Of a stretch of DNA of 64,000 nt, positions 1 through 64,000 are shown piece after piece. The translations under genes were made by a program, and so were the position numbers. The stretch is taken from contig CAJINV010000015.1 of NCBI GenBank assembly GCA_905178155.1, forward strand, positions 62,001-126,000, given 5' to 3'. The notes beneath the pieces were generated by a model, which saw only the letters and a program-made list of their open reading frames with translations, had not been told where the DNA came from and made no database searches. Numbering within the stretch: position 1 is the first letter of the stretch; every line of letters begins with the position of its first letter. The stretch is from Amoebophrya sp. A120 (taxonomy: Eukaryota; Protista; Dinoflagellata).

Positions 1-1894
1 GCGCCTTCTCCTTCTGTGCCACGCATTAATGGGCACATCCCCACGTCGCAGGCATGGCACGTGACGCCGCCCCGGCCGCCAGCCCGCGCGCCCTGGCCGG
101 GCCTGCCGCAAGCTATGGCCCAAAGCGCGCCACAGGCTGCGGGGGCTTGGTCGCCAATGATTCAACGCTGCATGTGCGCGGGCTCGCGGGGGCGCGGGCG
201 CAGGCGAACCAACGGCGGCGCGCGACACCGACACGCCGGCCCAACGAACAAAGAGCCACGCCGGCAGCTTGTCGGGCGCGGGCCCTCCGTCCGCGCGCGT
301 GCGCGGGGCGGGCCAACTTGAGATAGAGGCGGGCCCCCGCCGGCCCGCCCGGCCCAACCAATTGGCAAAGAAAACAAAACCAACAAAACCAACGCGCCGG
401 CCGCCCAAGTAGAATCTCCTTGACGGCGTCAGCGAGTTGCGCCGTTGCGTTCGCCCACGCGCGCCGGCGCGACCCTACCCCGAGGGGCGGCCCGGGATTC
501 CGGGTCCGTTGTTGGCGACCTGATACCCGGGCGCCGCTGGCCCCCCATGCCCCGGCAATGCCGGCGGCTACTTGGGGCCGGCGAACGGGGCCGCGGCACG
601 CAATCAAACAAAGGGGCAACACGCGGCCCCAGGCCCCCGCCGCCTGCTGTTTCTCCTACAGCATTCCGCTGCCGGCCGGCGCGCGGCGTTTCCTTCGCTT
701 CGCCAAGGCGGCTCGTGGGTAGCTGGGCGAACACTATGGCCCCGGCCAAGGACGAGCAGGGCACCGCCTCGCCCCCCCTTCCGTGCGGCCGGGAACCGCC
801 TGCCGGCACATGCGCAGCCGCCCCGCCACCTTCCAGCCCAAAAGGACTGAGGGCGGGGCTGCCTGCTCGGCAGGTTAAGCTGGCCCCAAATTTTCGAGCG
901 AAAGAGCTTCTTCTCGGTGGGGATTTCAAAAACGCTGCGACGCAACGGACCTGTCGCCGAACATCCTTAGAACACGGGGAGCTGTTTCCAATACTCATGT
1001 AGCTCCGTCTATATGAAGACTTTTGGAACTACGCAACTTGTCCAAAAATTTGCCAAATTGTTTTCGCGTTTTGCTAGGTTCGGAAATGAACGCTACCGGT
1101 ATTGTACAACATTTTCTGGCGAGCATTTGCACATTGGCTTCGCATTCCGCTATCTATCGCGAAAGTGCGGACCTCTGGTGTCTTGCGTTGATCAATTTCA
1201 ATAACTATTGGATTGCGATGCGGCATCGCGTCTTCGTCAATATCATACCTTCGTCAGATTTTCATCTCAGGTGGTTCGCTAATTGCGCCCATAAACTACA
1301 CAAACGGAAACCAGATGAAACATAGCACATAGATGTAATATAATTGAATGTCCTCAGAAGAATAATGAACATGAAAATTCCAATGCTGTTCTTTGATCAT
1401 GAATATGGAAAGTTTTTCTATATACAGGAAATCGTAGTCCTCGTACTGAGTTCCGAGCGACAAGTCAACACGATGACACAACAATTTCCACCCGAATGGC
1501 GGTTGCGCTCTGATGAATGCGCGTCGATATCAAAAGAGTAAAAGAGAATAAGCCGCACTCTCGCGGATCTGTAGGTAGTAGGTAGACTGTAAAAATGAAG
1601 AGGAAGTCAGCTTTTCTATATGGTACATGGATATCTGACGTTTTTGCGGAACAACAATTTGTAGATAGAAACGAAACGAAGTTTCGCGAATTCTTTCTGA
1701 AAAATGCAGCTGTAGTGGTGAAGAATCGTACAAGAAATTATGCAGTTGGTGAAAGCAAGTGCGTTCGGAATTTCCGACATCTAGCCCATGAAGATTGATG
1801 AAGGTCTAGAGCAGCCCTAAGTCAAAGTGTATTTTTATCTTTCTTTTCCACTTCTTCCCGTCGTCAAGTTCTCCTTTGCTAACTCCACCTCCCC

Positions 1895-2959
1895 TCACGC
1901 CTGACGAAAGCGTGCGTTGAAGATCTGGTCAAACAAGTCTTCGATTGTAGTAACCTCACTCCCAATAACCACGCTGTCAACATCCGCGTCACCGCTAACC
2001 AACCTCTGCTGATTCTCGATGCCCTGGCGAACAATGCCGACCTCGTTCACCAAAAAATCCAAACTTCCGAACCAAGAGCACGCACCACTGTTTGTAGAGG
2101 ATGTTCCTGCCGGAGAAGATGTTGAACTGGAGGTCATTACACCCGACACGGCTACCTGGTTCATCTGCACTGCTTTCAGCAAATATTCGGTAGCAAAAGC
2201 AATCGGAATCTCGTTTGTGGAGGTGTAGTCCTGGTTGGCTTGCCTGGTGTAGTGCTGGAAGATTTTCCACAGCTCTTGCAGCGCGTTTTCCACCCCGATG
2301 CGGAGGAGCTCGGTCAGGAACCTGGAATGTTCAGGTTGTCATGCAGAGTTTCATTAGTTTCATGTCAATAGATGTTGAGAAACTTCCATTTTTTGTCATG
2401 CAACAGGCAACAGAAAATAAAACCACAACTCAATACGGTGTGTATGCCACCAAGTCTCCGTTTGCCCGGCCGCCGTAATACTCCAAGCAGACCTTTTATC
2501 CAAGGAAAGAAGTGTTACAGTTACACATTTGTAATGTAATTCCAGCATCACAAAGTTGCTCTGCATAGCAAAGAAAACTTGTAATGCGCAGACTACAAGG
2601 GAAAACACGCGTACAATGAGGCCGGCAAGCATTTCCTGCATGACAGAGGTTGCTCGTCTTGCTGGACATGCATCAGAGTGTGTAACTGCAACATTTTTTT
2701 CTCAGGATACCCTTTCCGCCTTCAACGCCAAAACCGAATCGAAGTGCAGCAAGTTGCTCAACACGTAGCCAATCACGTCCACCGAAACCCGCCCCTTATT
2801 CTCCTCGTCGTGTTGCTTGAAAAAGCTGTCTGCTTGCAGCAGTTGGGGCCCAATCTTCGGGTTGGAAGCGTGGAGAAAAAGCTCGAACAGGCAGTTTTGG
2901 TAGCTGGATTTCTGCTTGTGACTCTTCACCAGCTTGGTGATCACGTCTCTCGGGACCTG

Positions 2960-3000
<41 letters not shown>

Positions 3001-6000
3001 TGAGGGAGGTATTGAGGGCTTCTGCTGCGATCATGCACCATGACAAGAAGCTTCAACACCTGTCAGTGATCGAATGCAACAAGAAATCAATTTTTTTTCT
3101 TTTGTTTCGAAAAAGAGATGTTGAAGCCGCTTTAAGTCGCTTTGAATAAAATCACCTGGTTCACTATACCGTTGTTCCCTTTTCCGCATTCGTCGCAGAG
3201 CTCAACCAGGGATGCGACCGGATTTCTTCCCAAGACGGCGAGCCAAAGGCTAACAGCGCGTAGAAATCGAACGCGTATCATAAGGAAAAATCCCCCCTCC
3301 CCATACTGCAAAGGTATACTTTTTGAAATTTGTGACGCTGATTTGTGGCCACAAATCGCGTCTGTCTTGCAAGAAGGCAACTCCGCAGGCTCCGCCGCAT
3401 TGTGCAGGCGGTTTGTCCTGCTGTTGGACCTACAGCGCGGATATTTTTCATGCTAAGGGCCTAGGCCAAAACCTCTCTACTCACACTTAGTATGGGCCTG
3501 CAATGCTCTCCAGCAAGACAGCTCGGATTTGTGTACACAAATCCAGCATCAGAAATTTCGTTTCGATATGGGGAGGGGGGATTTTTCTTTTCGATAACGC
3601 GTGTGGCGAATACATGGACCAAGCCCACGTTGATGTAGTTCCTTGCCCACCGTCCGGATGATGGTCTATTACAATGAAAAATGGCCCCTCTCCATATCAA
3701 AACGGAAATCTGTGATGCAGATTTGTGGTCACAAATCAGCTTTGTGATTCTAGAAGGCAAAAGATGCGGACTGTAGTGCTGTCTAGCGTGGGAAAGGCTT
3801 GCAGCTCCAGGATGACAGGAGGCAACTGGAAGTGGGAAACAGCATGACAGATCACCTGCAATTTAGGCCGCAGCTTCGTCTCTTGGCCTTCTTGCAATAC
3901 AAATCGATTTGTGTACTCAAATACAGCATCACAAATTCGGGCATCTTCCGTTTCCGATATGGGGTGGGGGCTTTTTTCACTTTGATATGGTCTGATTGTT
4001 CACTAGACACCTCCTCGCCCGTCAATAACAGGCTCATCAGCGATGCAACGTCGTCAAAGTCGACGGAAGTAGCTCTCGATGCTGGTGAAAAGGACTCGCA
4101 GGTCGCAGGTTTACTACTGTACAGGGCATCTTCACTCGGCGTCAACCCCATCAAATACTCTAGGCCGTAGTTGACTAGCAAAATCTGCTTCCCGTTCCGG
4201 ACAAAAACATTGTCCACCGTGATTTTCCCGTGGGGCAGGTTGAAGGAATCATTCCTCACGTAGTCCAGCGTCTTCAAGATTTTGTCAATAATCCGGTACA
4301 CCGATTCTTCTTTAATTGTGCCCCCCGACTGAAACACCTTGGCCAGGTTTTCCAGCAGCGGTTCTGAGATGGAAGCGGAGGAGGATTGTTGGTTTTGCGA
4401 CGGGTGACTCGTCGTTTTCATGGTAGAAGAGGAACTGCTACCGTAATTCCCATTTCCGTAGTTTTCGTACACAAGGTAAAAATACTGGTAGTCCTCGAAA
4501 AAGTCCAACACCTGCACTAAATTCGGATGCTTCACGAAATTCGCGACAATGCTCATCTCCGCCCGAACCTGATCCCACGGCTTCTCCGCGGTTTTCAGAT
4601 TTTTGTTGATCCGCTTGCACCTCCGCTTCATCCGCAGGAACCGATTCGTGTTGCTGACGTAGCCCTTTTATGCATTGCAAAAGTATCGTATTCGTATAAA
4701 TACAATACAAGTTTCTGCAGCATGAGAAATAAAATTTGTAATGCAGATTTGGCTTAAGAAAGGGATTTGTAATGCATGATTGTAATACGAATACGATACT
4801 TTTGCACAGGATACCTTTTCGTAGCACTTGAAGTCCACCGACAATTCGTCTCTTGCTATCTATTACAGTGAAAAGTGCCCCCCACCCCTCAAATGGCAAA
4901 AATTTGTGATGCGAAGTTTCCAAATGAAACCCTTTTGTCATGCATGAAAGGAGTATGAATCTTTCTGATGCAGAGTCTAGTCGTGTATCGCATCGCTTGC
5001 ATGACAAGCGCCGCTCTTGCTGGGGTCTTTTGCAATACAAATTTTCGCTATTCACGATTGGAAACCTGTGATGCTGATAGGTGCAAGAGGGCGAATGTTT
5101 CATTTGGAAAGGTTTGCAATACAAATGCTTTCAAGTTCGGGGGTGGGGGCATTTTTCATTCTGATACTATCAACTCGAACTTCTCGAAGAAATCGTGGAT
5201 ATTTCGGTTGTTTTTCCGTGCGGTTGGATCGTCACTTGATGCGTTATTTGCATCATCGTGGTCTTCCAACGTGGATAGAGGTGACCGCAGATGCGTCATT
5301 TCGTACGTTTGGAATTCCTCCTCTGGGCTCGTGTATCAAATGTAAAAATGTCTGGGTCTGGAAGAATGCGCGATTTGTCATGCAGGTTTTCCATGACCCA
5401 GGAGGTCTGGAATGCAGGACCTAGCATGACAGATTCTGTGCGATCTCTCTCATGCCTATCCTGCATGAGAAACTCCCTCCAGACTTGATCGAAGGTGGAC
5501 AGCTTTTGGCACTCATGCAACACAGATTTTTGCATGATTCGGATTTAGCATGACAAGTTGCAATCTTCCAGACCCAGACATTTTTGCAATCCATATCGTG
5601 TCGTAGCGTAGCTGCCGGAAGCACTTGCGTGTGAAGAATTCCAGCTCCGGGAGGGATTCTATTCGATGGTTTAACATTTTGGAAGAGGAAGTTGGCTTTG
5701 TTCGTTTGGGAGCAGCAGCTCCAAGGTAAGGATGCGTTTTATTTTTACTATTGCTCGAAGTCCACCCGTCATTGCTGTAATACCGCTCTAACACCAGCCC
5801 AGTGGCCTTCTCCGCCAGTATTCTCGGGAACTTCTTCGCCGATGAGAAAGTACTGCTGCTGGAAGAAGAATTCGATTGCTGGTGATATTCTTGTTGTGTC
5901 TCATAATCATTATTCCCGAACTTCGCCTTCGCTACTAAGTACAACAATTGGAAACAGTAGTTCCCAAAATGCTCGATCTTTTGCTCCGACTGCAAAAATT

Positions 6001-9000
6001 CGACCGCGTAATTTTGGAAAAAGTCCGGATGCTTGTTATGACCCGCTCAAATCGGTTACCATCTCAAACGTTACAATAGAATCTGGATTTTGTATTGCAT
6101 GATGAGCATGACAGACCCGCACAGCGTTTCACTTTCTGCAATACAAATTTCGCCAGATTCCAGTTCGGGTTGGAGCTCCAGAACTTGTCATGCGCAATCC
6201 TGTGGGAGTAGGGTAGATCATGCACTTCTTGCATGACAGATTTCCATATTCTATTGTAACCGATTTGAGTATTGTAACGGCTGAGCGGGTTATACTGGTG
6301 CGCAGCGGACCGCGTCAGACTGTTGATCGCGTTCGCATCCGGCTTATGCATTGCAAATATGTCTGGGTCTGGAAGAATTGGAACTTGTCATGCAATTTCT
6401 GGATCGTGCAAAAATCTGTGTTGCAGGATTAGCAAAAGCTGTCCACTCTTGACCAAGTTGAGAGGCAATTTCTCATGCAGGCGAGGCATGATAGAGGTCG
6501 CACAGAATCTGTCATGCTAGGTCATGTATGACAGACCTCGCGCCTCATGGAAAACCTGCATGACAAGTCTTGCAACCTTCCAGACCCAGACACTTTTGCA
6601 ATCCATACGGCTGGGGACCACCAGTCGTGCTGGTGGGAGTAGGCTGCCTATCGATCATCCCTGGTGGTGTCGTTCCGGAATTATAGGAGGCAGCTGCGAG
6701 GGGTTTACCATGCTTCGAACGTGATATGTTGTCCTGCTCCATTTCTTCAATGCGGCTGATTTCCTGGTCCAGCAACAAACTTCCAGTGGCCCCATCCACG
6801 ACGTGGTCTTCGTAGTACAGCGTCGGGGTGGCGACGGAGGTTTTGCTAGTCGCGGCATTGTTGTTCTGGGCAGCAGCAGCAGCTGCTGCTGCTACTACAC
6901 CATTTTGCTCCGCCGCATCGTGGATGTCCTGTAGTTCGCCGTGCGTGATCGCGTGCTGCAGCGCTTCGCTCTGGAAGTGAATTTTCTCCAGATCCCCCGC
7001 CATCGCCTTGGCCAGGGCCAAGTGCTCTTTACTGACCGCATGAGCTGTTCCTCGGGCCCTCCTCTTTCTCGGGATGGCCGGGTTGTTACTGTGAGGAGAC
7101 GTCGGTGACGGATTGTTGGACGTCGCCTGGTCTACTTCTGCGCCGGGTAGTGGTACTGCGGCTGGAGCAACATCCTGTGGCAGCTCCTTTGAAGACTGGC
7201 TTTGATGTCCCTTCGAATGACTGTCGTCGTCATCTTCACTGACCATTGCTGCCCGATCTTCGGCTTTCTTCTGGTTTTGTTGCTCTGCTCTCAGCTGTTG
7301 TAACTCAGCCTCTGCTTTGTCTAGCGCCGGCTCCAGGCTGGAAACCAGACTGTCAACAACCTCCGCGTGTTTCTGACTAACCCGATTGGTCGGTTGACCT
7401 TCCAACATCGCTTCCGACGCATGGCGGTACAGGACCTCGATTTGCTCAATATGTTCCGAAACCGCAACGATGTGTGAAAGCCGCTCGTGGTTTGGTTTTT
7501 TCGGCGGTGCGACGTCCTGCTCTTTTGGTGAAGCCTGTTCGGAGGTATATGATTTGATGGAGTTCTTGTAGAATTCTGTACCCATGAGCGCAAACATGAC
7601 AATATCACAAATCATGGCGTATAGTACAATCATAAGTAATCTTCAAAATAATCAAAAAACTCTTATCACAAAATCCTATATATAATACCAACTCGCCCTC
7701 GACTTTTTTGGTCTTCCTAGCCGGCATCACTGTTTTCACCGTCAAACTGCTCTGCAACAACGGTGGTGCCTCGAGAAACGGCGAGCTAACGGAACTTGCC
7801 TTGCTATCCGACTTCGATATCCGGAGTTCCACCGGCTCCAAAGCGATCGGCTGGTGCAACACCGGCACGGGTTCTTGTGTTTGCTGCTGCTGCTGCTGTG
7901 CCGGGGATGGCTGTGATTGGTTGTTTCTCGGATCAACATTGGGCGTTGGGAGAGAGCTATTCGGAGGCTGTGGCGCAACACCTCCTCCGTACTGGTACCC
8001 AAGAGCAGCTGCTGCAGGTCCTAGCACCGCTGCACACGCCCGTGGCGACGCCACCAGTGCGACTTTGGGCGAGGTCGGCAACAACCTCTTCGGCAGCGAC
8101 ACCGCATGATCTGTGCCCTGCGGTCGCGGCGACAAATTCACCAGTTTCGTGTTCCCGCCCTCTCGGAAATCCACGACACCGCGTAAATTCTTCAAACTGG
8201 ACTTATCCTGTGCAAAAGTATCGCACTCGTAGTAATTGCAGTCATGCATTACAAATTTTTTTCTTAAGGTAAATCCGCATGACAAATTTTATTTTTTTCT
8301 CATGCTGGGGAAATTTGTAATGCATTTATACGAGTATAGTACGATACTTTTGCAGTTCAAAGGACCGGAGATTCTGCAATTCCGGACTTCGGGACCGGTA
8401 GATCCTGTCGAGCTTCTCGTCGATGTTCTGCTTTAGCTGGTCGCTGGAAAGTGCGTTTCCCTGCCTGAGCCCCAGCGGCCGCACGAGCTCGCGGCCGCGG
8501 ATCGGAAATTGGTTACTATCCACCGGCGGACGGGCCGCGAGCGTGTTGGAGGAAAGCCACAGAGTTGGATCGACCGGGATCACGTTTTCGGGTTTCAGCT
8601 TCAAAACATTCGTCCTTTTCTGTTCGGTAGAAGTTGCAGCTGGGGGTAGAGGACCTTGGCTTGCTGTTGCTGCTGCTCCTGTTGCAGCAGCTCCAGTTCC
8701 TACTTGTTGTTCTGGAGATCCACGCGTCCCTATCGGCTCCTCACCGGGCGACACTGGCGGCTTCGCTTTCACAAACTGCTGGCCCGTTGTCCCGCTGTGC
8801 GCGGACGACCCTGCAGACCGATTAGAAGAGGGCTTCGATGTTGCCACTGGTTGTTCCATCTGCTGCTCTGGAGGAGCAACCGTAGTAGTGTTCGGTAGCT
8901 GCTGCAAACCAACCATAGGTTGCAAATTCGCCAGATTTACCGGGGTCAAAAATTGCGGCACTGGGATCGTGTAAGAAGTCTGCGGCGGTTGCGATTGTCC

Positions 9001-9636
9001 ACTCTGCTGCTGTTGCGGCACCATATTGGTTAACCCTCCCCGCATCGCTTCCAGTGAAATGGATCCCAATGGTACCGGCTGAACCTGAACCTGCGGGAGG
9101 ACACTGGCAGCTGCTGTCCCACTTGTTCCCGCTGCACCAGCAAGGTTATTAAAACCCTGCTGATTTATTGTAGTAGACGAAATCCCCTGCCCCGGCGGCG
9201 AGTGCGATCTCTGCTGACTCATTTGCAACAGGCTGGTTCTGGGAGGTGGCTCGAAAAGTTTCAAGAACCCATTCGGATCAAGACTCGCTTTTGACGACTT
9301 TTTGTCAACATCCATTTGCTCCAAGTCCTGGTCTAAATTCTGATCCAAATTCGATAGTGGGAAGATCTGCTGCGGCTGCAGAGATATTAAGCCGGCGTTT
9401 TGCGATGGTGCGAGAGCAGAAGTCGCGTTGGCTGTTGTATTATTTCCGCCGAAAACCAAACCCGCGATGTTCCGTGGTGAGTTGTTGATCATTTTGGTCC
9501 GCAGGCTGGAAATGCTTTGCGCGGCGGCCAGTTGGGCTCGGACCGGGCTGACGCCGGGACTGGAGGGCGGAGAGTGCTTCGGCTCGCTACCGGATTTTAG
9601 GAGTATGGAGGCAAGAAATGAGCTTGAGCTTTCCAT
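1895..9636 (-). CDS. Multi-exon CDPK/CAMK-like pseudokinase with a long low-complexity N-terminus and C-terminal EF-hand-like motifs (may extend 5' to 11389)
   Basis: Exons join in frame after removing each element plus 5 nt. Kinase motifs: VKHPNLVQVLDFFEDYQYFYLVYE, PHGKITVDNVFV (HRD lost), LVNYG (DFG lost), WSMYSPHAFDFYALL...WEEIRSHPWL. EF-like FKQHDEENKGRVSVDVI and VAYTPFLTELL. Junctions near 2950-3170 and 7620-7690 are less certain. Confidence 0.75.
2322..2436 (-). other. Canonical GT-AG intron
   Basis: CC|GTATTG...TTCCAG|G gives in-frame VAYTPFLTELL. Confidence 0.7.
2497..2709. mobile_element. TIR introner, family E
   Basis: TAT..ATA, ~30-bp TIR, flanks CCTTT/CCCTT. Confidence 0.85.
2961..2997. 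repeat. (TG)n microsatellite, probably intronic
   Basis: About 18 perfect TG units just before a CAG acceptor on the minus strand. Confidence 0.95.
3276..3596. mobile_element. TIR introner, family B
   Basis: TAT..ATA, TSD ACGCG. Confidence 0.9.
3667..3987. mobile_element. TIR introner, family B
   Basis: TAT..ATA, TSD TGGTC; close relative of 23127-23447 (inverted) and 53103-53430. Confidence 0.9.
4669..4813. mobile_element. TIR introner, family D
   Basis: TAT..ATA, TSD CCTTT. Confidence 0.9.
4861..5166. mobile_element. TIR introner, family B-like
   Basis: TAT..ATA, TSD CTATC. Confidence 0.88.
5334..5595. mobile_element. TIR introner, family A
   Basis: TAT..ATA, TSD TCGTG. Confidence 0.9.
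6037..6294. mobile_element. TIR introner, family G
   Basis: TATGACCCGCTCA..TGAGCGGGTTATA, flanks CTTGT/CTGGT. Confidence 0.85.
6345..6607. mobile_element. TIR introner, family A
   Basis: TAT..ATA, TSD CGGCT. Confidence 0.9.
8204..8361. mobile_element. TIR introner, family D
   Basis: TAT..AAA, flanks GGACT/GGACC. Confidence 0.85.
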
Positions 9637-9959
9637 GGAGCAAGTAGTTTGTAATGCACAATACTAAATCTAGATTTCGTATGGCATGCGTATCTTTTGC
9701 AAACAAGTTTAGTGGTCGCATGACAAATCCTGTTGAGTCGAAAACTACATCGTCTTGCATGGGGTAAAACTTCTGGATGGAGACATGGACATGTTGCGCA
9801 TGGACTCGCGGAGATGCTGTGGTAATTTGTGATGTTGGAAAAACTTCACGAGAAAGGAAATTTGTGTTGCAAAAACAGCTTCTGAAATAAATCTGACCGA
9901 CAAGGTAGAGCCGTATTAAAAACATTTGTCATCCAGATGAAACAACAAAATAGAAGTAC

Positions 9960-11389
9960 CCGCATATCCTTCCCTCGCCCAACGTCATCCGACCCTGGTC
10001 TCCTTCTCGACTTCGCCGTAAACGGCTTTTTCAGATTATGCAAGAAAAAGACTATGTGAGTGTAAGTCTGTGATGCAGAAATTGCAAAACTGTTACACTT
10101 GTCATGCTGGATGGGCGTCATAGGCTGCTATCATACGTGTTTCCACGTACTAGCTGCACATGGCAGGTTTTCCCTGTAATGCAAAGCGAATCCCTGTAAT
10201 GCAGTGCTGCTCTTCCAAAAAAGTTACACTTACACAGTTTTTTTTCTGGATACAGATCTTGCGCAGGGGTCGTCGTATCCTTGAACAAGGTTATTCCGAC
10301 CGTTGGCATTTGCGACGGAAGCATCTGTCCCTCCTTTATCAAAATAAAAAATCCCCCCACCCCATATCAAAATGGAAATCTGTGATGCGGGATTTGTGTA
10401 CACACATCGGCTCTGTGTTGCAGTAGAGGACTGCAGCCAGGCGCACAGCCTGAGGAGGGGCGTTTTGGTGTAGGCACCTAGCAAGGCAGGCACATCCTCT
10501 ATAGGCGATACAGCATTACAAATTGCGTGCACAACGCAGCGGAGTTTCTGGAGTTGCCTTCGTGCAATACAGAGACGATTTGTGGTCACAAATCAGCATC
10601 ACAAATTTTCAGGAGTATACCTTTTTAGTATGGGGAGGGGGGATTTTTCATTTTGATATCCTTCGACCCTTGTTTATTCGCGTTCAGTGCCTTGATCATG
10701 TCAATCTCTTTCGGCACAAACAACTCCAAACTGCTTAAACTCGGGGCCACATACTGCGGACTTTGCGGAAGGTACGGCGGGTCGCGGGTCGGCCGCCCGC
10801 GGTTTTTCAACAGCGTAGTGGTGTATTTTATAAGATCTGCTGGAAGCTGTTCGTCTTCTGTAGACGCGGATTTAATATTACCGGCTCCTGACCGCTGCTG
10901 CTGATTTGGATTTCCGCGATTTGCTGGTGGCTTCTTCTTCGAAAGTCCCACACGACCTCCGGGTCTGCTTCTCTGACTATTGCTACCGGTAGTCCTGGAG
11001 GAGCTTGTTGTTCCAGCAGGGCCTGCGATTGTTCGTGGTCTAGTAAAGGAAGAACTACTGCTCGACGTTGGTCCGCCCCCCGGCGCCGCAGTTGCAGTTC
11101 TCTTTGCAGTTCTGATTGTTGCAGAGGAAACAACCGGCTGGCTCGTCGCGACGCCGCGCGCGGAGGAACCCGGAGATGTTCTAGCAGCCCCACCCCGTCC
11201 CGGCCTTGTGGAAGTTGGCATTGCGCCCGTCGTGGCCGCACTGGTTTTAATCCGGTCCGATTTCAGCTGCGGAGTCGCACGGCCGGCAACCGCCGAAGCG
11301 CCGGTGGGGCTCAGTCGACGTTGTGCCGCACTGGACAACATGGTGCCGGGTGGTTTGGCACCACTTGTGGGGATAATACGTTTGGACAT
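9960..11389 (-). CDS. Ser/Thr/Arg-rich exons, either the 5' part of the pseudokinase gene or a separate hypothetical gene
   Basis: ATG at 11389 (MSKRIIPTSG...). Frame is kept across elements 10337-10658 and 10037-10252. The link to the ORF starting at 9636 is unresolved. Confidence 0.5.
10037..10252. mobile_element. TIR introner, family E
   Basis: TAT..ATA, TSD CAGAT. Confidence 0.88.
10337..10658. mobile_element. TIR introner, family B
   Basis: TAT..ATA, TSD TCCTT. Confidence 0.9.
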
Positions 11390-12007
11390 GGTAATTCTCG
11401 GTCCAAACAATAAACAAGTCTAGTCCTGCTCTCCCCGTCCTAAAATGCGAAGATGCGGTCAATCTTCATCAGGTCGTGACCTGCCCTCGATGCATGGCTA
11501 ACAAACAATCGTATAGACACAGCAGGAGCAAGTACGATTCCCCACAATACTTACGACGACAAACAGACCCCCACACCGACACAGAAGCGTCAACGACAGT
11601 ACACGACCCCACTTTAATAAGTACTGCTTGTGCATTGTTCTCCTTCGCAGGTCTGTCGACCGAGGCTTGATCTTTTCAACTGTTTAACCGACTCAGTCGC
11701 AATTTGAAACAAAATACCCTGCCCTAAAACAAGTAGACACACTTAGAGAAAAAGAGATTTGACCGATTCGCGCTACAAGATTTGTTCACCTATTTCCTGA
11801 CGACGCCCACTATTTACCAATGTAATTTTCTGTTATGTGTGCGTGTGTCACATCAACACCTCATCTGCTGATCGACATTCAAATCGATTTCTAATGCTTT
11901 CTTCACTGGATAGTGGCATTTTATCCTGTGTGTCGCTTTTGTCGAAGATGTTCGTCGTTGTTTTATACCAGCGGTTGAGTTCTTCAATATCCACCACCTC
12001 CAAACCG

Positions 12008-14586
12008 CTACTGGTTTGGTTCGGTGAGCTCTGCCTCGTCAAGTTCTCTGTGGCCGCTGGACTCCAGAAAAGCGATGGTCCACTTCAGGTTGATTAGCAG
12101 AAACTTCAGCGCTTTCGTCCATCTTTCGAGCTCGTTGAACTGCAGACTGATTTTGAAGCCCCCTATCTTGCTCCCGTCGGGCTCGATTTTGAATGGTAAT
12201 CTGACGTTTTTGTCCCGCGCGTGCAGCCACTCGGCCACTTCTTTGGTTGTGATGAGAAAACCAACCATGGCCTGGTCAAAGCGACGCGCTGAGTAGAAAC
12301 GTGTAAATGAACCCTCCGAGCCGTAGAGTTCGAGCGTCTGACCACTCGCGCAGCTGGATCATTTTGAGGTAAAAGAGTAAGATTTCGATGTCATGCTTCT
12401 TTTGAAAAAAATTAACTTCCTGAAGATGAAAAAAATGCAAGTTGAGGGAAGAGGAGCTTCTGCAACATCAAATATGGTGAATTATATCATCTTTAGATTA
12501 TACTCCACAACCGAGCTCGTGTTTCCGCACGGCTGCAAGCGGTAGCTCAGCTCCCCTTCGGGTATTCGCAACTTCCGCACTAACGTGTCGAGCAAAAGGC
12601 AAACAAATCCCCATGCGGAATTTATCTCGTCCCAACTGACGTCCACTTCTGGTAATCGGCCCAACCTGAAACCATTGATTTTTCCGAACTGCTGCGCCGA
12701 TTGCTGTATCGACAGCATGTCGGAAGTTGTGTTCGCACTGGAATAATTACTCGCTCCTTCCGGATGAAGATAGCCGCCCCGCCCAGCACTTGAAGAATAC
12801 CCGTCGTCTGCCGCGGATATCGCAAGAAAAAACTGTTTCACTGTGAACTTGTGATGCAGAACATGGAGCGCAGAACTATTTGTCTTGCTACACCTGCAAG
12901 GCATTGGATTTTCAAGCGTGTTTTCCCTTGGGAAGCGCGCATGACAGGTTTTCACTGTCATGTGTAGCAAACTTGTGATGCAGATCTTGCAAAATCATCA
13001 CAGTGAAACAGTTTTTTCGTGGGATAGCGGAGAAGCCGCAGGTAATGTGAAACGCGTCGTTCAGTACTGAGCTCTATCAAATGTAAAAATGTCTGGGTCT
13101 GGAAGAATGCAAGATTTGTGATGCAGGTTTTCCATGACCCATGAGGTCTGGAATGCGAGACCCAGCATGACAGATTCTTTGGGGTCTCTATCATGCCTTT
13201 CCTGCATGATAATCTCCCTCTCAACTTGGTCGAAAGCGGACAGCTTTTGGCACTCACGCAACACAGATTTTTGCATCATTCAGATTGAGCATGACAAGTT
13301 CTAATCTTCCAGACCCAGACATTTTTGCAATCCATAAGCTCTGCTTCAACCGGGTCAGCTCTAATTTCGTGTAAAGCTCGATCGCTTCCAGCTTCTTCCG
13401 GTTGTCGTCGAAATCAAACAACTCGATTTGGTAATTTGACAGTTTATATCAAATGCAAAAATGTCTGGGTCTGGAAACTTGTGATGCTAAAATGTGACTG
13501 GTGGGCGGACTGCAATACGCAGCCAAGCATGACAAATTTTTCAACTACAGTTTCGTTTTCCGCATGGCAAATTGCGTTTTTGCATGACAGGCAAGAGGCC
13601 ATTATCCTGCTCATGCATTACAGATTTATGAGTCATGCCAGACAAGCATGACGAAGTTGCAGTCTTCCAGAGCCAGACATATTTGCAATTGATAGTTTAT
13701 CCCGGTACAACTCCAACTCCTCTTGTTGCAGCTTCGCTATTTCCCCATCCAGCTGCTTCGACTCTTGCAACAACTGCCTCTCTTCCGCTTGTAACGATTG
13801 GAGCTGTTGTTTCAGGTTCGCTTCCTCGCTCTGCAGCGATTTTGTCAAATTCGCTGCTTTTGTGCTGCTGGAAGAAGAGTTGGAGTTCGCTGTGCTTGTT
13901 TGGGTCGAAAATAAATTGTGCTCCTGCGAAGTGGATTCCTGGTCTTCTAACTTCTTCAGCGCCACTTCCAATTTCCGCCGGTTCTCTTTCACCTCCTGGA
14001 CCTGCCTCTTCGCTTCATTGATCACCTTGGAAACGCACAAATCGCAAACCCCCAGCGCGGAGTTGGATGCTTGCTGGCCACCAGCTGCCGCTCCGGAGGA
14101 CGAGGAGGTTGAGTTGCCACCACTGTTCGCGGCGCTACCGAGAGCGGATAGGGAGCCCGTTGCTCCACCTTGCTCGTTCGTCGTAGAGATGAGTGTTTGC
14201 TTCCCCGTTGCTAACAGCAGTATCCTTTCCACCTTTGCAACAATCTTGTCCTTGTCGTTCCGCGCGTTCTGCTTCCGCCTTTGCTCACTATCTCCTCCAT
14301 CTTGTAAGGACCCACCCGCTCCTGCACTATCTTGGGACGACGAGGGGGTTGAGGACAAATTGCTGTGCAGCTGCTGATGTTGACCCTGTTGCAGTGCCTG
14401 CTGCTGGCCCTGCGTGTAGGATAAGACAACGTCGAAATCATCCTCCTTGATGACGGAAAGCTCCGCGTTGGGTATGGATGAAGTACCCGTTTGGAGGTCA
14501 TTGACCACTTCCAACGCGACGCTACATTTGATGCAGCGCGCCTGCTGCGAGTGCAGGGAGGCGGTGGAGGGCTGGGCAAGGGACAT
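12008..14586 (-). CDS. ATG6: Beclin-1 / Atg6 / Vps30 autophagy protein, 5 exons
   Basis: Coiled coil, then LKQSSVLNDAFHI, FGKINGFRLGRLPEVDVSWDEINSAWGFVCLLL, LELYGS...FDQAMVGFL and QFNELERWTKALKFLLINLKW. Needs removal of three elements (+5 nt each) and one GT-AG intron (12354-12503). Confidence 0.93.
12354..12503 (-). other. Canonical GT-AG intron in ATG6
   Basis: GA|GTATAA...ATCCAG|C gives SSVVDCASGQTLELY. Confidence 0.75.
12818..13026. mobile_element. TIR introner, family E, in ATG6
   Basis: TAT..ATA, TSD GCGGA. Confidence 0.9.
13075..13336. mobile_element. TIR introner, family A, in ATG6
   Basis: TAT..ATA, TSD AGCTC. Confidence 0.9.
13447..13694. mobile_element. TIR introner, family A, in ATG6
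   Basis: TAT..ATA, TSD GTTTA. Confidence 0.9.
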
Positions 14587-16201
14587 AGGATTGGGCGACA
14601 GACCGAGACTTTACTAGAAGTGAACTACTGCCATTAATATAGTTGCGCCGGCATGTTGCGAGATGGATATTTGGATTTATTTGTCAAAGTAGAGTAGACA
14701 GTTGTGCTTTGTTCCGTGTTATGCTTACCAAGTCACCAAGTTTGCTGATTCAGAAAAGTGGACTTCTGGGCTGACGTGACATTGGTTATCGACCGAAAGA
14801 CTATCACATGCAACATTCGCCATTGAAAGGCTCTTGCTTCTTATGAACTGAGATCGATTTTGAGACAGATATCTCGTCGTTGCTGCCTTACCAGATCCTG
14901 ATTACGGGTTCCGAATAAACCCGATGGTTTTATTCTTCCACCTGTGAAGAATAACGTTTTGCGAACACAGAAAAATCGCCGAGTTGCAGGGCAAACCATG
15001 GTAATTAAACAGCGTTGGTGTTTGGAAATGAAGTTTTTTATTTGAAAGAATGCTGAATATTTGAAGGAAGTGGGAAGACACGATCATGAGATTTCCTTGC
15101 GGGTCGGTTTCTGGTCCCTCGTGCCTGTCCACCTCAATGGAGGCTTTTGTTTTGATATTCGTTATATTTTTTCGATGGATTTTCGTATAGAAAGATATAT
15201 CGTTATATTTTCTCCCACATAAAAATTCCACTTGGCGTCTACTTCTACAGACAACAAAGTACTGCCTTCGCGTGCTGTGACGACGCGGGGCCCGAGCTGC
15301 AGCCCCCTTGGCGCAGCTACAACATCCGGTGTCACGGCAGCGCCTTGTATAGTTTTTCAAATAAGTATTTTCTTTGCTACGCACGATGGGTTGCTTTGGA
15401 GGATGAATGGAGTTTCTGGAAAAAGTTAGGGCTGCAAGATCCTCGAATTCACTCCATTAAATCTCTATCACCCCGCTGCGGTGCTTTACTTCTGTCGCCG
15501 ACAGCGAACGAAGTACTCACGGGGAAGCCCCACTATAGTTACATTACAGCTTCCTGTTGTCATCTTCATGCGCAACCACGTTCTTTCTCTTCTTCTAGTC
15601 CTTCCTGCGCTTTATTTACTGGTGGAGAAAAAGAATAGGTCGGGCTTAAAAAATACTTCTAATAGTACTTCTTTGTCGCTTGTGAAAAAATATTTCATTT
15701 GATTAGTTTTAAGAGAGAAATTGTCGTGTGTATATTCCGTTTACGGCACTTTTAGGTTGAACAGCAGATCATCCTGAACCGATTTGCTTTGTTCAAGATA
15801 ACCTGCAACTCCTTCGTCTATCTTCTAGGAACCTTTATTTCCGTGACAACGAAGAAATAATGATAATCTCAAAGTTGTGCATAATCAGTATATCATAAAT
15901 CAAGGTAAGGGCAGTCCTGCTGAACGAAACCCTTTAAGTATCCCAGCCGCGAAGCCATCTTTTCTGTGACGGTTCTGGACTGGATGCAGACCACATATTA
16001 CACGCTATAAGTTTTCGAATCCTAAATTGTACTTCCATACGACAATAGATCGGACACCAAATCACACACATATAGCCATGGCGCCATTCGACCGCACAGC
16101 AATAAATGCCAGTGGTAGGCCAATACACGCTACTAACTGTTTTGTCATACGTACTTTACTGTTGAAGACCTCTCCGAATTCATTTGTCGCTAGTTACCAA
16201 T

Positions 16202-18187
16202 TCATTTGTCGCTTTTGTTACAACAACTTTTCACGATGTTGCTGCTGCTATTTGCCGACTTACCTTGTTCGTTCCCGGACACTTCCAGCCGGCGAAGCAT
16301 TTCTTCTTGAAAATCCGCTGTGCCGTCCGAACTCTTGTCGTCGAAACTCGTGTTGACAGTGACATCGGGTGCCGCTCTCTCATGCATTGCAAATATAATG
16401 TCTGGCGCGTCTGGAAAATTATCATGCTCGCTGATGAATGCCCACGAATTGAGGTGCGTCCAGGTCTACAAGAAAATGCATGACAGAACTCAGGAATATT
16501 ACCGATGGTCGTTTTCAGCATTACAAATCTACCTACAAAAAAATGAATCTTCCACACGAGGATGCCGACATGTTTGTGATGCATAAAAACCTGCTAAAGT
16601 AGAACTATTCCCCGCTGGCCGGAACAGTGGCAGAAAGCGCGTTCGGTTTTCCGGGTCGACAAGCAGTGTGTGACCGCTCGAGCAGGACGAGCTAGTATCG
16701 TGTCTGTCACACATGATGTGCTCCGGCTGTAGTTCGTTTATCCGCATGCCGAGATAAGAACTAGCTGTACCAGCGCGACGACCAGCGTTGTGGCGGTGCA
16801 GCGCTTCCGCGGTGAGGCCGAGGGAAGTAGAGGATGGCTGGTCATGGTTTAGTACTTCGTCGGAGGACAACATCTGGTCGCCCGTTCTTTCGACGCCGAA
16901 GCAGGGATTGTTTCCTTCCTCTGTCATCTCATTATCTCCCCAACGGGGCCGCTTTGGCAGTTGGGGGTCCTCGAAATTATTACCCACCAACAGGCTCCTG
17001 CACCGCTTCCTCATCGACGGCACTCCAGAACCAAGCCACGGCGCAGACATTTTTCTCCCGTCCGAAACATCAAACGGATAAGGAGCGAATTCTCCACTCA
17101 AGCGGGGGCGTTTGGAGGACGTGCTGCCTGGGAGCATCAGGTGACGAGGTGGTGGGCTGGTTCTACTCAAATTCGTCTCATCACGAGCTGCCTCGGCGTC
17201 GGAGGATTGCGCTGTGGCGTGTAACAAAGCAGGAGTAGTGCTGCTAGTAGAATTCGGCGAAGACAGCGACAAGCCGCTGCCCATTTGTTCAACTGCGTTA
17301 GTATCAAAACGCCGGAACAAGGAGGTTGCGTTTTTCCTTTCGAAAAGCCCGGACGAGGACGAAGCTCCTGGAAAAAAAGATCGCTCCTCTTGCAGAAAAG
17401 GTGATAAAAAACCACCACTGTTGGTGGTATTCGTATTGCTGGACTGGTGGTAATCGTTATCCTGAGTAAAAACGTACCCACACCATAGTCAAGATGGGGA
17501 ATCGGCTAGACAAATCCACAAGTTTTGTCTGTTTTGCATGACAAATTTGGATTCGTAGTGTAGTGCTGTTTGAGCTAGCTCAGCAGCATCACAGATCTAG
17601 CATACCATGCTGATTGGAGCATGACAAATTGCAAAACACGACTAGAAAATGCTTCTCATGGGGCTCCGCATGAGAAACATATTCAGCATGCAGATTTGCA
17701 TTACAACTCTGGTGTGGGTACGTTTTTACTCAGGATAATCGTCATACAATGTCTGCTGCTCGTGGGACGAGGTTGAAGAATCGTAGTACAAAGATGTTGT
17801 CGCTGGAAAATTCGAAGACGGTCCGCTCATGACAGGTGGATTGAAATTTTCCTCAGTCGTGGACCAGTTGATGTGGTTCTGAAGAAAAGAAGACGGCTTC
17901 TTGTCCTCCCCGAGCGGGCGCCAAAAGAACACGTCAGGGGACATAGTGCCGGAAGACGACCTTCGGTGGCGATCTTGATTCAAGTCCTGGTGCTGTTCTT
18001 CGGGAATGCGGGGTAAAATCTCGCCACCATGAGGCGGCTTTGCTTGTTTTTGATGTAACAACAACGAAGAGATTTGGGTCTCTACGTCAGGCACCTGTAT
18101 CAATGAAGACATGAACAAAGACCCTGCCACAGCAGGTGGCATGTAGGTAAATGTCGTTAAAAAAGTAACTTTTGGGAGGAGCAACAT
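16202..18187 (-). CDS. Hypothetical low-complexity protein, 3 exons
   Basis: ORFs 17726-18187, 16529-17320 and 16202-16387 join in one frame after removing 17458-17737 and 16381-16585 plus 5 nt each. No recognisable domain. Confidence 0.6.
16381..16585. mobile_element. Degenerate TIR introner, family A
   Basis: CAT..ATA, eroded TIR, no TSD; +5 removal keeps frame. Confidence 0.65.
17458..17737. mobile_element. TIR introner, family C
   Basis: TAT..ATA, TSD ATCGT. Confidence 0.9.
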
Positions 18188-20032
18188 TTTTGAAAAATGT
18201 TTCTACTTCATGTTCATCTCCAAAGAAATTTATTATGAGTCGTCGTGGCCGCTAAATAGATAGTTTTGTTCATTTTTTCTTTTGATATGCGAAAGGACCG
18301 ACAACTCCTGGATCGAACGAAACAAAAGAAAACAAACCAAAAACGACATCACATTCCACGGTAGATCAGAGCCAGATGATCCCTTTTCTTAAAACCAAAC
18401 TGAGCCAAGAAGTTGTAGACAAGCAAGACTAATAGATGAAAACCACAGGACGGACATAAAGATGAGCAGATCGTTCCTTGCACATGGAATACTACCCAAA
18501 GCCGTAAGTAGGGCGGCAGGAATGGAAGAATGCTCCAGAAAAACAAGCCACAAAGCTGTAAGAGGCGAAATTTGGGACGAGGAACACGGATGGGGCGCCG
18601 ACACGGCGGTTGATGACCGTTCTATTTACGCGGTCCTACAACTGGCTAGCCTTCTCCGGTAACAGGTGTGGTTAATCCCGAACCAAAGCAAACGAATACT
18701 GAACACTATAAACCACCAGAATGCAATGCAAATATAGCAGAGTATTTATTTATGACAATGGGAAATTAATAGTTTGGTCATGCAAATAATCATATGACTC
18801 AAGGCCTGTGGAGTACAACACTGGGTCCATGGGAATAATGTTCATCAGCAAATCTGTAATGCTGTTATCATTTGAGGATTGTAGTTTCTCATGCTGTTTA
18901 TCTCTTGACGTTCATCTTGGTTTGTTGTTGTCTTGAGATCTTTATAGCATTGGAAATTTACCATTCTGGATCGAGTGTTGAGCATTTTATCGTTGGAACA
19001 TGAGCATATGCTGACAACAGGCTTGTATTTCTTCTCGATTTTAATCAAAAAAAGTTCCGGCTCCTGCACAATTTTCTTTACACGTCAAATTCAAGGTTAT
19101 ACTCCGTGGTGCATCAAAAGTGGCTTGCTGTCTTTTGTTCTATAATCAATCTAGCAAGCAGTGGATCGCGAAAACAAGATAAGTATCTCTAAGAACGATA
19201 GGCCACAGGCATCACGTGCTCTATAACTTCTTTTTCTAGGTGGACCGAGACAGGAAAACATTATTTGTATTCCATTTCAGGGTAGCCTGTATCTATTCCC
19301 CGATTGCATTTAACGTCCAAGGGCAAAACCCCGGTCTTACTTTTATCTGTAGCGCTATCCGAAATCTAGTGGAGACTTTTTCGGAAATAAGTCAGCCTTT
19401 CTTCTTGGAAGCATCAGTCATTTAGCTTTGGTGAAATGTCCTTGTCTTTTATCCCAAGTAGCCAAGAAGGCTTCACATGCGACCCTCTCGGCAGAGGTAC
19501 CAACATGGCATAGACCCTTTGCCATTCGCTTTCCTATTTGAGCGGTACTCTTTTACTAGTTGGGATTATCGGTGAGTAGTTGCAAACAGGAAAAAGAGTT
19601 GCCCTTGCCCCCTGCTGGGCGCACAACAGAAACAGTTCCTTGCGAAAATAAGTGATCTCATTCGAGACTGGACACGAAAAAAAAAACGAAACTGCTTTGA
19701 AACATAACGAAAAAGTAGTTGCAAATTGTTGAAGTTTTGTTTTTCAGGTGATTTTTCCAGTAGACAGCTGCAAGTCACATCAATAGATAAAAAACATCAA
19801 AATTATACAGGAGTCGCACAAATGTCATTTTGTGCGATGCGGATTCTTCTTGGAAGTCATTGTTACCCCCACGTAGTACTGCTCAACATCTCAGGAGTGG
19901 TTGTGGTGCGGTAAATTTTCGAAAGTAATGTAACTGTAAGTACTTAATAAAAGTCGTACAACCACTGCTCCTGCTGGCTCTTGTCTTCGCGTTCGCTTCC
20001 TTGCTTTGGATCGCGATTAGTTCTTAGCCTTC

Positions 20033-23000
20033 TCAGCTCTCAACCATCACACTATGCTCAGCCGGATCGTAATGCTGTGAAGCGAAGTCCTCTCTTTCAC
20101 CCCGACAGAAATCGCCTTGAGAAGCAAAAGAAATCCCGCTCGGATTTTTAGGAAAAACATCGCCGACGACCGGAGAAACAGCGTTGTTTTCGCCTCCTGC
20201 TGTTGTTCGTCTACTAGGGTAGTTGATGACAACTACATCTCCCGGAGACGTTGAAGTCAGGGCCGAGGTGGACGCAGGCATGTCCGTAGCGACACCAACC
20301 CGCGATGGTGCAGCTACGGTAGAAGAAGAGCCGGAGGCTGAAATGTGAATGTGGTCGTTTTCAAAGTGCTGCCGGTCGCTTTTCCGCACCAGCTTCCGCT
20401 TCCGATTCTCCCGGGATTTACTTGCTTCATCATCTTTCTTCAGGTTCTTCAACCCTGGTGCAGCTGTGGTTGTGGTACTTGCGTTTTGATCCTCAGGACC
20501 CGCCGGCAGTCGTCCCTGCTTCGCCCGCTTGGCGGTTGGAGGTAATTGCAATGGCAGCTGGTCGTCCTCGCGGTTGTGGTCCGCAGGGTCGACGAGGTTC
20601 TTTCCGGTGGCTTCCTTGCTAACGCTGGGCCCAGCACAAAAATCTCGACTGCGCCGCGCCACCTCGTCCTCCGCTCTCAGCTCGGCTAAACGAGCCAATA
20701 TGGCCTCACCGTCGTGATCAAAGTTGTACGGTGACGGCGCTGCGCCTGCACCTGTTCCTGCTCTGGTGCAACGGATACTGTCGAAATGACCTGACTGCAC
20801 CGCACTTCCTTTCAGAAACGGGTGGCGAAGATTTTTACTGGGCGGTGTGTGAAGAAGGTGATGCTCCTCGTCGTAGTTGTGGAGTTGCAACCTGCCAGGA
20901 TTTGTTCTTTTTTCGTTGTAATTGTGATCGTGTTCATCTGCGAAGTTGTTGTTATCGAGCTCCTCCTCGTCCCCATAATACATGTACGACAGTGCTGGCG
21001 GGACCATAGTTGCACATGCCGTTCCCGCCAGATCAGCATGTGAAGTGGCTGCGCCAGTGCTGGAAAGATCGTCTTCTGCCATCCCGAGCAATTTGGGACT
21101 CCGATGCATCTTGAACGGAAACTGGCCAGACGCGTCTGTCAATAACTCCTGCTTGTTGTGAGATTGTGTGCGCTTGTTTATTTTCTTGTGTTTCTGGTCC
21201 TCACGGCGGTATTTTTTCTGACAGTTGGAGTGTATCAGCCGGCCGCCTGTATCAGCTATTACGCCGGGATGATGAATTTGCTCCGTCGCCCGGTAGTTCT
21301 GGAATTCGGGGCGGACCAGGAAATTGCGCTTCTTGTTATGCTGTTGCGCCACACCAAAGCCATACTCATCTTCCTGTGGACCAGTTTCCACCTCTTCGTC
21401 GCTCGATTCTAAATTCATGCTCTTCAAAATCGATGCGAGTTCGAACTCATCCTCAGTCGGAGGCCCGCCCGCTGGTGTTTCGGGGGTCGGACCGCGTGGA
21501 TGTAAAAGCAGTCCGCGCTCGACGTCCAGAGGCAGCTGCAACGGGCTTGCTCCAGCGACTCGTCCTGCAGCGAAAGTACTAAAAAGCGGGCTCTCAGCAA
21601 CATCCTCATCTACTTCAGCATGATGTTCATAATCCATTTCGGTCCTATATTCGGAGGCCCGGCCGCGGGCTCTCAAAGTGAAAAAAGCCCCCGCCCTATA
21701 TTGAAACGGAAATTTCTGTTGCTGGATTTGTGTACACAAATCAGCGCTGTATTGCAGCAAGCGCTTGCACACATTTCCTAAGCCTGATTTGGTATGCCAA
21801 AGGCTAGCACTCAGGCATGACAGACATGGTCGCAGTAAGCAAAAGCGCATGACAGCTTGGCTGTGGAATGCGCCACACGGCTCCCATTTGCCTCATATGA
21901 AAGACAAAGCTGACTTGTGGTCACAAATCACCATCACAAATTTCCATTGTGAGTGTGGGGAGGGGGAGTTTTTCCAGACTTTATTCAGTCTTCTGGTCGG
22001 GGCAAGGGAGAAATCAAGTCCAATGGCACCATGCACAGGCACAGCCAGACAGTGGCAGTGCGGGACACTGCGATAAAATGTAAACCGGCTCCTACGCGCA
22101 ACGACAACGCTCGCTAGGCGAGGCTGTAACAAATGGAGCTTGATGATGAGGCGAGATCGAGAGCGCTTGCAGTTGCAGTTGCGCTCCTAGATGATGTGGT
22201 GAGAAAATTATGGCGACCTGACGCAACAACACTGAACGAAAACGGAAGCCCCTGCGTCTCAATCTATACATGGAAACAGGTGACGTCGCTAAGTTTAGAG
22301 TAGTCATATACCTGTCTTTTCGGGCTGGTCAACAACTGCAGGCAGAATTCTGCTTCCGGTTCTTCAGGTACAGGCCGAGTACAATCTTCCACCGCGACAG
22401 CGTCGAACTATGGCCGGGCGGTATGGCTTTAGCCACGAAAACAGCTGGCTAAAGCCAGTGCTCAGGGGGTTTATTTTTGGCAAAGTGTCCTCATCTACTT
22501 CAGCATGATGTTCATAATCCATTTCGGTTGTACAACTCGTCGCCTGTCCACCTCCCCCACGCTGCCGTAGAATCTGGTCCAAGAGGAGCGGTTGCTTCGT
22601 TCTAGGGTGTTGCAGGAACACCGTCGAAGAAAAGGGATCTACTTCGTCCAAGGGGCGTGATGAAGCTGGTTGGATGGAATTCATCCGGTTAGCTGTCGGC
22701 GCCGACGCCACGACAGCACCTTTGCCTGCAACAGAACTGGGGCTGCGCATTATCGTACGGAAAAATCCCCCCTCCCCATATCAAAACGGAAACTTGTGAT
22801 GCTGATTTGTGGCCACAAATCCGCTTTGTATTGCAGAGAGGCACTGCGGCCAGATCCCCAGGCTAGGTAGGGGCGTATTGCTCTAGTTGTTCAGCATGGC
22901 AAACGACTCCCCTTTAGGCCCAACAGCATGACAAATCGCTTCCATATGGGGCGGAAGGTTCTGCCCTTGTCTCCTTGCAAGACAGATGTGATTTGTGACC

Positions 23001-23777
23001 TCAAATCCGCAAGACAAATTTTTGGAAACATACCTTTTCAATGTGGGGAGGGGGGATTTTTCCTCTCAATACGCATGCCAATTTGGCTTTTCGTTCGCGA
23101 AAGGGGCGTGAATACGCGGCTGTGAATATCAAAGTGAAAAAAGCCCCCACCCCATATCGGAAACGGAAGATGCGCGAATTTGTGATGCTGCATTTGAGTA
23201 CACAAATCAACTTGTATTGCTAGAAGGCCAAGAGACGAAGCTGCGGCCTAAATCGCAGGCAATCTGTCATGCTGTTTCCCGCTTCCAGTTGCCTTTTGTC
23301 ATCCTGGAGCTGCAAGGCTTTCCAACGCTAGACAGCACTACAGTCCGCATCTTTTGCCTTCTAGCATCACAAAGCTGATTTGTGACCACAAATCTGCATC
23401 ACAGATTTCCGTTTTGATATGGGGAGGGCGCATTTTTCATTGTAATAGTGAAGATAGAACTGGTCGTGATCATCGATTTCTGTCGCCCCGACACGCTGCT
23501 GCCCGAATAAATGCTGCTCATGTGGAAAGAGCACTCGGCTTGAAGGAGCCTGAGAATTATCCTCCTTTCCCTGCTGGTGCGGGGACAGGAATAAGGACCG
23601 ACTCGCAGTAGAAGCGGTGGTGCACAGGGTGTTGTTGAGAAAGAGGCTTGCGCCAAGTACTAGCCTTGCGATAGGACCACGACGAAAAACAGCCCGCGCA
23701 GAGGAAGACCTTTGGTGAAGAGGCTGCACACAATGTCCTTGCCGAAGGCTATCTCCTGGTCGCAACATTTTCATCAT
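20033..23777 (-). CDS. Hypothetical protein, multi-exon (structure of 22130-22440 unresolved; could be two genes)
   Basis: Long ORF 20033-21670 plus upstream exons kept in frame across elements 23127-23447, 22751-23071 and 21671-21983. Confidence 0.55.
21671..21983. mobile_element. Degenerate TIR introner, family B
   Basis: TCT..TTA, no TSD; +5 removal keeps frame. Confidence 0.7.
22751..23071. mobile_element. TIR introner, family B
   Basis: TAT..ATA, TSD CGCAT. Confidence 0.9.
23127..23447. mobile_element. TIR introner, family B
   Basis: TAT..ATA, TSD GTGAA. Confidence 0.9.
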
Positions 23778-23877
23778 TTAGAGCAAAATAAATGCGCAGC
23801 AACACTTGCACTGTTGACTGCGGGGCTCTAGTACGAAAAATCTGCGATGAATCTGGCTGAAATTTTGTTGGGTCGCA

Positions 23878-24110
23878 GAAAAAATCTCAAAGTGTGAAGT
23901 GTATGCTCGGGAAAAAAATATCAAAGTGTGAAGTGTATGGTCGGGGAAAAAAACATCAAAATGCGAAGTGTATAGTCGGGAAAAAAATATCAAAGTGTGA
24001 AGTGTATTGTCGGGAAAGAAATATCAAAGTGCGAAGTGTATGGTCGGGAAAAAAACATCAAAGTGTGAAGCGCATGGTCGGGAAAAAAACATCAAAGTGT
24101 GAAGTGTAAC
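23878..24110. repeat. Minisatellite, ~34-bp unit, ~7 copies
   Basis: Repeated AAAAAA(T/C)ATCAAAGTG(T/C)GAAGTGTATGGTCGGG with decaying copies to ~24190. Confidence 0.9.
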
Positions 24111-24890
24111 TTGCTCAGGAAAAAATATCAACGTTGGGTCAGGAATAAAATATCAAGGGCACAGCAAAAATAGGCTCAAGAGTGAAGTGTACGAATGCAT
24201 CACAATTGGAGTGACGGCCTAAAGGAAAAACGAACTTCGCAGGCATAAGACAAGAAAAATATTTCTAGCCGAGCACGAACCTGGCGTCCGAATTAATATC
24301 GCAAGGCAAGTTGAAATCGATATTTACGGATTTTTAGGATACAATTGAAGAAGCAAGCGGAAAGAAAAAGGTAGTATTTATGTTTGCTAACAAACCCACC
24401 GCTGTTGCTGTTTGGGAAGGGAAAAATGATTTCGTTTGAAAAAATGCCAGCGATCATGCTGGAAATAAACAGTTGTGGAGCTGGTTGTTTTTTTGAACCG
24501 GATCAGTTTTCAATTCGGTTTTCTTGCCTGCCACGGTTGATCTTCGTCCTTGACTGATTGGCCTCGAAAGCGAGACGATCTGCAGCCTGGGAAAAGATGA
24601 TCAAGATTCTGAGTAGGATCAGGATTTCGAGTACGCTTCAGGTAGGATCAAGATTTATTTGAAGAGGAGCTCTTTGTACTGGGCCAGATTCGCATCATCG
24701 CAAAATTTAGTAGTTTCGAAGATTTTATTGGGCTGTACATGGCAATGATAGTGATACGTCCGTCGGGTAAGCATGAGTTGAATTATGAGAGCATCGACAT
24801 GACACCTTGAATGGAGATGCACTTCTCAGTCAGAAACAGTAACGCATCGCCAATTTTCTATTTCACTATCCCTGTATGCCCTCAACATCT

Positions 24891-27800
24891 TCACCCGTGC
24901 CCACTGCACCTTTCCCAGGTTGCAACGATGTTTTCTTTCGCGTCCTCGACAACCAAACTTCGATACTGATGACACGCCGCGCAGGAATGGAACGGCGCGA
25001 TGGTGATCACGGTCCCCACTGGGTACTTTGCGGCTAGATTTATTTTCATACTTCTAGGAGCTTTTTTTCCCCCGCCTTCCTCGTCCTTCACCACCACTTC
25101 CCCCGTCTCCTGCTTGATATTGTGAGGAACAATCCCCCCTCCCCATACCAAAAAGCGGCACTACTGAAAACTTGTGATGCTGATTTGTGACCACAGATCG
25201 TCCCTTTATTGCCAGAGGGGAAAGCCAGAGAATCAGCCGCGTTTCGCAGGCGCTTTGTGATGCTGGATCGCCTACAGAAGACATGCCTGCCTTGCTAGGT
25301 GCCTACAGCAAAACGCCCCTACTCAGTCGCTGCATCTGCCTGCAGTCCTCTACTGCTAGACAGATTGGATTTGTGTACACAAATTTCGCATCACAGATTT
25401 CGGCTTTGATATGGGGAGGGGGGATTTTTCACTTTGATACTTGAGGCTCTTGATTTTCAACTCCGGGTGCGACAGAATTCTGCCGTAATTCACTTCCGCC
25501 CCCTGCGTATCAATCGCAAAAATGTCTGGGTCTGGAAGATTTTAGGACACGTCATGCAGGGTTTGCATGACCCATGAGGTCTGGAATGCGGGACTTAGCA
25601 TGACAGACTCTGCGAGGTCTCTGCCATGCCTATTCTGCATGAGAAACTCCGTTCCAACTTGGTCAAAAGTGGACAGCTTTTGGTACTCACGCAACACAGA
25701 TTTCTGCATCATTCAGATTTAGCATGACAAGTTGCAATCTTCCAGACCCAGACATTTTTGCGATTCATATTGCGCGGACATGCCCGTCCAACCGCAGTCG
25801 ATCAGGAGTTTCTCTTCGTAAATCGATATCACCGTCGCTTTCACAAAACACGCAACGTCAGATATCAAAAGGAAAAATCCCCCCTCCCCATATCGAGACG
25901 AAGTTTCTGATGCTGGATTTGGATACACAAATCAAGTCTGTGTTGCAGTAGAGGACTGCACGCGGATCGTAAGCCTAGGCAGGGGCCTTTTGGTGTAGGC
26001 GCCTAGCATGGTAGACGGCCGCCCTGTTGGCCTTCCAGCATTACCAAGCGCCTGCATAACGTGGCGCACAGCCTGAACTTGCCTTCCTGCAAGACAGACG
26101 CGATTTGTGGTCACAAATCTGCATCACAAATTTTCAGACGGATGCGTTTCCAATATGGGGAGGAGGGATTTTGCCTCACAATATCGGAAATGTCGCAGCT
26201 TTTGATCAAATCCGCCTGCTATCAAATGTAAAAATGTCTGGGTCTGGAAAGTTGGAACTTGTGATGCTAACTTTGGACTCTAAAAAAATCTGTATTGCAT
26301 GACCAGCAAGAGGAGCCACATTTGTGCTAGGCGAGGAGGGCATTTGTCATGCGGAAGTGGCATCAGGAAGCTTTCCAAAAATCTGTGATGCTGGGTCATG
26401 CATTACAAGCATCATGGGTCATGCCAGACAAGCATGACAAGCCTTCCATTCTTCCAGACCCAGACATTTTTACATTTGATACCTGCATCTGGTCGAAAAA
26501 GAGGTAGGATCAAAGTGAAAAATCCCCCCCTCCCCATATCAAACTGGAAATCTGTGATGCTGATTTGTGGCCACAAATCACTTTTGTCTTGCCGACAGGG
26601 CAACAGGAGCCCTGTGGCGCATTCTAAACCCCGTCTGTCATGAGCTTTCGACTACTGCAAACCTGTTTGCTATGCCTAATTGCTAGCCTTCTGCATACCC
26701 GAACAGGCTTGGAAATAAATACCGCCAGGCACTTTCTGCAAGACAAATCTGATTTGCAACCACATATCAGCATCACAAATTTCCTTTTCGGTATGGGGAG
26801 GGGGAATAATTTTTCCTCACAATAGGTAGTTCCCGCAATGGAGCTCCGTCAGTTTAAACACTTTCGGCTTGTAGTTCGGATTTATCCGACTGATCGCCGT
26901 TGGTAAAAATGTTTTCCCTTGTAGCGGTAGATACCTATTCGGAATCTCGAAACTGCAGCTGGGCGTGCTGCCGATGGTGATTTCGGGGAATTCGAATTGG
27001 TCACAAGTTTCGTACACCCGCTTGGCAAACTCCACGGCAGTCGTTGCTTCCTCGACAAACGCCTCGACGCACTCCTTCTGCGTTTGACAGCTGTACGCCG
27101 GGGCTGCGTGGATGTAGATCCCGTGTAGTGTGAAGGATTTTGGGTTTGCCAGTAGAAATCGCATCAGATCCAATGCCTCTTCTCCCTCCGGGTTTAACCC
27201 AGCCTGGTGCATCTGCAGTGGCTGATGTTGTTGTTCGAGGTGGTCTTGATTTGGTTTCTTGGCAGCAACAGTACTGCCGCTCTTTCTCTTTGATGATGCT
27301 TCTTGCTGTGAAGCTGTAGATGATCTTCCCCCGACCATAACATAGACGGACAGCTTCTTCGTTATCTTCGCTTTTTTCACCAAAAACTCCGCTTGCTGCA
27401 CGTGATCGATTAGGAAGTGCACAACCTTCTCCTCCGGTGTTTTTTGCTGTTCCGTATTATTAACCTCGTCCTTCTTCCGCCTCTTTGGTGATGAACTTGA
27501 TTCCCCCTTGTCTGGTAGTACTTCCTTCGAAGATTTTGAAAACAAAAACGGCTGCAGAATCTCGCTTTTCACCTTGGAAACCGGAAAAGGAATCGCGTAG
27601 ATCACGTCCGTGAAGTTGTGCCTATTCACGTAGAAATCCAATTCCTGCAACGTTGACACGATGATCGTGGATCTCTTCCCTCCGGTTTGCAGCAAAGCGT
27701 ATGGCGGTCTCAGCTGTTACATTCTCAACTGTTACACGGATTTGTCATGCACAATTGCCATTAGCCTCCACTTGATCAAGGTGCTTAGCATGACAAACCT

Positions 27801-28080
27801 TCGAAGGGCTAAACAGCATGATGATCTGTGGAAAATCTGTGATGCGAAAGCTGCAATATTGGCACTTTCACTGTTGCTGTTTTTGCAATACAAATCCATG
27901 TAACAGTTGAGAATGTAACGTTTGAGAACGCCATAAAGCGCCCTCCAACGTTTTGTGCGTCTTGACGTGCGGACGGAAGTTCAGGTCGAGTTTCTTGCAC
28001 TTGTCCAGCATCTTTTTTGCGTTTCGCTCCGCGGTCGGGAGGCGGACCACGCAGGCGGGGGTGGAAAGAGACGAAGGCAT
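24891..28080 (-). CDS. DSD1: D-serine dehydratase / D-threonine aldolase family (fold-type III PLP enzyme), 7 exons
   Basis: STPACVV, FRPHVKTHKT (PLP lysine), GIYIHA, ITIGSTPSC, ELHCGNYLFFDQMQ, VKATVIS...LLIDCGWTGMS, LKQETGEV, IAPFHSCAA. Motifs are continuous only after removing six elements plus 5 nt each. Confidence 0.88.
25118..25439. mobile_element. TIR introner, family B, in DSD1
   Basis: TAT..ATA, TSD CTTGA. Confidence 0.9.
25508..25769. mobile_element. TIR introner, family A, in DSD1
   Basis: TAT..ATA, flanks CTGCG/TTGCG. Confidence 0.9.
25863..26183. mobile_element. TIR introner, family B, in DSD1
   Basis: TAT..ATA, flanks TCAGA/TCGGA. Confidence 0.9.
26220..26481. mobile_element. 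TIR introner, family A, in DSD1
   Basis: TAT..ATA, TSD CCTGC. Confidence 0.9.
26508..26824. mobile_element. TIR introner, family B, in DSD1
   Basis: GAT..ATA, TSD GGTAG. Confidence 0.88.
27700..27935. mobile_element. TIR introner, family G, in DSD1
   Basis: ~37-bp TIR TATGGCG..CGCCATA, TSD AAGCG. Confidence 0.9.
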
Positions 28081-29134
28081 AATTTTGCGTCTAATTATTT
28101 CGAAGCGACTAGAGACAGAGAGGCATAGCGATGGGCTGCATACTGTGGCTTTGTATTAAGCTGCAACTACAAGACCGCTTCCAAAGACTTTGACTGAGTC
28201 TTTTCGCAGCACGCAGATAGCTTACCAGCTGCGGCGTCAGATGCCTTCGAGCGTCTTCAGGTGTCTGTGTCTCGGATCTTTTAAAACAATGCGCAAGAAG
28301 AAATCACTACCGAATTGTTCATACACCTGACTTGTGTTCTGCGGCCGCGAAATGACGCACAAGATCGCAAAATGCCGCGGAAACCAAGAGACGAACAAGT
28401 TGCCACGACACGCCGAGTCTTCACACTCTCGCTTCTATGCGAAATCCTTATCCCATGCTTATTTTATTTTCAAGACTGATGCTCCGTGCGTTAGAATTCT
28501 GAAGTCAGAGTGTCCGAAACTGCTTCCAAAATCCCATTTACGGGCGAAAGTAGTATCTATCGGCGGTCAGCGAGGCCGGACCACGCTAGGAGGTACGAAG
28601 AAGTATCCCAGAGGGAAGAATCTTCTAGTTCGATAGTTTGTGACTTCTCTAGTAAACTGAAAGTTTGTCAGTGCTTACACCTGGAGTCTTTTTCGTTATT
28701 TGCCTGACTCACTTATTCAGCACATTTTTTTTTCATCCGTTTCGTTTTTTGAGTATTTTCTTGCTATCGATTCTTTCTCTGGATGTACAGACGCGAGTAT
28801 CAATAGTTTTCGTGCTCTTTCTTACATTACTCAAAATCAAAAAGCGAATGTCTCTTTCCCTGCTGCGCAATTATTGGCAACGATGGGTTCATATTAGGGT
28901 AGCCAGCGTTTCCTCATTATGTTTGAGTGCTGTTAATATAACATCTGGAGTGGCTTGAGTACTGTTGTTTCGAGGTGAAGCAGCTGAAAAGTGGGCAAAA
29001 AAAAAAACAAAAAAAAATTTTGTGCTGGATGCTTATGCACCAGAAAAAAGCTGGCAGTGGAGACGTTTTATGGAAAATGGAAACAGTTCTGCTGCAGCAT
29101 TCGGGTCCTCGACCACTCCTGTCGGATACAACAG

Positions 29135-30246
29135 TTACATCACGTCCTCGTCATCAGATGCCTGGGTTGACACGGTTTCCGCCACGGAAGCGTATCCAAT
29201 GCAGAACGCCGGGGTCTGGAGAAGCTAGATTCTCCATGTCTGGCGATTTCTTTCAAAGATCTTTATTGCTTGGCCGACAAATAACCTTCAGCTTTATACT
29301 TGTGAGGCTTGTCATGCAAGTAAGTAGGACACAACATCTTGAAGAGTTGCCCGCCAGACACGACGCAGCGTCTTTCATGCCCTTTATGCCCGGCTGCATT
29401 CTTGGCAAAGAATCCAACATCGCAAGCTTCCAGACCCTTGCAACACTACTTTCTCTGCAGCGGATAAGCAGCGGCCGCGGTCCTTTTTCACGTCCTCGTC
29501 CTCCTCCACGGCCTCCTGGACCACCTCGAGATCGTGCGTGTTCTTGTCTAGCGATCCGCGCCGGATCGCTGCCGCTTCTTCCGTACGGCGCGCCCAGCGC
29601 TCGAACGCGAGTGTGACTAGGCACCTGCGCGGCGTTGCCGGCTCCGGCGTGAGGGCGATGGATTCGGTCATTTGCAAATCGTCCACCCAGTTGCTTTATC
29701 AAATGCAAGAGTGTCTGGGTCTGGAAGGATGTAACTTGTGATGGTGCATTTGGATTCTGCAAAAATCTGTATTGCATGATCAGGTAAAGAGTCCCAACTT
29801 TTGCGACAGCGGAAAATCTGTGATGCTAGGGCATGCATCACAGACATCAGGAGTCATGCGAAATGTGCATGACAAACCTTGCACCCCTCCGGACCCAGAC
29901 ATATTTGCATTTGATATGCTTTTCTCCAGTGTTCCGCGATTCCTGTTGTAAATTGCAAAAATTAGGTCTGCAGTTCAGGGCAGATGCAACTTGTGGCGCT
30001 TGCGCGTGAATACTGACAAAAATCTAGTGGTTTTCTTTCAATTGTACATGGGAATAAAACGCAACTTACTGTCCTGTTTGCCAGGAACAATGAGAATTCG
30101 TTTCGAAACTTTGTCATGCATTTAAAAGAGCTTCGGGTATCCGCAAATCACCATCACAAATTCCCTGTCTCAGACATCTTTTCAAAGCATACAACTTTGG
30201 ATCCGACACCGGCAGGACAACGAAGTTGTTCACTTTCTTCTCCTGC
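29135..30246 (-). CDS. Hypothetical protein, 3' exons (5' end unresolved, possibly up to ~30800)
   Basis: QEKKVNNFVVLPVSDPKL/NRGTLEKS/NWVDDLQMTES...DRGRC/SVAETVSTQASDDEDVM* reads through three elements under the +5 rule. Confidence 0.5.
29193..29466. mobile_element. Degenerate TIR introner, family A
   Basis: TAT..ATA, GGGTCTGGA/TCCAGACCC core, flanks AAGCG/AGCAG. Confidence 0.65.
29697..29916. mobile_element. TIR introner, family A (internally deleted)
   Basis: TAT..ATA, TSD TGCTT, 220 bp. Confidence 0.88.
29947..30191. mobile_element. Degenerate TIR introner, family A
   Basis: TGT..ATA, eroded TIR; +5 removal keeps frame. Confidence 0.55.
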
Positions 30247-31942
30247 TGAAAATCTTCACCACCCAATTTCTAAGACTGAGATGGGTCGCCACGCATGACA
30301 ACTTTGGGAGTGCTTCTACTGCGGTACCGAGTGCAACCGCATAATATAATCTCGTCAGCTTCGAGTACGAGAGCACGACAAATCAATTATAAATCCCCAG
30401 CTACAACAACATCATCAGAAAACACTCTGTACCGCGAAGCACATCATCATCATCATGTAGTGGACACCCGCACCCAGCGCCACAGGTCAAGGATCCCCTC
30501 CCCGGGGGGTGGGCGAGGAAGCACTTTCGGCGACCTCCACATACAAAAGCCGAGCGCTACCACGGCAAGTCGCCCCAATAGAAGTACCAACCAGTCGGGA
30601 GCTACCCACCACACCTGATCAGTACAGCCCGGCCACATGAGGTATATTCTGGGCATGCAAATTGGTATGACAATTATGGGGAGAGTATTGTCTCGTGCAG
30701 GATATTTGTCCGGCAGGACCGTGCGTGAAGTCGAGAATATGCGGTAACGGACCTGCTCGGGCCCGTTTTCGGTGAGACGGTACATCAACATCTTCAATCC
30801 TCAGTCGAAGTTGTCGTAATGTGCTTGCAATGAGAAGTATCAGGAGCTCCTTAGTCGGAGTGCGACTACAATGCTAACTCGAAACTGTAAGGAATATGTT
30901 TCAACAGCAATAAATGAGAGACCGACGACCACAAGCGAGCTGCAACACAGAGACTGTCCTCCGCAACAAGGGACGACCGAAACTTTGAGCTTTCCTTGCT
31001 GTGACACAAACTACCAATGTATTGCCCTATCGAAGATTTCTTCCGTTTCGAAAATGAATCAGGCTTCGAAATGAGAATCACGACGGAAGATCGGGTCGGA
31101 AAATGACTTTGATCTGAAAAAATAGAAATCAAAAGCACAAAAAAAATCAAGAAACCGGGAAAGAAGTAAAGCGTCTCGAACTCCCGCTGTGAAGATCAAA
31201 GTTCTTGATTTATTCGCGCTTCCCAAGCGTAGCGTCAGCAATGCGCTGAAGTAGCCTTACATTTTCGTCGTTTTCTTGTAGATAGTCTTGTATTGTTTCA
31301 GGTGATTTGTTGACTCCGTGTCATTGGAAGAAATAAACTATTGAGTTCTCCCGGTAGAGGAGACAACTCCTTGTATTTTCGTGTTGTTTTTTTTTCAACC
31401 TTTTCCACTACGGTTCTGAAACAGACGCAGATGAATGCGAGTCTGTCACAGCCGATGCAGCTTCTCGGAATGAAGATGTGTGGCGTGTTTTCGTTTTCCG
31501 GGTCCCACATATCTCCATCATAGCTTGTTTTCGTTTATTCCTTTGCAGCCCCTTGGCAGCTGGAAGAACATAAATTCAGGTATAAAAACGGAAGAACTTC
31601 TTTTGTTTCGTTGCCGATCATCTTTATCGTCAAATTTGGGCCCCCACAGGCAGAAAAACTGCTCCGGTAAGAGAGCCGATCTTCTAGTGAGGAAAAAGTA
31701 TAAGTAACCACCACCTGACACAGAAAACAACAATGAATAAGACCACAGCAAGAAGTGCACTGATGTTGCTTTCCATTGAGTTCTTCATTGAAGAGAAAGC
31801 AGCCGCTCGGTAAGAGGATGTCTTTGTATACGCAGTACGAGCAGTTGCAGGCTCGTCAAGAATGATCATTCTGCGGTGTAAGAAGAATGAACTGAAATTT
31901 TGAAGTCATACTATCTCTTCTCCTATACTCTTTTTCTTTTCC

Positions 31943-34900
31943 TCATTCGTCGTAAAACGTCGCCCCCCGTGGCTGTACGTACGCCCCACCCTTTATCCAA
32001 GAAAAAAACACCATCGCCGTCACATTTAGGAGGTTTTGCATCAGAAATTTGGCTCGCATGACAAATTTTTATTGTATTGCAAAAACACAAAGGGAAATCG
32101 TCTATAAATCTTGACTGTGATGCATTTTTGCGCATGACAAAAATTTTTGTATTGCAAAAATGTGCAAAAGTGATTGTGATGGTGTTTTTTCTTGAATACC
32201 CTTCTCGGTTTGGTAGAAAATCAGGGAAAATCGTTGGTTTTTCATTGCTATGAAGTGCAAAAGCATCGCACTCGTATTGATGCATTACAAATTTCCTCAG
32301 CATGAGAATGTAATGCGGATTTACCTCAAGAAAAAGATTTGTATATGCATGACTGCAATTACTACGAATGCGATACTTTTGCAGTTCATAAGTGCCGTTC
32401 GCTGCTTCAGGTGCCGGGAGAGGAAGGAATTGCAGTCGTCTACATCTTCTTCTTCCTGTAATTCTCCCTCTTTAGAACTATCGTTCCTTGACGATTTCTT
32501 GGATGCTTGGTCCGTTTGTTTCGCCGTCCCCTTATTTTCACCGGGTTCTCCCGGTGCAGCTGATCCTTGTTTCGGGCCCCACTTCGCCACAAAGTTCTTG
32601 GCATGGGCCGTCGCGGCTGAGCCGTCTGCAAGACAACTGTGAGCATCTGTATTCCTGGGTTCTTGTGTGCCCGCATAGGAGGTGGTGTCCTCGGACTATC
32701 ACAGCGGAAAAAGCTGTAGCACGACGGCATCTATGCAGCTACTCGTCCTACTGCGTAGTTCACAAAAATGCGAAGAATATCAGTCGCGGTCGACGTTCCA
32801 TGCTGTAGTTTTCATCTACAGTGACATACTTTCACGTTGTCGTGCGGCACGACGTCGTAAAATTGAGTCATGGAAGTCATGGCAACAATTTTTTCTGCAA
32901 AAAAATTCTGCAAAAAATAGCGAAAACTTTTCTTTGCAATCGTGCGCGTCGTTCTACATCTTCTCTGTGGGATACGTTCCAACCTTCCACCCAATCGGCC
33001 ACCCAGTGCACAAACCGGCCGTCGATTTTCGCAATCCGGTTGCGCGTATTCACTACCGCGACTTGCCGGCTGCACTTCTCGACGCAAATCTCGCCGCCCT
33101 TGAAATTCCCAACCGATATCGCGTAGAAGTTTCGCTTGTTCTTATCCTGAGTAAAAACGTCCCCACACCAGAGTTGTAATGCAGATTGGCAAAGACAGGA
33201 AGACTTGTAATGCTCATCCCCATGAGAGCCATTTCCAATCGTGTATTGGAATTTGTGATGCTGTGAACAGGATGAGCAGATGAGTCTGTGATGCCGCTGC
33301 ACTTGCTGACCTGCACTACACTGCGGAGTGCAACTTGTCATGCGTGACTCCCAAAACTCCTAGGTTTGTGTTGCAAAATCCCCATCCTGACTCTGGTGTG
33401 GGTACGTTTTTCCTCAGGATAGTTCTGGTGGTCGATGTGCGGCGAGCCCTGGAAGTTGTGGGTGACCGCGAGCTGATCCCAGTGCTCCGTCACAAATGCC
33501 AAATCCGCGCCGTTGTTGTACTTGGTCAAGGCCGAACGCAAAACGATTTCCGCCAAGGCCCAGATGTCGCGCTTCAGGTCAATCAGTCGGTTGTTCGCAC
33601 AGTGCAGGTTGTTCCGACAGCTTGGGTCCCGCAGGTGGCGGGTCGCGTTGGCCATAAACAATTTGATTTCTTCCGCCTCTGACATTTTCACGTCTTTGTG
33701 GGACACGATCATGTAGTGTTCCGCGTCGACGCTGGGTCGCTCCCGTTTCCGGTTGGGATGGAAGCGGTCCTGGAAGCAAACCCAGTCGATTAGTAGTTCC
33801 AGCAGCTGGTCGCAGAGGTACTGGGGAACCGCAAGATCTGCCGGTCCCTGGAGAAAGATACGGTCCCGTCTCGGGCCGCCGGCGTCTTTAGACAGATTGT
33901 CTTCAACACCATCCTCGTGGTCGAAAAACTGCGAGATATGACGAGGATTATTGCTTTTTGGACGGTCTTGTTGGTTCTGGCGACGAAGAAATTCCAGGAA
34001 CGAATTGACTTGCTGAAACGGCGCAGCAGGAGCACTTACTGTAGTCGTCGTGGCACTTCTACTGCTTGCTGATCCAGTAGCACCACTTCTTGCCGAAGAT
34101 GAGGATGAGGATGAAGAGGATATTGATGTTGGTTCAACATCTACCTGAAAAAAAGTACTATTAAACTGACTTCTCCTTGCTTCCAAATCGGCCGGAGTTC
34201 TCCAAATCAGCTCGCTCATGTAGCTCTTCAGCAGCAATTCCATGGCCTCAAAGCGCTCCATATCCAAGGAAAAAAGTGTTACAGTTACACATTTGTAGTG
34301 AATTCAGCATCACAAATTTGCCTCGCATCACGCCGAAAACTTGTAATGCAGAGATCATAAGGCAAAACGCACACAAAACGAGACACGCATGCATTTTGCG
34401 CATGACAGAGGTCGTCTGTCTTGCATGTTTTGCAACACAATGGGTAACTGTAACACTTTTTTCTTTGCATACTCGAAACCCTCGATCCACTCTTTCGCCT
34501 GGTCATTGACTTCGCATACCGCCGATCGTTCGGCCGCTTTCGCCTTTTCGGTGATCTTTTTCTGCGGAACGGGTGCTTCGATCGTTTTCCACCGTTGGAT
34601 CTTGTAATTGGAGGACTTGATTTCCAGTAGCTCCGAACCAAACAAAAGCAGCTGGTCCTTTTGTTCGCTCGTCAGCGTCATTTCGTACTTTTCCTCGTAC
34701 ATCCGTAGCATGTCCACCAAAAACTCGAAGAGTGCGTGCTCAGAGAAAAACTTGTCCTCGATCAGCCGCCGCTTCAATTCCTTCGTGGCAAGCGGCTCTA
34801 GTTGCGCGCGGAGGGAATTCGAATCCCGGTCGGAGGGGCGGAGGCCGTTCATCTGTCCAAAGTAGGAGAGCTTGATTTGGAGGGCGCGGGGAGGGCAGTC

Positions 34901-37066
34901 CGGGAGGACTACCTTTGGGGTGTTGTCGCCGGCGTTTATGGCAGGTGATCGTGGTAGTGGTCCTTCTTCCCGCCGTTGCTGGTTCGTTTTTCTTTCCACG
35001 ATTGCCTTCTCCGCTTCACATATCGACAGCAAATGTTGATCTGAGTCTGCACGAAGTAGATGAAAGTTGTCATGCTAGTAGTATTTTCTTATTGATGAAG
35101 AAAAAGAACAGATCACAATACACAGCCCAGCAAGACAAATTCATATTTTTGTTGGTGCGAAGTAGATGTGTAGTAGTTTTTGCAACTACTAAAGCAACCA
35201 AACGGCTCTCTTAAACACATGCATCACAGATTCAATTTACGGTCCACAAGCTCATATCGTAAACTCAAGAACATACAACTTTGCATTCATCCAGAGTCTC
35301 AAGAACCACGAATTTGCAAGATCCATATCGCAGCCGTGCCCGACAATCTGGTCCGCAATCAGCCCAAAAATTGATCCGCAAATCTGGGGCCGGAGGAAAA
35401 ATTTCTCGCTCGGAATTTCCGCAGCCAGCTTGTCGTACGACAGCTTCTCTGGATCTCCGAGCAGCTGGTTGAATCTTAGGTCCAACACCTGTAGCTTCGG
35501 ACAGACATGGGTCAGGAAGTAATTCAGTTTCGACGGGCGGAGGGTTTTATCAGCCAGTTCCTGGCTTGATGTTTCTCCGCCTGGTTTCTCATTGTTGTCA
35601 TCTTGTTGTTGATTCGGGTGGGTCTTCTGGCAATTGCCATTGCCCGTGATGTCAGCATTTATTTCTTCTAGCGAAACGTCGCACACGGGGACACCAAGGA
35701 GGCTTTTCCAGCTCAGTTTGTTTTTCGTCAAATTGATCTTCCGAATGGCCGGAATGTAGCTGTGCAGCAGTTTCTCGTTTCGCAGCAGAGCGTAGTCCTT
35801 CTGCACCCGGCGAAAGCGTCCGTCCCCACCTTCCTCCCACTCGTTCAAGGTATTGTTTTTCAGGTACCTCTCCTCCTTCTTCGCGCCCGACGTGCAGAAC
35901 TCCAAAAACGGCAGCTCGGAAAAGTTGCACTTCGACAGGTTCAACTCAACTAGGTTCACGAAATTGTTGTTCCAGGACATAGAGGGTTGCTGGATTAGAG
36001 TTACACTACCCGGTCGCGGGGTAGTAAATGCTGCCGTTGTGTCGTTCGGTTGATTTCGATTTGACGTCGTCGTCTCAGCATGATTCTGATCATTCTGATC
36101 ATTCAGTCGCACACTCGAAAACAAAGTTTCGTGCCAATCCGATGGTAAGAGGTCCCGGTGCTGCACCAAGGGGCGGAACACGGAGTGCTTCATTTCCTGG
36201 TCGTACAGCCAGTGGAGCATGTCTGTCTCCAGTTTTTCGCACCAGGAAGAAAAATCCGCACGCAGTCGCGTTTGCGACTCCTGATCGCCCTTGATTCTAA
36301 TCCTTTCACCCCAGTAAAACGTTTGTCGTAAGGGACGGGCCGGCGGGGGAGCATCGGGCTCTCGGGTTTCGCCCGTTCCACCAATGCTGTCCTCTACTTG
36401 CAATGAAACTGCAACTGGTGCAAGAAGAACATTCCCTGCTGTGGTCGCGTGTGGCCGTTCTTCCTTTTGCTCCACCATCATGCGCCGGACCCGGGCCCGC
36501 ATTTTTACCGCAAGGCTAGCGCCGACGACAGAGAGCTTGCTTTTTTCCCAGTCGTTGAGCGGGCTGCTCAGGAGCGTTCGAATCTCGTGCTCAGTAAGGG
36601 TCGGCCGCGTCGTGCAGCTGTGGAAAGATGAGAACGACGTCGTAATCTCTTCATCCATTCCCCCCGGGGGCATGATGTCGGGAGTAGATAAGTTGGACTG
36701 GTGCTGTTGAGGAGCTGCAGCAGTAGCTCTTCCAGCGGGGCGGGCCACTTCATTGTTCGTCGAAAAAAGTGTAGTACTAGTTGCATCTTCGGGTGAATAC
36801 GACGCTATTGTGCCGGGACCACCGCCGCCACCACCGCCCGATGACTCCGATGTCTGATTGTGCAGAGCATGATCTTGTTCATGCGAAGGTGGGGTACTAC
36901 TAGCTCTTTCGCTGCCCGCTTCCTCAATGCTGCTTTGTGCTTCCTCAATGCTGCTTTGTGATGAGGCCTGGTGGTCTAACATGACGGGCGGCGGTGGGGC
37001 GGTCGGCGGCAAAAGGTCTACTTGCTTGTTTTTAGGTCGTGTGGGTTGGTCGTCGTGGAGGATCAT
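31943..37066 (-). CDS. Leucine-rich-repeat protein with C-terminal 2OG-Fe(II) oxygenase-like domain, 7 exons
   Basis: LRR-like LVELNLSKCNFSELP, IRKINLTKNKL, LQVLDLRFNQL. Oxygenase-like THNFQGSPHIDHQN/KRNFYAISVGNFKGGEICVE...DGRFVHWV and RFSLIFYQT. In frame over six elements; the LRR link depends on degenerate element 35040-35256. Confidence 0.65.
31994..32198. mobile_element. TIR introner, family E-like
   Basis: TATCCAAGAAAAAAACACCATC TIR, TSD CCCTT. Confidence 0.88.
32249..32390. mobile_element. TIR introner, family D
   Basis: TAT..ATA, flanks ATTGC/AGTGC. Confidence 0.88.
32697..32941. mobile_element. Degenerate TIR introner, family E-like
   Basis: TAT..ATC with A-run/T-run ends, no TSD; +5 removal keeps frame. 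Confidence 0.5.
33143..33421. mobile_element. TIR introner, family C
   Basis: TAT..ATA, TSD GTTCT. Confidence 0.9.
34261..34471. mobile_element. TIR introner, family E
   Basis: TAT..ATA, flanks CTCCA/CTCGA. Confidence 0.88.
35040..35256. mobile_element. Degenerate TIR introner, unassigned family
   Basis: TCTGAG..CTCATA ends, internal TTGTCATGC/GCATCACA, no TSD; +5 removal keeps frame. Confidence 0.5.
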
Positions 37067-39372
37067 CTTGTTTTCCCTTTTCTGTTTTGTTTTCGATGTG
37101 GGTCTGAAAAATAAAAAGTTTTTTGAGATATTGGTATCGGACAATGAAGAAGAATAATCGATAGCTTCTAGCTCAAAAAGAAAACCTTTGTGCTAAATAA
37201 AGACCTGAGCGATACATTCATATGTGGTCTTCTATTTGATAATTATCAAGTTACTGCAGTTAGCCGGATTATCTAGTAGTACCACGGGAGTTAGATTCGA
37301 TGAGTACGGTGGAACAGAAATCTTTAGTTGCGCTATGATCTTACAGCAGGATCGGTAATGAATAAGGAGATAGAAGTTTTTCTTTCTGCCTTCTCTATGA
37401 TCTTCCGCTGTCAAAATTGACCTTCGACGCCCAACCACCACCATCGTGACAGGCAGGCTGGCAATACTGATCCTGCTCTCCCAGGAAGACACAACGAACA
37501 TACAATGAGCAATACTGTCGGTGTCATCGTGGTATTGGTGCGTCGCAACAAGAAAAAACCAACATCCACACAGTTCGCCGATGAACAAACCAAAAAAGGA
37601 AACCACGAACCGATGCCGCGCAGTTCCAGTTATTCTTCCGGAAAGTCATTTTCATTTTCAAGAACCAGGGTATAACTCTCAGCACTGCTTTGTTCACTTT
37701 TGTTGAATCACTTTCACTTGTCGTTACTTGAAAGGTCTCTAAAAATATCTGGCACAGCAGCTTTGGTTATGCGCAATGTACTCAATGCTCGCTCCTTTAT
37801 GCAGAAGACGAGCAGCACAATTGCCATTTCCGAAAACAGCCCCGGTGTATTTTCCGTACTTGAAAAGGTAGCGACTTGATGCAATTCGTCGTGCCTTTTA
37901 ACATTCCTTTTTCTAGAAATAAACTTGTACGGTGGGGGCTCCTCGCACTTTCGCCCTCTGTCTTGCAGGATCGCGAAACGTGCCTACGTGCTGTTGCAAG
38001 CATTTTCGCACTGATATTTTCTTACTCCAGGTATAAACAAAGACAGAAAGTCATAATATTAAATAAGTCTTGCGCTCTTGTTGTATTTTTCGAGCAGGTT
38101 GTTTTATCAGCAGATCATACTATTCGTCGGGTACTGCGAACCTGTTTCTCTCTGCATATCTCATTTATAAGTACTTTGCTGTGCCGCCCTCTTGCTCGTG
38201 ATATTCTAAGAAACTTCGGTTACATAAGGACGAGCATACGAAGCGGTCGGCGTTGGTTTCTTTGTAGATATCCTCAAAGCTGTGAAATATTATCGTGCCT
38301 CTAGGATTCCTTATTTCAGTGATGGTATTGTTTGTTATTGCAAGAACGAAATTGACCAGCGAAGCGGTCGCCGCCCCGTCAGACCGCCTACTCTTCTCTT
38401 GAAGAGCGGGATCTTTGCTAAGTAAAACATATAGTTTCAGAGCTAAATAATTCGATTTTCCTGGCTCGCCAAAATAGTAAACAGCTCACAAAAGTAAATG
38501 AAGGATTTTATGTCGCCAAAACTGAAAATAATTGTCTGTATCCCTGCAATATACCTCCTCCTCAACACAGACTCTGGAAACAAAGCCCGGGAAGAAATCG
38601 TGAGAGGCACTGCCGATACGAGGAAAATGAGCAAACGTGGAATCAACGACTAAAGGTACTTACATTGATGTTCGTTTGCAGTCGGCGATTGCAAACGGGC
38701 GTCAACACTTTTTGAATAAACTACGCATGGCGTAATTTATTGCTTTTGACTTGACGCGAACGCAACGTGCTCCTTTTTGAGAGATAGAAAATTCGATAAA
38801 TTTCAAAGAACTACCTCTCAACGACGCGGCTACATCAAGTAGCGCATAAAAATGCACATAAAATTTGAACTACAGTTTTTCCAATTTCAGACTGCAACGT
38901 GTGCAGTTGAAATCCAACCCCCACTCTCAGCACTGCTTTGTTCACTTTTGTTGAATCACTTTCACTTGTCGTTACTTGAAAGGTCTTTAATATCTGGCAC
39001 AGCAGCTTTGGTCATGCGCAATGTACTCAATGCTCGCTCCTTTATGCAGAAGACGGGCAGCACAATTGCCATTTCCGAAAACAGCCGCGACGAAGTTTTC
39101 GCACTTGAAAAGGTGGCGCTTTCATCGTGGTTTCAATACTTTTTTTTTTACAAATAAACTTGGGCGAGTTGCCGAATTTTCGCCATCTATCTTGCAAGAT
39201 CGCGAAACGTGCCCTCTTGCTGTTGCAAGCATTTTCGCACTGATATTACCTTACTTGTTCAGGTAAAGCAAATACAATAGGGGGTTTATAAACTTTGCGC
39301 TCTTGTATTCGAGCACGTTGTTTTATCAGCAGATCATTGATAGTCATATCTACAACTTTAACAAAAATTCAA

Positions 39373-39490
39373 AAGAGTTCAGTGCATCTCTTGAGTTCAG
39401 TGCACCTTTTGAGTTCAGTGCACCTTTTGAGTTCAGTGCATCTTTTGAGTTCAGTGCACCTTTTGAGTTCACTAAACCTTTTGAGTTCTT
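39373..39490. repeat. 18-bp tandem repeat, ~6 copies
   Basis: GAGTTCAGTGCA(C/T)CTTTT units. Confidence 0.9.
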
Positions 39491-39744
39491 CTTCGTCACA
39501 CATCATACATAGTTCACGAGAGTTCACAAAATTCACAGAATTCACAGAGTTCACAAAATTCAATCTTGATCTGAGCATCATCAATCTTACAATCATCATC
39601 TCATTCACCGAGCCACTATCTCGATCTTCAAGTCATAATCTCATTTAGAAAATCACAATCCATCATCTCGATCTCCGAATCCTTATCGCGATCTTAAAGT
39701 CGTAAATCCTTTTCGAAAGTCATAATCTTCGATCTCAGACACAA

Positions 39745-40373
39745 TATCTCGATCGCAGAGCCTTCATCTCAATCCCATTCATAATCTCCATCTTGGAAAA
39801 ATTATACACACTTTCATGCCATCACTATTCCAATCGTAAAATCTTCATCGCAGTCTTAAAGTCATGCTCTGCACTGAAAATCGCAATGCATCACCATCAT
39901 CATATCGAATGGGCGGGGGGGGGGGGGGGGGGGGGGGCGAGGGCCCCCCGCACTTATCTCGATCGCAGAGTCTTCGCCTCCATCTCATTCATAATCTCCA
40001 TCGTGGAAAAATTATAAACACTTTCAAACCACCACTATTCCAATCTTAAAATCTTCATCGCAGTCTTAAAATCCTACTTCGCACTGAAAATCGCAATGCA
40101 TCACCATCATCATATCGAATGGGCGGGGGGGGTGCGGGGGGGGGCGAGGGCCCCCCGCACTTATCTCGATCTCAGAGCCTTCATCTCAATCTCATCCATA
40201 ATCTCCATCTTGAAAAAATTATAAACACTTTCATACCATCACTATTTCAATCGTGAAATCTTCATCGCAGTCTTAGAGTCATATTCTGCACTGAAAATCG
40301 CGATGGATGCATCACCGTCATCATATCGAATGGGCGGGGGGGGCGCGGGGGGGGGCGAGGGCCCCCCGCACTT
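39745..40373. repeat. ~208-bp tandem repeat, 3 copies, each ending in a G-tract/C-tract
   Basis: Units start near 39751, 39961 and 40168; each contains GAATGGGCG(G)nCGAGGGCCCCCCGCACTT. Confidence 0.9.
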
Positions 40374-41089
40374 CATCACCATCATCATCATATTGATCAT
40401 CATGGTCATCATGTACGTGGGGCGGGGATAATAATCACCATCATCGTCGTCATTCATGAGATAGCCGCGACTCTTCAATCATCATCTTCATCATCATCGC
40501 CATCATTCCTATCCGAGAAGATAGCGGCGAAGAGCAAGCTGCACCGTGCGCCATTTCCTCAAAGGCGAGGCGGGGGCCGTGCTTCATTTTTGTTTTTCAG
40601 CTTCCAAAACACGAACGGCCTGACTTTTTTCCGCGCAAGCGACGACCGAGGGACCGACAAGTGGCGCGTGGCAGCGCCCTAACGCAAAGAAGAAGCCGAG
40701 CGGAAGACGAAAGTAGACCGATCGAGGCGCCACATTTCAACTACCCATCGACAAGCAGCTTCCTACGTAGGAGGCAACATTGGCTACAGACGCCAACGCG
40801 TCCACTTCGTTCTAATGACACCACATGCACAACAGTGGCGCAACACACGCTCGAGCTCCAGCCACAGGGAAAAACATTCTTTCGATGCGCGCGGCGTTTC
40901 CTCAACATGCGCAAGAGGGCCACGCGCACGGGGCTGCTAGCGTGCCGCTTGACAAATGTACTGCAATCGAAAATCAGCGTTGGGGTTTGGGTCTTGAAAT
41001 TGAAAACACAGACACAGAGTGACAACCTAGCCGCGGAGACTTCCCAAAAACTCGCTCTCCTCTACAGCCTCTAGCTCGGCGCCCTGTCC

Positions 41090-41485
41090 TTAGATATTTC
41101 TGAAATAGTTCGGCCGCAGAGTCACGTCAGGCCGCAACTCGCGGAAAGCGCGATCCGCCACGTCTATAAAATTCTCCGAGGCTCGGTAGTCCAGGTCCAT
41201 GATGTACTTCCCCGGGCGCCATGATATCAGCCACCAATCTTCGCCCGCAAGCATAGCACTGCCGGGCTCCTTTTGTCCCTTTGGTTCCTGCGACGTGAAG
41301 AACCAGCAAACAACGTGGCCGCTAGCGGCCTTCGAGTCCCCGACCCAGATGTATTCCGCACGGTTTGCGCCGTCGGCGCGCCCCTCTCTCTCCGAACCCG
41401 TGCGCCGGTGGTACATGGCGCCCCGAATTAAATCCACCTTCCGCCCCTTCTCATCCGGGTGATTTGGGAAATCAGGCTTCGACAT
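41090..41485 (-). CDS. Intronless 131-aa hypothetical protein inside a 3.2-kb insertion
   Basis: ATG-initiated ORF with globular-looking composition (YIWVGDS, VVCWFFT, WWLISWRPG). No family recognised. Confidence 0.4.
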   Translation of the reverse strand: MSKPDFPNHPDEKGRKVDLIRGAMYHRRTGSEREGRADGANRAEYIWVGDSKAASGHVVCWFFTSQEPKGQKEPGSAMLAGEDWWLISWRPGKYIMDLDYRASENFIDVADRAFRELRPDVTLRPNYFRNI

Positions 41486-43358
41486 TGGTTGCGGAGTGGA
41501 GAATGTTTCAAATAAGGCTTCTACTACTAGATGCGCGGCTGCACTTGCAGGAGAAGACGGCGCGCCAATGATGCAGACTTACCAAAAGGAGCGATGGCGC
41601 CAACTACACAACGACAGAGCTTCGTATAGCAATGGGCAAAAGCTAGGCTTTCTCTAAATGAATGTAAATGGTTGCAGTGGTAAAAAGAAAAGCAAAAGCT
41701 AGACCGTCGCTGTTCGGGGATGAAGTGTGGATATGAGAGGGTGGGGCGATTGTAAGTATGAACCGCAGCAAGGCCCCTAGGGGTTCGCCAGCGCGAGGGC
41801 GAAGCAACCTGCCCGCGCCCCCGCCTGTGGCATACGTGCCCGGCGTAGCTTTTTGATCATCGTTTCTTGCTCCTGGGCCTGGCCTACTGCAGATCTCGCA
41901 TGCCGGCTAGCCAGCATGACTGCGTGGCCGGCCGCGCAACTTGAACTTCTAACAGCCTTGGATGCGTATCTTCTTTTCTAATCGATCGTTTGCTTTTTTA
42001 TCATCGTCTTATCATCATCATCATCATCATCATCGCCATCGTCTATCCTGCGCGGGGTATTGCGCAATAGAGGGCTAAAAAGTTTCTTCGTGGCAGCAGG
42101 AGAGGGCGATTTTAGTTCCTTCATTGCTGCAGACGCGACCTCTACTGTCTGGGTGGTTCTGATGTGTACGCAGGAAAAGTACGAAGTCGGACCCTCAATA
42201 CGTACGCAGGGACAGAATCGCGCAAACAGGGGGGGGGCTTGCGGCGGTCTTCCCCACGACCGGGAAACTGCGGCGCCATCCCCCAACGAAGGCTTCGCGT
42301 GTGTTCCCTACCGAGTACCACTGCGCCTCTGCGAAAAAAGTTCGCGCAAGCGGCTCCGCGTTCCTGCGGGACGGGTTGGGGCCGGTCTCCCTCCCCCCAG
42401 GAGTGAGCCGCCTTCCTTGCTTCCTCACCCACCACCCCCACTAACCCTACTACCCATTCTAGCGCAAGTTTGCGCTGTCACGCCGAGCGGGCGAAGCTAT
42501 TCGATTCTCGTTATACTACTACTCGTCGTCGTCAGCTGCTGCGAGCCTGTTTTTATCTGCATATCTCATCTAATATACTTTGCTGTGCCGGCCTCTCGCT
42601 CGTGATATTCTAGGAAACTTCTGTTGCATAAGGATGGACTATCATACGAAGCGGTCGGCGAGGGATTTTTTGCAAAAAGCTTCAGAGTTCCGAAGTATTT
42701 TCGTGCCTGCAGGATTCTTTGTTTGAGTGATTGCATTCGTGAAAGAACGACATTAACCAGCGAAGCGGTCGCCGCTCCGTCAGACCGCCTTCTCTTCTCT
42801 TGAAGAGGGGGATCTTTCGCTAAGTAAATCATGTAGTTTCAGAAATAAATTTGATTTCCCTGGCTCGCCAAAATATTATGGCTCACAAAAGCAAAAGGAT
42901 TTCATGTCGCCAAAACTGAAAATAATTGTCTGTATCCCTACAATATACCTCTTGCGTAACTACACAGCTGGAATAAACAAAGCCCGAGGCACTGCCGATA
43001 CGAGGAAAATGAGCACTCATGGAACCAACGACTAAGATACATTGATGTGCGTTTGCAGTCGACGATTGCAAACGTACCCCACTTTTTGAAGTAGAGCAGA
43101 GAGATTAGTGAAGAAATACGCATGGCATTATAATTCATGTGGTGAGATAAAGAACAAAAGATTTTGATCTGGCGCAAACACAACGTGCTTTTTTTTCAGA
43201 GATGCAAAATTTGATAAAATTGAAAGAACCTCTCGTCAGGCTACAAGAAGTGGTACATAAAATTTGAACTACATTTTCTTAATTTCAGGCAGCAACATGT
43301 GCACTTGAAATTCAACGTCGTTTTCAACAACAACCGTCGTCCACCTTGGTCTTTTTTG

Positions 43359-45613
43359 TCACCGGCGAACAGGAAGACACGGAGCTCGAACTGCTCGCGC
43401 AACTGCATTCGGTATGCACTGCAAGTATGTCTGGGTCTGGAAACTTGTGTTGCTCCTGCTACTCGCATGGTAGATCGCCCACTTGCGCGGCATAACATCA
43501 TCAGAAGTTTTGCGAGCCTTATTGCAGACTGATTCGTCTTCAGATGCAGGACAAGAAACTGAGTTTCACAGCACAAAAAAAGGTGGCAATTCGTATCGAT
43601 GCATAACAGATCAAGATCATCTCCTTGTCCGCTTCGACTTTCGCATCACAAATTCAGACTCAAAGACATTTGTAGTGCATATTCGGATTCCCGCCCGAGG
43701 GGTGCGATGGTGGAGAGGTCCGTCGTACTCGTTTTCTCCGCAGCTGCTGACGAAATTCCTCCTCCTATCCTGAGTAAAAACGTACCCACACCAGAGTCAG
43801 GATGAGGATTTTGCAACACAAACCTAGGAGTTTTGTGAGTCACGCATGACAAGTTTCAGTCCGTAAGGTAGTGCAAGTTAGCAAGGAAAGCTGCATCACA
43901 AATCGACCTGCTGATCCTGTTCACAGCATCACAAATTCCAAAACACGATTGGAAATGGCTCTCATGGGGATGCGCATCACAAATGTCTTTGTCATTGCAA
44001 ATCTGCATTACAACTCTGGTGTGGGTACGTTTTTACTCAGGATACCTCCCCGGGCCTCGGCCGCCATCGCTAACAGGGAAGTAGTGATGGAGAACGGAAC
44101 CACATTCATCATATCGGTGTTGCCGCCATCATATCAAATGCAAAAATGTCTGGGTCTGGAAGATTGCAGGAGTTTGTCATGCATCTTCTGGATCACGCAA
44201 CTGGTCTCTAATGCACGCAAAAGCATTACAGGTTTTGCGCAGGCCTTCTGATGTCTATCCCGCATGAGAAATTCCCTATTTGCGTAGCAAGAAATGGGAA
44301 GCTTTTGGTGCTTCTGCAATACAAATATTTGCCTATTCCAGAATTCGCATGACAAGTTCCAACTCTTCCAGACCCAGACATTTTTGCATTTGATACATCA
44401 TTTTCGGAAGAGATGAACACGAGCTCGTCGTCCCCAACCACCGGAAATTTCCCTATCAAATGTAAAAATGTCTGGGTCTGGAAGAATGCAACTTGTGATG
44501 CTGCATTTGGATTCAAAAAAAATCTGTATTGCATGAGTACCAAAGGGAAGGCAATTTTTGCTCCGCTGAGAAGGCATTTGTCATGCGGAATAGGCATCGG
44601 GAAGCCCTCAGAAAATCTGTATTGCTAGGGTATGCATCACAGACATCATGGCTCATGCAAAACGTGCATGACAAGTGTCAGAATCTTTCAGACCCAGACA
44701 TTTTTACAGTTGATATTCCCGGGACACTCCTGATTCAACACTTCCGTCACGGCACCACCGGCGTCGAACAGCCGCGGCGAGCCGTTAACCCGCCGCGGCA
44801 GGGCGGGCAAAGTGGGAATCGCATCCTCCTCCTCGTTATGCATTGCAAAAATGTCTGGGTCTGGAAGAATGCAACTTGTGATGCGCATTTCAGAACACAG
44901 AAAAATCTCTCATGCATAGGTAGCAAAAGCTGCCCACTTTCTGTCACCAAAATGGGGGATTTTTCATGCGGATTCGGCATTGCGGAAGCTTCTCCAAACC
45001 TGTGATGCTAGAGCTTCCATGCCAGACCTTGTGTGTCATGCAAAAACAGCATGAATCTTCCAGACCCAGACATTTTTGCATTTGATACTCGTCGTCGTCA
45101 TCCCACGAGCCGTGCGGGAGGAAAATCGCGGCAGGGAGATCATCGTCGCGAAGGGAGAGGACGTTCTTCGGTTTATTGTGAGGAAAAATCCCCCCTCCCC
45201 ATACCGAAAGGGTATGCTTACAAAAATTTGCGATGCTGATTTGAGACCAAATCCTGCGTCTCTTGCAGGAGGGCAAATCCAAAGAATCCGCCATCTTATG
45301 CAGGCGATTTGTAATGCTCTTACGCCTACATGGCAGGCCTCTGCTATGCTAAGCACCTACACCAAAACATCCCTAAGCAGGCTGAAAATTTGCCTGCAGT
45401 GCCTCACTGCAATACAGAGCTGATTTGTGTACACAAATGCAGCAACAGAAATGTCCGTTTCAGTATGGGGAGGGGGGATTTTTCACTTTGATGCGGTTGT
45501 TGTGCTTCTCCCAGTTCTCCATTGTTGTTCTTCTTGTTCTTTTCGTTGCAATTCCGCAGCTGGGGCAGCTGCAGCTGGGGCTTCATCTCGTTCTCCTGTT
45601 TTAGGGAAGACAT
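43359..45613 (-). CDS. Hypothetical protein, 7 exons
   Basis: ATG 45613 to TGA 43359 is one open frame after removing six elements, each with a perfect 5-bp TSD. Confidence 0.7.
43413..43681. mobile_element. TIR introner, family A (diverged)
   Basis: TAT..ATA, TSD TTCGG. Confidence 0.85.
43766..44044. mobile_element. TIR introner, family C
   Basis: TAT..ATA, TSD CCTCC. Confidence 0.9.
44132..44395. mobile_element. TIR introner, family A
   Basis: TAT..ATA, TSD CATCA. Confidence 0.9.
44454..44715. mobile_element. TIR introner, family A
   Basis: TAT..ATA, TSD TTCCC. Confidence 0.9.
44837..45087. mobile_element. TIR introner, family A
   Basis: TAT..ATA, TSD CTCGT; close relative of 59179-59430. 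Confidence 0.9.
45174..45493. mobile_element. TIR introner, family B
   Basis: TAT..ATG, TSD CGGTT. Confidence 0.88.
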
Positions 45614-46769
45614 AGTGCTGGACCTTTGGTGCTCCTGTGCCGCGGGATTGACACTTGACGTGATTGTTTCTCGCTTGTCGAAGTTGTGACGCAGTAGAGC
45701 CCTGCAAATTGGTGGAGTACTTTCTTCTTCGTTCTTGATTTCGTCTGTGCCGCAATGTCGAGAGGCGAAAAATTCTAAGGGAAGGGTCGAATAGTTTGTT
45801 GAATAACAACTGCTTCGGCGACGTTTTTTTCTCGTATCAAAAGAACAATGCGCGCAATAATAATTATCACTTTTTTTAGAGCGAAAAATGCAGGGTTTCT
45901 CGTTGTTGCAAATCGTAGAGACAGGAGAGTATTTAAATAATTCGAAAAAAGAGGAGCGAAATAACTTTGAAACAGAATGTTAACTGGTACTTTTGTTTTC
46001 TCCTTCGCGTTTTTGATGATACCGGATTAAGTGTCTTGCAGTGGTGGACTAGAAATTGGCGCGGCAATATTACGGGCTGTACTAGTACAGCTGCTCGCGA
46101 ATGGAAATCTGCACTTTTTCCGTCTCGTGACAGCGAAAAGATACAGCAGAACCTTGTCAAAAAAGAAGCTATAATGCGAACTTGTCTTCGTCTTCTACTT
46201 TTGATCTATGATCGTCGTCAAATAGGGCAAATACGATAATTTCCTACTTTTTGTCTTGTTCGCTGAGATGAATCAGGAGGAAATTCCAACTCTTTGATTC
46301 AGGAACGTCGAAAAACAGCAACTTTCCGAATCGGAAGCGTGCTGAAGGATGAAGTTCTACGTGCTGCGTCACATACTGCTAGATTGATCCAAAAACCAGG
46401 AGCATGCACAGCGATCGTGCAGCGCAACAGTTCTTTCGAATTCGATCTCGATCGGGCAAAATGAAGATCATGTGGTGGCGCGCTTCAAAGAAAAAAAATC
46501 CGAGCTCGAGGTGAAAGAGAGGAACAAGAAAACGCGTGAAGTTGCGCTGGAGGGGCGGGGAAATAGTTCGTGAAAAGGTTACTCTTTGAGGATCGTCAGC
46601 TGTCCGCCTGGATCTCTGTTTCATCATCGTGGTCTTCAAAGTAGAAAAAAACACGGTCACAAAAGCACAGCTCCGGTATGTTCAATCGAAGTAGAATCGC
46701 TGTGTTCATTCTTAGAACATCTTGACAACAAATCTCTAGCGGAGTTGTTGTACTTACTTCACGACCCGT

Positions 46770-46976
46770 CAACATCTGTACTACCTGTAGTAATATGTCC
46801 CCTTTCAAAATCCAAAATCGTCGTACTGTCAAAAGAACACAAGTTGGTCCTCCCGTGGCTCAGCACGCTCGCCGGCGGCTGTTTCGTTGTCCGTTCGTAT
46901 TCCGCGAGCTCTCTTTGCGTTCTGTGTGGGACAATGTTTGAAACGTCGAGCGACATGTGGTAGAAGGTCAAATTCT
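46770..46976. repeat. ~200-bp diverged direct repeat, copy 1
   Basis: AACATCTGTA.TACCTGTAGTA...TCCAAAATCGTCGTACTGTCAAAA...GGTCAAATTC, shared with 49682-49890. Confidence 0.8.
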
Positions 46977-47072
46977 TAGTATAAAGTCTGTAGATGGATT
47001 TCTTTCCATCATGCGACTTGTAGTGGATGACTTGTGGATGACTTGTGGATTCTGTAGATGGATTTCTATGCG

Positions 47073-47470
47073 ACTTGTGGATTTCTTTGCATCACTTCTG
47101 TAGTTTTCAATATATGCTGACTGTACATCAACATTTTTAGATTGTTCCTTCAGTGTGCTTGTGGATGCGAATTCGTATCGCTATTGCTATTTTCGTAAAG
47201 TTAGATCTTTCACAGGCCGGCATGGTACGGTAAAACATAAACTGCACTTACACGCTCTTGTGGTAGAAGGTCAAATGCACTTGTAGGAGAGCGACATGTG
47301 CCACTTGTGGATTTCTTTGCATCACTTCTGTAGTTTTCAATATATGCTAAGTGTACATCATTTTTAGATTATTCTTTCATACGAATTCGTCATGATGTTG
47401 CTATTTTTGTAAAGTTAGATCTTTGACAGGCTGGCATGGTACGGTAAAACAAAAACTGTACACGTTCTCA
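47073..47470. repeat. Local tandem duplication, ~230-bp period
   Basis: ACTTGTGGATTTCTTTGCATCACTTCTGTAGTTTTCAATATATGCT...GGCATGGTACGGTAAAACA occurs twice. Confidence 0.85.
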
Positions 47471-47779
47471 CTTTATATCCCAAAAGAATTCGGTATCGAC
47501 AAGTTTTGTACAACGGGATAGAGATAGTGGCTGGATAAGAAGCTTGAAAGTATGTGTGTCTGGTTTTCTAAAAGAACTTTGTTTTCGAAAACGAACGTAC
47601 TAGTAGCTTGTGCTATGTAAAGCTCATAGTCGAAGTATCAACTTCTACAGGAAATTTTTGTAGAAGAGAATAAAACACGCCGCCCAGTGGTCATTTTCGA
47701 CAACGAAATTTATATTTGTCGTAGAAGTTGTTTAGTTCTCGACGCACGGGAATGTAGCGCGTGTACTGGCGAATCTGTG

Positions 47780-48568
47780 TCAACCGCCAGCACCAGGCCC
47801 GTCGAGAAAGTCAGAGTCATCTTCAAGCCCAAACGCTGGAGGTAATTTGAACGGGGCAAGTAAAGATAAATCCGCTGGCTCATCTGGCAGTACAAGGATA
47901 CTACTAAGCGGCCCCCGTTTCGCATCTACTTCACGAGGAGGCCTAGGCGAGGAAGGTGTTCTGCTCATCGGCAGCAAGGCCGACGAAGATGCCGCGCCGC
48001 TCCCTACATGGTCCTCGTCGCTGTTTCGCCTCGAACTCGATCCACTTCCAAACATATAAAAATAATCACAATTCGCAGACGAGGGCGCTGGGTCCGCCCA
48101 GTTGCGGGGCATGTGGGATCTCTGTTTTTCAAAGTCGTTATTCCCATTCTTGTCCCGCACCGTCGAGTGGATTGGCAACGATCCCAACACCATGCTGCGA
48201 ATTGGGGATTGCGGGCTGCTGTGCGTCGGGGATTGCGGGCGGCTGTACGTCGCCTCTCGTTCTTCCGGTCCAGTCGTCCTTGATTGTGCGTTCCGGTCCA
48301 GTCGTCCTTTCTGCGTTGGGGATTGCGGGCGGCTGTGCGTCGCAGCGTCTTCCGCGAATTGTCGGAGGTCTAGGTGCCCGTGGACGCGATCCAGATGCTG
48401 ACGCCGCCGATCGCGACCACCATTCGCATAATTTATAGTCGCGGAGGCTACTGCGTGTGGCGACGATGCTTCTTTGTGGAGCCCGGACGCGACAGCTGCC
48501 ATTACCGGTATCGCCGAGTTCACGAGAAAGGCGAACAAGCAGCACTTTCCTCCCTCAAATCTCGACAT
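47780..48568 (-). CDS. Intronless 262-aa hypothetical protein, possible signal peptide, short (R/S)PQSP repeats
   Basis: ATG-initiated ORF with hydrophobic N-terminus CLFAFLVNSAIPVMAAVA. Confidence 0.5.
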   Translation of the reverse strand: MSRFEGGKCCLFAFLVNSAIPVMAAVASGLHKEASSPHAVASATINYANGGRDRRRQHLDRVHGHLDLRQFAEDAATHSRPQSPTQKGRLDRNAQSRTTGPEEREATYSRPQSPTHSSPQSPIRSMVLGSLPIHSTVRDKNGNNDFEKQRSHMPRNWADPAPSSANCDYFYMFGSGSSSRRNSDEDHVGSGAASSSALLPMSRTPSSPRPPREVDAKRGPLSSILVLPDEPADLSLLAPFKLPPAFGLEDDSDFLDGPGAGG

Positions 48569-49620
48569 TGGTAGCTTGAACTGTGGCCATAAGGAAACAA
48601 CAACTATGGTGCCTCTGCTGCAGACATGTAATCTAAATGAGGTTGAAGGTGAAGGCGAAAGTGAAAATATCCAGGCCTAGTGGCTATTCACACGACGCTT
48701 CTGTAAGCGACCGCGGCAGAGGTGAGGACGTTTTACAACACGGGAGCAGCCCCCGGGGCCAACTATTATGCAAACCCGTGTTTGCACAGATTGAGCTTTT
48801 CTATTTTTGGGAATACAAATCGATGCCAGGGCTATAGAAAAATCGTTCGTGAATACGGGTCGTTGTTTGTCGTGCGTAACTATTCCACAAAAAGGCGAGA
48901 TGCGCGAACGAGGTGAAAATATTATCAAGACAGCCCTGGGTTTCGATTGAAAGAGGAGCACCGCTCGAAGGATCTAGTTTCGAAGTGGAGAGGTTAGAGC
49001 ATCGCAATCATTCCCAAAAGGCCCGCAGTTAGGTGCGGGTTCGCAATGCTTTTATTTTTTTTTCCCAAAGTGTAGGCGTTACACTCACCACACAACTTCA
49101 GTTTACCTAGAACCCAATTTGTAAGAACGGCGTAACATCAAATGGCCTGCCAACTCTAGCCCGCGAGTTAAGCGTCCGGCCGACCGGCCAATGACAACGA
49201 GAAAGCGAGCACCTCTGGGGCTGTTTGCCCCCAGCCAGAAACCCTCTACCGTCCAAGCCGCGAGGGAGCTAAATGACCGTCCGGCCGGCCTGCCGGGCGG
49301 TTAACTCGCGGGCGCTAGGGAATTCCCCCCTATGTTACCCGCCCGGCTCTAGTGCTAATTCCCCCCTATGTATACCCAAATAGTCTAGCTCTAGCTCGAA
49401 AATGCGACTTGTAATGCTGCCCGTACAATTGCGATTCCATTTCTTCGCGATTCGATGATAAGTGCGAAAATATACAGAGTCCGAATGCTAACTTAGGCCG
49501 CGATGTTGAAGAACCCAGTTGGCCCAATAAACATATGCTTGGCCCAAGATAAACCCTTTGTGAAACTGTACACGAAGATTTCAAAAAGTAAATATTCAAA
49601 AATCATACAACATTTATATA

Positions 49621-49642
49621 CTTGAGCTAAAATGGCTACGGA
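49621..49642 (-). other. Dinoflagellate spliced-leader-like sequence (relict SL or SL-RNA pseudogene)
   Basis: Minus strand reads TCCGTAGCCATTTTAGCTCAAG versus DinoSL DCCGTAGCCATTTTGGCTCAAG, one mismatch. Confidence 0.8.
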
Positions 49643-49681
49643 GAGCTCCTGTGGCCAAAATGATCTTAGTTCCTCCATCTT

Positions 49682-49890
49682 AAACATCTGTATTACCTGT
49701 AGTAGTTAGAATTTTGTCGTCCTCTTTCAAGATCCAAAATCGTCGTACTGTCAAAACACATGTTGATCGCTTTGCTCAGCGCGCTCGCCTGCGGCTGTTT
49801 CGTTGTCCGTTCGTATTCCTCGAGCTTTCTTTGCGTTCTATGCGGGACATAATGTTCGAAACGTCGACATGCGGTAGAGGGTCAAATTCA
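49682..49890. repeat. ~200-bp diverged direct repeat, copy 2
   Basis: Matches 46770-46976. Confidence 0.8.
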
Positions 49891-50362
49891 ACATAAGTAG
49901 CTGCCTCCTCATCGTTCATGTTCTAGTAGAAACAACATGCTGCATAAATGTCCTTTTTTCCGTCCTCCCGTGAGAACAAATAAGGGTCTAACACTATTAC
50001 ATGTCCGCAAATTTTTATCGAAGAGCAGTCGACTTAAGTCTCACTGTGCCGTTTTTACTCTAGAAGAACTGGCAGAGCTCCTTCTTTTCTACTTCAGTTG
50101 GGGATGGCAATGCTTGAGCGCTTGCGCGCGTTGACCGCCCAGAGACGCAACTGCGGAAAAACGCTTCTCCAGTAGTAGTGCGCTCGGGCGAAAAATCAAC
50201 GACATAATTGATGTTGTACGTACAACAGACAACTGCTTCATCTATTCAATATCCATATCGGTCATAACTACATTATCGACACCCGTGAGTCACAGTTTTA
50301 TCACTTTCGTGTTTTGTACATCGTATAATGTGCTGGCGCAGAGGGAAAAGGAAGGCCAAAAC

Positions 50363-51866
50363 TTAATCTTGTCCGTGGTCCTTTGGTGCGTGTCGGCGGT
50401 GCAGGAATGATGGTGATGAAACGCCGTGTAGTCCTGTACCACCCGCAGGCGAAGAGGTGGATGATGCTCCTGTAGTAGTGCCAGCTGTAGCACCCGACCC
50501 AGGGTAAGGGACGCTGTGTGAAGAAGAAGACGAGCTCGAGCCAGCGCCGCGCAACGCCGCATAAGAGCCTGGCCAGCAGGCGTCCATGGTTTCCTGTTCT
50601 GGCGCCGCGGCAAGAGTACTACTAGCCGGTGGAAGCGGTCTCGGGCCGAGCAGTGACGTTGTTAACAAAGCGAGTTTTTGGTTCTTATCATAGAATACTC
50701 TCCGCATCTGCTCTTTGGGGTGGTTCCTACACCCGACGGCGCAGCTTCTCCCATTATTGTACCCGTCGATGAGGTATCAAATGTAAAAATGTCTGGAAGA
50801 ATACGCGATTTGTAATGCAGGTTTTCCATGCCCCAGCATGAGGTCTGGAATGCAGGGCCTAGCATGGCAGATTCTGCGAGATCTCTAATATCATGCCTAT
50901 CCTGCATGAGAAACTCCTTGTCACCTTGGTCAAAAATGCACGGCTTTTGGTACTCATGCAACACAGATTGTTGCATGATCCAGATTTAGCATGACAAACA
51001 TGCATTCTTCCAGACCCAGACATTTTTACAGTTGATATGAGGCAGGCTTGGCTGTTTTCGAAACAAACATGTCCAGAGTAGCGCACGCAGGCTATCCCAC
51101 AGAAAAAAGCTGGCAGGTGTCATGTTTGTATTATTGTGCAGAAATTATAGGTTAGTAGAGAAAAAACCCGTTCTTGTAGTTACACGTGGAGCTGCAGCCT
51201 GCTATGGATCTGGCCATGAAGACAGATTTTCCTGCGTAGGCGTACTCATTTGGTTTTAATACACTTTGATATACATCAAACATGACCTGTTACAGCTTTT
51301 ATTTTCCGTGGGATACAACCTCCGCAACTGACCGCGTAGTCGCGCACACCCTCGCGAAACTGCTGTCGTCCGTATTCGGTGCCCAAATAGTAGTGGGTCG
51401 CGTTTCGTATCATCGTTCCCTTCTGCTCTTGTCGGTAAAAACCCTTTCCGGCCTCAATGACGTCTCCGGAGCGGCGCATCAAGTATTGCACCGCTTCATT
51501 GCATATCAAATGCAAATATGTCTGGGTCTGGAAGATTCTGAGACTTGTCATGCACGGGTTGCATGAGCCATGATGTCTGTGATGCATGCCCTAGCATCAC
51601 AGGTTTTTTGAGGGATTCTTGATGCCTATTCCGCATGACAAATGCCCTCTCCGCGTAGCAAAAATTAGAATCCTTTTGCTGCTCATGCAACACAAATTTT
51701 TTACACATCCAAACGCAACATCACAAGTTGCATTCTTCCAGACCCAGACATTTTTACATTTGATATTGCAGAAGAGGGACGTCTGGCCGGACTGAAAAGA
51801 CGCTGCTTGAGACTCCGTGCCGGTCGATAAAGCTGAAATTAAATGGATTTTTTCGTCTTATTCTGT

Positions 51867-51901
<35 letters not shown>

Positions 51902-54900
51902 TACGAGTACTACGCCGTGCGTAACTTCGTAGTCCTTTCGGGGAAAATTATTTGAGCTTATCTTGCATTCATATTTCTACTTACAACTAGTCGTGCTGCT
52001 TGTTCCCCAATCATGCACATGAACATTTGCATCAGGCGAATCCGTCTCTGTTCATCAAACAAGCGAAGCGAAAAATAAAAAAATGATTCGCACAAGTACC
52101 GCTGCTTATCTCCGCCATCATTTTTGGAAAATTCATATTCTTCCCGTTCTGCAGATTTGCCAGGCCGAACGCAATGTGCATGATTTTATAGATACTGTTG
52201 TCCAAATTGTCCCCGCTCCCGAGCATCTGCGAAACCCCCGTTAAGCGATTAGGCGTTTCCTGCAACAACGTCGCGAAAGAGACCCCAAAGCTCATGAAGG
52301 CTCTTTCCTTCAGCAACCTTTTTCGCCCCTTGTGCTCATCGTTCAAGTAGCGTGCGTATCAACTGCAAAAGTGTATGGGTCTGGAAGATTGCCAGGTTTG
52401 TCATTGCCAGGTTTGTCACCCATGACGTCTGTGATGCATGCCCTAGCATCACATCTTTTTAGAGGACTTTGTGATGCCTCTACCGCATGAGAAATTATGC
52501 CTCTCCGCGCAGCACAAACTGGAGCTGCAGTCCTCTCGCTGGTCATGCAATACAGCCTTTTTTAGAATCCAGCGACAGCATTACAAGTTTAGAATCTTCC
52601 AGACCCAGACACTTTTGCAATCCATAGTGCGATTTTGGACACCGTGTCTGACTCTAAAACGGCGTTCCGGATTCCGGCTCGGACCTATCAAAAGGAAAAA
52701 TCCCCCCACCCCATATCAGATGGGAAATCTGTGATGCAAGATTTGCATCACACAAATACGCGCTGTCTTGCAATACGGCATCGCAACCAGATCCGCAGCC
52801 TAGGGAGGGACATTTTGGTCTAGTTGCTTAGCATTGCAAACGGCTGTCCTCTAGGCCCAACAGCATGCCAAACCGCTCCCATAATGGCAGGGAAGCCTCT
52901 GCATTTGTCTTCTTGCAAGACAGACGTGATTTGTGGTCTCAAATCAGCAAGACAAATTTCCGGAAGCATGCCTTTTCGATATGGGGAGGGGGGATTTTTC
53001 CTCTCAATAGTACCGTTTTTGTGAATGTGTACCCCGTCGCTTGGTGGGTCGCGTAATCCAAAGCGGACAAAGTCGGACCCACGATGAACCCATTTGCGCT
53101 GGTATTACAATGAAAAATGCCCCCTCCCCATATCAAAACGGAAATCTGTGATGCAGATTTGTGGCCACAAATCAGCTTTGTGATGCTAGAAGGCAAAAGA
53201 TGAAGACACTGTGGTGCTGCCTAGCGTGGGAATAAACCTATGCGTCTCCAGCATGACAGGAGGCAACTAGACAAGTGGGAAACCGCATGACAGATTACCT
53301 GCAATTTATGCCGCAGCTTCGTCTCTTGGCCTTGTAGCAATACAAGTCGATTTGTGTACTCCAATACAGCATCACAAATTCGCGCATCTTCCGTTTCCGA
53401 TATGGGGTGGGGGCTTTTTTCACTATGATAGATGGCGCCCTGCATGCCGGCGATCCCGTACTGGCTGTTGAGGAAATAGATCATGACGGACCGCCATCCT
53501 ATGTAAAAACATCCCCACCCCACAGTTGTCATGCAGATTTGCAATGACAAGAACATTTGTGATGCGCATCCCGATGATGGGCATTTCCATTTTCAGTCGT
53601 GTTTTTGAATTTGTAATGCTGTAAACAGGATACGCATCTCGATTTGTAATCATGCGGCTGTGCTTGCTAACCTGCACTACACTACGGGCTGCAACTTGTC
53701 ATGCGTGGCGTCCAAAACTCCTGGATCTGTGTTGCAGAGATCCCAACTTAACTATGGGGTAGGGACATTTTTGCACAGGATAACCGCAGTCGCTCGATCT
53801 TCTTCTTCGTTCTCCTGTTGTTGATATCAACTGTAAAAATGTCTGGGTCTGGAAATTTGTGATGCTAAAATGTGCAAGAGGAGGTCACTTGCTTATGCAG
53901 GAAAGCATGACAAGGTTGCAGCACGCTTTCTCATACGAACTCCGCATGAGAAACTGCGTTTTTGTATGACAGAAGAGGCTACCACTGTTCTTGGTCATGC
54001 AATACAGATTTCACAGGAATGCAAGACCAGCATTACAAGTTCCAACTTTCCAGACCCAGACATTTTTACATTTGATAGTTGAAAATCTGGAATTTCGGGC
54101 TCACCTCGATATTTTTCTGCATATTATCGAAAACTTGGTTCAAAGCTAACGAGAGCATCGGAAACTCATTCCCGGTGCCATCCAGCACGAAGTTCAACAC
54201 CGTCGAGGTCAGCTGGTTAATACATTGCCGGATGATCATCACGTTCGCTAAATCGTCCTCGTTGCTCAAGCATCAAACGCAAATTTGACTGGGCTTGGCA
54301 ACTTGTGATACTAAAACTTGGATGATCGAAAGAAACACTTCCGAATGCAGCCCAGCATAACAACTTTCCACAACACTTCCTCATGCGCAGCCTGCATGAG
54401 AGACTGCGTTTTCGTAGGACAAAAGAGGCTGCGCCTTTGGAGGTTCTTGATCATGGATTACAGATTTCACAGGAAAAATGTACGACCAGCATTACAAGTT
54501 TGAAGTTTCCAGACCCAGCCAGAATTGCAATGCTTATCAAGGGGACGATAATCTGATCGTGCCACGACTTATCTGCCGGGTTTAGCAAATCGGAAAACGC
54601 GAATCTCTTCATCTTATGCACTGCAAATATGTCTGGGTCTGGAAACTTGTGATGCTGGGTGGCGTCTCATGATGAGGCCACAACTGCTGGCTCAGCATGA
54701 CAAGTCTCTCCGCTTCTAGGTGTTGCCTATTCTGCATCACAAACTGCGTCTCTGCATCACAATAAAATGGAGCTCTTGGGTAACGTGCATGACAGATTTA
54801 AGAGTCATGCCAGACAAGCATGACAAACATGCACTCTTCCAGACCCAGACATTTTTGCACTTGATACATCTGCGACCCAATGACGGATTTCTGTACGTAC

Positions 54901-57900
54901 TTGGCAAAAGCGTTGGCTTCCTGCATATCAAAATGAAAAGTCCCCCCTCCCCATATCAAATGGGAGATCTGTGACGCAGGATTTGTGTACAAAAATCAGC
55001 TCTGTCTTGCAATAGAGGACTGCACGCAGATACGGAGCCTGAGTTGGGCCTTTTCCGTGTAGGCGCCTAGCAAGGGAGACTTATCCCCTGCACGCCATAC
55101 AGCAGTACAAATTGCCCGCAAAACGCGGCGGAGTCTCTGGCTTTGCCTTCTCGCAATACAGAGACGATTTGTGTCCGCAAATCAGCATCAAAAATTTATT
55201 TCAGAAGTATCTCTTTTCAGTAATGGGGATGGGGGATTTTCTCTTACGCTACTGCAGTGCGGTTCTCTCCGGGTCTTTCCGTGTGGACTTCAATTCCCTT
55301 AATGCCCGGCGGTATCAACTGCAAAAATGTCTGGGTCTGGGAGGATTCGAATTTGTGCTGCGAAGTCTACATCATGAGAAAATCTGTCATGCATGGCTGG
55401 CAAAAGGCCGCGCCTTTTGTTTCCGAGAGAGGGGATTTGTCATGCGGATTAGGCATTGGAATACCCGGTCAAAATCTGTGATGCTAGAGCTTGCATGCCA
55501 GACGATCTGGCTCATGCAAAAACTGCATGACAGATCTCGCATTCTTCCAGACCCAGACATTTTACATTTGATAGTCGGTCCTCCTCCAGGTCTTTTGTTG
55601 CGTCCTTCGCGTCGGACATGATTTCCTTCCAAGCTCATCAGATGGAATCATTCCCCCTCCCGATATCGAAACGAAGTTTCTGATGCTGGATTTCAGTACA
55701 CAAATCAGGTTTGTCTTGCAGTAGAGGACTGCAGGCATATGCCAAGCCTGAGCCGAGAGGTTTTGGCGTAGGCTCCCGGCATGAAAAATGTCGACGGTGT
55801 AGGCCTAACAGCATCACAAATCGCCTCAATAGTGCGGCGGACTGTCTCAACTTGCTTTCTCGCAAGACAGACAGGATTTGTGGTCACAAATCTGCATGAC
55901 AGATTTTGAGAAGGATGCGCTTTCAATATGGGGAGGGGGGATTTTTCCTCACGATAAAGCTTCGAATACGGTCTGCGACTGTAGCGGCATGAGTAGATCC
56001 GCGTCGAGAGCGTCTTCCTCATCGTTGTTCTCTTCATCGACAATTCCACCAGCAGCCGCAGCTCGTTGCTCCCTTCTCCGCTGTCTTTCTGCGTCTCTTT
56101 CTCGCTGCAACCTTTCCACTTCCGGATCCCGGTAGATATCTCGAGTCGTCCCCGCCACCGCCTTCCCGCTGAACTTGTGCTCAAACCGAGCGAACTCGGA
56201 ACCGAAGAGCCACTTCTGCATGTAGATTAACGTTTGGAGAGTCAGTTTCAAATTCTCATACGCTAATTTCAACAGTAAGAAGGGCGACGTGATCAGCCGG
56301 AAGGCCGTGCGCTTCATGCCACCCAGAAAGGTGTCCTGCATCCAGTGTTCCCACGGCCCGAGCTGCTTAACCTCGATTTTTGGCTCTTGCTCAGGTATTA
56401 AACTTGGTTCCTCTCCTGTCGGAGGTGCTCCTGCGGATGTTGACGATGATGGTGCATTCCCGCCTGCTTCTGCGGTAGCATTAGATGGATTAATAGGGTC
56501 GTCAGCAGGGTTAGGAAGGAGGGGCTGCGTAAGCGTAGTTCCTACAGCTGGCGCCGTTGTAACGCCTTGTCCTGCAGGTGCCAGTGCCGCTTCGTCATCC
56601 GACTCCTCTTCCTCGATAACTTGAGCGCCAAAAAGCTTATCGTAAAAGCCACCGTACTATCGTATGAAAAAAGTGTTTCACTGTAAGGATTTGGCAGTTT
56701 TTGCATCACAAGTTTGTAGTTCTACATGACAAAGAAAATTTGCCATGCAAGGTTTCTAAGGGAAAACACGGCGAAAAATCCATTGTCTTGCATGCGTAGC
56801 AAGACAAATACTTCTGTGTTGCATTTTATGCATCACAAGTTTACAGTGAAACAGCTTTTTTCTTGCGATACGTACAATCTCGGGTCTTCAAAGTTGTCCA
56901 AGACCATCCGGTATGCACTGCAAAAGTATCGCACTCCTACTCGTATGAATGCATTACAAATTTTCTCAGCATGTGCATGTGAAATGAAATTTGTGATGCG
57001 GATTTACCTTCAGAAAAAGATTGGTAATGCATGATTGCAATACGAGTACGATACTTTTGCACAGGATATCCGGACCGCCTTTTCCTCCTCCAAAACGTAC
57101 AATAATTGCTTCGCCTTTTTCGAAAACATCGAGATCGCAAAGGATCATTTGTAAAAACGTCCCCACACCAGAATCAAGATGGGAAATCTGCTAGACAAAT
57201 CAGCCAGCTTTGGTCATTTGGCATGACAAGTTTCTCCTCGTAGTGTAATCCTGTTTAGGTAGTTCAGCAGCATCACAGATCTAGTATATCATGCAGATTC
57301 TAGGATCACAAATTCCAAAACAAGACTAGAAAATGCCTCTCATGGTGCTCCGCATGACAAACTTTTTTGGCATGCAGATTTGCATGACAACTTTGGCGTG
57401 GGGACGTTTTTACTCAGGATACAAACGTCACCTTCATCACCGAGAACAATCCCGGGCCCCAGCTGTATCGCGAGGAGAAATCCCCCCTCCCCGTATTGAC
57501 AAGGTGCGTTTTCGAAAATTTGCGTTGCTGATTTGTGGCCACAAATCGTCTCTGTGTTGCATGAAGACAACCCCACAGACAGCCGCCGCATTCTACAGGC
57601 GGTTTGTCATGCCGTTGTTCCTACAGCGTAGACGTCTGTCATGCGAAGCGCCTAGGCCAAAACCGGTCTACTCAGGCTTGATATGGGCCTGCAGTCCTCG
57701 CCGGCAAGACAAATCTGATTTGTGTAAAACAAATCCAGCATCAGAAACTTCGTTTTGACATGGGGAGGGGGGATTTTTCACTCTGATAACCTGACCGCCG
57801 TCCCAACCCCCCACAACCCAATCTTCAAGGCGCCAAACATCCAGGGCGACATGCCCTGCCCAAAGAACCGCAGCATGACATGAGCCAGCTCGGTCGCGTA

Positions 57901-60900
57901 TCCTATGTAAAAACGTCCCCACTCCAGAGTTGTAATGCAAATGTGCAATGACAGGAACATTTGTAATGCGCAGCGGCATGAGACGCATTACCAATCGAGT
58001 TTTGTAACTTGTAATGCTGTAAACAGGATGAGAGGGGCTTTCTCATGCGGCTTCTCTTGCCAGCCAGCAAGTTACTGCAGAGGGAAACTTGTCATGCACA
58101 GCTCCCAAAACTTGGAGATTTGTGCTGCTAGATTCCCAACTTGAGTATGGGGTGGGGACGTTTTTACTTAGGATATCGCGTCGTTGACTTGATGACCCGT
58201 CGCCTTCTCGCTAATCCACTTCGTCGCCTCGACCACGGTGAAGTCATATCAAGAAGAAAAGTCCCCCCTCCCCATATCAAAACGAAAATCTGTGATGCAG
58301 ATTTATGGTCACAAGTCAGCTTGGTCATGCTAGAAGGGAAAAGATACGGACAGTGGTGCTGCTTGGCGTGCTGGGACAGTCTTGCATCTTCAGCATGACA
58401 GGAGGCAGCTGGAAGTGGGAAACAGCATGACAAATTTCCTGCAAACGAAGCCAGAACTGCGGCGCTTGGCCTTCTAGCATTACAAGTCGATTTGTGTACT
58501 CAAATACAGCATCACAAACTTCGTTTTCGATATGGGGAGGGGCGATTCTTCCTTTTGATAAGTCGGATTCCTTAGTTAAGAGTTTGGAGATCGGCGCCGG
58601 GAGTCGTTGCAGCTTTTCCTTTATGCAGTGCAAATATCCCTGGATGTCTGGAAACCTGTGATGCTGATTTGCTGCTGATTGCAACGCTTGCTGTGGCAGC
58701 CAAGCGTGGCAAGTTTTTGAAACGCTTTCTGATGTCTAGCACGCACTACAATATATGCGTTCATGCATGACAAAGGAAGCGGCTCTTCTGCTGCGCACGC
58801 AACACAGATTTTCTAGGAATGCAAGACACACATTACAAGTTCCATCTTTCCAGCCTCGGACATATTTGCAGTTGATATCCTTGTAGTACTTTTCCCGGCG
58901 TTCTTATCGAAGAAAAAAACTGTGTTAGTGTAGGTCTCTCGGGAAAACAGCATGACAAGTTTGTCTGCCATGACAGGAAAAACTTGTCATGCGTAGATAG
59001 GACGGGAAACACGTAGTAAGCGAGCCTATCATGCATGTGGAGCATGACAAGCGTAACTGTCTTGCATTTTCTGCATCACAGACTTACACTTACACAGTTT
59101 TTTTCTTGCATAGTTCTTTCTCGGCATTTTCCTCCTTTTCGGCGAAATCCGCGGTGGATTTAATTTTATCATCCGTATTATGCATTGCAAATAGGTCTGG
59201 GTCTGGAAGAATGCAAACTTGTGATGCGCATTTCACAACACAGAAAAATCTCCCATGCATAGGCAGCAAAAGCTGCCCACTCTCTGTCACCAAAGTGGGG
59301 CCTTTGTCATGCGGATTCGGCATTGCTCAAGCTTCTCGAGATCTGTGATGCTAGAGCTTCCATGCCAGACCTTCTGTGTCATGCAAAAGCAGCATGACTC
59401 TTCCAGACCCAGACATATTTGCATTTGATACGTATCGAGCAGGTACTTTAACTTTTCCATCACTTTGTCAACCGTTTTGGAAACTATCCGGTCGACTCTC
59501 TCGACCAGATCCTTTTGTACTCCCTCATCCGCAAACCGCGCCAAGTGCTTGATTTTATTCGAACTTTTCACCGCTGATTGCACTTTTTCGAAAATTTGGT
59601 GCTCCCAGGCCTCGATCTGCTTGTGAGTCGAATCCCGTAACGCGGACGATTGAAACGCAACCGTCTCCCACACGTCGCATCCGGAATTTATCAGTTCCTC
59701 GGCGTGCTTTTTGTTCGCCCGGATCTTTTCAAAAATGAAGCCGAAGCGCGAATCTTTTTTGGTGATTTCCGAGAAGATTTTCGTGGACAATTTGCTCACA
59801 ATCTCGTGCTCAATTTCGTCCAACACAGCCCCTTGGGCGGCGTTGGTGAAGAACAAATTCACTTTCGCCGTCATGTCTCTGTCTTTGTCCGCAATCGAAC
59901 CCCACCCGTCGTTGATGGCCACGGCGACACTCGTATCATTTGTAAAAACGTCCCTACCCCATAGTTGTAGTGCAAATCTGCATGCTGAGAATATTTCTCA
60001 TGCGGAGCGCCCCATGGGAAGCATTTCTTAGCCGTGTTTTGGAATAATTTGTCATGCTCGGGGCAGCATTATATGCTAGATCTGTGATGCTGCTGCACCA
60101 CCTAAACAGCACCACACTACAGGGCCAAACTTGTCATGCGCAACAGCCACAGCTGGTTGATTTGTCTAGCAGATTTCCCATTTTGACTTTGGTGCGGGGA
60201 CGTAGTTTTTACTCTGGATAACTCGCCATCACCTGCATGCCCTCGGGCGAACTTGGGAGACAGGAATCCCGCACGTTGTTCAACGCTTGCTGCAGCTCAT
60301 TGCTCATCTCGCAGTGCATCTGCTGCGCTTTTTTCTTCCAGGCATTCGCTTTTTTCCCGAGCATGAGCTCATTGAATCGGTCGGGGTCGATCCAGGTTTT
60401 TAAATTCTCCAGCAAAATCGACCTCGCCTGATTCGCATACGGGTTGGCCGAGGCGAACAGAACCGCGAGAATTTTCTGCAAATAATTCCGCAACTCCCAA
60501 ATCGCGTTGAAGTCGATCTGCGTAAACTCGCAAAACCTCGTCTTCAGCCAGTGCCACAGGTCCCCGAGACCGAGTTTTTTCCCGACTTTCTGGAAAAAAC
60601 CCCCAACCGCAATCGCCGTCTCCTTCACCTTCTTGCCAATCGCGACCACAGCTTGCGAAATCTTGGATTGGAAAACGGACACTTGCTGCTCCTTCTTCGG
60701 TTCTTCTTTCTTCGGAACTATAGTTGGGTCCTTTATTGGAGGCTTTTTGCACTTGGCATTGTCAGCGCCAGACCCACGAATACTGTTCTTGAACTTTGTC
60801 AAAAACTTGTTGAAAAACCAGCTGTAGGTCGGATCTAACCGTAATTCTTCCATCTCAATCACGGCCTGCGTCATCTGGACCAAGGTGACAATCACCCGGT

Positions 60901-63900
60901 GTGGGAGCTCTTCCCGAACTTGGTGTAAAACAGACGGGTCGTGGAAAAGCAGCGACATAAAGTCACCGTTTGCCGCACGCTGGAGGGTTTTGTGCATTGC
61001 GTCCTTGTCGACCGTAAGTTTTTTCTGGATCTGCGGCAAAAGGCCTGTGTTGGGGGGGCGTTCAGTTTTGCAGATTTTGCATGACAAGTTGAATGAATGT
61101 TCGCAGTGCAGTACTTTTTCAAAGTTTGCCTGTTCTTTCCCTCGCTGGCGAAGGCGCACTAACAAACCAGATGTTAGTTGTACAGCAGAAGCAGTTTGAA
61201 AAGGTCATGTGCGAAAATTTGAGAAGCAAACCACACGAACATACTCACAGCATTCATTTCAAATACCAACTTCCACGGAAGGTGGCGCCGTACTGCCAGA
61301 ACTGTTAGCGGCCGTACCATTGGTCGCCTGCCCATCGCCGGGCCCACTGCCGGTTCCCCCTTGCTCTTTCTTCTCGCCCTTTGTCCAGGGAGGCCAGTAG
61401 CTCGAAATCACATACAATTTTGTTACGGAATTGATCACTTTGGAGAAGTCCTGTTTCATTCGCGTCACGGGCCTGTGGTCCATGCTCCCCTCGACCCGCT
61501 CCTCGCTTCGCAGTACGGACTGGAAGCCGAATACTTCCGCGATATAACCCATCTCCTTCCCCCACTTGAAATGGTCTTCCAACGGGCAATGAACCCCGCA
61601 TTTCGTGAGCCCGGCATCCACGAATTTGGCCCCCTCGAACGCCACGCCGACCGTGCTGCCCGTCGCGAAGGCCATCGCCATCGGGGCGGCGTGCTGGTAC
61701 GCCAGGTCGGCTGCTTCTTTCAGGTTTTTCATCACATCTTGCATGGATTTTTTATTGTCAAAGTTGACTCGGTTGCTGCGGATGTGCGGCTGGGTCCTTC
61801 GCTGGGATCGCGGTTGAGAGGAGGAGGGGCCTGAGATTTGAAGAAGATTATGCACAGGTCCTTTTCGAGCTTTTGCATGACAATCGGATAATTTGATGAG
61901 GCACAGATCATCTTTGGGGTTTATTTCGTCTGTCGCATAGTAAAGTTCCAAATCTTGTTTCTCGGTCCCAGAAAAAATTTCTGAACGACATAAATAGAAA
62001 ACGCAAAACTGACCAGACAGTTGTACCAGCATCTCCCCCCGCAGCACCCGGCTGCCCAAACGTTCTCCCAGCCGCTCCGGAGCTTGGCGCCGGAAGATCC
62101 GCGGCACTTTGTGGCCCGAAAGACATCGGCACCCCCGGCTGGTAACTCGCGGCCTCTTGGTACAACTCTTCTTTAGTTGTGCTGCCCAGCTTTTTGTCTA
62201 CACTTTGCGCCGCTCCTTTCAGGTCACCAATATTCACTTCTTGGATTAAATACTGGAAATCTTCCATTTCTAGCTCCGACAGTTGATCTCTATTCTCGTG
62301 AATCAGATCTGCCATCATGACGCCGAATTCAGCTTCTTCCAGGAGCTCCTCGCCCGAGCGGCAATCCTGTTCGCATATGCATTGCAAATATGTCTGGGTC
62401 TGGAAACTTGTGATGCAAGTCCCTAAACAATAAGTGCTCTCCTGTAATGCGCCACCAAGCATGACAAGTTTTTTCGTGCTTCTGTGCTGCGTACTTCGCA
62501 TGAGCAACTTCGCTTTTGTATGACAGGCAAGAGGGCCTCTACTTGGTGGCCACGCAATACAGAGTGCAGAGTCATGCCAGCCTAGCATGACAAATCTCAA
62601 AATCTTCCAGACCCAGACACTTTTACATTTGATATCGCAGTTCGCATTGCCAATCTGGTCCATCGCATCCACCCGGTCTTGGTACTGCTGCTTTCGCACC
62701 TCAGATAAAAAGAACTCGTCACTCGCCAGATTTTCCAAGTTCTGGCCAGCATCTTGTTGCTGTTCTTTTTCCATTTCTCTCTCCACAACGTTCGTCACGG
62801 TCTCGACCTGTTTCTCGCTCCAGTAACTCTTAAAAAACCCGCCCACGCGCTTCAAAGACCGAATGCCTTGAAAAAATTTTTGCTTCATGCGGCACATGAA
62901 CCCCGGTTTTTGGTCTCGTTGTGACGATGATGTTGATGTGGTCCCAGAGGCTCGAAAAGATCCACTGGGAGCGCCGCCGGCCGTGGTGAGCAGGGCTTGT
63001 TGCATCAAATCCGCTTGAGGACCCGCTTGCGCTTCGGAAGTAGAACCAGGAGGACTATCACCAGCAGCGTTCGTCGTGTGCTGCCATTTGTCCTTCTTCC
63101 GGCCCTTCAATTGCTGCTCCCACACGTTCGCTTGGTCGCAGTTCACGGCTTTGAAGTCCCAGGAAACGTACTTGATCTTATTGCTGGGAGGCGGCTCAGA
63201 AGAAGCCCCCTTAGTAGATGAAGTTTTCCCGAGGGCGCGCCCAGTACTCACGAACGCCGTCGCCCTCGCAGAGCGTCGCTCGCGCTCGGTTTTCGGGATT
63301 TCAACGGGTGGGTAGAAAATTGCTTCACCTTGACCGACTGTGCTTGCGCGCAGGTTGCCCTCTGTACCTGCTTGTCCTTCCATGAAAATGTCTTCACCGG
63401 CACCTCCACTATCCGCGTCTCTGTAATTTTCTGGCGCATCATTATTCGGTTGGATCCGTGACCCGTAATCCCAGGCAGAAATGCGCACAACGCACTGGTC
63501 TCGGGCTCGCCCGGACAAGATTTCCACGTGGGTGTCATGCTCCAGAAAGATACGGAAGGGGTGCTGCTTCGCTTTTTGAATCTCCCAATAGTTTCTCATA
63601 TCAAAATCGAATTGGTTCTCAAAATTGAACACGAGCTGGTTCTGAATCAGTTCGGCATTCACTGTGTTCAGCAATTTCGACGGCTTTAAAAAGTTGCTTT
63701 CACCCTTTTTGCCCCCCGCGTTATCCTGCGTTTTGAAGATCTGCGGAAGCCCTTTTTTGATGAGTTTCGCCATCCCTGCCAGAACACCAGAACTGGTAGA
63801 AGCCGATGCATTATCATAATCTTCTTGATCGCTGGAGGCGTCTTCGAAGCGTCTGTCCTCTTCTTCCTGCATCATTTGCGCTTTTTCCTCTTCCCACTTT

Positions 63901-64000
63901 TTCTGCAATATCAGCCGCTGTCTGTCTTTCTCGTCCTTCCACGCTTGTGGCAGCGAGCCGCTTATGAATTGCAAAAGTATCGTACTCGTACTAATTGCAA
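50363..64000 (-). CDS. Very large multi-exon hypothetical protein, 5' end beyond the window (possible PH-like and EF-like segments)
   Basis: One frame traced by hand from 63962 to the stop at 50363 across 24 complete elements (+5 nt each) and GT-AG introns 61981-62026, 61159-61266 and 51833-52099. Domain guesses are weak. Confidence 0.8.
50775..51037. mobile_element. TIR introner, family A
   Basis: TAT..ATA, TSD TGAGG; left TIR lacks one GTCTGG unit. Confidence 0.9.
51093..51315. mobile_element. Diverged TIR introner, family E-like
   Basis: TATCCCAC..GTGGGATA, flanks CAGGC/CAACC. Confidence 0.75.
51504..51765. mobile_element. TIR introner, family A
   Basis: TAT..ATA, TSD TTGCA. Confidence 0.9.
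51833..52099 (-). other. Canonical GT-AG intron containing an (ATC)n microsatellite
   Basis: G|GTACTT...TTTCAG|CT keeps the frame. Confidence 0.7.
51867..51901. repeat. (GAT)n microsatellite
   Basis: About 11 GAT units inside a canonical intron. Confidence 0.95.
52357..52626. mobile_element. TIR introner, family A
   Basis: TAT..ATA, TSD GTGCG. Confidence 0.9.
52686..53009. mobile_element. TIR introner, family B
   Basis: TAT..ATA, flanks GGACC/GTACC. Confidence 0.9.
53103..53430. mobile_element. TIR introner, family B
   Basis: TAT..ATA, flanks GCTGG/GATGG. Confidence 0.9.
53495..53782. mobile_element. TIR introner, family C
   Basis: CAT..ATA, TSD ACCGC. Confidence 0.88.
53825..54077. mobile_element. 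TIR introner, family A
   Basis: TAT..ATA, TSD GTTGA. Confidence 0.9.
54271..54536. mobile_element. Diverged TIR introner, family A
   Basis: CAT..TTA, TSD TCAAG intact. Confidence 0.8.
54615..54866. mobile_element. TIR introner, family A
   Basis: TAT..ATA, TSD CATCT. Confidence 0.9.
54926..55251. mobile_element. TIR introner, family B
   Basis: TAT..CTA, TSD CTGCA. Confidence 0.88.
55313..55573. mobile_element. TIR introner, family A
   Basis: TAT..ATA, flanks GGCGG/GTCGG. Confidence 0.9.
55636..55956. mobile_element. TIR introner, family B
   Basis: CAT..ATA, TSD AAGCT. Confidence 0.88.
56658..56870. mobile_element. TIR introner, family E
   Basis: TAT..ATA, TSD CGTAC. Confidence 0.9.
56912..57068. 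mobile_element. TIR introner, family D
   Basis: TAT..ATA, TSD TCCGG. Confidence 0.9.
57143..57421. mobile_element. TIR introner, family C
   Basis: GAT..ATA, flanks CAAAG/CAAAC. Confidence 0.88.
57466..57788. mobile_element. TIR introner, family B
   Basis: TAT..ATA, flanks AGCTG/ACCTG. Confidence 0.9.
57899..58175. mobile_element. TIR introner, family C
   Basis: TAT..ATA, TSD TCGCG. Confidence 0.9.
58247..58560. mobile_element. TIR introner, family B
   Basis: TAT..ATA, flanks AGTCA/AGTCG. Confidence 0.9.
58622..58877. mobile_element. TIR introner, family A (diverged)
   Basis: TAT..ATA, TSD TCCTT. Confidence 0.88.
58905..59112. mobile_element. TIR introner, family E
   Basis: TAT..ATA, TSD GTTCT. 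Confidence 0.9.
59179..59430. mobile_element. TIR introner, family A
   Basis: TAT..ATA, TSD CGTAT. Confidence 0.9.
59934..60220. mobile_element. TIR introner, family C
   Basis: TAT..ATA, TSD ACTCG. Confidence 0.9.
61159..61266 (-). other. Canonical GT-AG intron with CTAAC branch-like motif
   Basis: G|GTATTT...CTAAC...TGTTAG|TG keeps the frame. Confidence 0.8.
61981..62026 (-). other. Short 46-nt canonical GT-AG intron
   Basis: G|GTACAA...GTTCAG|AA joins ORFs 61908-63974 and 61259-62107. Confidence 0.7.
62376..62634. mobile_element. TIR introner, family A (in frame, stop-free on the sense strand)
   Basis: TAT..ATA, TSD TCGCA. Confidence 0.9.
63963..64000. mobile_element. TIR introner, family D, truncated by window edge
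   Basis: TATGAATTGCAAAAGTATCGTACTCGTA terminus. Confidence 0.8.

Follow-up and report, generated by a model that had tools for sequence, protein, structure and literature searches.

Introners of Amoebophrya sp. A120 were published in 2021 (Farhat et al., PMC7789003) as noncanonical introns about 240 nt long, whose inverted repeats read TAT, 7 variable bases, and AAA and whose direct repeats measure 3 to 5 nt (5 bp in the legend of Fig. S19), supported by RNA-seq and predicted to form a hairpin. That study did not detect U1 in A120, while the other snRNAs (U2, U4, U5, and U6) and nearly all spliceosomal proteins are retained. It found no transposase in this genome, rejected a general mobilization by transposases, and gave the border of the A120 introners as "unknown" in the legend of Fig. 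3; a term search of its main text returned no internal motif. In a 2025 supplement (Gozashti et al., PMC12130899), the A120 family fam38 appears with a 5-bp target site duplication (TSD), TA/TA termini, and an assignment to TIR DNA / Ginger. Tens of thousands of non-GT-AG introns are removed in this organism, in which U1 was not detected.

The window studied here, that is, the whole stretch of 64,000 nt, contains elements of this already known class (Table 1). There are 59 complete TAT...ATA elements between 2497 and 62634, with lengths of 142 to 328 nt, which make up 24% of the window; the 4 to 5 worn or cut-off copies bring the total to about 63 to 64, in line with the approximately 65 of the original prediction. 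They are short, noncoding, and present in many copies, with terminal inverted repeats and a TSD of fixed length, as expected of MITEs, and their termini follow a profile of TAT, 7 variable bases, and AAA in inverted repeat. These terminal repeats are predicted to be paired (mean probability of at least 0.5) in 57 of the 59 elements. The flanking 5-bp repeat is exact in 44 elements, matches at four of five bases in 13, and at three of five in 2; 56 distinct 5-mers were counted across the 59 sites, so that the variable 5-bp repeat claimed earlier holds. The window has 49 TAT..ATA pairs flanked by an exact repeat of 5 bp, versus 6 to 15 in 10 block shuffles. Since the window catalog was filtered on the repeat, the unbiased test is provided by metagenome loci in which elements were called from their termini only; among 316 distinct elements, the exact repeat was 5 bp in 245, 4 bp in 1, and 6 bp in 1. 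Five multicopy families (19, 15, 7, 6, and 4 copies) and 8 singletons agree with the "at least six families" first proposed, and both orientations occur within every multicopy family. Copies in the metagenome loci reach 97.5% identity. No orthologous locus for an empty-site comparison was present among the 136 metagenome loci, and an Rfam search of the window gave no matches.

Table 1. Coordinates of elements, ordinary introns, and worn copies in the window
Feature	Positions	Strand	Basis or remark
8 elements, protein-kinase frame and just downstream (region 2497..6607)	2497-2709, 3276-3596, 3667-3987, 4669-4813, 4861-5166, 5334-5595, 6037-6294, 6345-6607	-	Pkinase match
3 elements (region 8204..10658)	8204-8361, 10037-10252, 10337-10658	-	631-aa and 341-aa spliced frames
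3 elements, Beclin/Atg6 gene (12818..13694)	12818-13026, 13075-13336, 13447-13694	-	APG6 and APG6_N matches
3 elements (17458..23447)	17458-17737, 22751-23071, 23127-23447	-	Element catalog, spliced frames
6 elements, DSD1-like (PF14031) gene	25118-25439, 25508-25769, 25863-26183, 26220-26481, 26508-26824, 27700-27935	-	P0003 junction peptides
Singleton-family element	29697..29916	-	Catalog and family clustering
5 elements, P0001 gene	31994-32198, 32249-32390, 32697-32974, 33143-33421, 34261-34471	-	P0001 protein; three imperfect repeats
6 elements (43413..45493)	43413-43681, 43766-44044, 44132-44395, 44454-44715, 44837-45087, 45174-45493	-	326-aa frame
X3-contig elements 1-8 of 24	50775-51037, 51093-51315, 51504-51765, 52357-52626, 52686-53009, 53103-53430, 53495-53782, 53825-54077	-	
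X3-contig elements 9-16 of 24	54271-54536, 54615-54866, 54926-55251, 55313-55573, 55636-55956, 56658-56870, 56912-57068, 57143-57421	-	
X3-contig elements 17-24 of 24	57466-57788, 57899-58175, 58247-58560, 58622-58877, 58905-59112, 59179-59430, 59934-60220, 62376-62634	-	
Ordinary GT-AG intron	51833..52099	-	Gone from X3 contig; control for spliced cDNA
Ordinary GT-AG intron, one TGTCATGC inside	61045..61266	-	Missing in X3 contig, retained in X1 contig 60160-62401
Ordinary GT-AG intron, 196 nt, one TGTCATGC inside	61831..62026	-	Deduced from a record-length sum
Worn family-2 copy, eroded ends	21671..21976	.	Aligns with the 26508 element across 293 nt at 74% identity
Worn copy, ends now GTATG...ACAG	29947..30191	-	These ends lie 1 nt ahead of TAT and 4 nt past the repeat end
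Worn copy, single end still alignable	16381..16585	.	Terminus profile, alignment
Lone element end	29034	.	Worn/cut-off set
Left element end, family-5-like start, truncated by window edge	63963..64000	.	

Long open frames run across nearly all of these insertions once element and repeat are taken out together. After in silico removal of length plus 5, minus-strand open frames of at least 200 aa (the longest of 1,205 aa) enclosed 57 of 59 elements, compared with 23 to 35 of 59 for length plus 3, 4, 6, or 7, and with 55 of 59 for plus 2 or plus 8, which share the frame of plus 5. The frame restoration announced by the original prediction was thus reproduced, and its four quoted motifs (Beclin VLNDAFHI, DSD1 GNYLFFDQMQ, and oxygenase HIDHQN-KRNFY and RFSLIFY) were recovered in the spliced frames. 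Among its gene labels, Beclin (Pfam APG6) and DSD1-like (PF14031) stand, and the oxygenase label of the HIDHQN-KRNFY/RFSLIFY protein had no Pfam support. At the kinase locus, an 855-aa open frame covers 7 of 8 elements once they are removed. Furthermore, the deposited proteins P0001 and P0003, named Amoebophrya sp. A120, match window exons at 100% identity, and all 6 spliced-junction peptides of the DSD1-like gene are present in P0003; the three register cases taken from P0001 (below) rest on gene models rather than reads, and P0001 is partial, ending before the junction at 31994.

The elements are removed as element plus one repeat copy, at non-GT-AG sites, in a probable RNA contig. This 7,932-nt contig of run X3 lacks 24 of the 24 elements it spans, each gone as length plus 5, which is the transcript gap anticipated earlier. 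Fifteen removals were seen directly at joints and nine come from record-length sums, resting on exact sums of 51, 39, and 205 nt and on 345 = 541 - 196. Among the X3 joints listed in one analysis, 14 of 15 are element joints, all of which skip length plus 5; a separate alignment supplies one further direct joint. Among the runs listed as containing this sequence, none is recorded as RNA; the contig is judged to be spliced cDNA because it also skips GT-AG introns. Its RNA nature is a guess, X3 is a single run of contigs, and contigs drop rare forms. DNA-like contigs of run X1, in turn, enter elements from both flanks without differences and retain a GT-AG intron. In the raw RNA run X16, 84 reads fall on the window, all of them partial and in element-bearing bins, with no junctions given.

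Imperfect repeats reveal where the cuts lie. With k as the number of upstream-repeat bases kept in mRNA, the 15 imperfect-repeat sites of the window divide into 9 that are informative, 2 where the protein comparison meets only synonymous differences, and 4 outside the count; the upstream copy is kept at all nine. The X3 joints permit only k = 4 to 5 at 52686, 53103, 55313, and 57466, k = 3 to 5 at 51093, and k of at least 1 at 57143, and P0001 sets k to at least 2 at 34261, 3 at 32697, and 4 at 32249. Consequently, the 5' cut falls at TAT or 1 nt earlier, and the 3' cut 4 to 5 nt beyond ATA. GT-AG alternatives of the same length at 51093 and 52686 (k = 1) and at 57466 (k = 3) are excluded by the X3 contig, and a cut one base into the repeat, which would give GT-AG at 51093 and 52686, is refuted by its joints. 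Available GT-AG pairs therefore go unused at three sites. Among 163 oriented elements, which include the 104 of the 316 locus elements orientable by open frames, neither register was enriched in G or AG (P = 0.40, 0.55, and 0.76); 6 elements have GT-AG ends under k = 4 and none under k = 5, and the element ends do not conform to the GT...AG of U2-type introns.

We modestly favor k = 4, the register N/TAT...ATA-NNNN (the slash marks the cut), over k = 5. Three ordinary introns begin with GTA, a weak hint in this direction, and the first T in the RNA deviates in 1 of 163 elements versus 8 of 163 for the mirror base (uncorrected P = 0.039 for one position among 16). One site in locus L057 gives S, not W, at a residue where two distant homologs carry T and V, also a weak hint of k = 4. 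The only position-5 mismatch in the window (25508) is synonymous and so silent between k = 4 and k = 5; a protein search for locus L047 matched only the contig's own unspliced ORF. We found no published report of this fixed cut register in A120 introners.

As for the catalyst, we lean slightly toward a U1-less, relaxed major spliceosome. A tentative competing explanation, to which we give a clearly smaller share, keeps the same elements and register and assigns the cuts to a spliceosome-independent, structure-reading nuclease and ligase, as proposed for euglenid introns. Such a separate machine would be a second splicing code, blind to sequence, that uses the hairpin as a ruler and cuts at the base of the stem and a fixed 5 nt beyond. 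This distance would equal the 5 bp by which an integrase-like transposase staggers its cuts, and any insertion, whatever its site and orientation, could then be mended in RNA. The TGT[CGA]ATGC arrays described below might attract a single protein specific to the elements that serves transposition and perhaps splicing as well. The unselected GT/AG and the disregard of available GT-AG pairs speak for it, as do the scarcity of canonical branch motifs (of 163 elements, only 9 have CTRAY within their final 60 nt) and removal in both orientations. Euglena nonconventional introns likewise have paired ends and a longer 3' spacer (5'-N3CDG...CH'GN5-6; PMC12501133), and they are reported to be released as circles. 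Against it stand the spliceosomal proteins and snRNAs that A120 keeps, the resemblance that the element start, under a cut 1 nt early, has to the GTA opening the three ordinary introns, and the tunicates, which reportedly relax GT/AG inside the spliceosome.

The original prediction had also left open excision from DNA at one life stage, the transcribed genome being free of elements, as with the internal eliminated sequences of ciliates. The symmetric, DNA-type ends and the spacing of the internal motif at helical turns would suit it; moreover, X1 and X3 may come from different life stages, contigs drop rare variants, and the X1 joints are dominated by repeats, which would hide rare empty sites. 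However, the X1 contigs retain the elements, and the kept copy is the transcript-upstream one in both orientations (family 2: 52686 and 53103 versus 57466), unlike a symmetric DNA cut, all genes here being on one strand. We therefore retain the RNA branch and regard DNA excision as very improbable. Template switching by reverse transcriptase, for which a hairpin with short direct repeats is the usual substrate and which cDNA-derived evidence such as ours could reflect, is less credible still, given that intact proteins depend on the removal (without it, 57 of the 59 elements would not fall within long frames), that the DSD1-like protein aligns across its junctions to an independent homolog, that all 24 elements are gone from one contig, and that template switching via the 5-bp repeat would be expected to retain the downstream copy, not the upstream one that is observed.

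Our preferred reading, which we consider probable, is that these A120 introners are spread in trans by a transposase and that their cuts are set by the predicted end-to-end hairpin, not by GT/AG. An integrase-like DDE transposase of the Ginger/IS3EU type would insert TAT...ATA elements at cuts staggered by 5 bp; both orientations occur, and no target preference was detected. The inverted repeats are predicted to pair in pre-mRNA, where, in the k = 4 register, the element's first T may take the role of the U in GU. A motif shared by all five families, TGT[CGA]ATGC (longer form AAAYYTGT[CGA]ATGC), occurs in 336 of 348 elements versus 5 to 17 in shuffles, often with a spacing of 31 to 33 nt, which is seen in each family. 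It is likely a DNA-binding site of the transposase, repeated about every three DNA turns (31 to 33 bp). A role as branch point is disfavored by its symmetric placement and the absence of a clear RNA-strand bias (255 versus 221). Two of the three ordinary introns also carry it, and its frequency in other noncoding DNA is about 5 times that in coding sequence; hence, a role in RNA or chromatin is possible. We found no published description of an internal motif in A120 introners.

Neither the window nor 411 kb of related loci yielded a transposase. Among the 8 long candidate elements examined of the 12 listed in the loci, several are chance pairings of neighboring elements and several others are elements with inserted noncoding DNA; the candidate in locus L068 has a 415-aa frame without a Pfam or atlas match, and no DDE transposase of the IS3EU/GingerRoot clade was recognizable in the long locus copies. 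A motif common to otherwise unalignable families offers a bait for this missing enzyme. Additionally, the fixed register limits the mechanisms to be considered and should put right gene models whose junctions were slid to the nearest GT or AG. It also defines precise substrates for minigenes and for distinguishing lariats from circles, and cuts at a constant distance from the predicted hairpin would open the splicing machinery to experiment.

Compared with known systems, the window elements share TA..TA termini with the IS3EU/GingerRoot elements (PMC10045372), which have integrase-related transposases and usually a 6-bp repeat instead of 5 bp, a length exact in only 1 of the 316 locus elements. 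As described, fam38 shares the 5-bp TSD, TA/TA termini, and terminal inverted repeats, but is about 810 bp long with Copia/Gypsy-like ORFs, whereas the window copies of 142 to 328 nt have none; splice-site calls in the supplement vary by family, whereas our data show one register. Euglenid nonconventional introns (PMC12501133, PMC11282704) resemble the window elements in their paired ends, lack of GT-AG, direct repeats at the junctions, longer 3' spacer, and probable MITE origin. They differ in a CAG/CTG core with spacers of 3 and 5 to 6 nt, against TAT/ATA with 0 to 1 and 4 to 5 nt here, and belong to a lineage unrelated to Amoebophrya. The MITE-derived introns of the tunicate Fritillaria are likewise described as transposon derived and outside GT-AG; they are reported to be spliceosomal and to prefer certain end dinucleotides (AG-AC, AG-AT), whereas the window elements show no such selection. 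With the published A120 introners there is no difference in kind: the window elements lie in the A120 genome, have TAT-7-AAA ends and 3- to 5-nt repeats, form families, and are removed at non-GT-AG sites. The earlier guess that they are introners, and its caution that the class is not new, are thus borne out by the same organism, the TAT termini, the 5-bp repeats, and the RNA-seq validation in PMC7789003.

The elements are real and functional, and their class is already known in A120 itself. Exact 5-bp repeats around TAT...ATA formed 49 pairs in the window, compared with 6-15 in 10 block shuffles, and a terminus profile, self-BLAST, and a relaxed scan together delimited 59 complete elements, which range from 142 to 328 nt and add up to 15.6 kb. 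The original prediction had the size range right; its count of about 65 becomes 59 complete elements plus 4-5 worn or cut-off copies. Its claim of at least six families agrees with the five multicopy families (19, 15, 7, 6, and 4 copies) and 8 singletons found here, each of the five with copies both along and against the direction of the transcript. The flanking repeat was exact in 44/59 elements and matched at 4/5 positions in 13/59 and at 3/5 in 2/59. Since the window catalogue had been selected using this repeat as a filter, a second set was called from termini alone by a terminus-pattern scan of metagenome contigs (136 loci, 411 kb). An exact 5-bp repeat flanked 245 of these 316 distinct elements, against one each with an exact 4-bp or 6-bp repeat, in line with the 5 bp originally noted.

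All host frames of the window elements lie on the minus strand. Excising the element plus 5 nt placed 57/59 elements within frames of at least 200 aa, compared with only 23-35 for excisions of length +3, +4, +6, or +7, which upholds the frame restoration first noted for deletion of an element with one repeat copy; excising length +2 or +8, which preserves the frame, gave 55/59. Two window exon queries matched deposited proteins named Amoebophrya sp. A120 at 100% identity. The DSD1-like protein (P0003) contained 6/6 spliced junction peptides of its gene, and P0001 contained 4/5, the fifth lying past the end of this partial protein.

Removal was followed in run X3, which is RNA by guess only. 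A single X3 contig of 7,932 nt covers the window from 49814 to past 62999, and 14 of its 15 listed joints are element joints, each skipping the element length + 5, the remaining one being a GT-AG intron. Together with a further direct element joint (60221/59928), this makes 15, and the absence of 9 other elements fits record-coordinate sums exactly (51, 39, and 205 nt, and 345 = 541 - 196, which includes a 196-nt GT-AG intron). Consequently, 24/24 spanned elements are missing from this presumed RNA contig, with the predicted gap of length + 5 throughout. Ordinary introns are likewise missing, which marks the contig as spliced cDNA.

Perfect repeats conceal the cut site, but the repeat is imperfect at 15 window sites. 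Counting as k the repeat bases kept from the transcript-upstream copy (k=4 cuts 1 nt before TAT, k=5 at TAT), the X3 contig allows k=3-5 at 51093 and k=4-5 at three sites, 52686, 53103, and 55313. It also gives k=4-5 at 57466, where a piece begins at 57789 without extra letters; at 57143, a piece ending at 57137 gives k≥1. P0001 residues fit the same rule at 34261 (k≥2), 32697 (k≥3), and 32249 (k≥4). Overall, 11/15 imperfect sites were covered, 2 being synonymous, and the upstream copy was kept at 9/9 informative sites. GT-AG pairs of the same length, at k=1 or 3 for 51093, 52686, and 57466, are ruled out by the contig register. Weak hints favor k=4 over k=5, although both fit the sites: ordinary introns begin GTA, the first T deviates once at the RNA 5' end against 8 times at its counterpart (uncorrected p=0.039), and one locus site reads S, not W, against homolog T and V.

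The elements are predicted to fold into end-to-end hairpins, their inverted repeats pairing in 57/59 window copies. Combined with the cut register, this pairing would make the intron a hairpin with a 5' arm of 0-1 nt and a 3' tail of 4-5 nt. A relaxed spliceosome is slightly favored as the catalyst of the removal. Among 163 oriented elements (59 from the window and 104 of the 316 from metagenome loci), G was not enriched before TAT, and AG was not enriched in either register at the 3' end (p=0.40, 0.55, 0.76). A hairpin cutter independent of the spliceosome is a tentative alternative, rather unlikely overall. Excision from DNA at a specific life stage is very improbable; contigs of the DNA-like run X1 match the window with zero differences, retain the 61045-61266 intron, and enter elements from both flanks. 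A template-switch artefact is the least credible source of the gaps.

The elements also share an internal motif. Counted together with its complement, TGTNATGC has a density of 11.3 per kb within elements, against 0.16 per kb for coding sequence and 0.83 per kb for the remaining DNA; the motif (consensus AAAYYTGT[CGA]ATGC) is present in 336/348 elements, compared with 5-17 in 20 shuffles, and in 2/3 ordinary introns examined. It points inward from either element end, without clear bias on the RNA strand (255 vs 221). Same-direction neighbors are most commonly spaced 31-33 nt apart (72, 47, and 44 pairs), a spacing that ranks first in every one of the five families. Judged by this pattern, the array looks like DNA-binding sites of a transposase common to the families, and an integrase-like transposase acting in trans could mobilize the elements; none was found in the window or in 8 of 12 long candidate elements examined. 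Further features are listed in the table.

Additional features of the window and of metagenome loci bearing elements
Feature	Position	Observation	Reading
Linked frames	window 49814-63998 (-)	7.9-kb X3 contig links four open frames over 24 elements and 3 ordinary introns; no Pfam match among exons scanned	probably one large gene, from one contig, which alone cannot prove one transcript
Reads of raw RNA run X16	window 50950-50997	68 reads run between a family-1-like segment and a single foreign flank; window exons receive no X16 reads	related element retained in a transcript from another strain or another locus
Worn element	window 29947-30191 (-)	ends GTATG...ACAG at the favored register	possibly converting into an ordinary intron
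Non-element sequence	window 30442-30626	185 nt, 97% identical to L015:3372-3556, within a lengthened family-3 element	a further small mobile unit, if not captured DNA
Enlarged element	L068:476-2934	family-1 ends and exact 5-bp repeat enclose ~2.2 kb of other DNA; 415-aa open frame without Pfam or atlas match	autonomous copy less likely than an element that received an insertion
Element-free region	window 37200-43400	no long minus-strand frame; duplications 38124-38918 vs 42529-43316 (74%) and 37675-38118 vs 38923-39337 (81%); tandem arrays, including 3 copies x 207 nt at 39745-40373	possibly decayed repeats
Tandem array	window 23879-24108	6.7 x 34 nt; unit holds TATGGTCGGGAAAAAA stretch resembling an element end	
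GC-rich segment	window 1-900	69% GC in first kb vs 41-55% elsewhere; no element, no Rfam match	

Neither the fixed cut register nor the shared motif turned up in the text and supplement passages searched; together they bring the removal mechanism within reach of testing. As originally anticipated, the window elements match published Amoebophrya introners, namely those of A120 described in the excerpted text of Farhat et al. 2021 (PMC7789003): ends of TAT + 7 nt + AAA, direct repeats of 3-5 nt, 29,850 copies, and support from RNA-seq, with U1 undetected, no transposase in A120, and the border position given as "unknown." For a different Amoebophrya strain, the preprint portions available report U1 and mainly GT-AG introns (bioRxiv 10.1101/2024.09.05.611473). 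In Gozashti et al. 2025 (PMC12130899), A120 family 38 is classed as Ginger-like and carries the entry "5-bp TSD, TA/TA Termini," and splice-site modes vary between families among 41 of the 58 A120 rows in a supplement there. Kojima-type IS3EU/GingerRoot elements, as presented in extracts of PMC10045372, have similar TA..TA ends, but their repeat is usually 6 bp rather than 5 bp; membership fails because of this length, and a similar mode of action stands as a lead. The nearest functional analogue, from the passages available in PMC12501133 and PMC11282704, is the nonconventional introns of Euglena.

Follow-up and report, generated by a model that had tools for sequence, protein, structure and literature searches.

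The ATG6/Beclin gene of Amoebophrya sp. A120 raises the question of how an intron with none of the usual terminal dinucleotides is removed from a transcript that also carries an ordinary GT-AG intron. The gene lies in the 64-kb stretch of DNA analysed here (64,000 nt, referred to as the window), whose host label is backed by 100% identical protein records. The intron of interest is a short element flanked by two copies of a direct repeat (Table 1); on the minus strand its sense sequence reads GA-TAAAC-[TATCAA...TTGATA]-TAAAC-TG, exactly as an earlier sequence-only reading of this DNA had given it. The predicted RNA fold of the element has a long terminal stem (z = -5.4), and 0 of 200 shuffles were equally stable. 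Relatives were found in the window at 53825 (72% core identity) and 54271, and near-copies are numerous in a DNA-like sequencing run (X5).

Table 1. Coordinates in the window of the ATG6 gene and its introns, of two further genes, and of elements whose direct repeats differ between copies.
Feature	Position	Strand	Description
ATG6/Beclin gene	12008..14586	-	5 exons, 564 aa; APG6_N and APG6 BARA domains (Pfam)
Focal introner element, ATG6	13447..13694	-	248 nt, bounded by TIRs, no coding capacity; each end has the TAT-N7-AAA motif
5' TIR arm (sense), focal element	13665..13694	-	27/30 complementary to 3' arm
3' TIR arm (sense), focal element	13447..13476	-	contains U-tract
Upstream direct repeat TAAAC, focal element	13695..13699	-	predicted to be retained in mRNA: all 5 or first 4 nt
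Downstream direct repeat TAAAC, focal element	13442..13446	-	inferred to leave with intron: all or first 4 nt
Span containing the excised 253 nt	13441..13700	-	joint 13440->13694 in runs X2, X3, X4
Second introner element, ATG6	13075..13336	-	262 nt; skip of 267 nt in 4/4 runs; no canonical register
Third introner element, ATG6	12818..13026	-	209 nt; skip of 214 nt in 4/4 runs; no canonical register
Canonical GT-AG intron, ATG6	12354..12503	-	donor GTATAA; joint in 4/4 runs
P0008 gene	1898-11419	-	1723-aa record, protein kinase domain PF00069; 16 introns, of which 12 are elements and the other 4 GT-AG introns without an element
Very large gene	50366-64000	-	runs past window end; >20 elements; four non-element intron zones
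Element	32249..32390	-	unequal at position 4; upstream letter in protein record; tightest bound, sole site bounding position 4
Element	34261..34471	-	unequal at position 2; upstream letter in protein record
Element	32697..32974	-	unequal at positions 2-3; upstream letters in protein record
Element	8204..8361	-	unequal at position 1; upstream letter in protein record
Element	2497..2709	-	unequal at position 3; upstream letter in protein record; GT-AG register at 4-nt cut too
Element, different family	6037..6294	-	unequal at position 3; upstream letter in protein record
Element, degenerate	9604..9766	-	no recognisable repeat; upstream letters at positions 1-2 in protein record
Element	25508..25769	-	unequal at position 5; difference synonymous

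A TAT-N7-AAA inverted repeat, a border repeat of 3-5 nt, removal without GT-AG ends and membership of a repeated family define the A120 introners, and all are found in the focal element, which is almost certainly one of them. The TIR, TSD, short length and lack of coding capacity also agree with a MITE. Farhat et al. 2021 (PMC7789003) reported that more than 60% of A120 introns are non-canonical, that introners carry the TAT-N7-AAA inverted repeat and direct repeats of 3-5 nt, and that 'heterogeneous' genes combine both intron types; a cognate autonomous transposase was not found in A120 in that report. The focal element matches those introners in organism, motif, 5-nt repeat, length (~250 nt), hairpin, absence of a dinucleotide rule and location in a mixed-intron gene. 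It is an instance of this published class, from which it does not differ in kind; with the phenomenon published and the gene model already in databases, the observation as such is a known one. The sequence-only reading had presumed novelty, a premise overtaken by the same report, where the elements, the mixed-intron genes and the undetected U1 are already described. The A120 introners were later assigned to diverse TIR transposons (Gozashti 2025), and introner findings were restated or extended in PMC11282704 (Mob DNA 2024), PMC11453091 (BMC Genomics 2024), PMC12130899 (PNAS 2025) and PMC12787238 (IJMS 2026), whose accessible text gives no mechanism. What can be added here concerns the position of the cut, which the Fig. 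3 legend of PMC7789003 calls 'unknown' and 'variable', whereas the present data point to a fixed register that keeps the upstream repeat copy.

Taking out three elements and the GT-AG intron from ATG6 gives a single open frame, whose product is identical to the 564-aa protein record P0001, labelled Amoebophrya sp. A120, except for the start Met; its APG6_N match is weak and under the curated cut-off (Pfam). If the focal element is retained, the frame stops at 316 aa, ahead of the BARA domain. Transcript-like contigs from four runs of a single sample (X1-X4) were placed on the gene at 99% likeness. These runs are presumed to be RNA, a status supported by the absence of the GT-AG intron from contigs that also skip the elements. 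One contig each in X2, X3 and X4 carries all four ATG6 joints (skips of 150, 214, 267 and 253 nt), while in X1 the 150-, 214- and 267-nt skips are present and the contig breaks at the focal junction. The loss of 253 nt from these transcript-like contigs is precise and restores the 564-aa frame. Raw RNA runs X8 and X9 gave 218 and 3 partial reads on element repeats and 0 on exons, and are hence uninformative for this locus.

No other letters were found at the joints in the X2, X3 and X4 contigs at 99% likeness, so that neither partial exonisation nor RNA editing at the junction, the outcomes which the sequence-only reading had named as counting against it, was seen in the transcript-like contigs. 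That reading had also placed a GT-AG intron at 12354-12503 in ATG6, where sequence and contig joints agree on it, and had proposed two processing modes acting on one pre-mRNA. At transcript level the two intron classes are borne out, a single contiguous transcript-like contig lacking introns of both; that two machines act does not follow, since the data fit one relaxed spliceosome as well as they fit a second machine.

The focal junction is ambiguous over 7 nt, which gives eight equivalent 253-nt registers, from 13441-13693 to 13448-13700, with ends that read in order AT-CT, TA-AC, CT-AA, AC-AA, AA-TA, AA-AT, TA-TA and AT-AT. None of the eight has GT-AG, GC-AG or AT-AC ends, in agreement with the earlier claim that no canonical register exists; the TSD TTCAC cited in the same claim, at 23127, is present in the sequence. 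Ends of the U2 type (GT/GC-AG) are therefore absent, as are ends of the U12 type (AT-AC or GT-AG) at the observed length. Two AT-AC registers close to the junction were rejected, as their lengths of 252 nt (frame stopping at 305 aa) and 259 nt (561 aa) do not agree with the 253-nt skip; with U12-type AT-AC introns the element shares only chance AT-AC pairs near the junction. The minor spliceosome and minor snRNAs were reported absent (PMC7789003).

The window contains 59 such elements: a first scan for exact 5-nt repeats found 36, relaxing it raised the number to 55, and protein records led to four more. Fifty-seven of the 59 lie inside minus-strand frames that are 150 aa or longer, where 57% of random positions also fall, and excising 20 elements from 52036-61204 gives 1204 codons with 0 stops. 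The TAT-N7-AAA motif is present at 49/55 5' ends and 45/55 3' ends. Within families both orientations occur (30 same and 29 opposite among 59 clear pairs), a terminal stem is predicted in 56/59 sense and 55/59 antisense folds, and a U-tract near the 3' end is supplied by the complementary arm in either orientation. A canonical register is available at 6/55 elements, a chance level given the 4.8 expected from random insertion. CTRAC was found in the final 60 nt of only 2/55 elements, and neither the excess of G at repeat position 5 (19/55, p 0.14) nor that of AG at positions 3-4 (6/55 against 4.1 expected, p 0.22) was significant. Selection for canonical registers was not seen: the register counts are at chance, and repeat composition has no significant pull toward GT or AG.

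TIR remnants were also sought in five GT-AG introns of the window; none was recognised (best 10-15/24), in a weak test in which two real degenerate elements score 11 and 13. Two stretches with TIR-family sequence and no clear direct repeat, 21671-21996 and 16381-16585, are possibly decayed or exonised and were excluded from the counts.

Between 50 and 64 kb the very large gene has four zones that call for an intron other than an element, and candidate GT-AG introns that keep the frame are present in all four. In one of these candidates, 61159-61266, CTAAC is found close to the 3' end; a further CTAAC lies at 51155. The sequence-only reading had assigned three GT-AG introns, one with CTAAC, to an unnamed large gene, which holds roughly, the candidate zones being four and defined from sequence. 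A full-length protein record for this gene was not found in the record search, which returned a 284-aa relative (97%; 274/282 identical, spanning 5 element sites) and one at 43%. The gene at 24894-28155 (minus strand) has five elements and an HVKTHK motif, which we take to be typical of D-serine dehydratase-like PLP enzymes. Other repeats in the window are an intergenic tandem array of 34-35 nt units (23872-24123, family D18), three tandem copies of ~208 nt that are not TIR elements (39745-40351, family D16), and short duplicated coding-like segments common to neighbouring frames (20036-23777; 38168-38485 and 42569-42838). The first 1000 nt have a GC content of 0.70, against ~0.48 in the remaining window. 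The minus strand carries the long reconstructed gene frames, consistent with the unidirectional clusters reported for Amoebophrya sp. A120.

Identical repeat copies hide the position of the cut, while unequal copies reveal it. Copies are unequal at 16 of the 59 elements, of which seven have synonymous differences and so are uninformative through proteins (25508, 25863, 35021, 52686, 55313, 57143 and 58247), two (53103 and 57466) had no covering protein record in the search for the large gene's protein, and seven are readable. The readable sites were scored from protein records P0004 and P0008. Both are gene models derived from aligned transcripts, so that the evidence on register comes from models and not from reads, and covers two genes and one pipeline, on the minus strand throughout. 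The letters of the upstream repeat are retained in the annotated proteins at 7/7 testable elements (two-sided binomial 0.016 if the sites are independent, which is not assured). Retention of the upstream copy at every testable site suggests that, if the register is fixed, the cuts fall 0-1 nt before the hairpin (TAT) and 4-5 nt after it (ATA). A fixed and asymmetric register is probable. For the focal element, where the fate of the upstream repeat is extrapolated from these other elements, the predicted excision under a fixed register is 13443-13695 (CT-AA) or 13442-13694 (TA-AC).

The downstream copy has AG at positions 3-4 in 2497-2709 and 53103-53430, which would serve as acceptor under a 4-nt cut; a drift toward canonical ends is possible in these two elements. 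GT-AG registers occur at other offsets in 57466-57788 (3-nt cut) and 52686-53009 (1-nt cut). Mapping of the cut through unequal repeats was not found in the literature on Amoebophrya and dinoflagellate introners that was searched, most subscription papers being outside it; figures S19-S25 of Farhat et al. could bear on the register.

The removal of these elements can be explained in several ways, of which a relaxed major spliceosome is favoured and is given an even chance. DNA transposition most probably brought the focal element into the exon, as its TIR and 5-nt duplication suggest, and its precise excision with one copy of the repeat would likely occur at a fixed distance from the terminal hairpin. 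In the 1-nt register the intron would start N-UAU, in agreement with the window's GUAU donors at +2 to +4; 4/5 annotated non-element GT-AG donors start GTAT. The spliceosome would tolerate any base at +1 and, in place of AG, would use the spacing from the stem to locate the acceptor; owing to the symmetry of the TIR, the donor-like start and 3' U-tract would be the same in both orientations. The likeness of N-UAU to the local donors is the reason for preferring a relaxed spliceosome over a nuclease and ligase, and it requires the 4-nt cut; with a match as short as UA, chance may be the explanation. Two further points stand against this mechanism: in the predicted fold the donor-like bases lie within the paired stem and would need melting, and no acceptor or branch signal was found at the elements in the window.

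Published data on the two strains bear on the same preference. Nearly all spliceosomal proteins plus U2, U4, U5 and U6 were reported for A120, which speaks for the spliceosome; U1 snRNA was undetected, which speaks against it (PMC7789003). In strain A25 junctions are TT-NN and repeats begin with TTA and two purines (PMC7789003), which again places U and A at +2 and +3 and was counted for the spliceosome. The A120 motifs of Table S4 are all NT-NN, and 8/9 also end AN (PMC7789003); they reflect the aligner's choice among equivalent registers and were not counted as support. Introners of Fritillaria appear to be removed by the spliceosome (review PMC11282704). Those of F. borealis are also MITE-derived and non-GT/AG, with TIR and TSD in exons (PMC11282704; bioRxiv 10.1101/2025.08.15.670264), but they have preferred ends AG-AC and AG-AT together with evidence for removal by the U2 spliceosome, whereas the window elements show no sequence preference at the 3' end.

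The main competitor, rather less probable, is a route like that of Euglena, for which a stem-reading nuclease/ligase has been proposed (PMC12501133): a protein endonuclease and ligase would read the TIR stem, cut at fixed offsets, join the exons and likely release a circle, leaving only the GT-AG introns to the spliceosome. The near-equal orientations within families, the stem predicted on both strands and the lack of acceptor and branch signals all favour it, as does the failure to find U1 in A120 (PMC7789003). The symmetrical TIR, though, accounts for orientation independence under the spliceosome as well, and the element start is donor-like UA(U) in both strains. Euglenid nonconventional introns share with the focal class a TIR stem that joins the ends, a MITE-like origin, coexistence with GT-AG introns and asymmetric stem-to-cut spacers (PMC12501133; PMC11282704), and in their asymmetry the offsets resemble those of the Euglena code, N3CDG-/-CH'GN5-6|R (PMC12501133). 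That signature is not present in the focal element, however: the euglenid motif is CAG/CTG in place of TAT...ATA, the euglenid offsets are 3 and 5-6 nt (PMC12501133) against a predicted 0-1 and 4-5 nt here, and the euglenid rule that the exon resumes with a purine is not evident in the window elements. Full-length excised circles were shown for Euglena; the resemblance of the window elements is one of working principle.

A second dedicated ribonucleoprotein, with divergent U1/U6 or as a variant spliceosome, could instead pair with the conserved TIR motif, which is improbable. The TAT and the A-run are indeed strongly conserved across unrelated families, U1 was missed by homology search (PMC7789003), and a novel subunit was proposed by Farhat et al. 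(PMC7789003); binding by a transposase would also conserve the TIR, and Rfam gave 0 matches in the window.

Much further behind comes IES-like excision at the DNA level, limited to certain nuclei or stages, in place of removal from RNA. The ends are transposon-like, and a precise event of this kind would remove exactly the element and one repeat copy. Against this, X5 contigs go from exon into both element ends with the GT-AG intron kept, and no precise joint was present among the 15 joints listed (348 more lay outside the listing).

The least likely reading, template switching by reverse transcriptase over a repeat-flanked hairpin, would make the junctions a product of cDNA synthesis and the elements not truly spliced; a stable hairpin with short direct repeats is a textbook setting for it and all RNA evidence here is cDNA-derived, but the downstream copy would be expected to stay, so that upstream retention at 7/7 sites in the records argues against such an artefact, retention of the elements would break ATG6 and the 20-element frame, and the element interior (13578-13673) is not covered by contigs at 99% in any of the four runs, where contigs may lose rare forms.

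To a known phenomenon the analysis adds a cut that is likely fixed and keeps the upstream copy, and it names sites at which a single letter in the reads would tell the models apart. The unequal-repeat test makes the border called unknown in 2021 measurable from ordinary RNA-seq, its result would separate the spliceosome from the nuclease/ligase model, and naturally unequal target duplications would allow genome-wide mapping of the cut from existing reads. Tentatively, and with the odds somewhat against it, the tens of thousands of transposon introns of A120 may be removed by a ruler mechanism in which the TIR stem sets both cuts, the 5' one a single base ahead of the stem (N-UAU) and the 3' one four bases beyond it, with no requirement on terminal nucleotides. 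If true, this would be splicing without G+1 or AG that works in either element orientation, the agent being a spliceosome lacking U1 or a new nuclease/ligase, and the mechanism would show how a genome tolerates about one exonic transposon per kilobase.

Follow-up and report, generated by a model that had tools for sequence, protein, structure and literature searches.

Introner elements of Amoebophrya sp. A120 lie in both orientations within genes and appear to be cut out in a polar register

How can one and the same mobile element act as an intron whichever way round it has landed in a gene? The question is raised by a 321-nt element at positions 23127-23447 of the window, that is, the whole 64-kb stretch of Amoebophrya sp. 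A120 DNA that we analysed and to which all our counts are confined. This element carries imperfect terminal inverted repeats of the form TAT...ATA and is flanked on either side by an identical 5-mer (left copy 23122..23126, right copy 23448..23452), a perfect target duplication. A preliminary description of the window had reported that the element is close to the reverse complement of 3667-3987 and 53103-53430, and that 25118-25439 is inverted relative to 10337-10658. These coordinates proved right and the inverted relation was upheld when the copies were aligned as proposed there, for whole elements and trimmed interiors alike. Indeed, the global identity of 23127-23447 to the reverse complement of 3667-3987 was 0.95 (0.68 forward, over the whole element) and that to the reverse complement of 53103-53430 was 0.91 (0.67 forward), with 0.82 (0.66 forward) for the pair 25118-25439 and 10337-10658. 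After trimming of 70 nt per end, the interiors matched only as reverse complements (0.93, 0.86 and 0.80, versus 0.57, 0.56 and 0.61 forward and about 0.51 for shuffled sequences); the inversion is therefore no product of the palindromic ends, an artefact that these trimmed alignments rule out.

Judging from the sequence, the elements of the window are the introner elements already published for A120 (Farhat et al. 2021, PMC7789003), with which they share the organism, the TAT motif, the repeats, the mostly non-GT-AG borders, the repeated occurrence and the removal. That paper describes inverted repeats composed of TAT, seven variable bases and at least three A, together with direct repeats of 3-5 nt, and already contains a hairpin model, the non-canonical borders and a transposon-like spread of these introners. 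It reports that >60% of the ~66,000 A120 introns are non-canonical, leaves their mode of removal open and treats border positions as variable or unknown, the legend of its Fig. 3 calling splice positions variable. A term search of its main text and supplement legends turned up no discussion of element orientation; in the matches listed, 'orientation' refers to gene blocks and gene order. Relative to that text, what is added here is a balanced use of both orientations and a polar excision register of 1 nt and 4 nt.

A catalogue of the elements and their orientations

The scan behind our catalogue looked for arms that pair, carry TAT...ATA at their ends and lie next to a repeat; it demanded a duplication of at least 3/5 and at least 5/6 terminal matches, and three elements from contigs were added. 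The catalogue comprised 61 elements of 142-328 nt, a set from which three weak candidates (39684, 42734 and 51859) had been removed. For the tests of element ends n was 63, namely the 61 plus 51859, restored as a decayed element, and 35021; these 63 elements make up 26% of the window. A damaged element at 21671 was counted among the 49 family copies described below and lies outside the set of 61. The 5-nt direct repeat was perfect in 44 of the 61 elements and matched at 4/5 in 13, at 3/5 in two, at 2/5 in one and at 0/5 in one, a low tail that is under-counted because the catalogue demanded at least 3/5. A duplication of at least 4/5 was thus present in 57/61 elements, and 17/61 duplications were decayed; repeat lengths of 4 and 6, tested likewise over the catalogue, gave no comparable peak.

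The terminal repeat fits TAT followed by seven variable bases and at least three A, with T, A and T in 60, 60 and 59 of the 61 elements and A in 57, 57 and 59 of them at positions 11-13. With inverted ends, a constant 5-nt duplication and insertion regardless of the direction of transcription, the elements share features with MITEs and other TIR DNA transposons. Aligned copies shared no flanking letters and carried neither a poly(A) tail nor long terminal repeats. Families that otherwise differ have in common a sub-terminal motif of the TTTGTGATGC / GCATCACAAA type, which also has CATGACA variants and is possibly a binding site of the mobilising enzyme.

Clustering grouped 49 copies into 10 families with zero orientation conflicts among the edges. 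The orientation splits (A and B below) were 7/6, 4/6, 3/4, 3/1, 3/1, 3/0, 2/0, 1/1, 1/1 and 1/1, and 8 of the 10 multi-copy families were found in both orientations. The majority orientation accounted for 31 of the 49 copies versus 32.5 expected from coin flips (P=0.83; a small bias would be undetectable at n=49), so the sense and antisense count that the preliminary description had called for genome-wide, here confined to the window, gave no sign that either orientation is depleted.

Family 1 is represented in orientation A by 5334..5595 and 25508..25769 and by further copies at 13075, 44132, 50775, 51504 and 52357, and in orientation B by 6345..6607 and 55313..55573 and by further copies at 26220, 44454, 44837 and 59179; 5334 and 6345, both in the kinase gene and in one reading frame, are 83% identical as reverse complements. 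In family 2, the A copies are 25118..25439, 57466..57788 and, from catalogue and clustering, 3276..3596 and 45174..45493, and the B copies are 10337..10658, whose removal leaves an open frame, 22751..23071, which shares its gene with 23127, 25863..26183, 52686..53009, 54926..55251, placed by clustering, and 55636..55956, which shares a reading frame with 57466. Family 3 has A copies at 57143..57421, 17458 and 43766 and B copies at 33143, 53495, 57899 and 59934. The element at 23127 is an orientation B copy of family 4, whose A copies lie at 3667..3987 (in the kinase gene, with an open frame once removed), at 53103..53430 (with a mismatched duplication) and at 58247..58560 (placed by clustering, with contigs giving flanking pieces only). 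Family 5 includes 32249..32390 with 4669 and 56912, and 8204 as an inverted copy. Further elements are an old one without a matching duplication (16381..16585), a single-copy one (29193..29466) and two decayed single elements with weak arms (51859-52042 and 35021-35327), in which the spacing of element plus 5 nt holds by reading frame or by the annotated protein P0004. The sequence 51859-52042 contains a trinucleotide run.

Within 37675-39337 and 42529-43316, the window also holds larger direct duplications that bear no relation to the short elements: one of ~440 nt has its copies at 37675 and 38923, the other, of ~790 nt, at 38124 and 42529. Further repeats lacking TAT...ATA ends were seen at 39745-40383, as three tandem copies of ~210 nt, and as two pairs of 170-205 nt at 46771-46975 / 49683-49889 and in the 47069-47468 region.

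Host genes and absence of the elements from RNA-like contigs

All host genes had been assigned to the minus strand in the preliminary description, and long minus-strand frames, Pfam-matched exons and A120 proteins agree with this assignment. Removal of each element together with 5 nt opened minus-strand frames of 985 aa across 14 elements, 855 aa across 7, 663 aa across 5 and 504 aa across 6, and in the window's genome the host genes are broken unless the elements are taken out; plus-strand frames across elements reached a maximum of 229 aa (among frames of at least 110 aa). The gene that hosts 23127 and 22751 (22364..23777, minus strand) encodes 253 aa of no known family; across the two joints the minus frame alone is open, versus a best plus frame of 93 aa, and it corresponds to the annotated A120 protein P0006. 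A search of 1.84 billion representatives returned no convincing relative of this protein, the matches being itself and one weak repeat-type sequence. The gene containing 25118 is D-serine-dehydratase-like (24894..28080, minus strand, 479 aa, start coordinate approximate) and hosts six elements, a protein-kinase-domain reading frame at 3167..7642 (minus strand) hosts seven, and a long reading frame with a 1205-aa stretch at 52035..61204 (minus strand) was obtained after element removal and from contigs.

Pfam matches on minus-strand exons were to kinase, APG6 and D-serine dehydratase, with a match of any kind in 8/25 exons. Three window exons were 100% identical to proteins source-named Amoebophrya sp. 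A120, and spliced reconstructions reproduced three A120 proteins letter for letter (479, 717 and 253 aa), annotations that themselves depend on RNA data. A homologue from another source, 46% identical, aligned straight across the junctions of 25118, 25508 and 25863. Opposite orientations occur within a single reading frame at 5334/6345, 55636/57466 and 57143/59934, and the result is therefore independent of gene strand; a host gene on the plus strand is excluded by these mixed frames together with the minus-strand frames, the Pfam matches and P0006.

Several other features of these genes were noted. Two copies of a 41-nt coding stretch (21603-21643 and 22488-22528) lie at a distance of 885 nt, one in the 253-aa gene and the other heading the long downstream minus-strand frame; between them lies the damaged family copy (~21671-21985), without a clear duplication, and contigs break at the 41-nt repeat. 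Upstream of the 253-aa gene, a tandem array of ~34-nt units occupies 23872-24156, and a ATATCAAA stretch in these units resembles the element ends. A long minus-strand gene shows frame changes at 61204-61262 and 61911-62197 where introns are needed and no catalogued element fits. The Atg6/Beclin gene contains a GT-AG intron at 12354-12497 (minus strand, donor approximate).

Removal of the elements was followed in the RNA-like contigs X1-X3, which come from one sample, whose RNA status is a guess and which show neither strand nor level. Element plus 5 nt was skipped at 28 of the 32 elements examined, in both orientations. Between 9600 and 29500, X1 and X2 contigs skipped exactly this length at 13/16 elements, including 23127 (joint 23121 to 23448, in both X1 and X2), 22751 (22745 to 23072) and 25118 (25112 to 25440), after exclusion of three repeat cross-mappings among the matches listed. 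Between 52150 and 58620, where junctions were taken from exon-piece coordinates and verified by arithmetic, 15/16 elements were skipped, and a single X3 contig of 7932 nt lacked all 15 elements between 52351 and 58176, with record offsets equal to the exon sums exactly. No joint was among the matches listed for 10037, 10337, 17458 and 58247, which does not imply retention. Every exon-to-exon joint listed omitted element plus 5 nt; the +5 rule invoked in the preliminary description thus holds for these joints as it does for the duplications. Both orientations were skipped in family 1 (A: 13075, 25508, 52357; B: 26220, 55313), family 2 (A: 25118, 57466; B: 22751, 25863, 52686, 54926, 55636), family 3 (A: 57143; B: 53495, 57899), family 4 (A: 53103; B: 23127) and the pair 12818 / 56658. 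Removal of the elements from the RNA-like contigs in both orientations is supported by these joints. Run X5 behaved like DNA, reading on from exons into elements, and the raw RNA reads X9 and X10, from two other samples under the same species label, matched element parts only and no exons. At 13252-13326 (X9) and 17487-17540 (X10), element sequence was joined to foreign flanks in ~170 reads each; these are transcribed unspliced copies at another locus or in another strain.

A contig from which element plus 5 nt has been deleted looks like an empty site too, and X1-X3 are called RNA by guess, so that the skipping contigs might represent the DNA of a strain with empty sites, which would leave splicing and register unsupported. 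We regard such a strain as having a very slim chance of being the explanation, because the listed exon pieces are almost without differences despite the decay of 17/61 duplications, and because one X1 piece terminates precisely where the GT-AG intron of Atg6 has its acceptor (12353). The lack of 15 elements from one contig and the broken state of the window's genes unless the elements are excised likewise stand against it.

Cut register, end signals and predicted structure

A perfect duplication hides the position of the cut, and a mismatched one reveals which copy's base reaches the mRNA. With k as the count of left-copy letters retained on the plus strand, k was exactly 1 for 16381 (X2 joint 16376 to 16587), at least 1 for 25508 (25503 to 25771), at most 1 for 29193 (29187 to 29467), 52686, 53103 (X2 joint 53097 to 53431), 55313 (55307 to 55574) and 57466, and at most 2 for 25863 (25857 to 26184). 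The annotated protein P0004 was compatible with k=0 or 1 only, P0001 did not discriminate between registers, and for the family 5 copy at 32249 an annotated protein implies a k of at most 1. On the assumption of a single register, k=1 fits all 8 contig junctions and P0004; the lower bound comes from just two of these junctions, and some copies may have k=0 while others have k=1. The intron appears to be N-TAT...ATA-NNNN, with a single nucleotide ahead of the 5' TAT and 4 nt behind the 3' ATA leaving with the element. For 23127, the inferred intron is 23123..23448 on the minus strand (326 nt, that is, 1 nt, the element and 4 nt in transcript direction), with its register borrowed from other copies because its own duplication is perfect; the length itself is shown by the joints.

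If the element itself set the cut, k would be 1 in one orientation and 4 in the opposite one, but in family 2 it was at most 1 in both (57466 in orientation A, 52686 in B). These two copies contradict a cut tied to element orientation, and the cut therefore follows transcription. Since the 1/4 cut lies in transcript direction in both orientations, the chemistry would be polar and the signal alone two-sided, and under the single-register assumption excision has the polarity of spliceosomal introns. The proposal in the preliminary description that recognition is symmetric and structure-based thus held in part: the signal is two-sided and rod-like folds are plausible, but the cut is polar, 1 nt and 4 nt as set by transcription. 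The implied premise that intron polarity forbids introns that work either way was too strong, as such introns have been published for the introners of Aureococcus and Polarella.

Under k=1, positions +2, +3 and +4 are T, A and T in 60, 60 and 59 of the 61 elements, and positions -7 and -6 are A and T in 61/61, with a 3' consensus TTTGATA (RNA UUUGAUA), in a catalogue that itself demanded 5/6 terminal matches. The introns begin with GT in 21/61, end with AG in 7/61 and have both in 4/61, and so depart from the U2-type GT(or GC)-AG pattern; relative to exon background, neither G at +1 (22/61, P=0.11) nor terminal AG (7/61, P=0.22) was enriched. A branch-like motif showed no strand excess (YTRAT in 22/63 transcribed versus 21/63 antisense strands, TRAT in 29 versus 23), and conservation of the terminal triplet was not significantly polar (exceptions 5' versus 3' of 2/6, 1/0 and 2/0; P>=0.27). 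The conserved ends could serve the needs of a transposase alone, because neither a strand excess nor significant polar conservation was seen and because of the 5/6 threshold; the strand tests on structure and motif are weak, however, because a symmetric element fits either model at birth. The Atg6 intron opens with GTAT and closes with TGAT plus four more bases, with A at -6 and a 3' side one base shorter than in the introners; no second GT-AG intron could be placed in the window (n=1), too few for a consensus.

Long rods were predicted for 23127 (-140 kcal/mol, z -7.7) and 3667 (-112.8 kcal/mol, z -6.4), with both strands folding, and the predicted terminal pairing probability exceeded 0.5 in 50/61 elements on each strand. 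The arms were paired in 54-60 of the 61 elements at positions 1-3 (59-60 at positions 2-3), in 28-41 at positions 4-8 and in 49-59 at positions 9-14, and the outermost bases of the predicted 3667 fold were unpaired. On the transcribed strand, G-U pairs showed no excess over A-C pairs (81 versus 68, P=0.33), and no excess of stability was found, this strand being the more stable one in 27/61. Structure-based recognition is plausible from these predictions. Nowhere in the window did the sequence reach the gathering score of an Rfam covariance model (group I/II and others; 0 matches).

Insertion, excision and related systems

We favour, with a probability of roughly 0.6, the reading that A120 introner elements insert at the DNA level and that a modified U2-type spliceosome excises them, recognising their two-sided ends with polarity. 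A transposase or integrase supplied in trans would make a 5-nt staggered cut, blind to the direction of transcription. Either strand of the inserted copy would then fold as a long rod in which, by prediction, the two ends meet and pairing over the outer 4-8 nt is loose. The element would take with it 1 nt from the upstream duplication and 4 nt from the downstream one, exactly restoring the original coding sequence; this register is taken from the 8 contig junctions and one annotated protein, with a single register assumed. The 5' arm would act as the donor, N-UAU, like canonical GUAU with a relaxed first base, and the 3' arm would supply the branch A at -7 within the UUUGAUA consensus, the acceptor being set by distance and not by AG. 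Both signals would be present whichever way the element lands, because an end that reads TAT on one strand reads ATA on its complement. According to Farhat et al. (2021; PMC7789003), A120 retains 83/89 spliceosomal proteins as well as U2, U4, U5 and U6, with U1 undetected. This retained machinery speaks for the spliceosome reading, as does the resemblance of the Atg6 GT-AG intron (n=1) to the introners at its start and end; G at +1 and terminal AG at background level, and a branch-like motif equally frequent on the antisense strand, count against it. It is tempting, if still somewhat doubtful, to think of a U1-less spliceosome tuned to the inverted ends, with N-UAU as donor and the other end as branch site, the acceptor lying 6 nt downstream. 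Both the use of a spliceosome and the formation of a lariat are putative for these introners.

Integrase-type enzymes typically leave duplications of 5 nt. Together with the unbiased orientation, the 5-nt duplication argues against reverse splicing and suggests that a transposase or integrase inserted the elements as DNA, and so favours the spread by DNA transposition that the preliminary description had put forward; no transposase was found among the 25 window exons scanned against Pfam. A spread through RNA, either by reverse splicing of excised introns or by retro-integration through an LTR-type integrase, would suit the length of the duplication, and it gains something from a reported A120 family that combines inverted ends with homology to Copia/Gypsy (PMC12130899) and from the text of PMC7789003, which reports no transposase in A120. 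However, reverse splicing predicts sense-only copies without a duplication, at odds with the balanced orientations and the 57/61 duplications of at least 4/5; moreover, what moves is TAT...ATA, whereas what is excised is the element with 1 nt and 4 nt added, flanks are unshared, and the aligned copies lack both a poly(A) tail and long terminal repeats. We therefore consider an RNA intermediate improbable, even if integrase insertion of a cDNA copy may be compatible with the window data.

Excision could instead, as the main rival reading has it, be measured on structure, by analogy with euglenids: a separate or altered machine would read the rod and cut 1 nt and 4 nt outside it, blind to sequence, and TAT/ATA would then serve the transposase only. 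This is the nearest to the idea of the preliminary description, yet it is polar. Both strands are predicted as rods with terminal pairing above 0.5 in 50/61 each, GT and AG are at background and the branch-like motif has no strand excess, all of which would fit such a machine, as would the failure to detect U1 in A120 (PMC7789003) and the unequal offsets of euglenid stems (+4..6 with -8..-6), from which circles are released (PMC11282704). We nevertheless judge it clearly less likely than the spliceosome: arm positions 4-8 are paired in just 28-41/61 elements as against 59-60 for positions 2-3, the outermost bases of the 3667 fold are predicted unpaired, neither the G-U pairs nor the stability of the transcribed strand points to selection on the RNA fold, and the poor-armed 51859-52042 still keeps the additional 5 nt by reading frame and its 3' ATA.

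The A120 elements can be set beside several described systems. Introners of Polarella glacialis occur in either orientation with target duplications (Roy et al., bioRxiv 10.1101/2020.10.14.339549), and either-orientation introners are known from Aureococcus anophagefferens (Huff et al. 2016, as cited in bioRxiv 10.1101/2020.10.14.339549 and PMC10228655). These resemble the A120 elements in their derivation from DNA transposons, their target duplications and their service as introns in either orientation. Their GT/GC/GA and AG are supplied either by the element or by its duplication, and the preprint (10.1101/2020.10.14.339549) reports a bias to one orientation in these classes, whereas in A120 GT and AG are at background, any 5-mer is apparently tolerated and no bias was seen in 49 copies. 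The nonconventional introns of euglenids (PMC11282704, PMC11170887) share with the A120 elements inverted ends, duplication-like repeats, the lack of GT-AG, unequal stem offsets and a probable MITE origin, but their terminal motif and offsets differ and their product is a circle. The introns of Giardia duodenalis use [G|C]TATGT as donor, and their branch point is merged with the 3' end, so that the spacing is short and constant (PMC10711314), a model for the proposed N-UAU donor and distance-set acceptor; unlike the A120 elements, they are immobile, lack inverted repeats and end in AG. MITEs, finally, are likewise short, non-coding, dispersed in both orientations and bounded by inverted ends and a fixed-length duplication; the A120 elements differ in being removed precisely from RNA.

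The elements themselves, and either-orientation introners elsewhere, are thus already published. What appears to be unreported is that the A120 elements work both ways without bias, without GT-AG and in a polar 1/4 register; in the literature searched, figures and subscription papers aside, we found neither orientation counts nor a fixed register for A120. That these elements spread by reverse splicing is contradicted directly, at the level of the genome, by the balanced orientation and the duplication, which also show a route by which a transposon can pass both the orientation filter and the GT-AG filter that limit other introners. A single register makes the question of splicing in A120 testable and would allow its intron borders to be re-annotated. 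If a U1-less, end-tuned spliceosome is indeed at work, any insertion, into any 5-nt target and either way round, would become a perfectly excised intron. In that case tens of thousands of non-canonical borders would reduce to one rule, N-TAT...AT-N-NNNN, and insertion into exons would be nearly free for the element.
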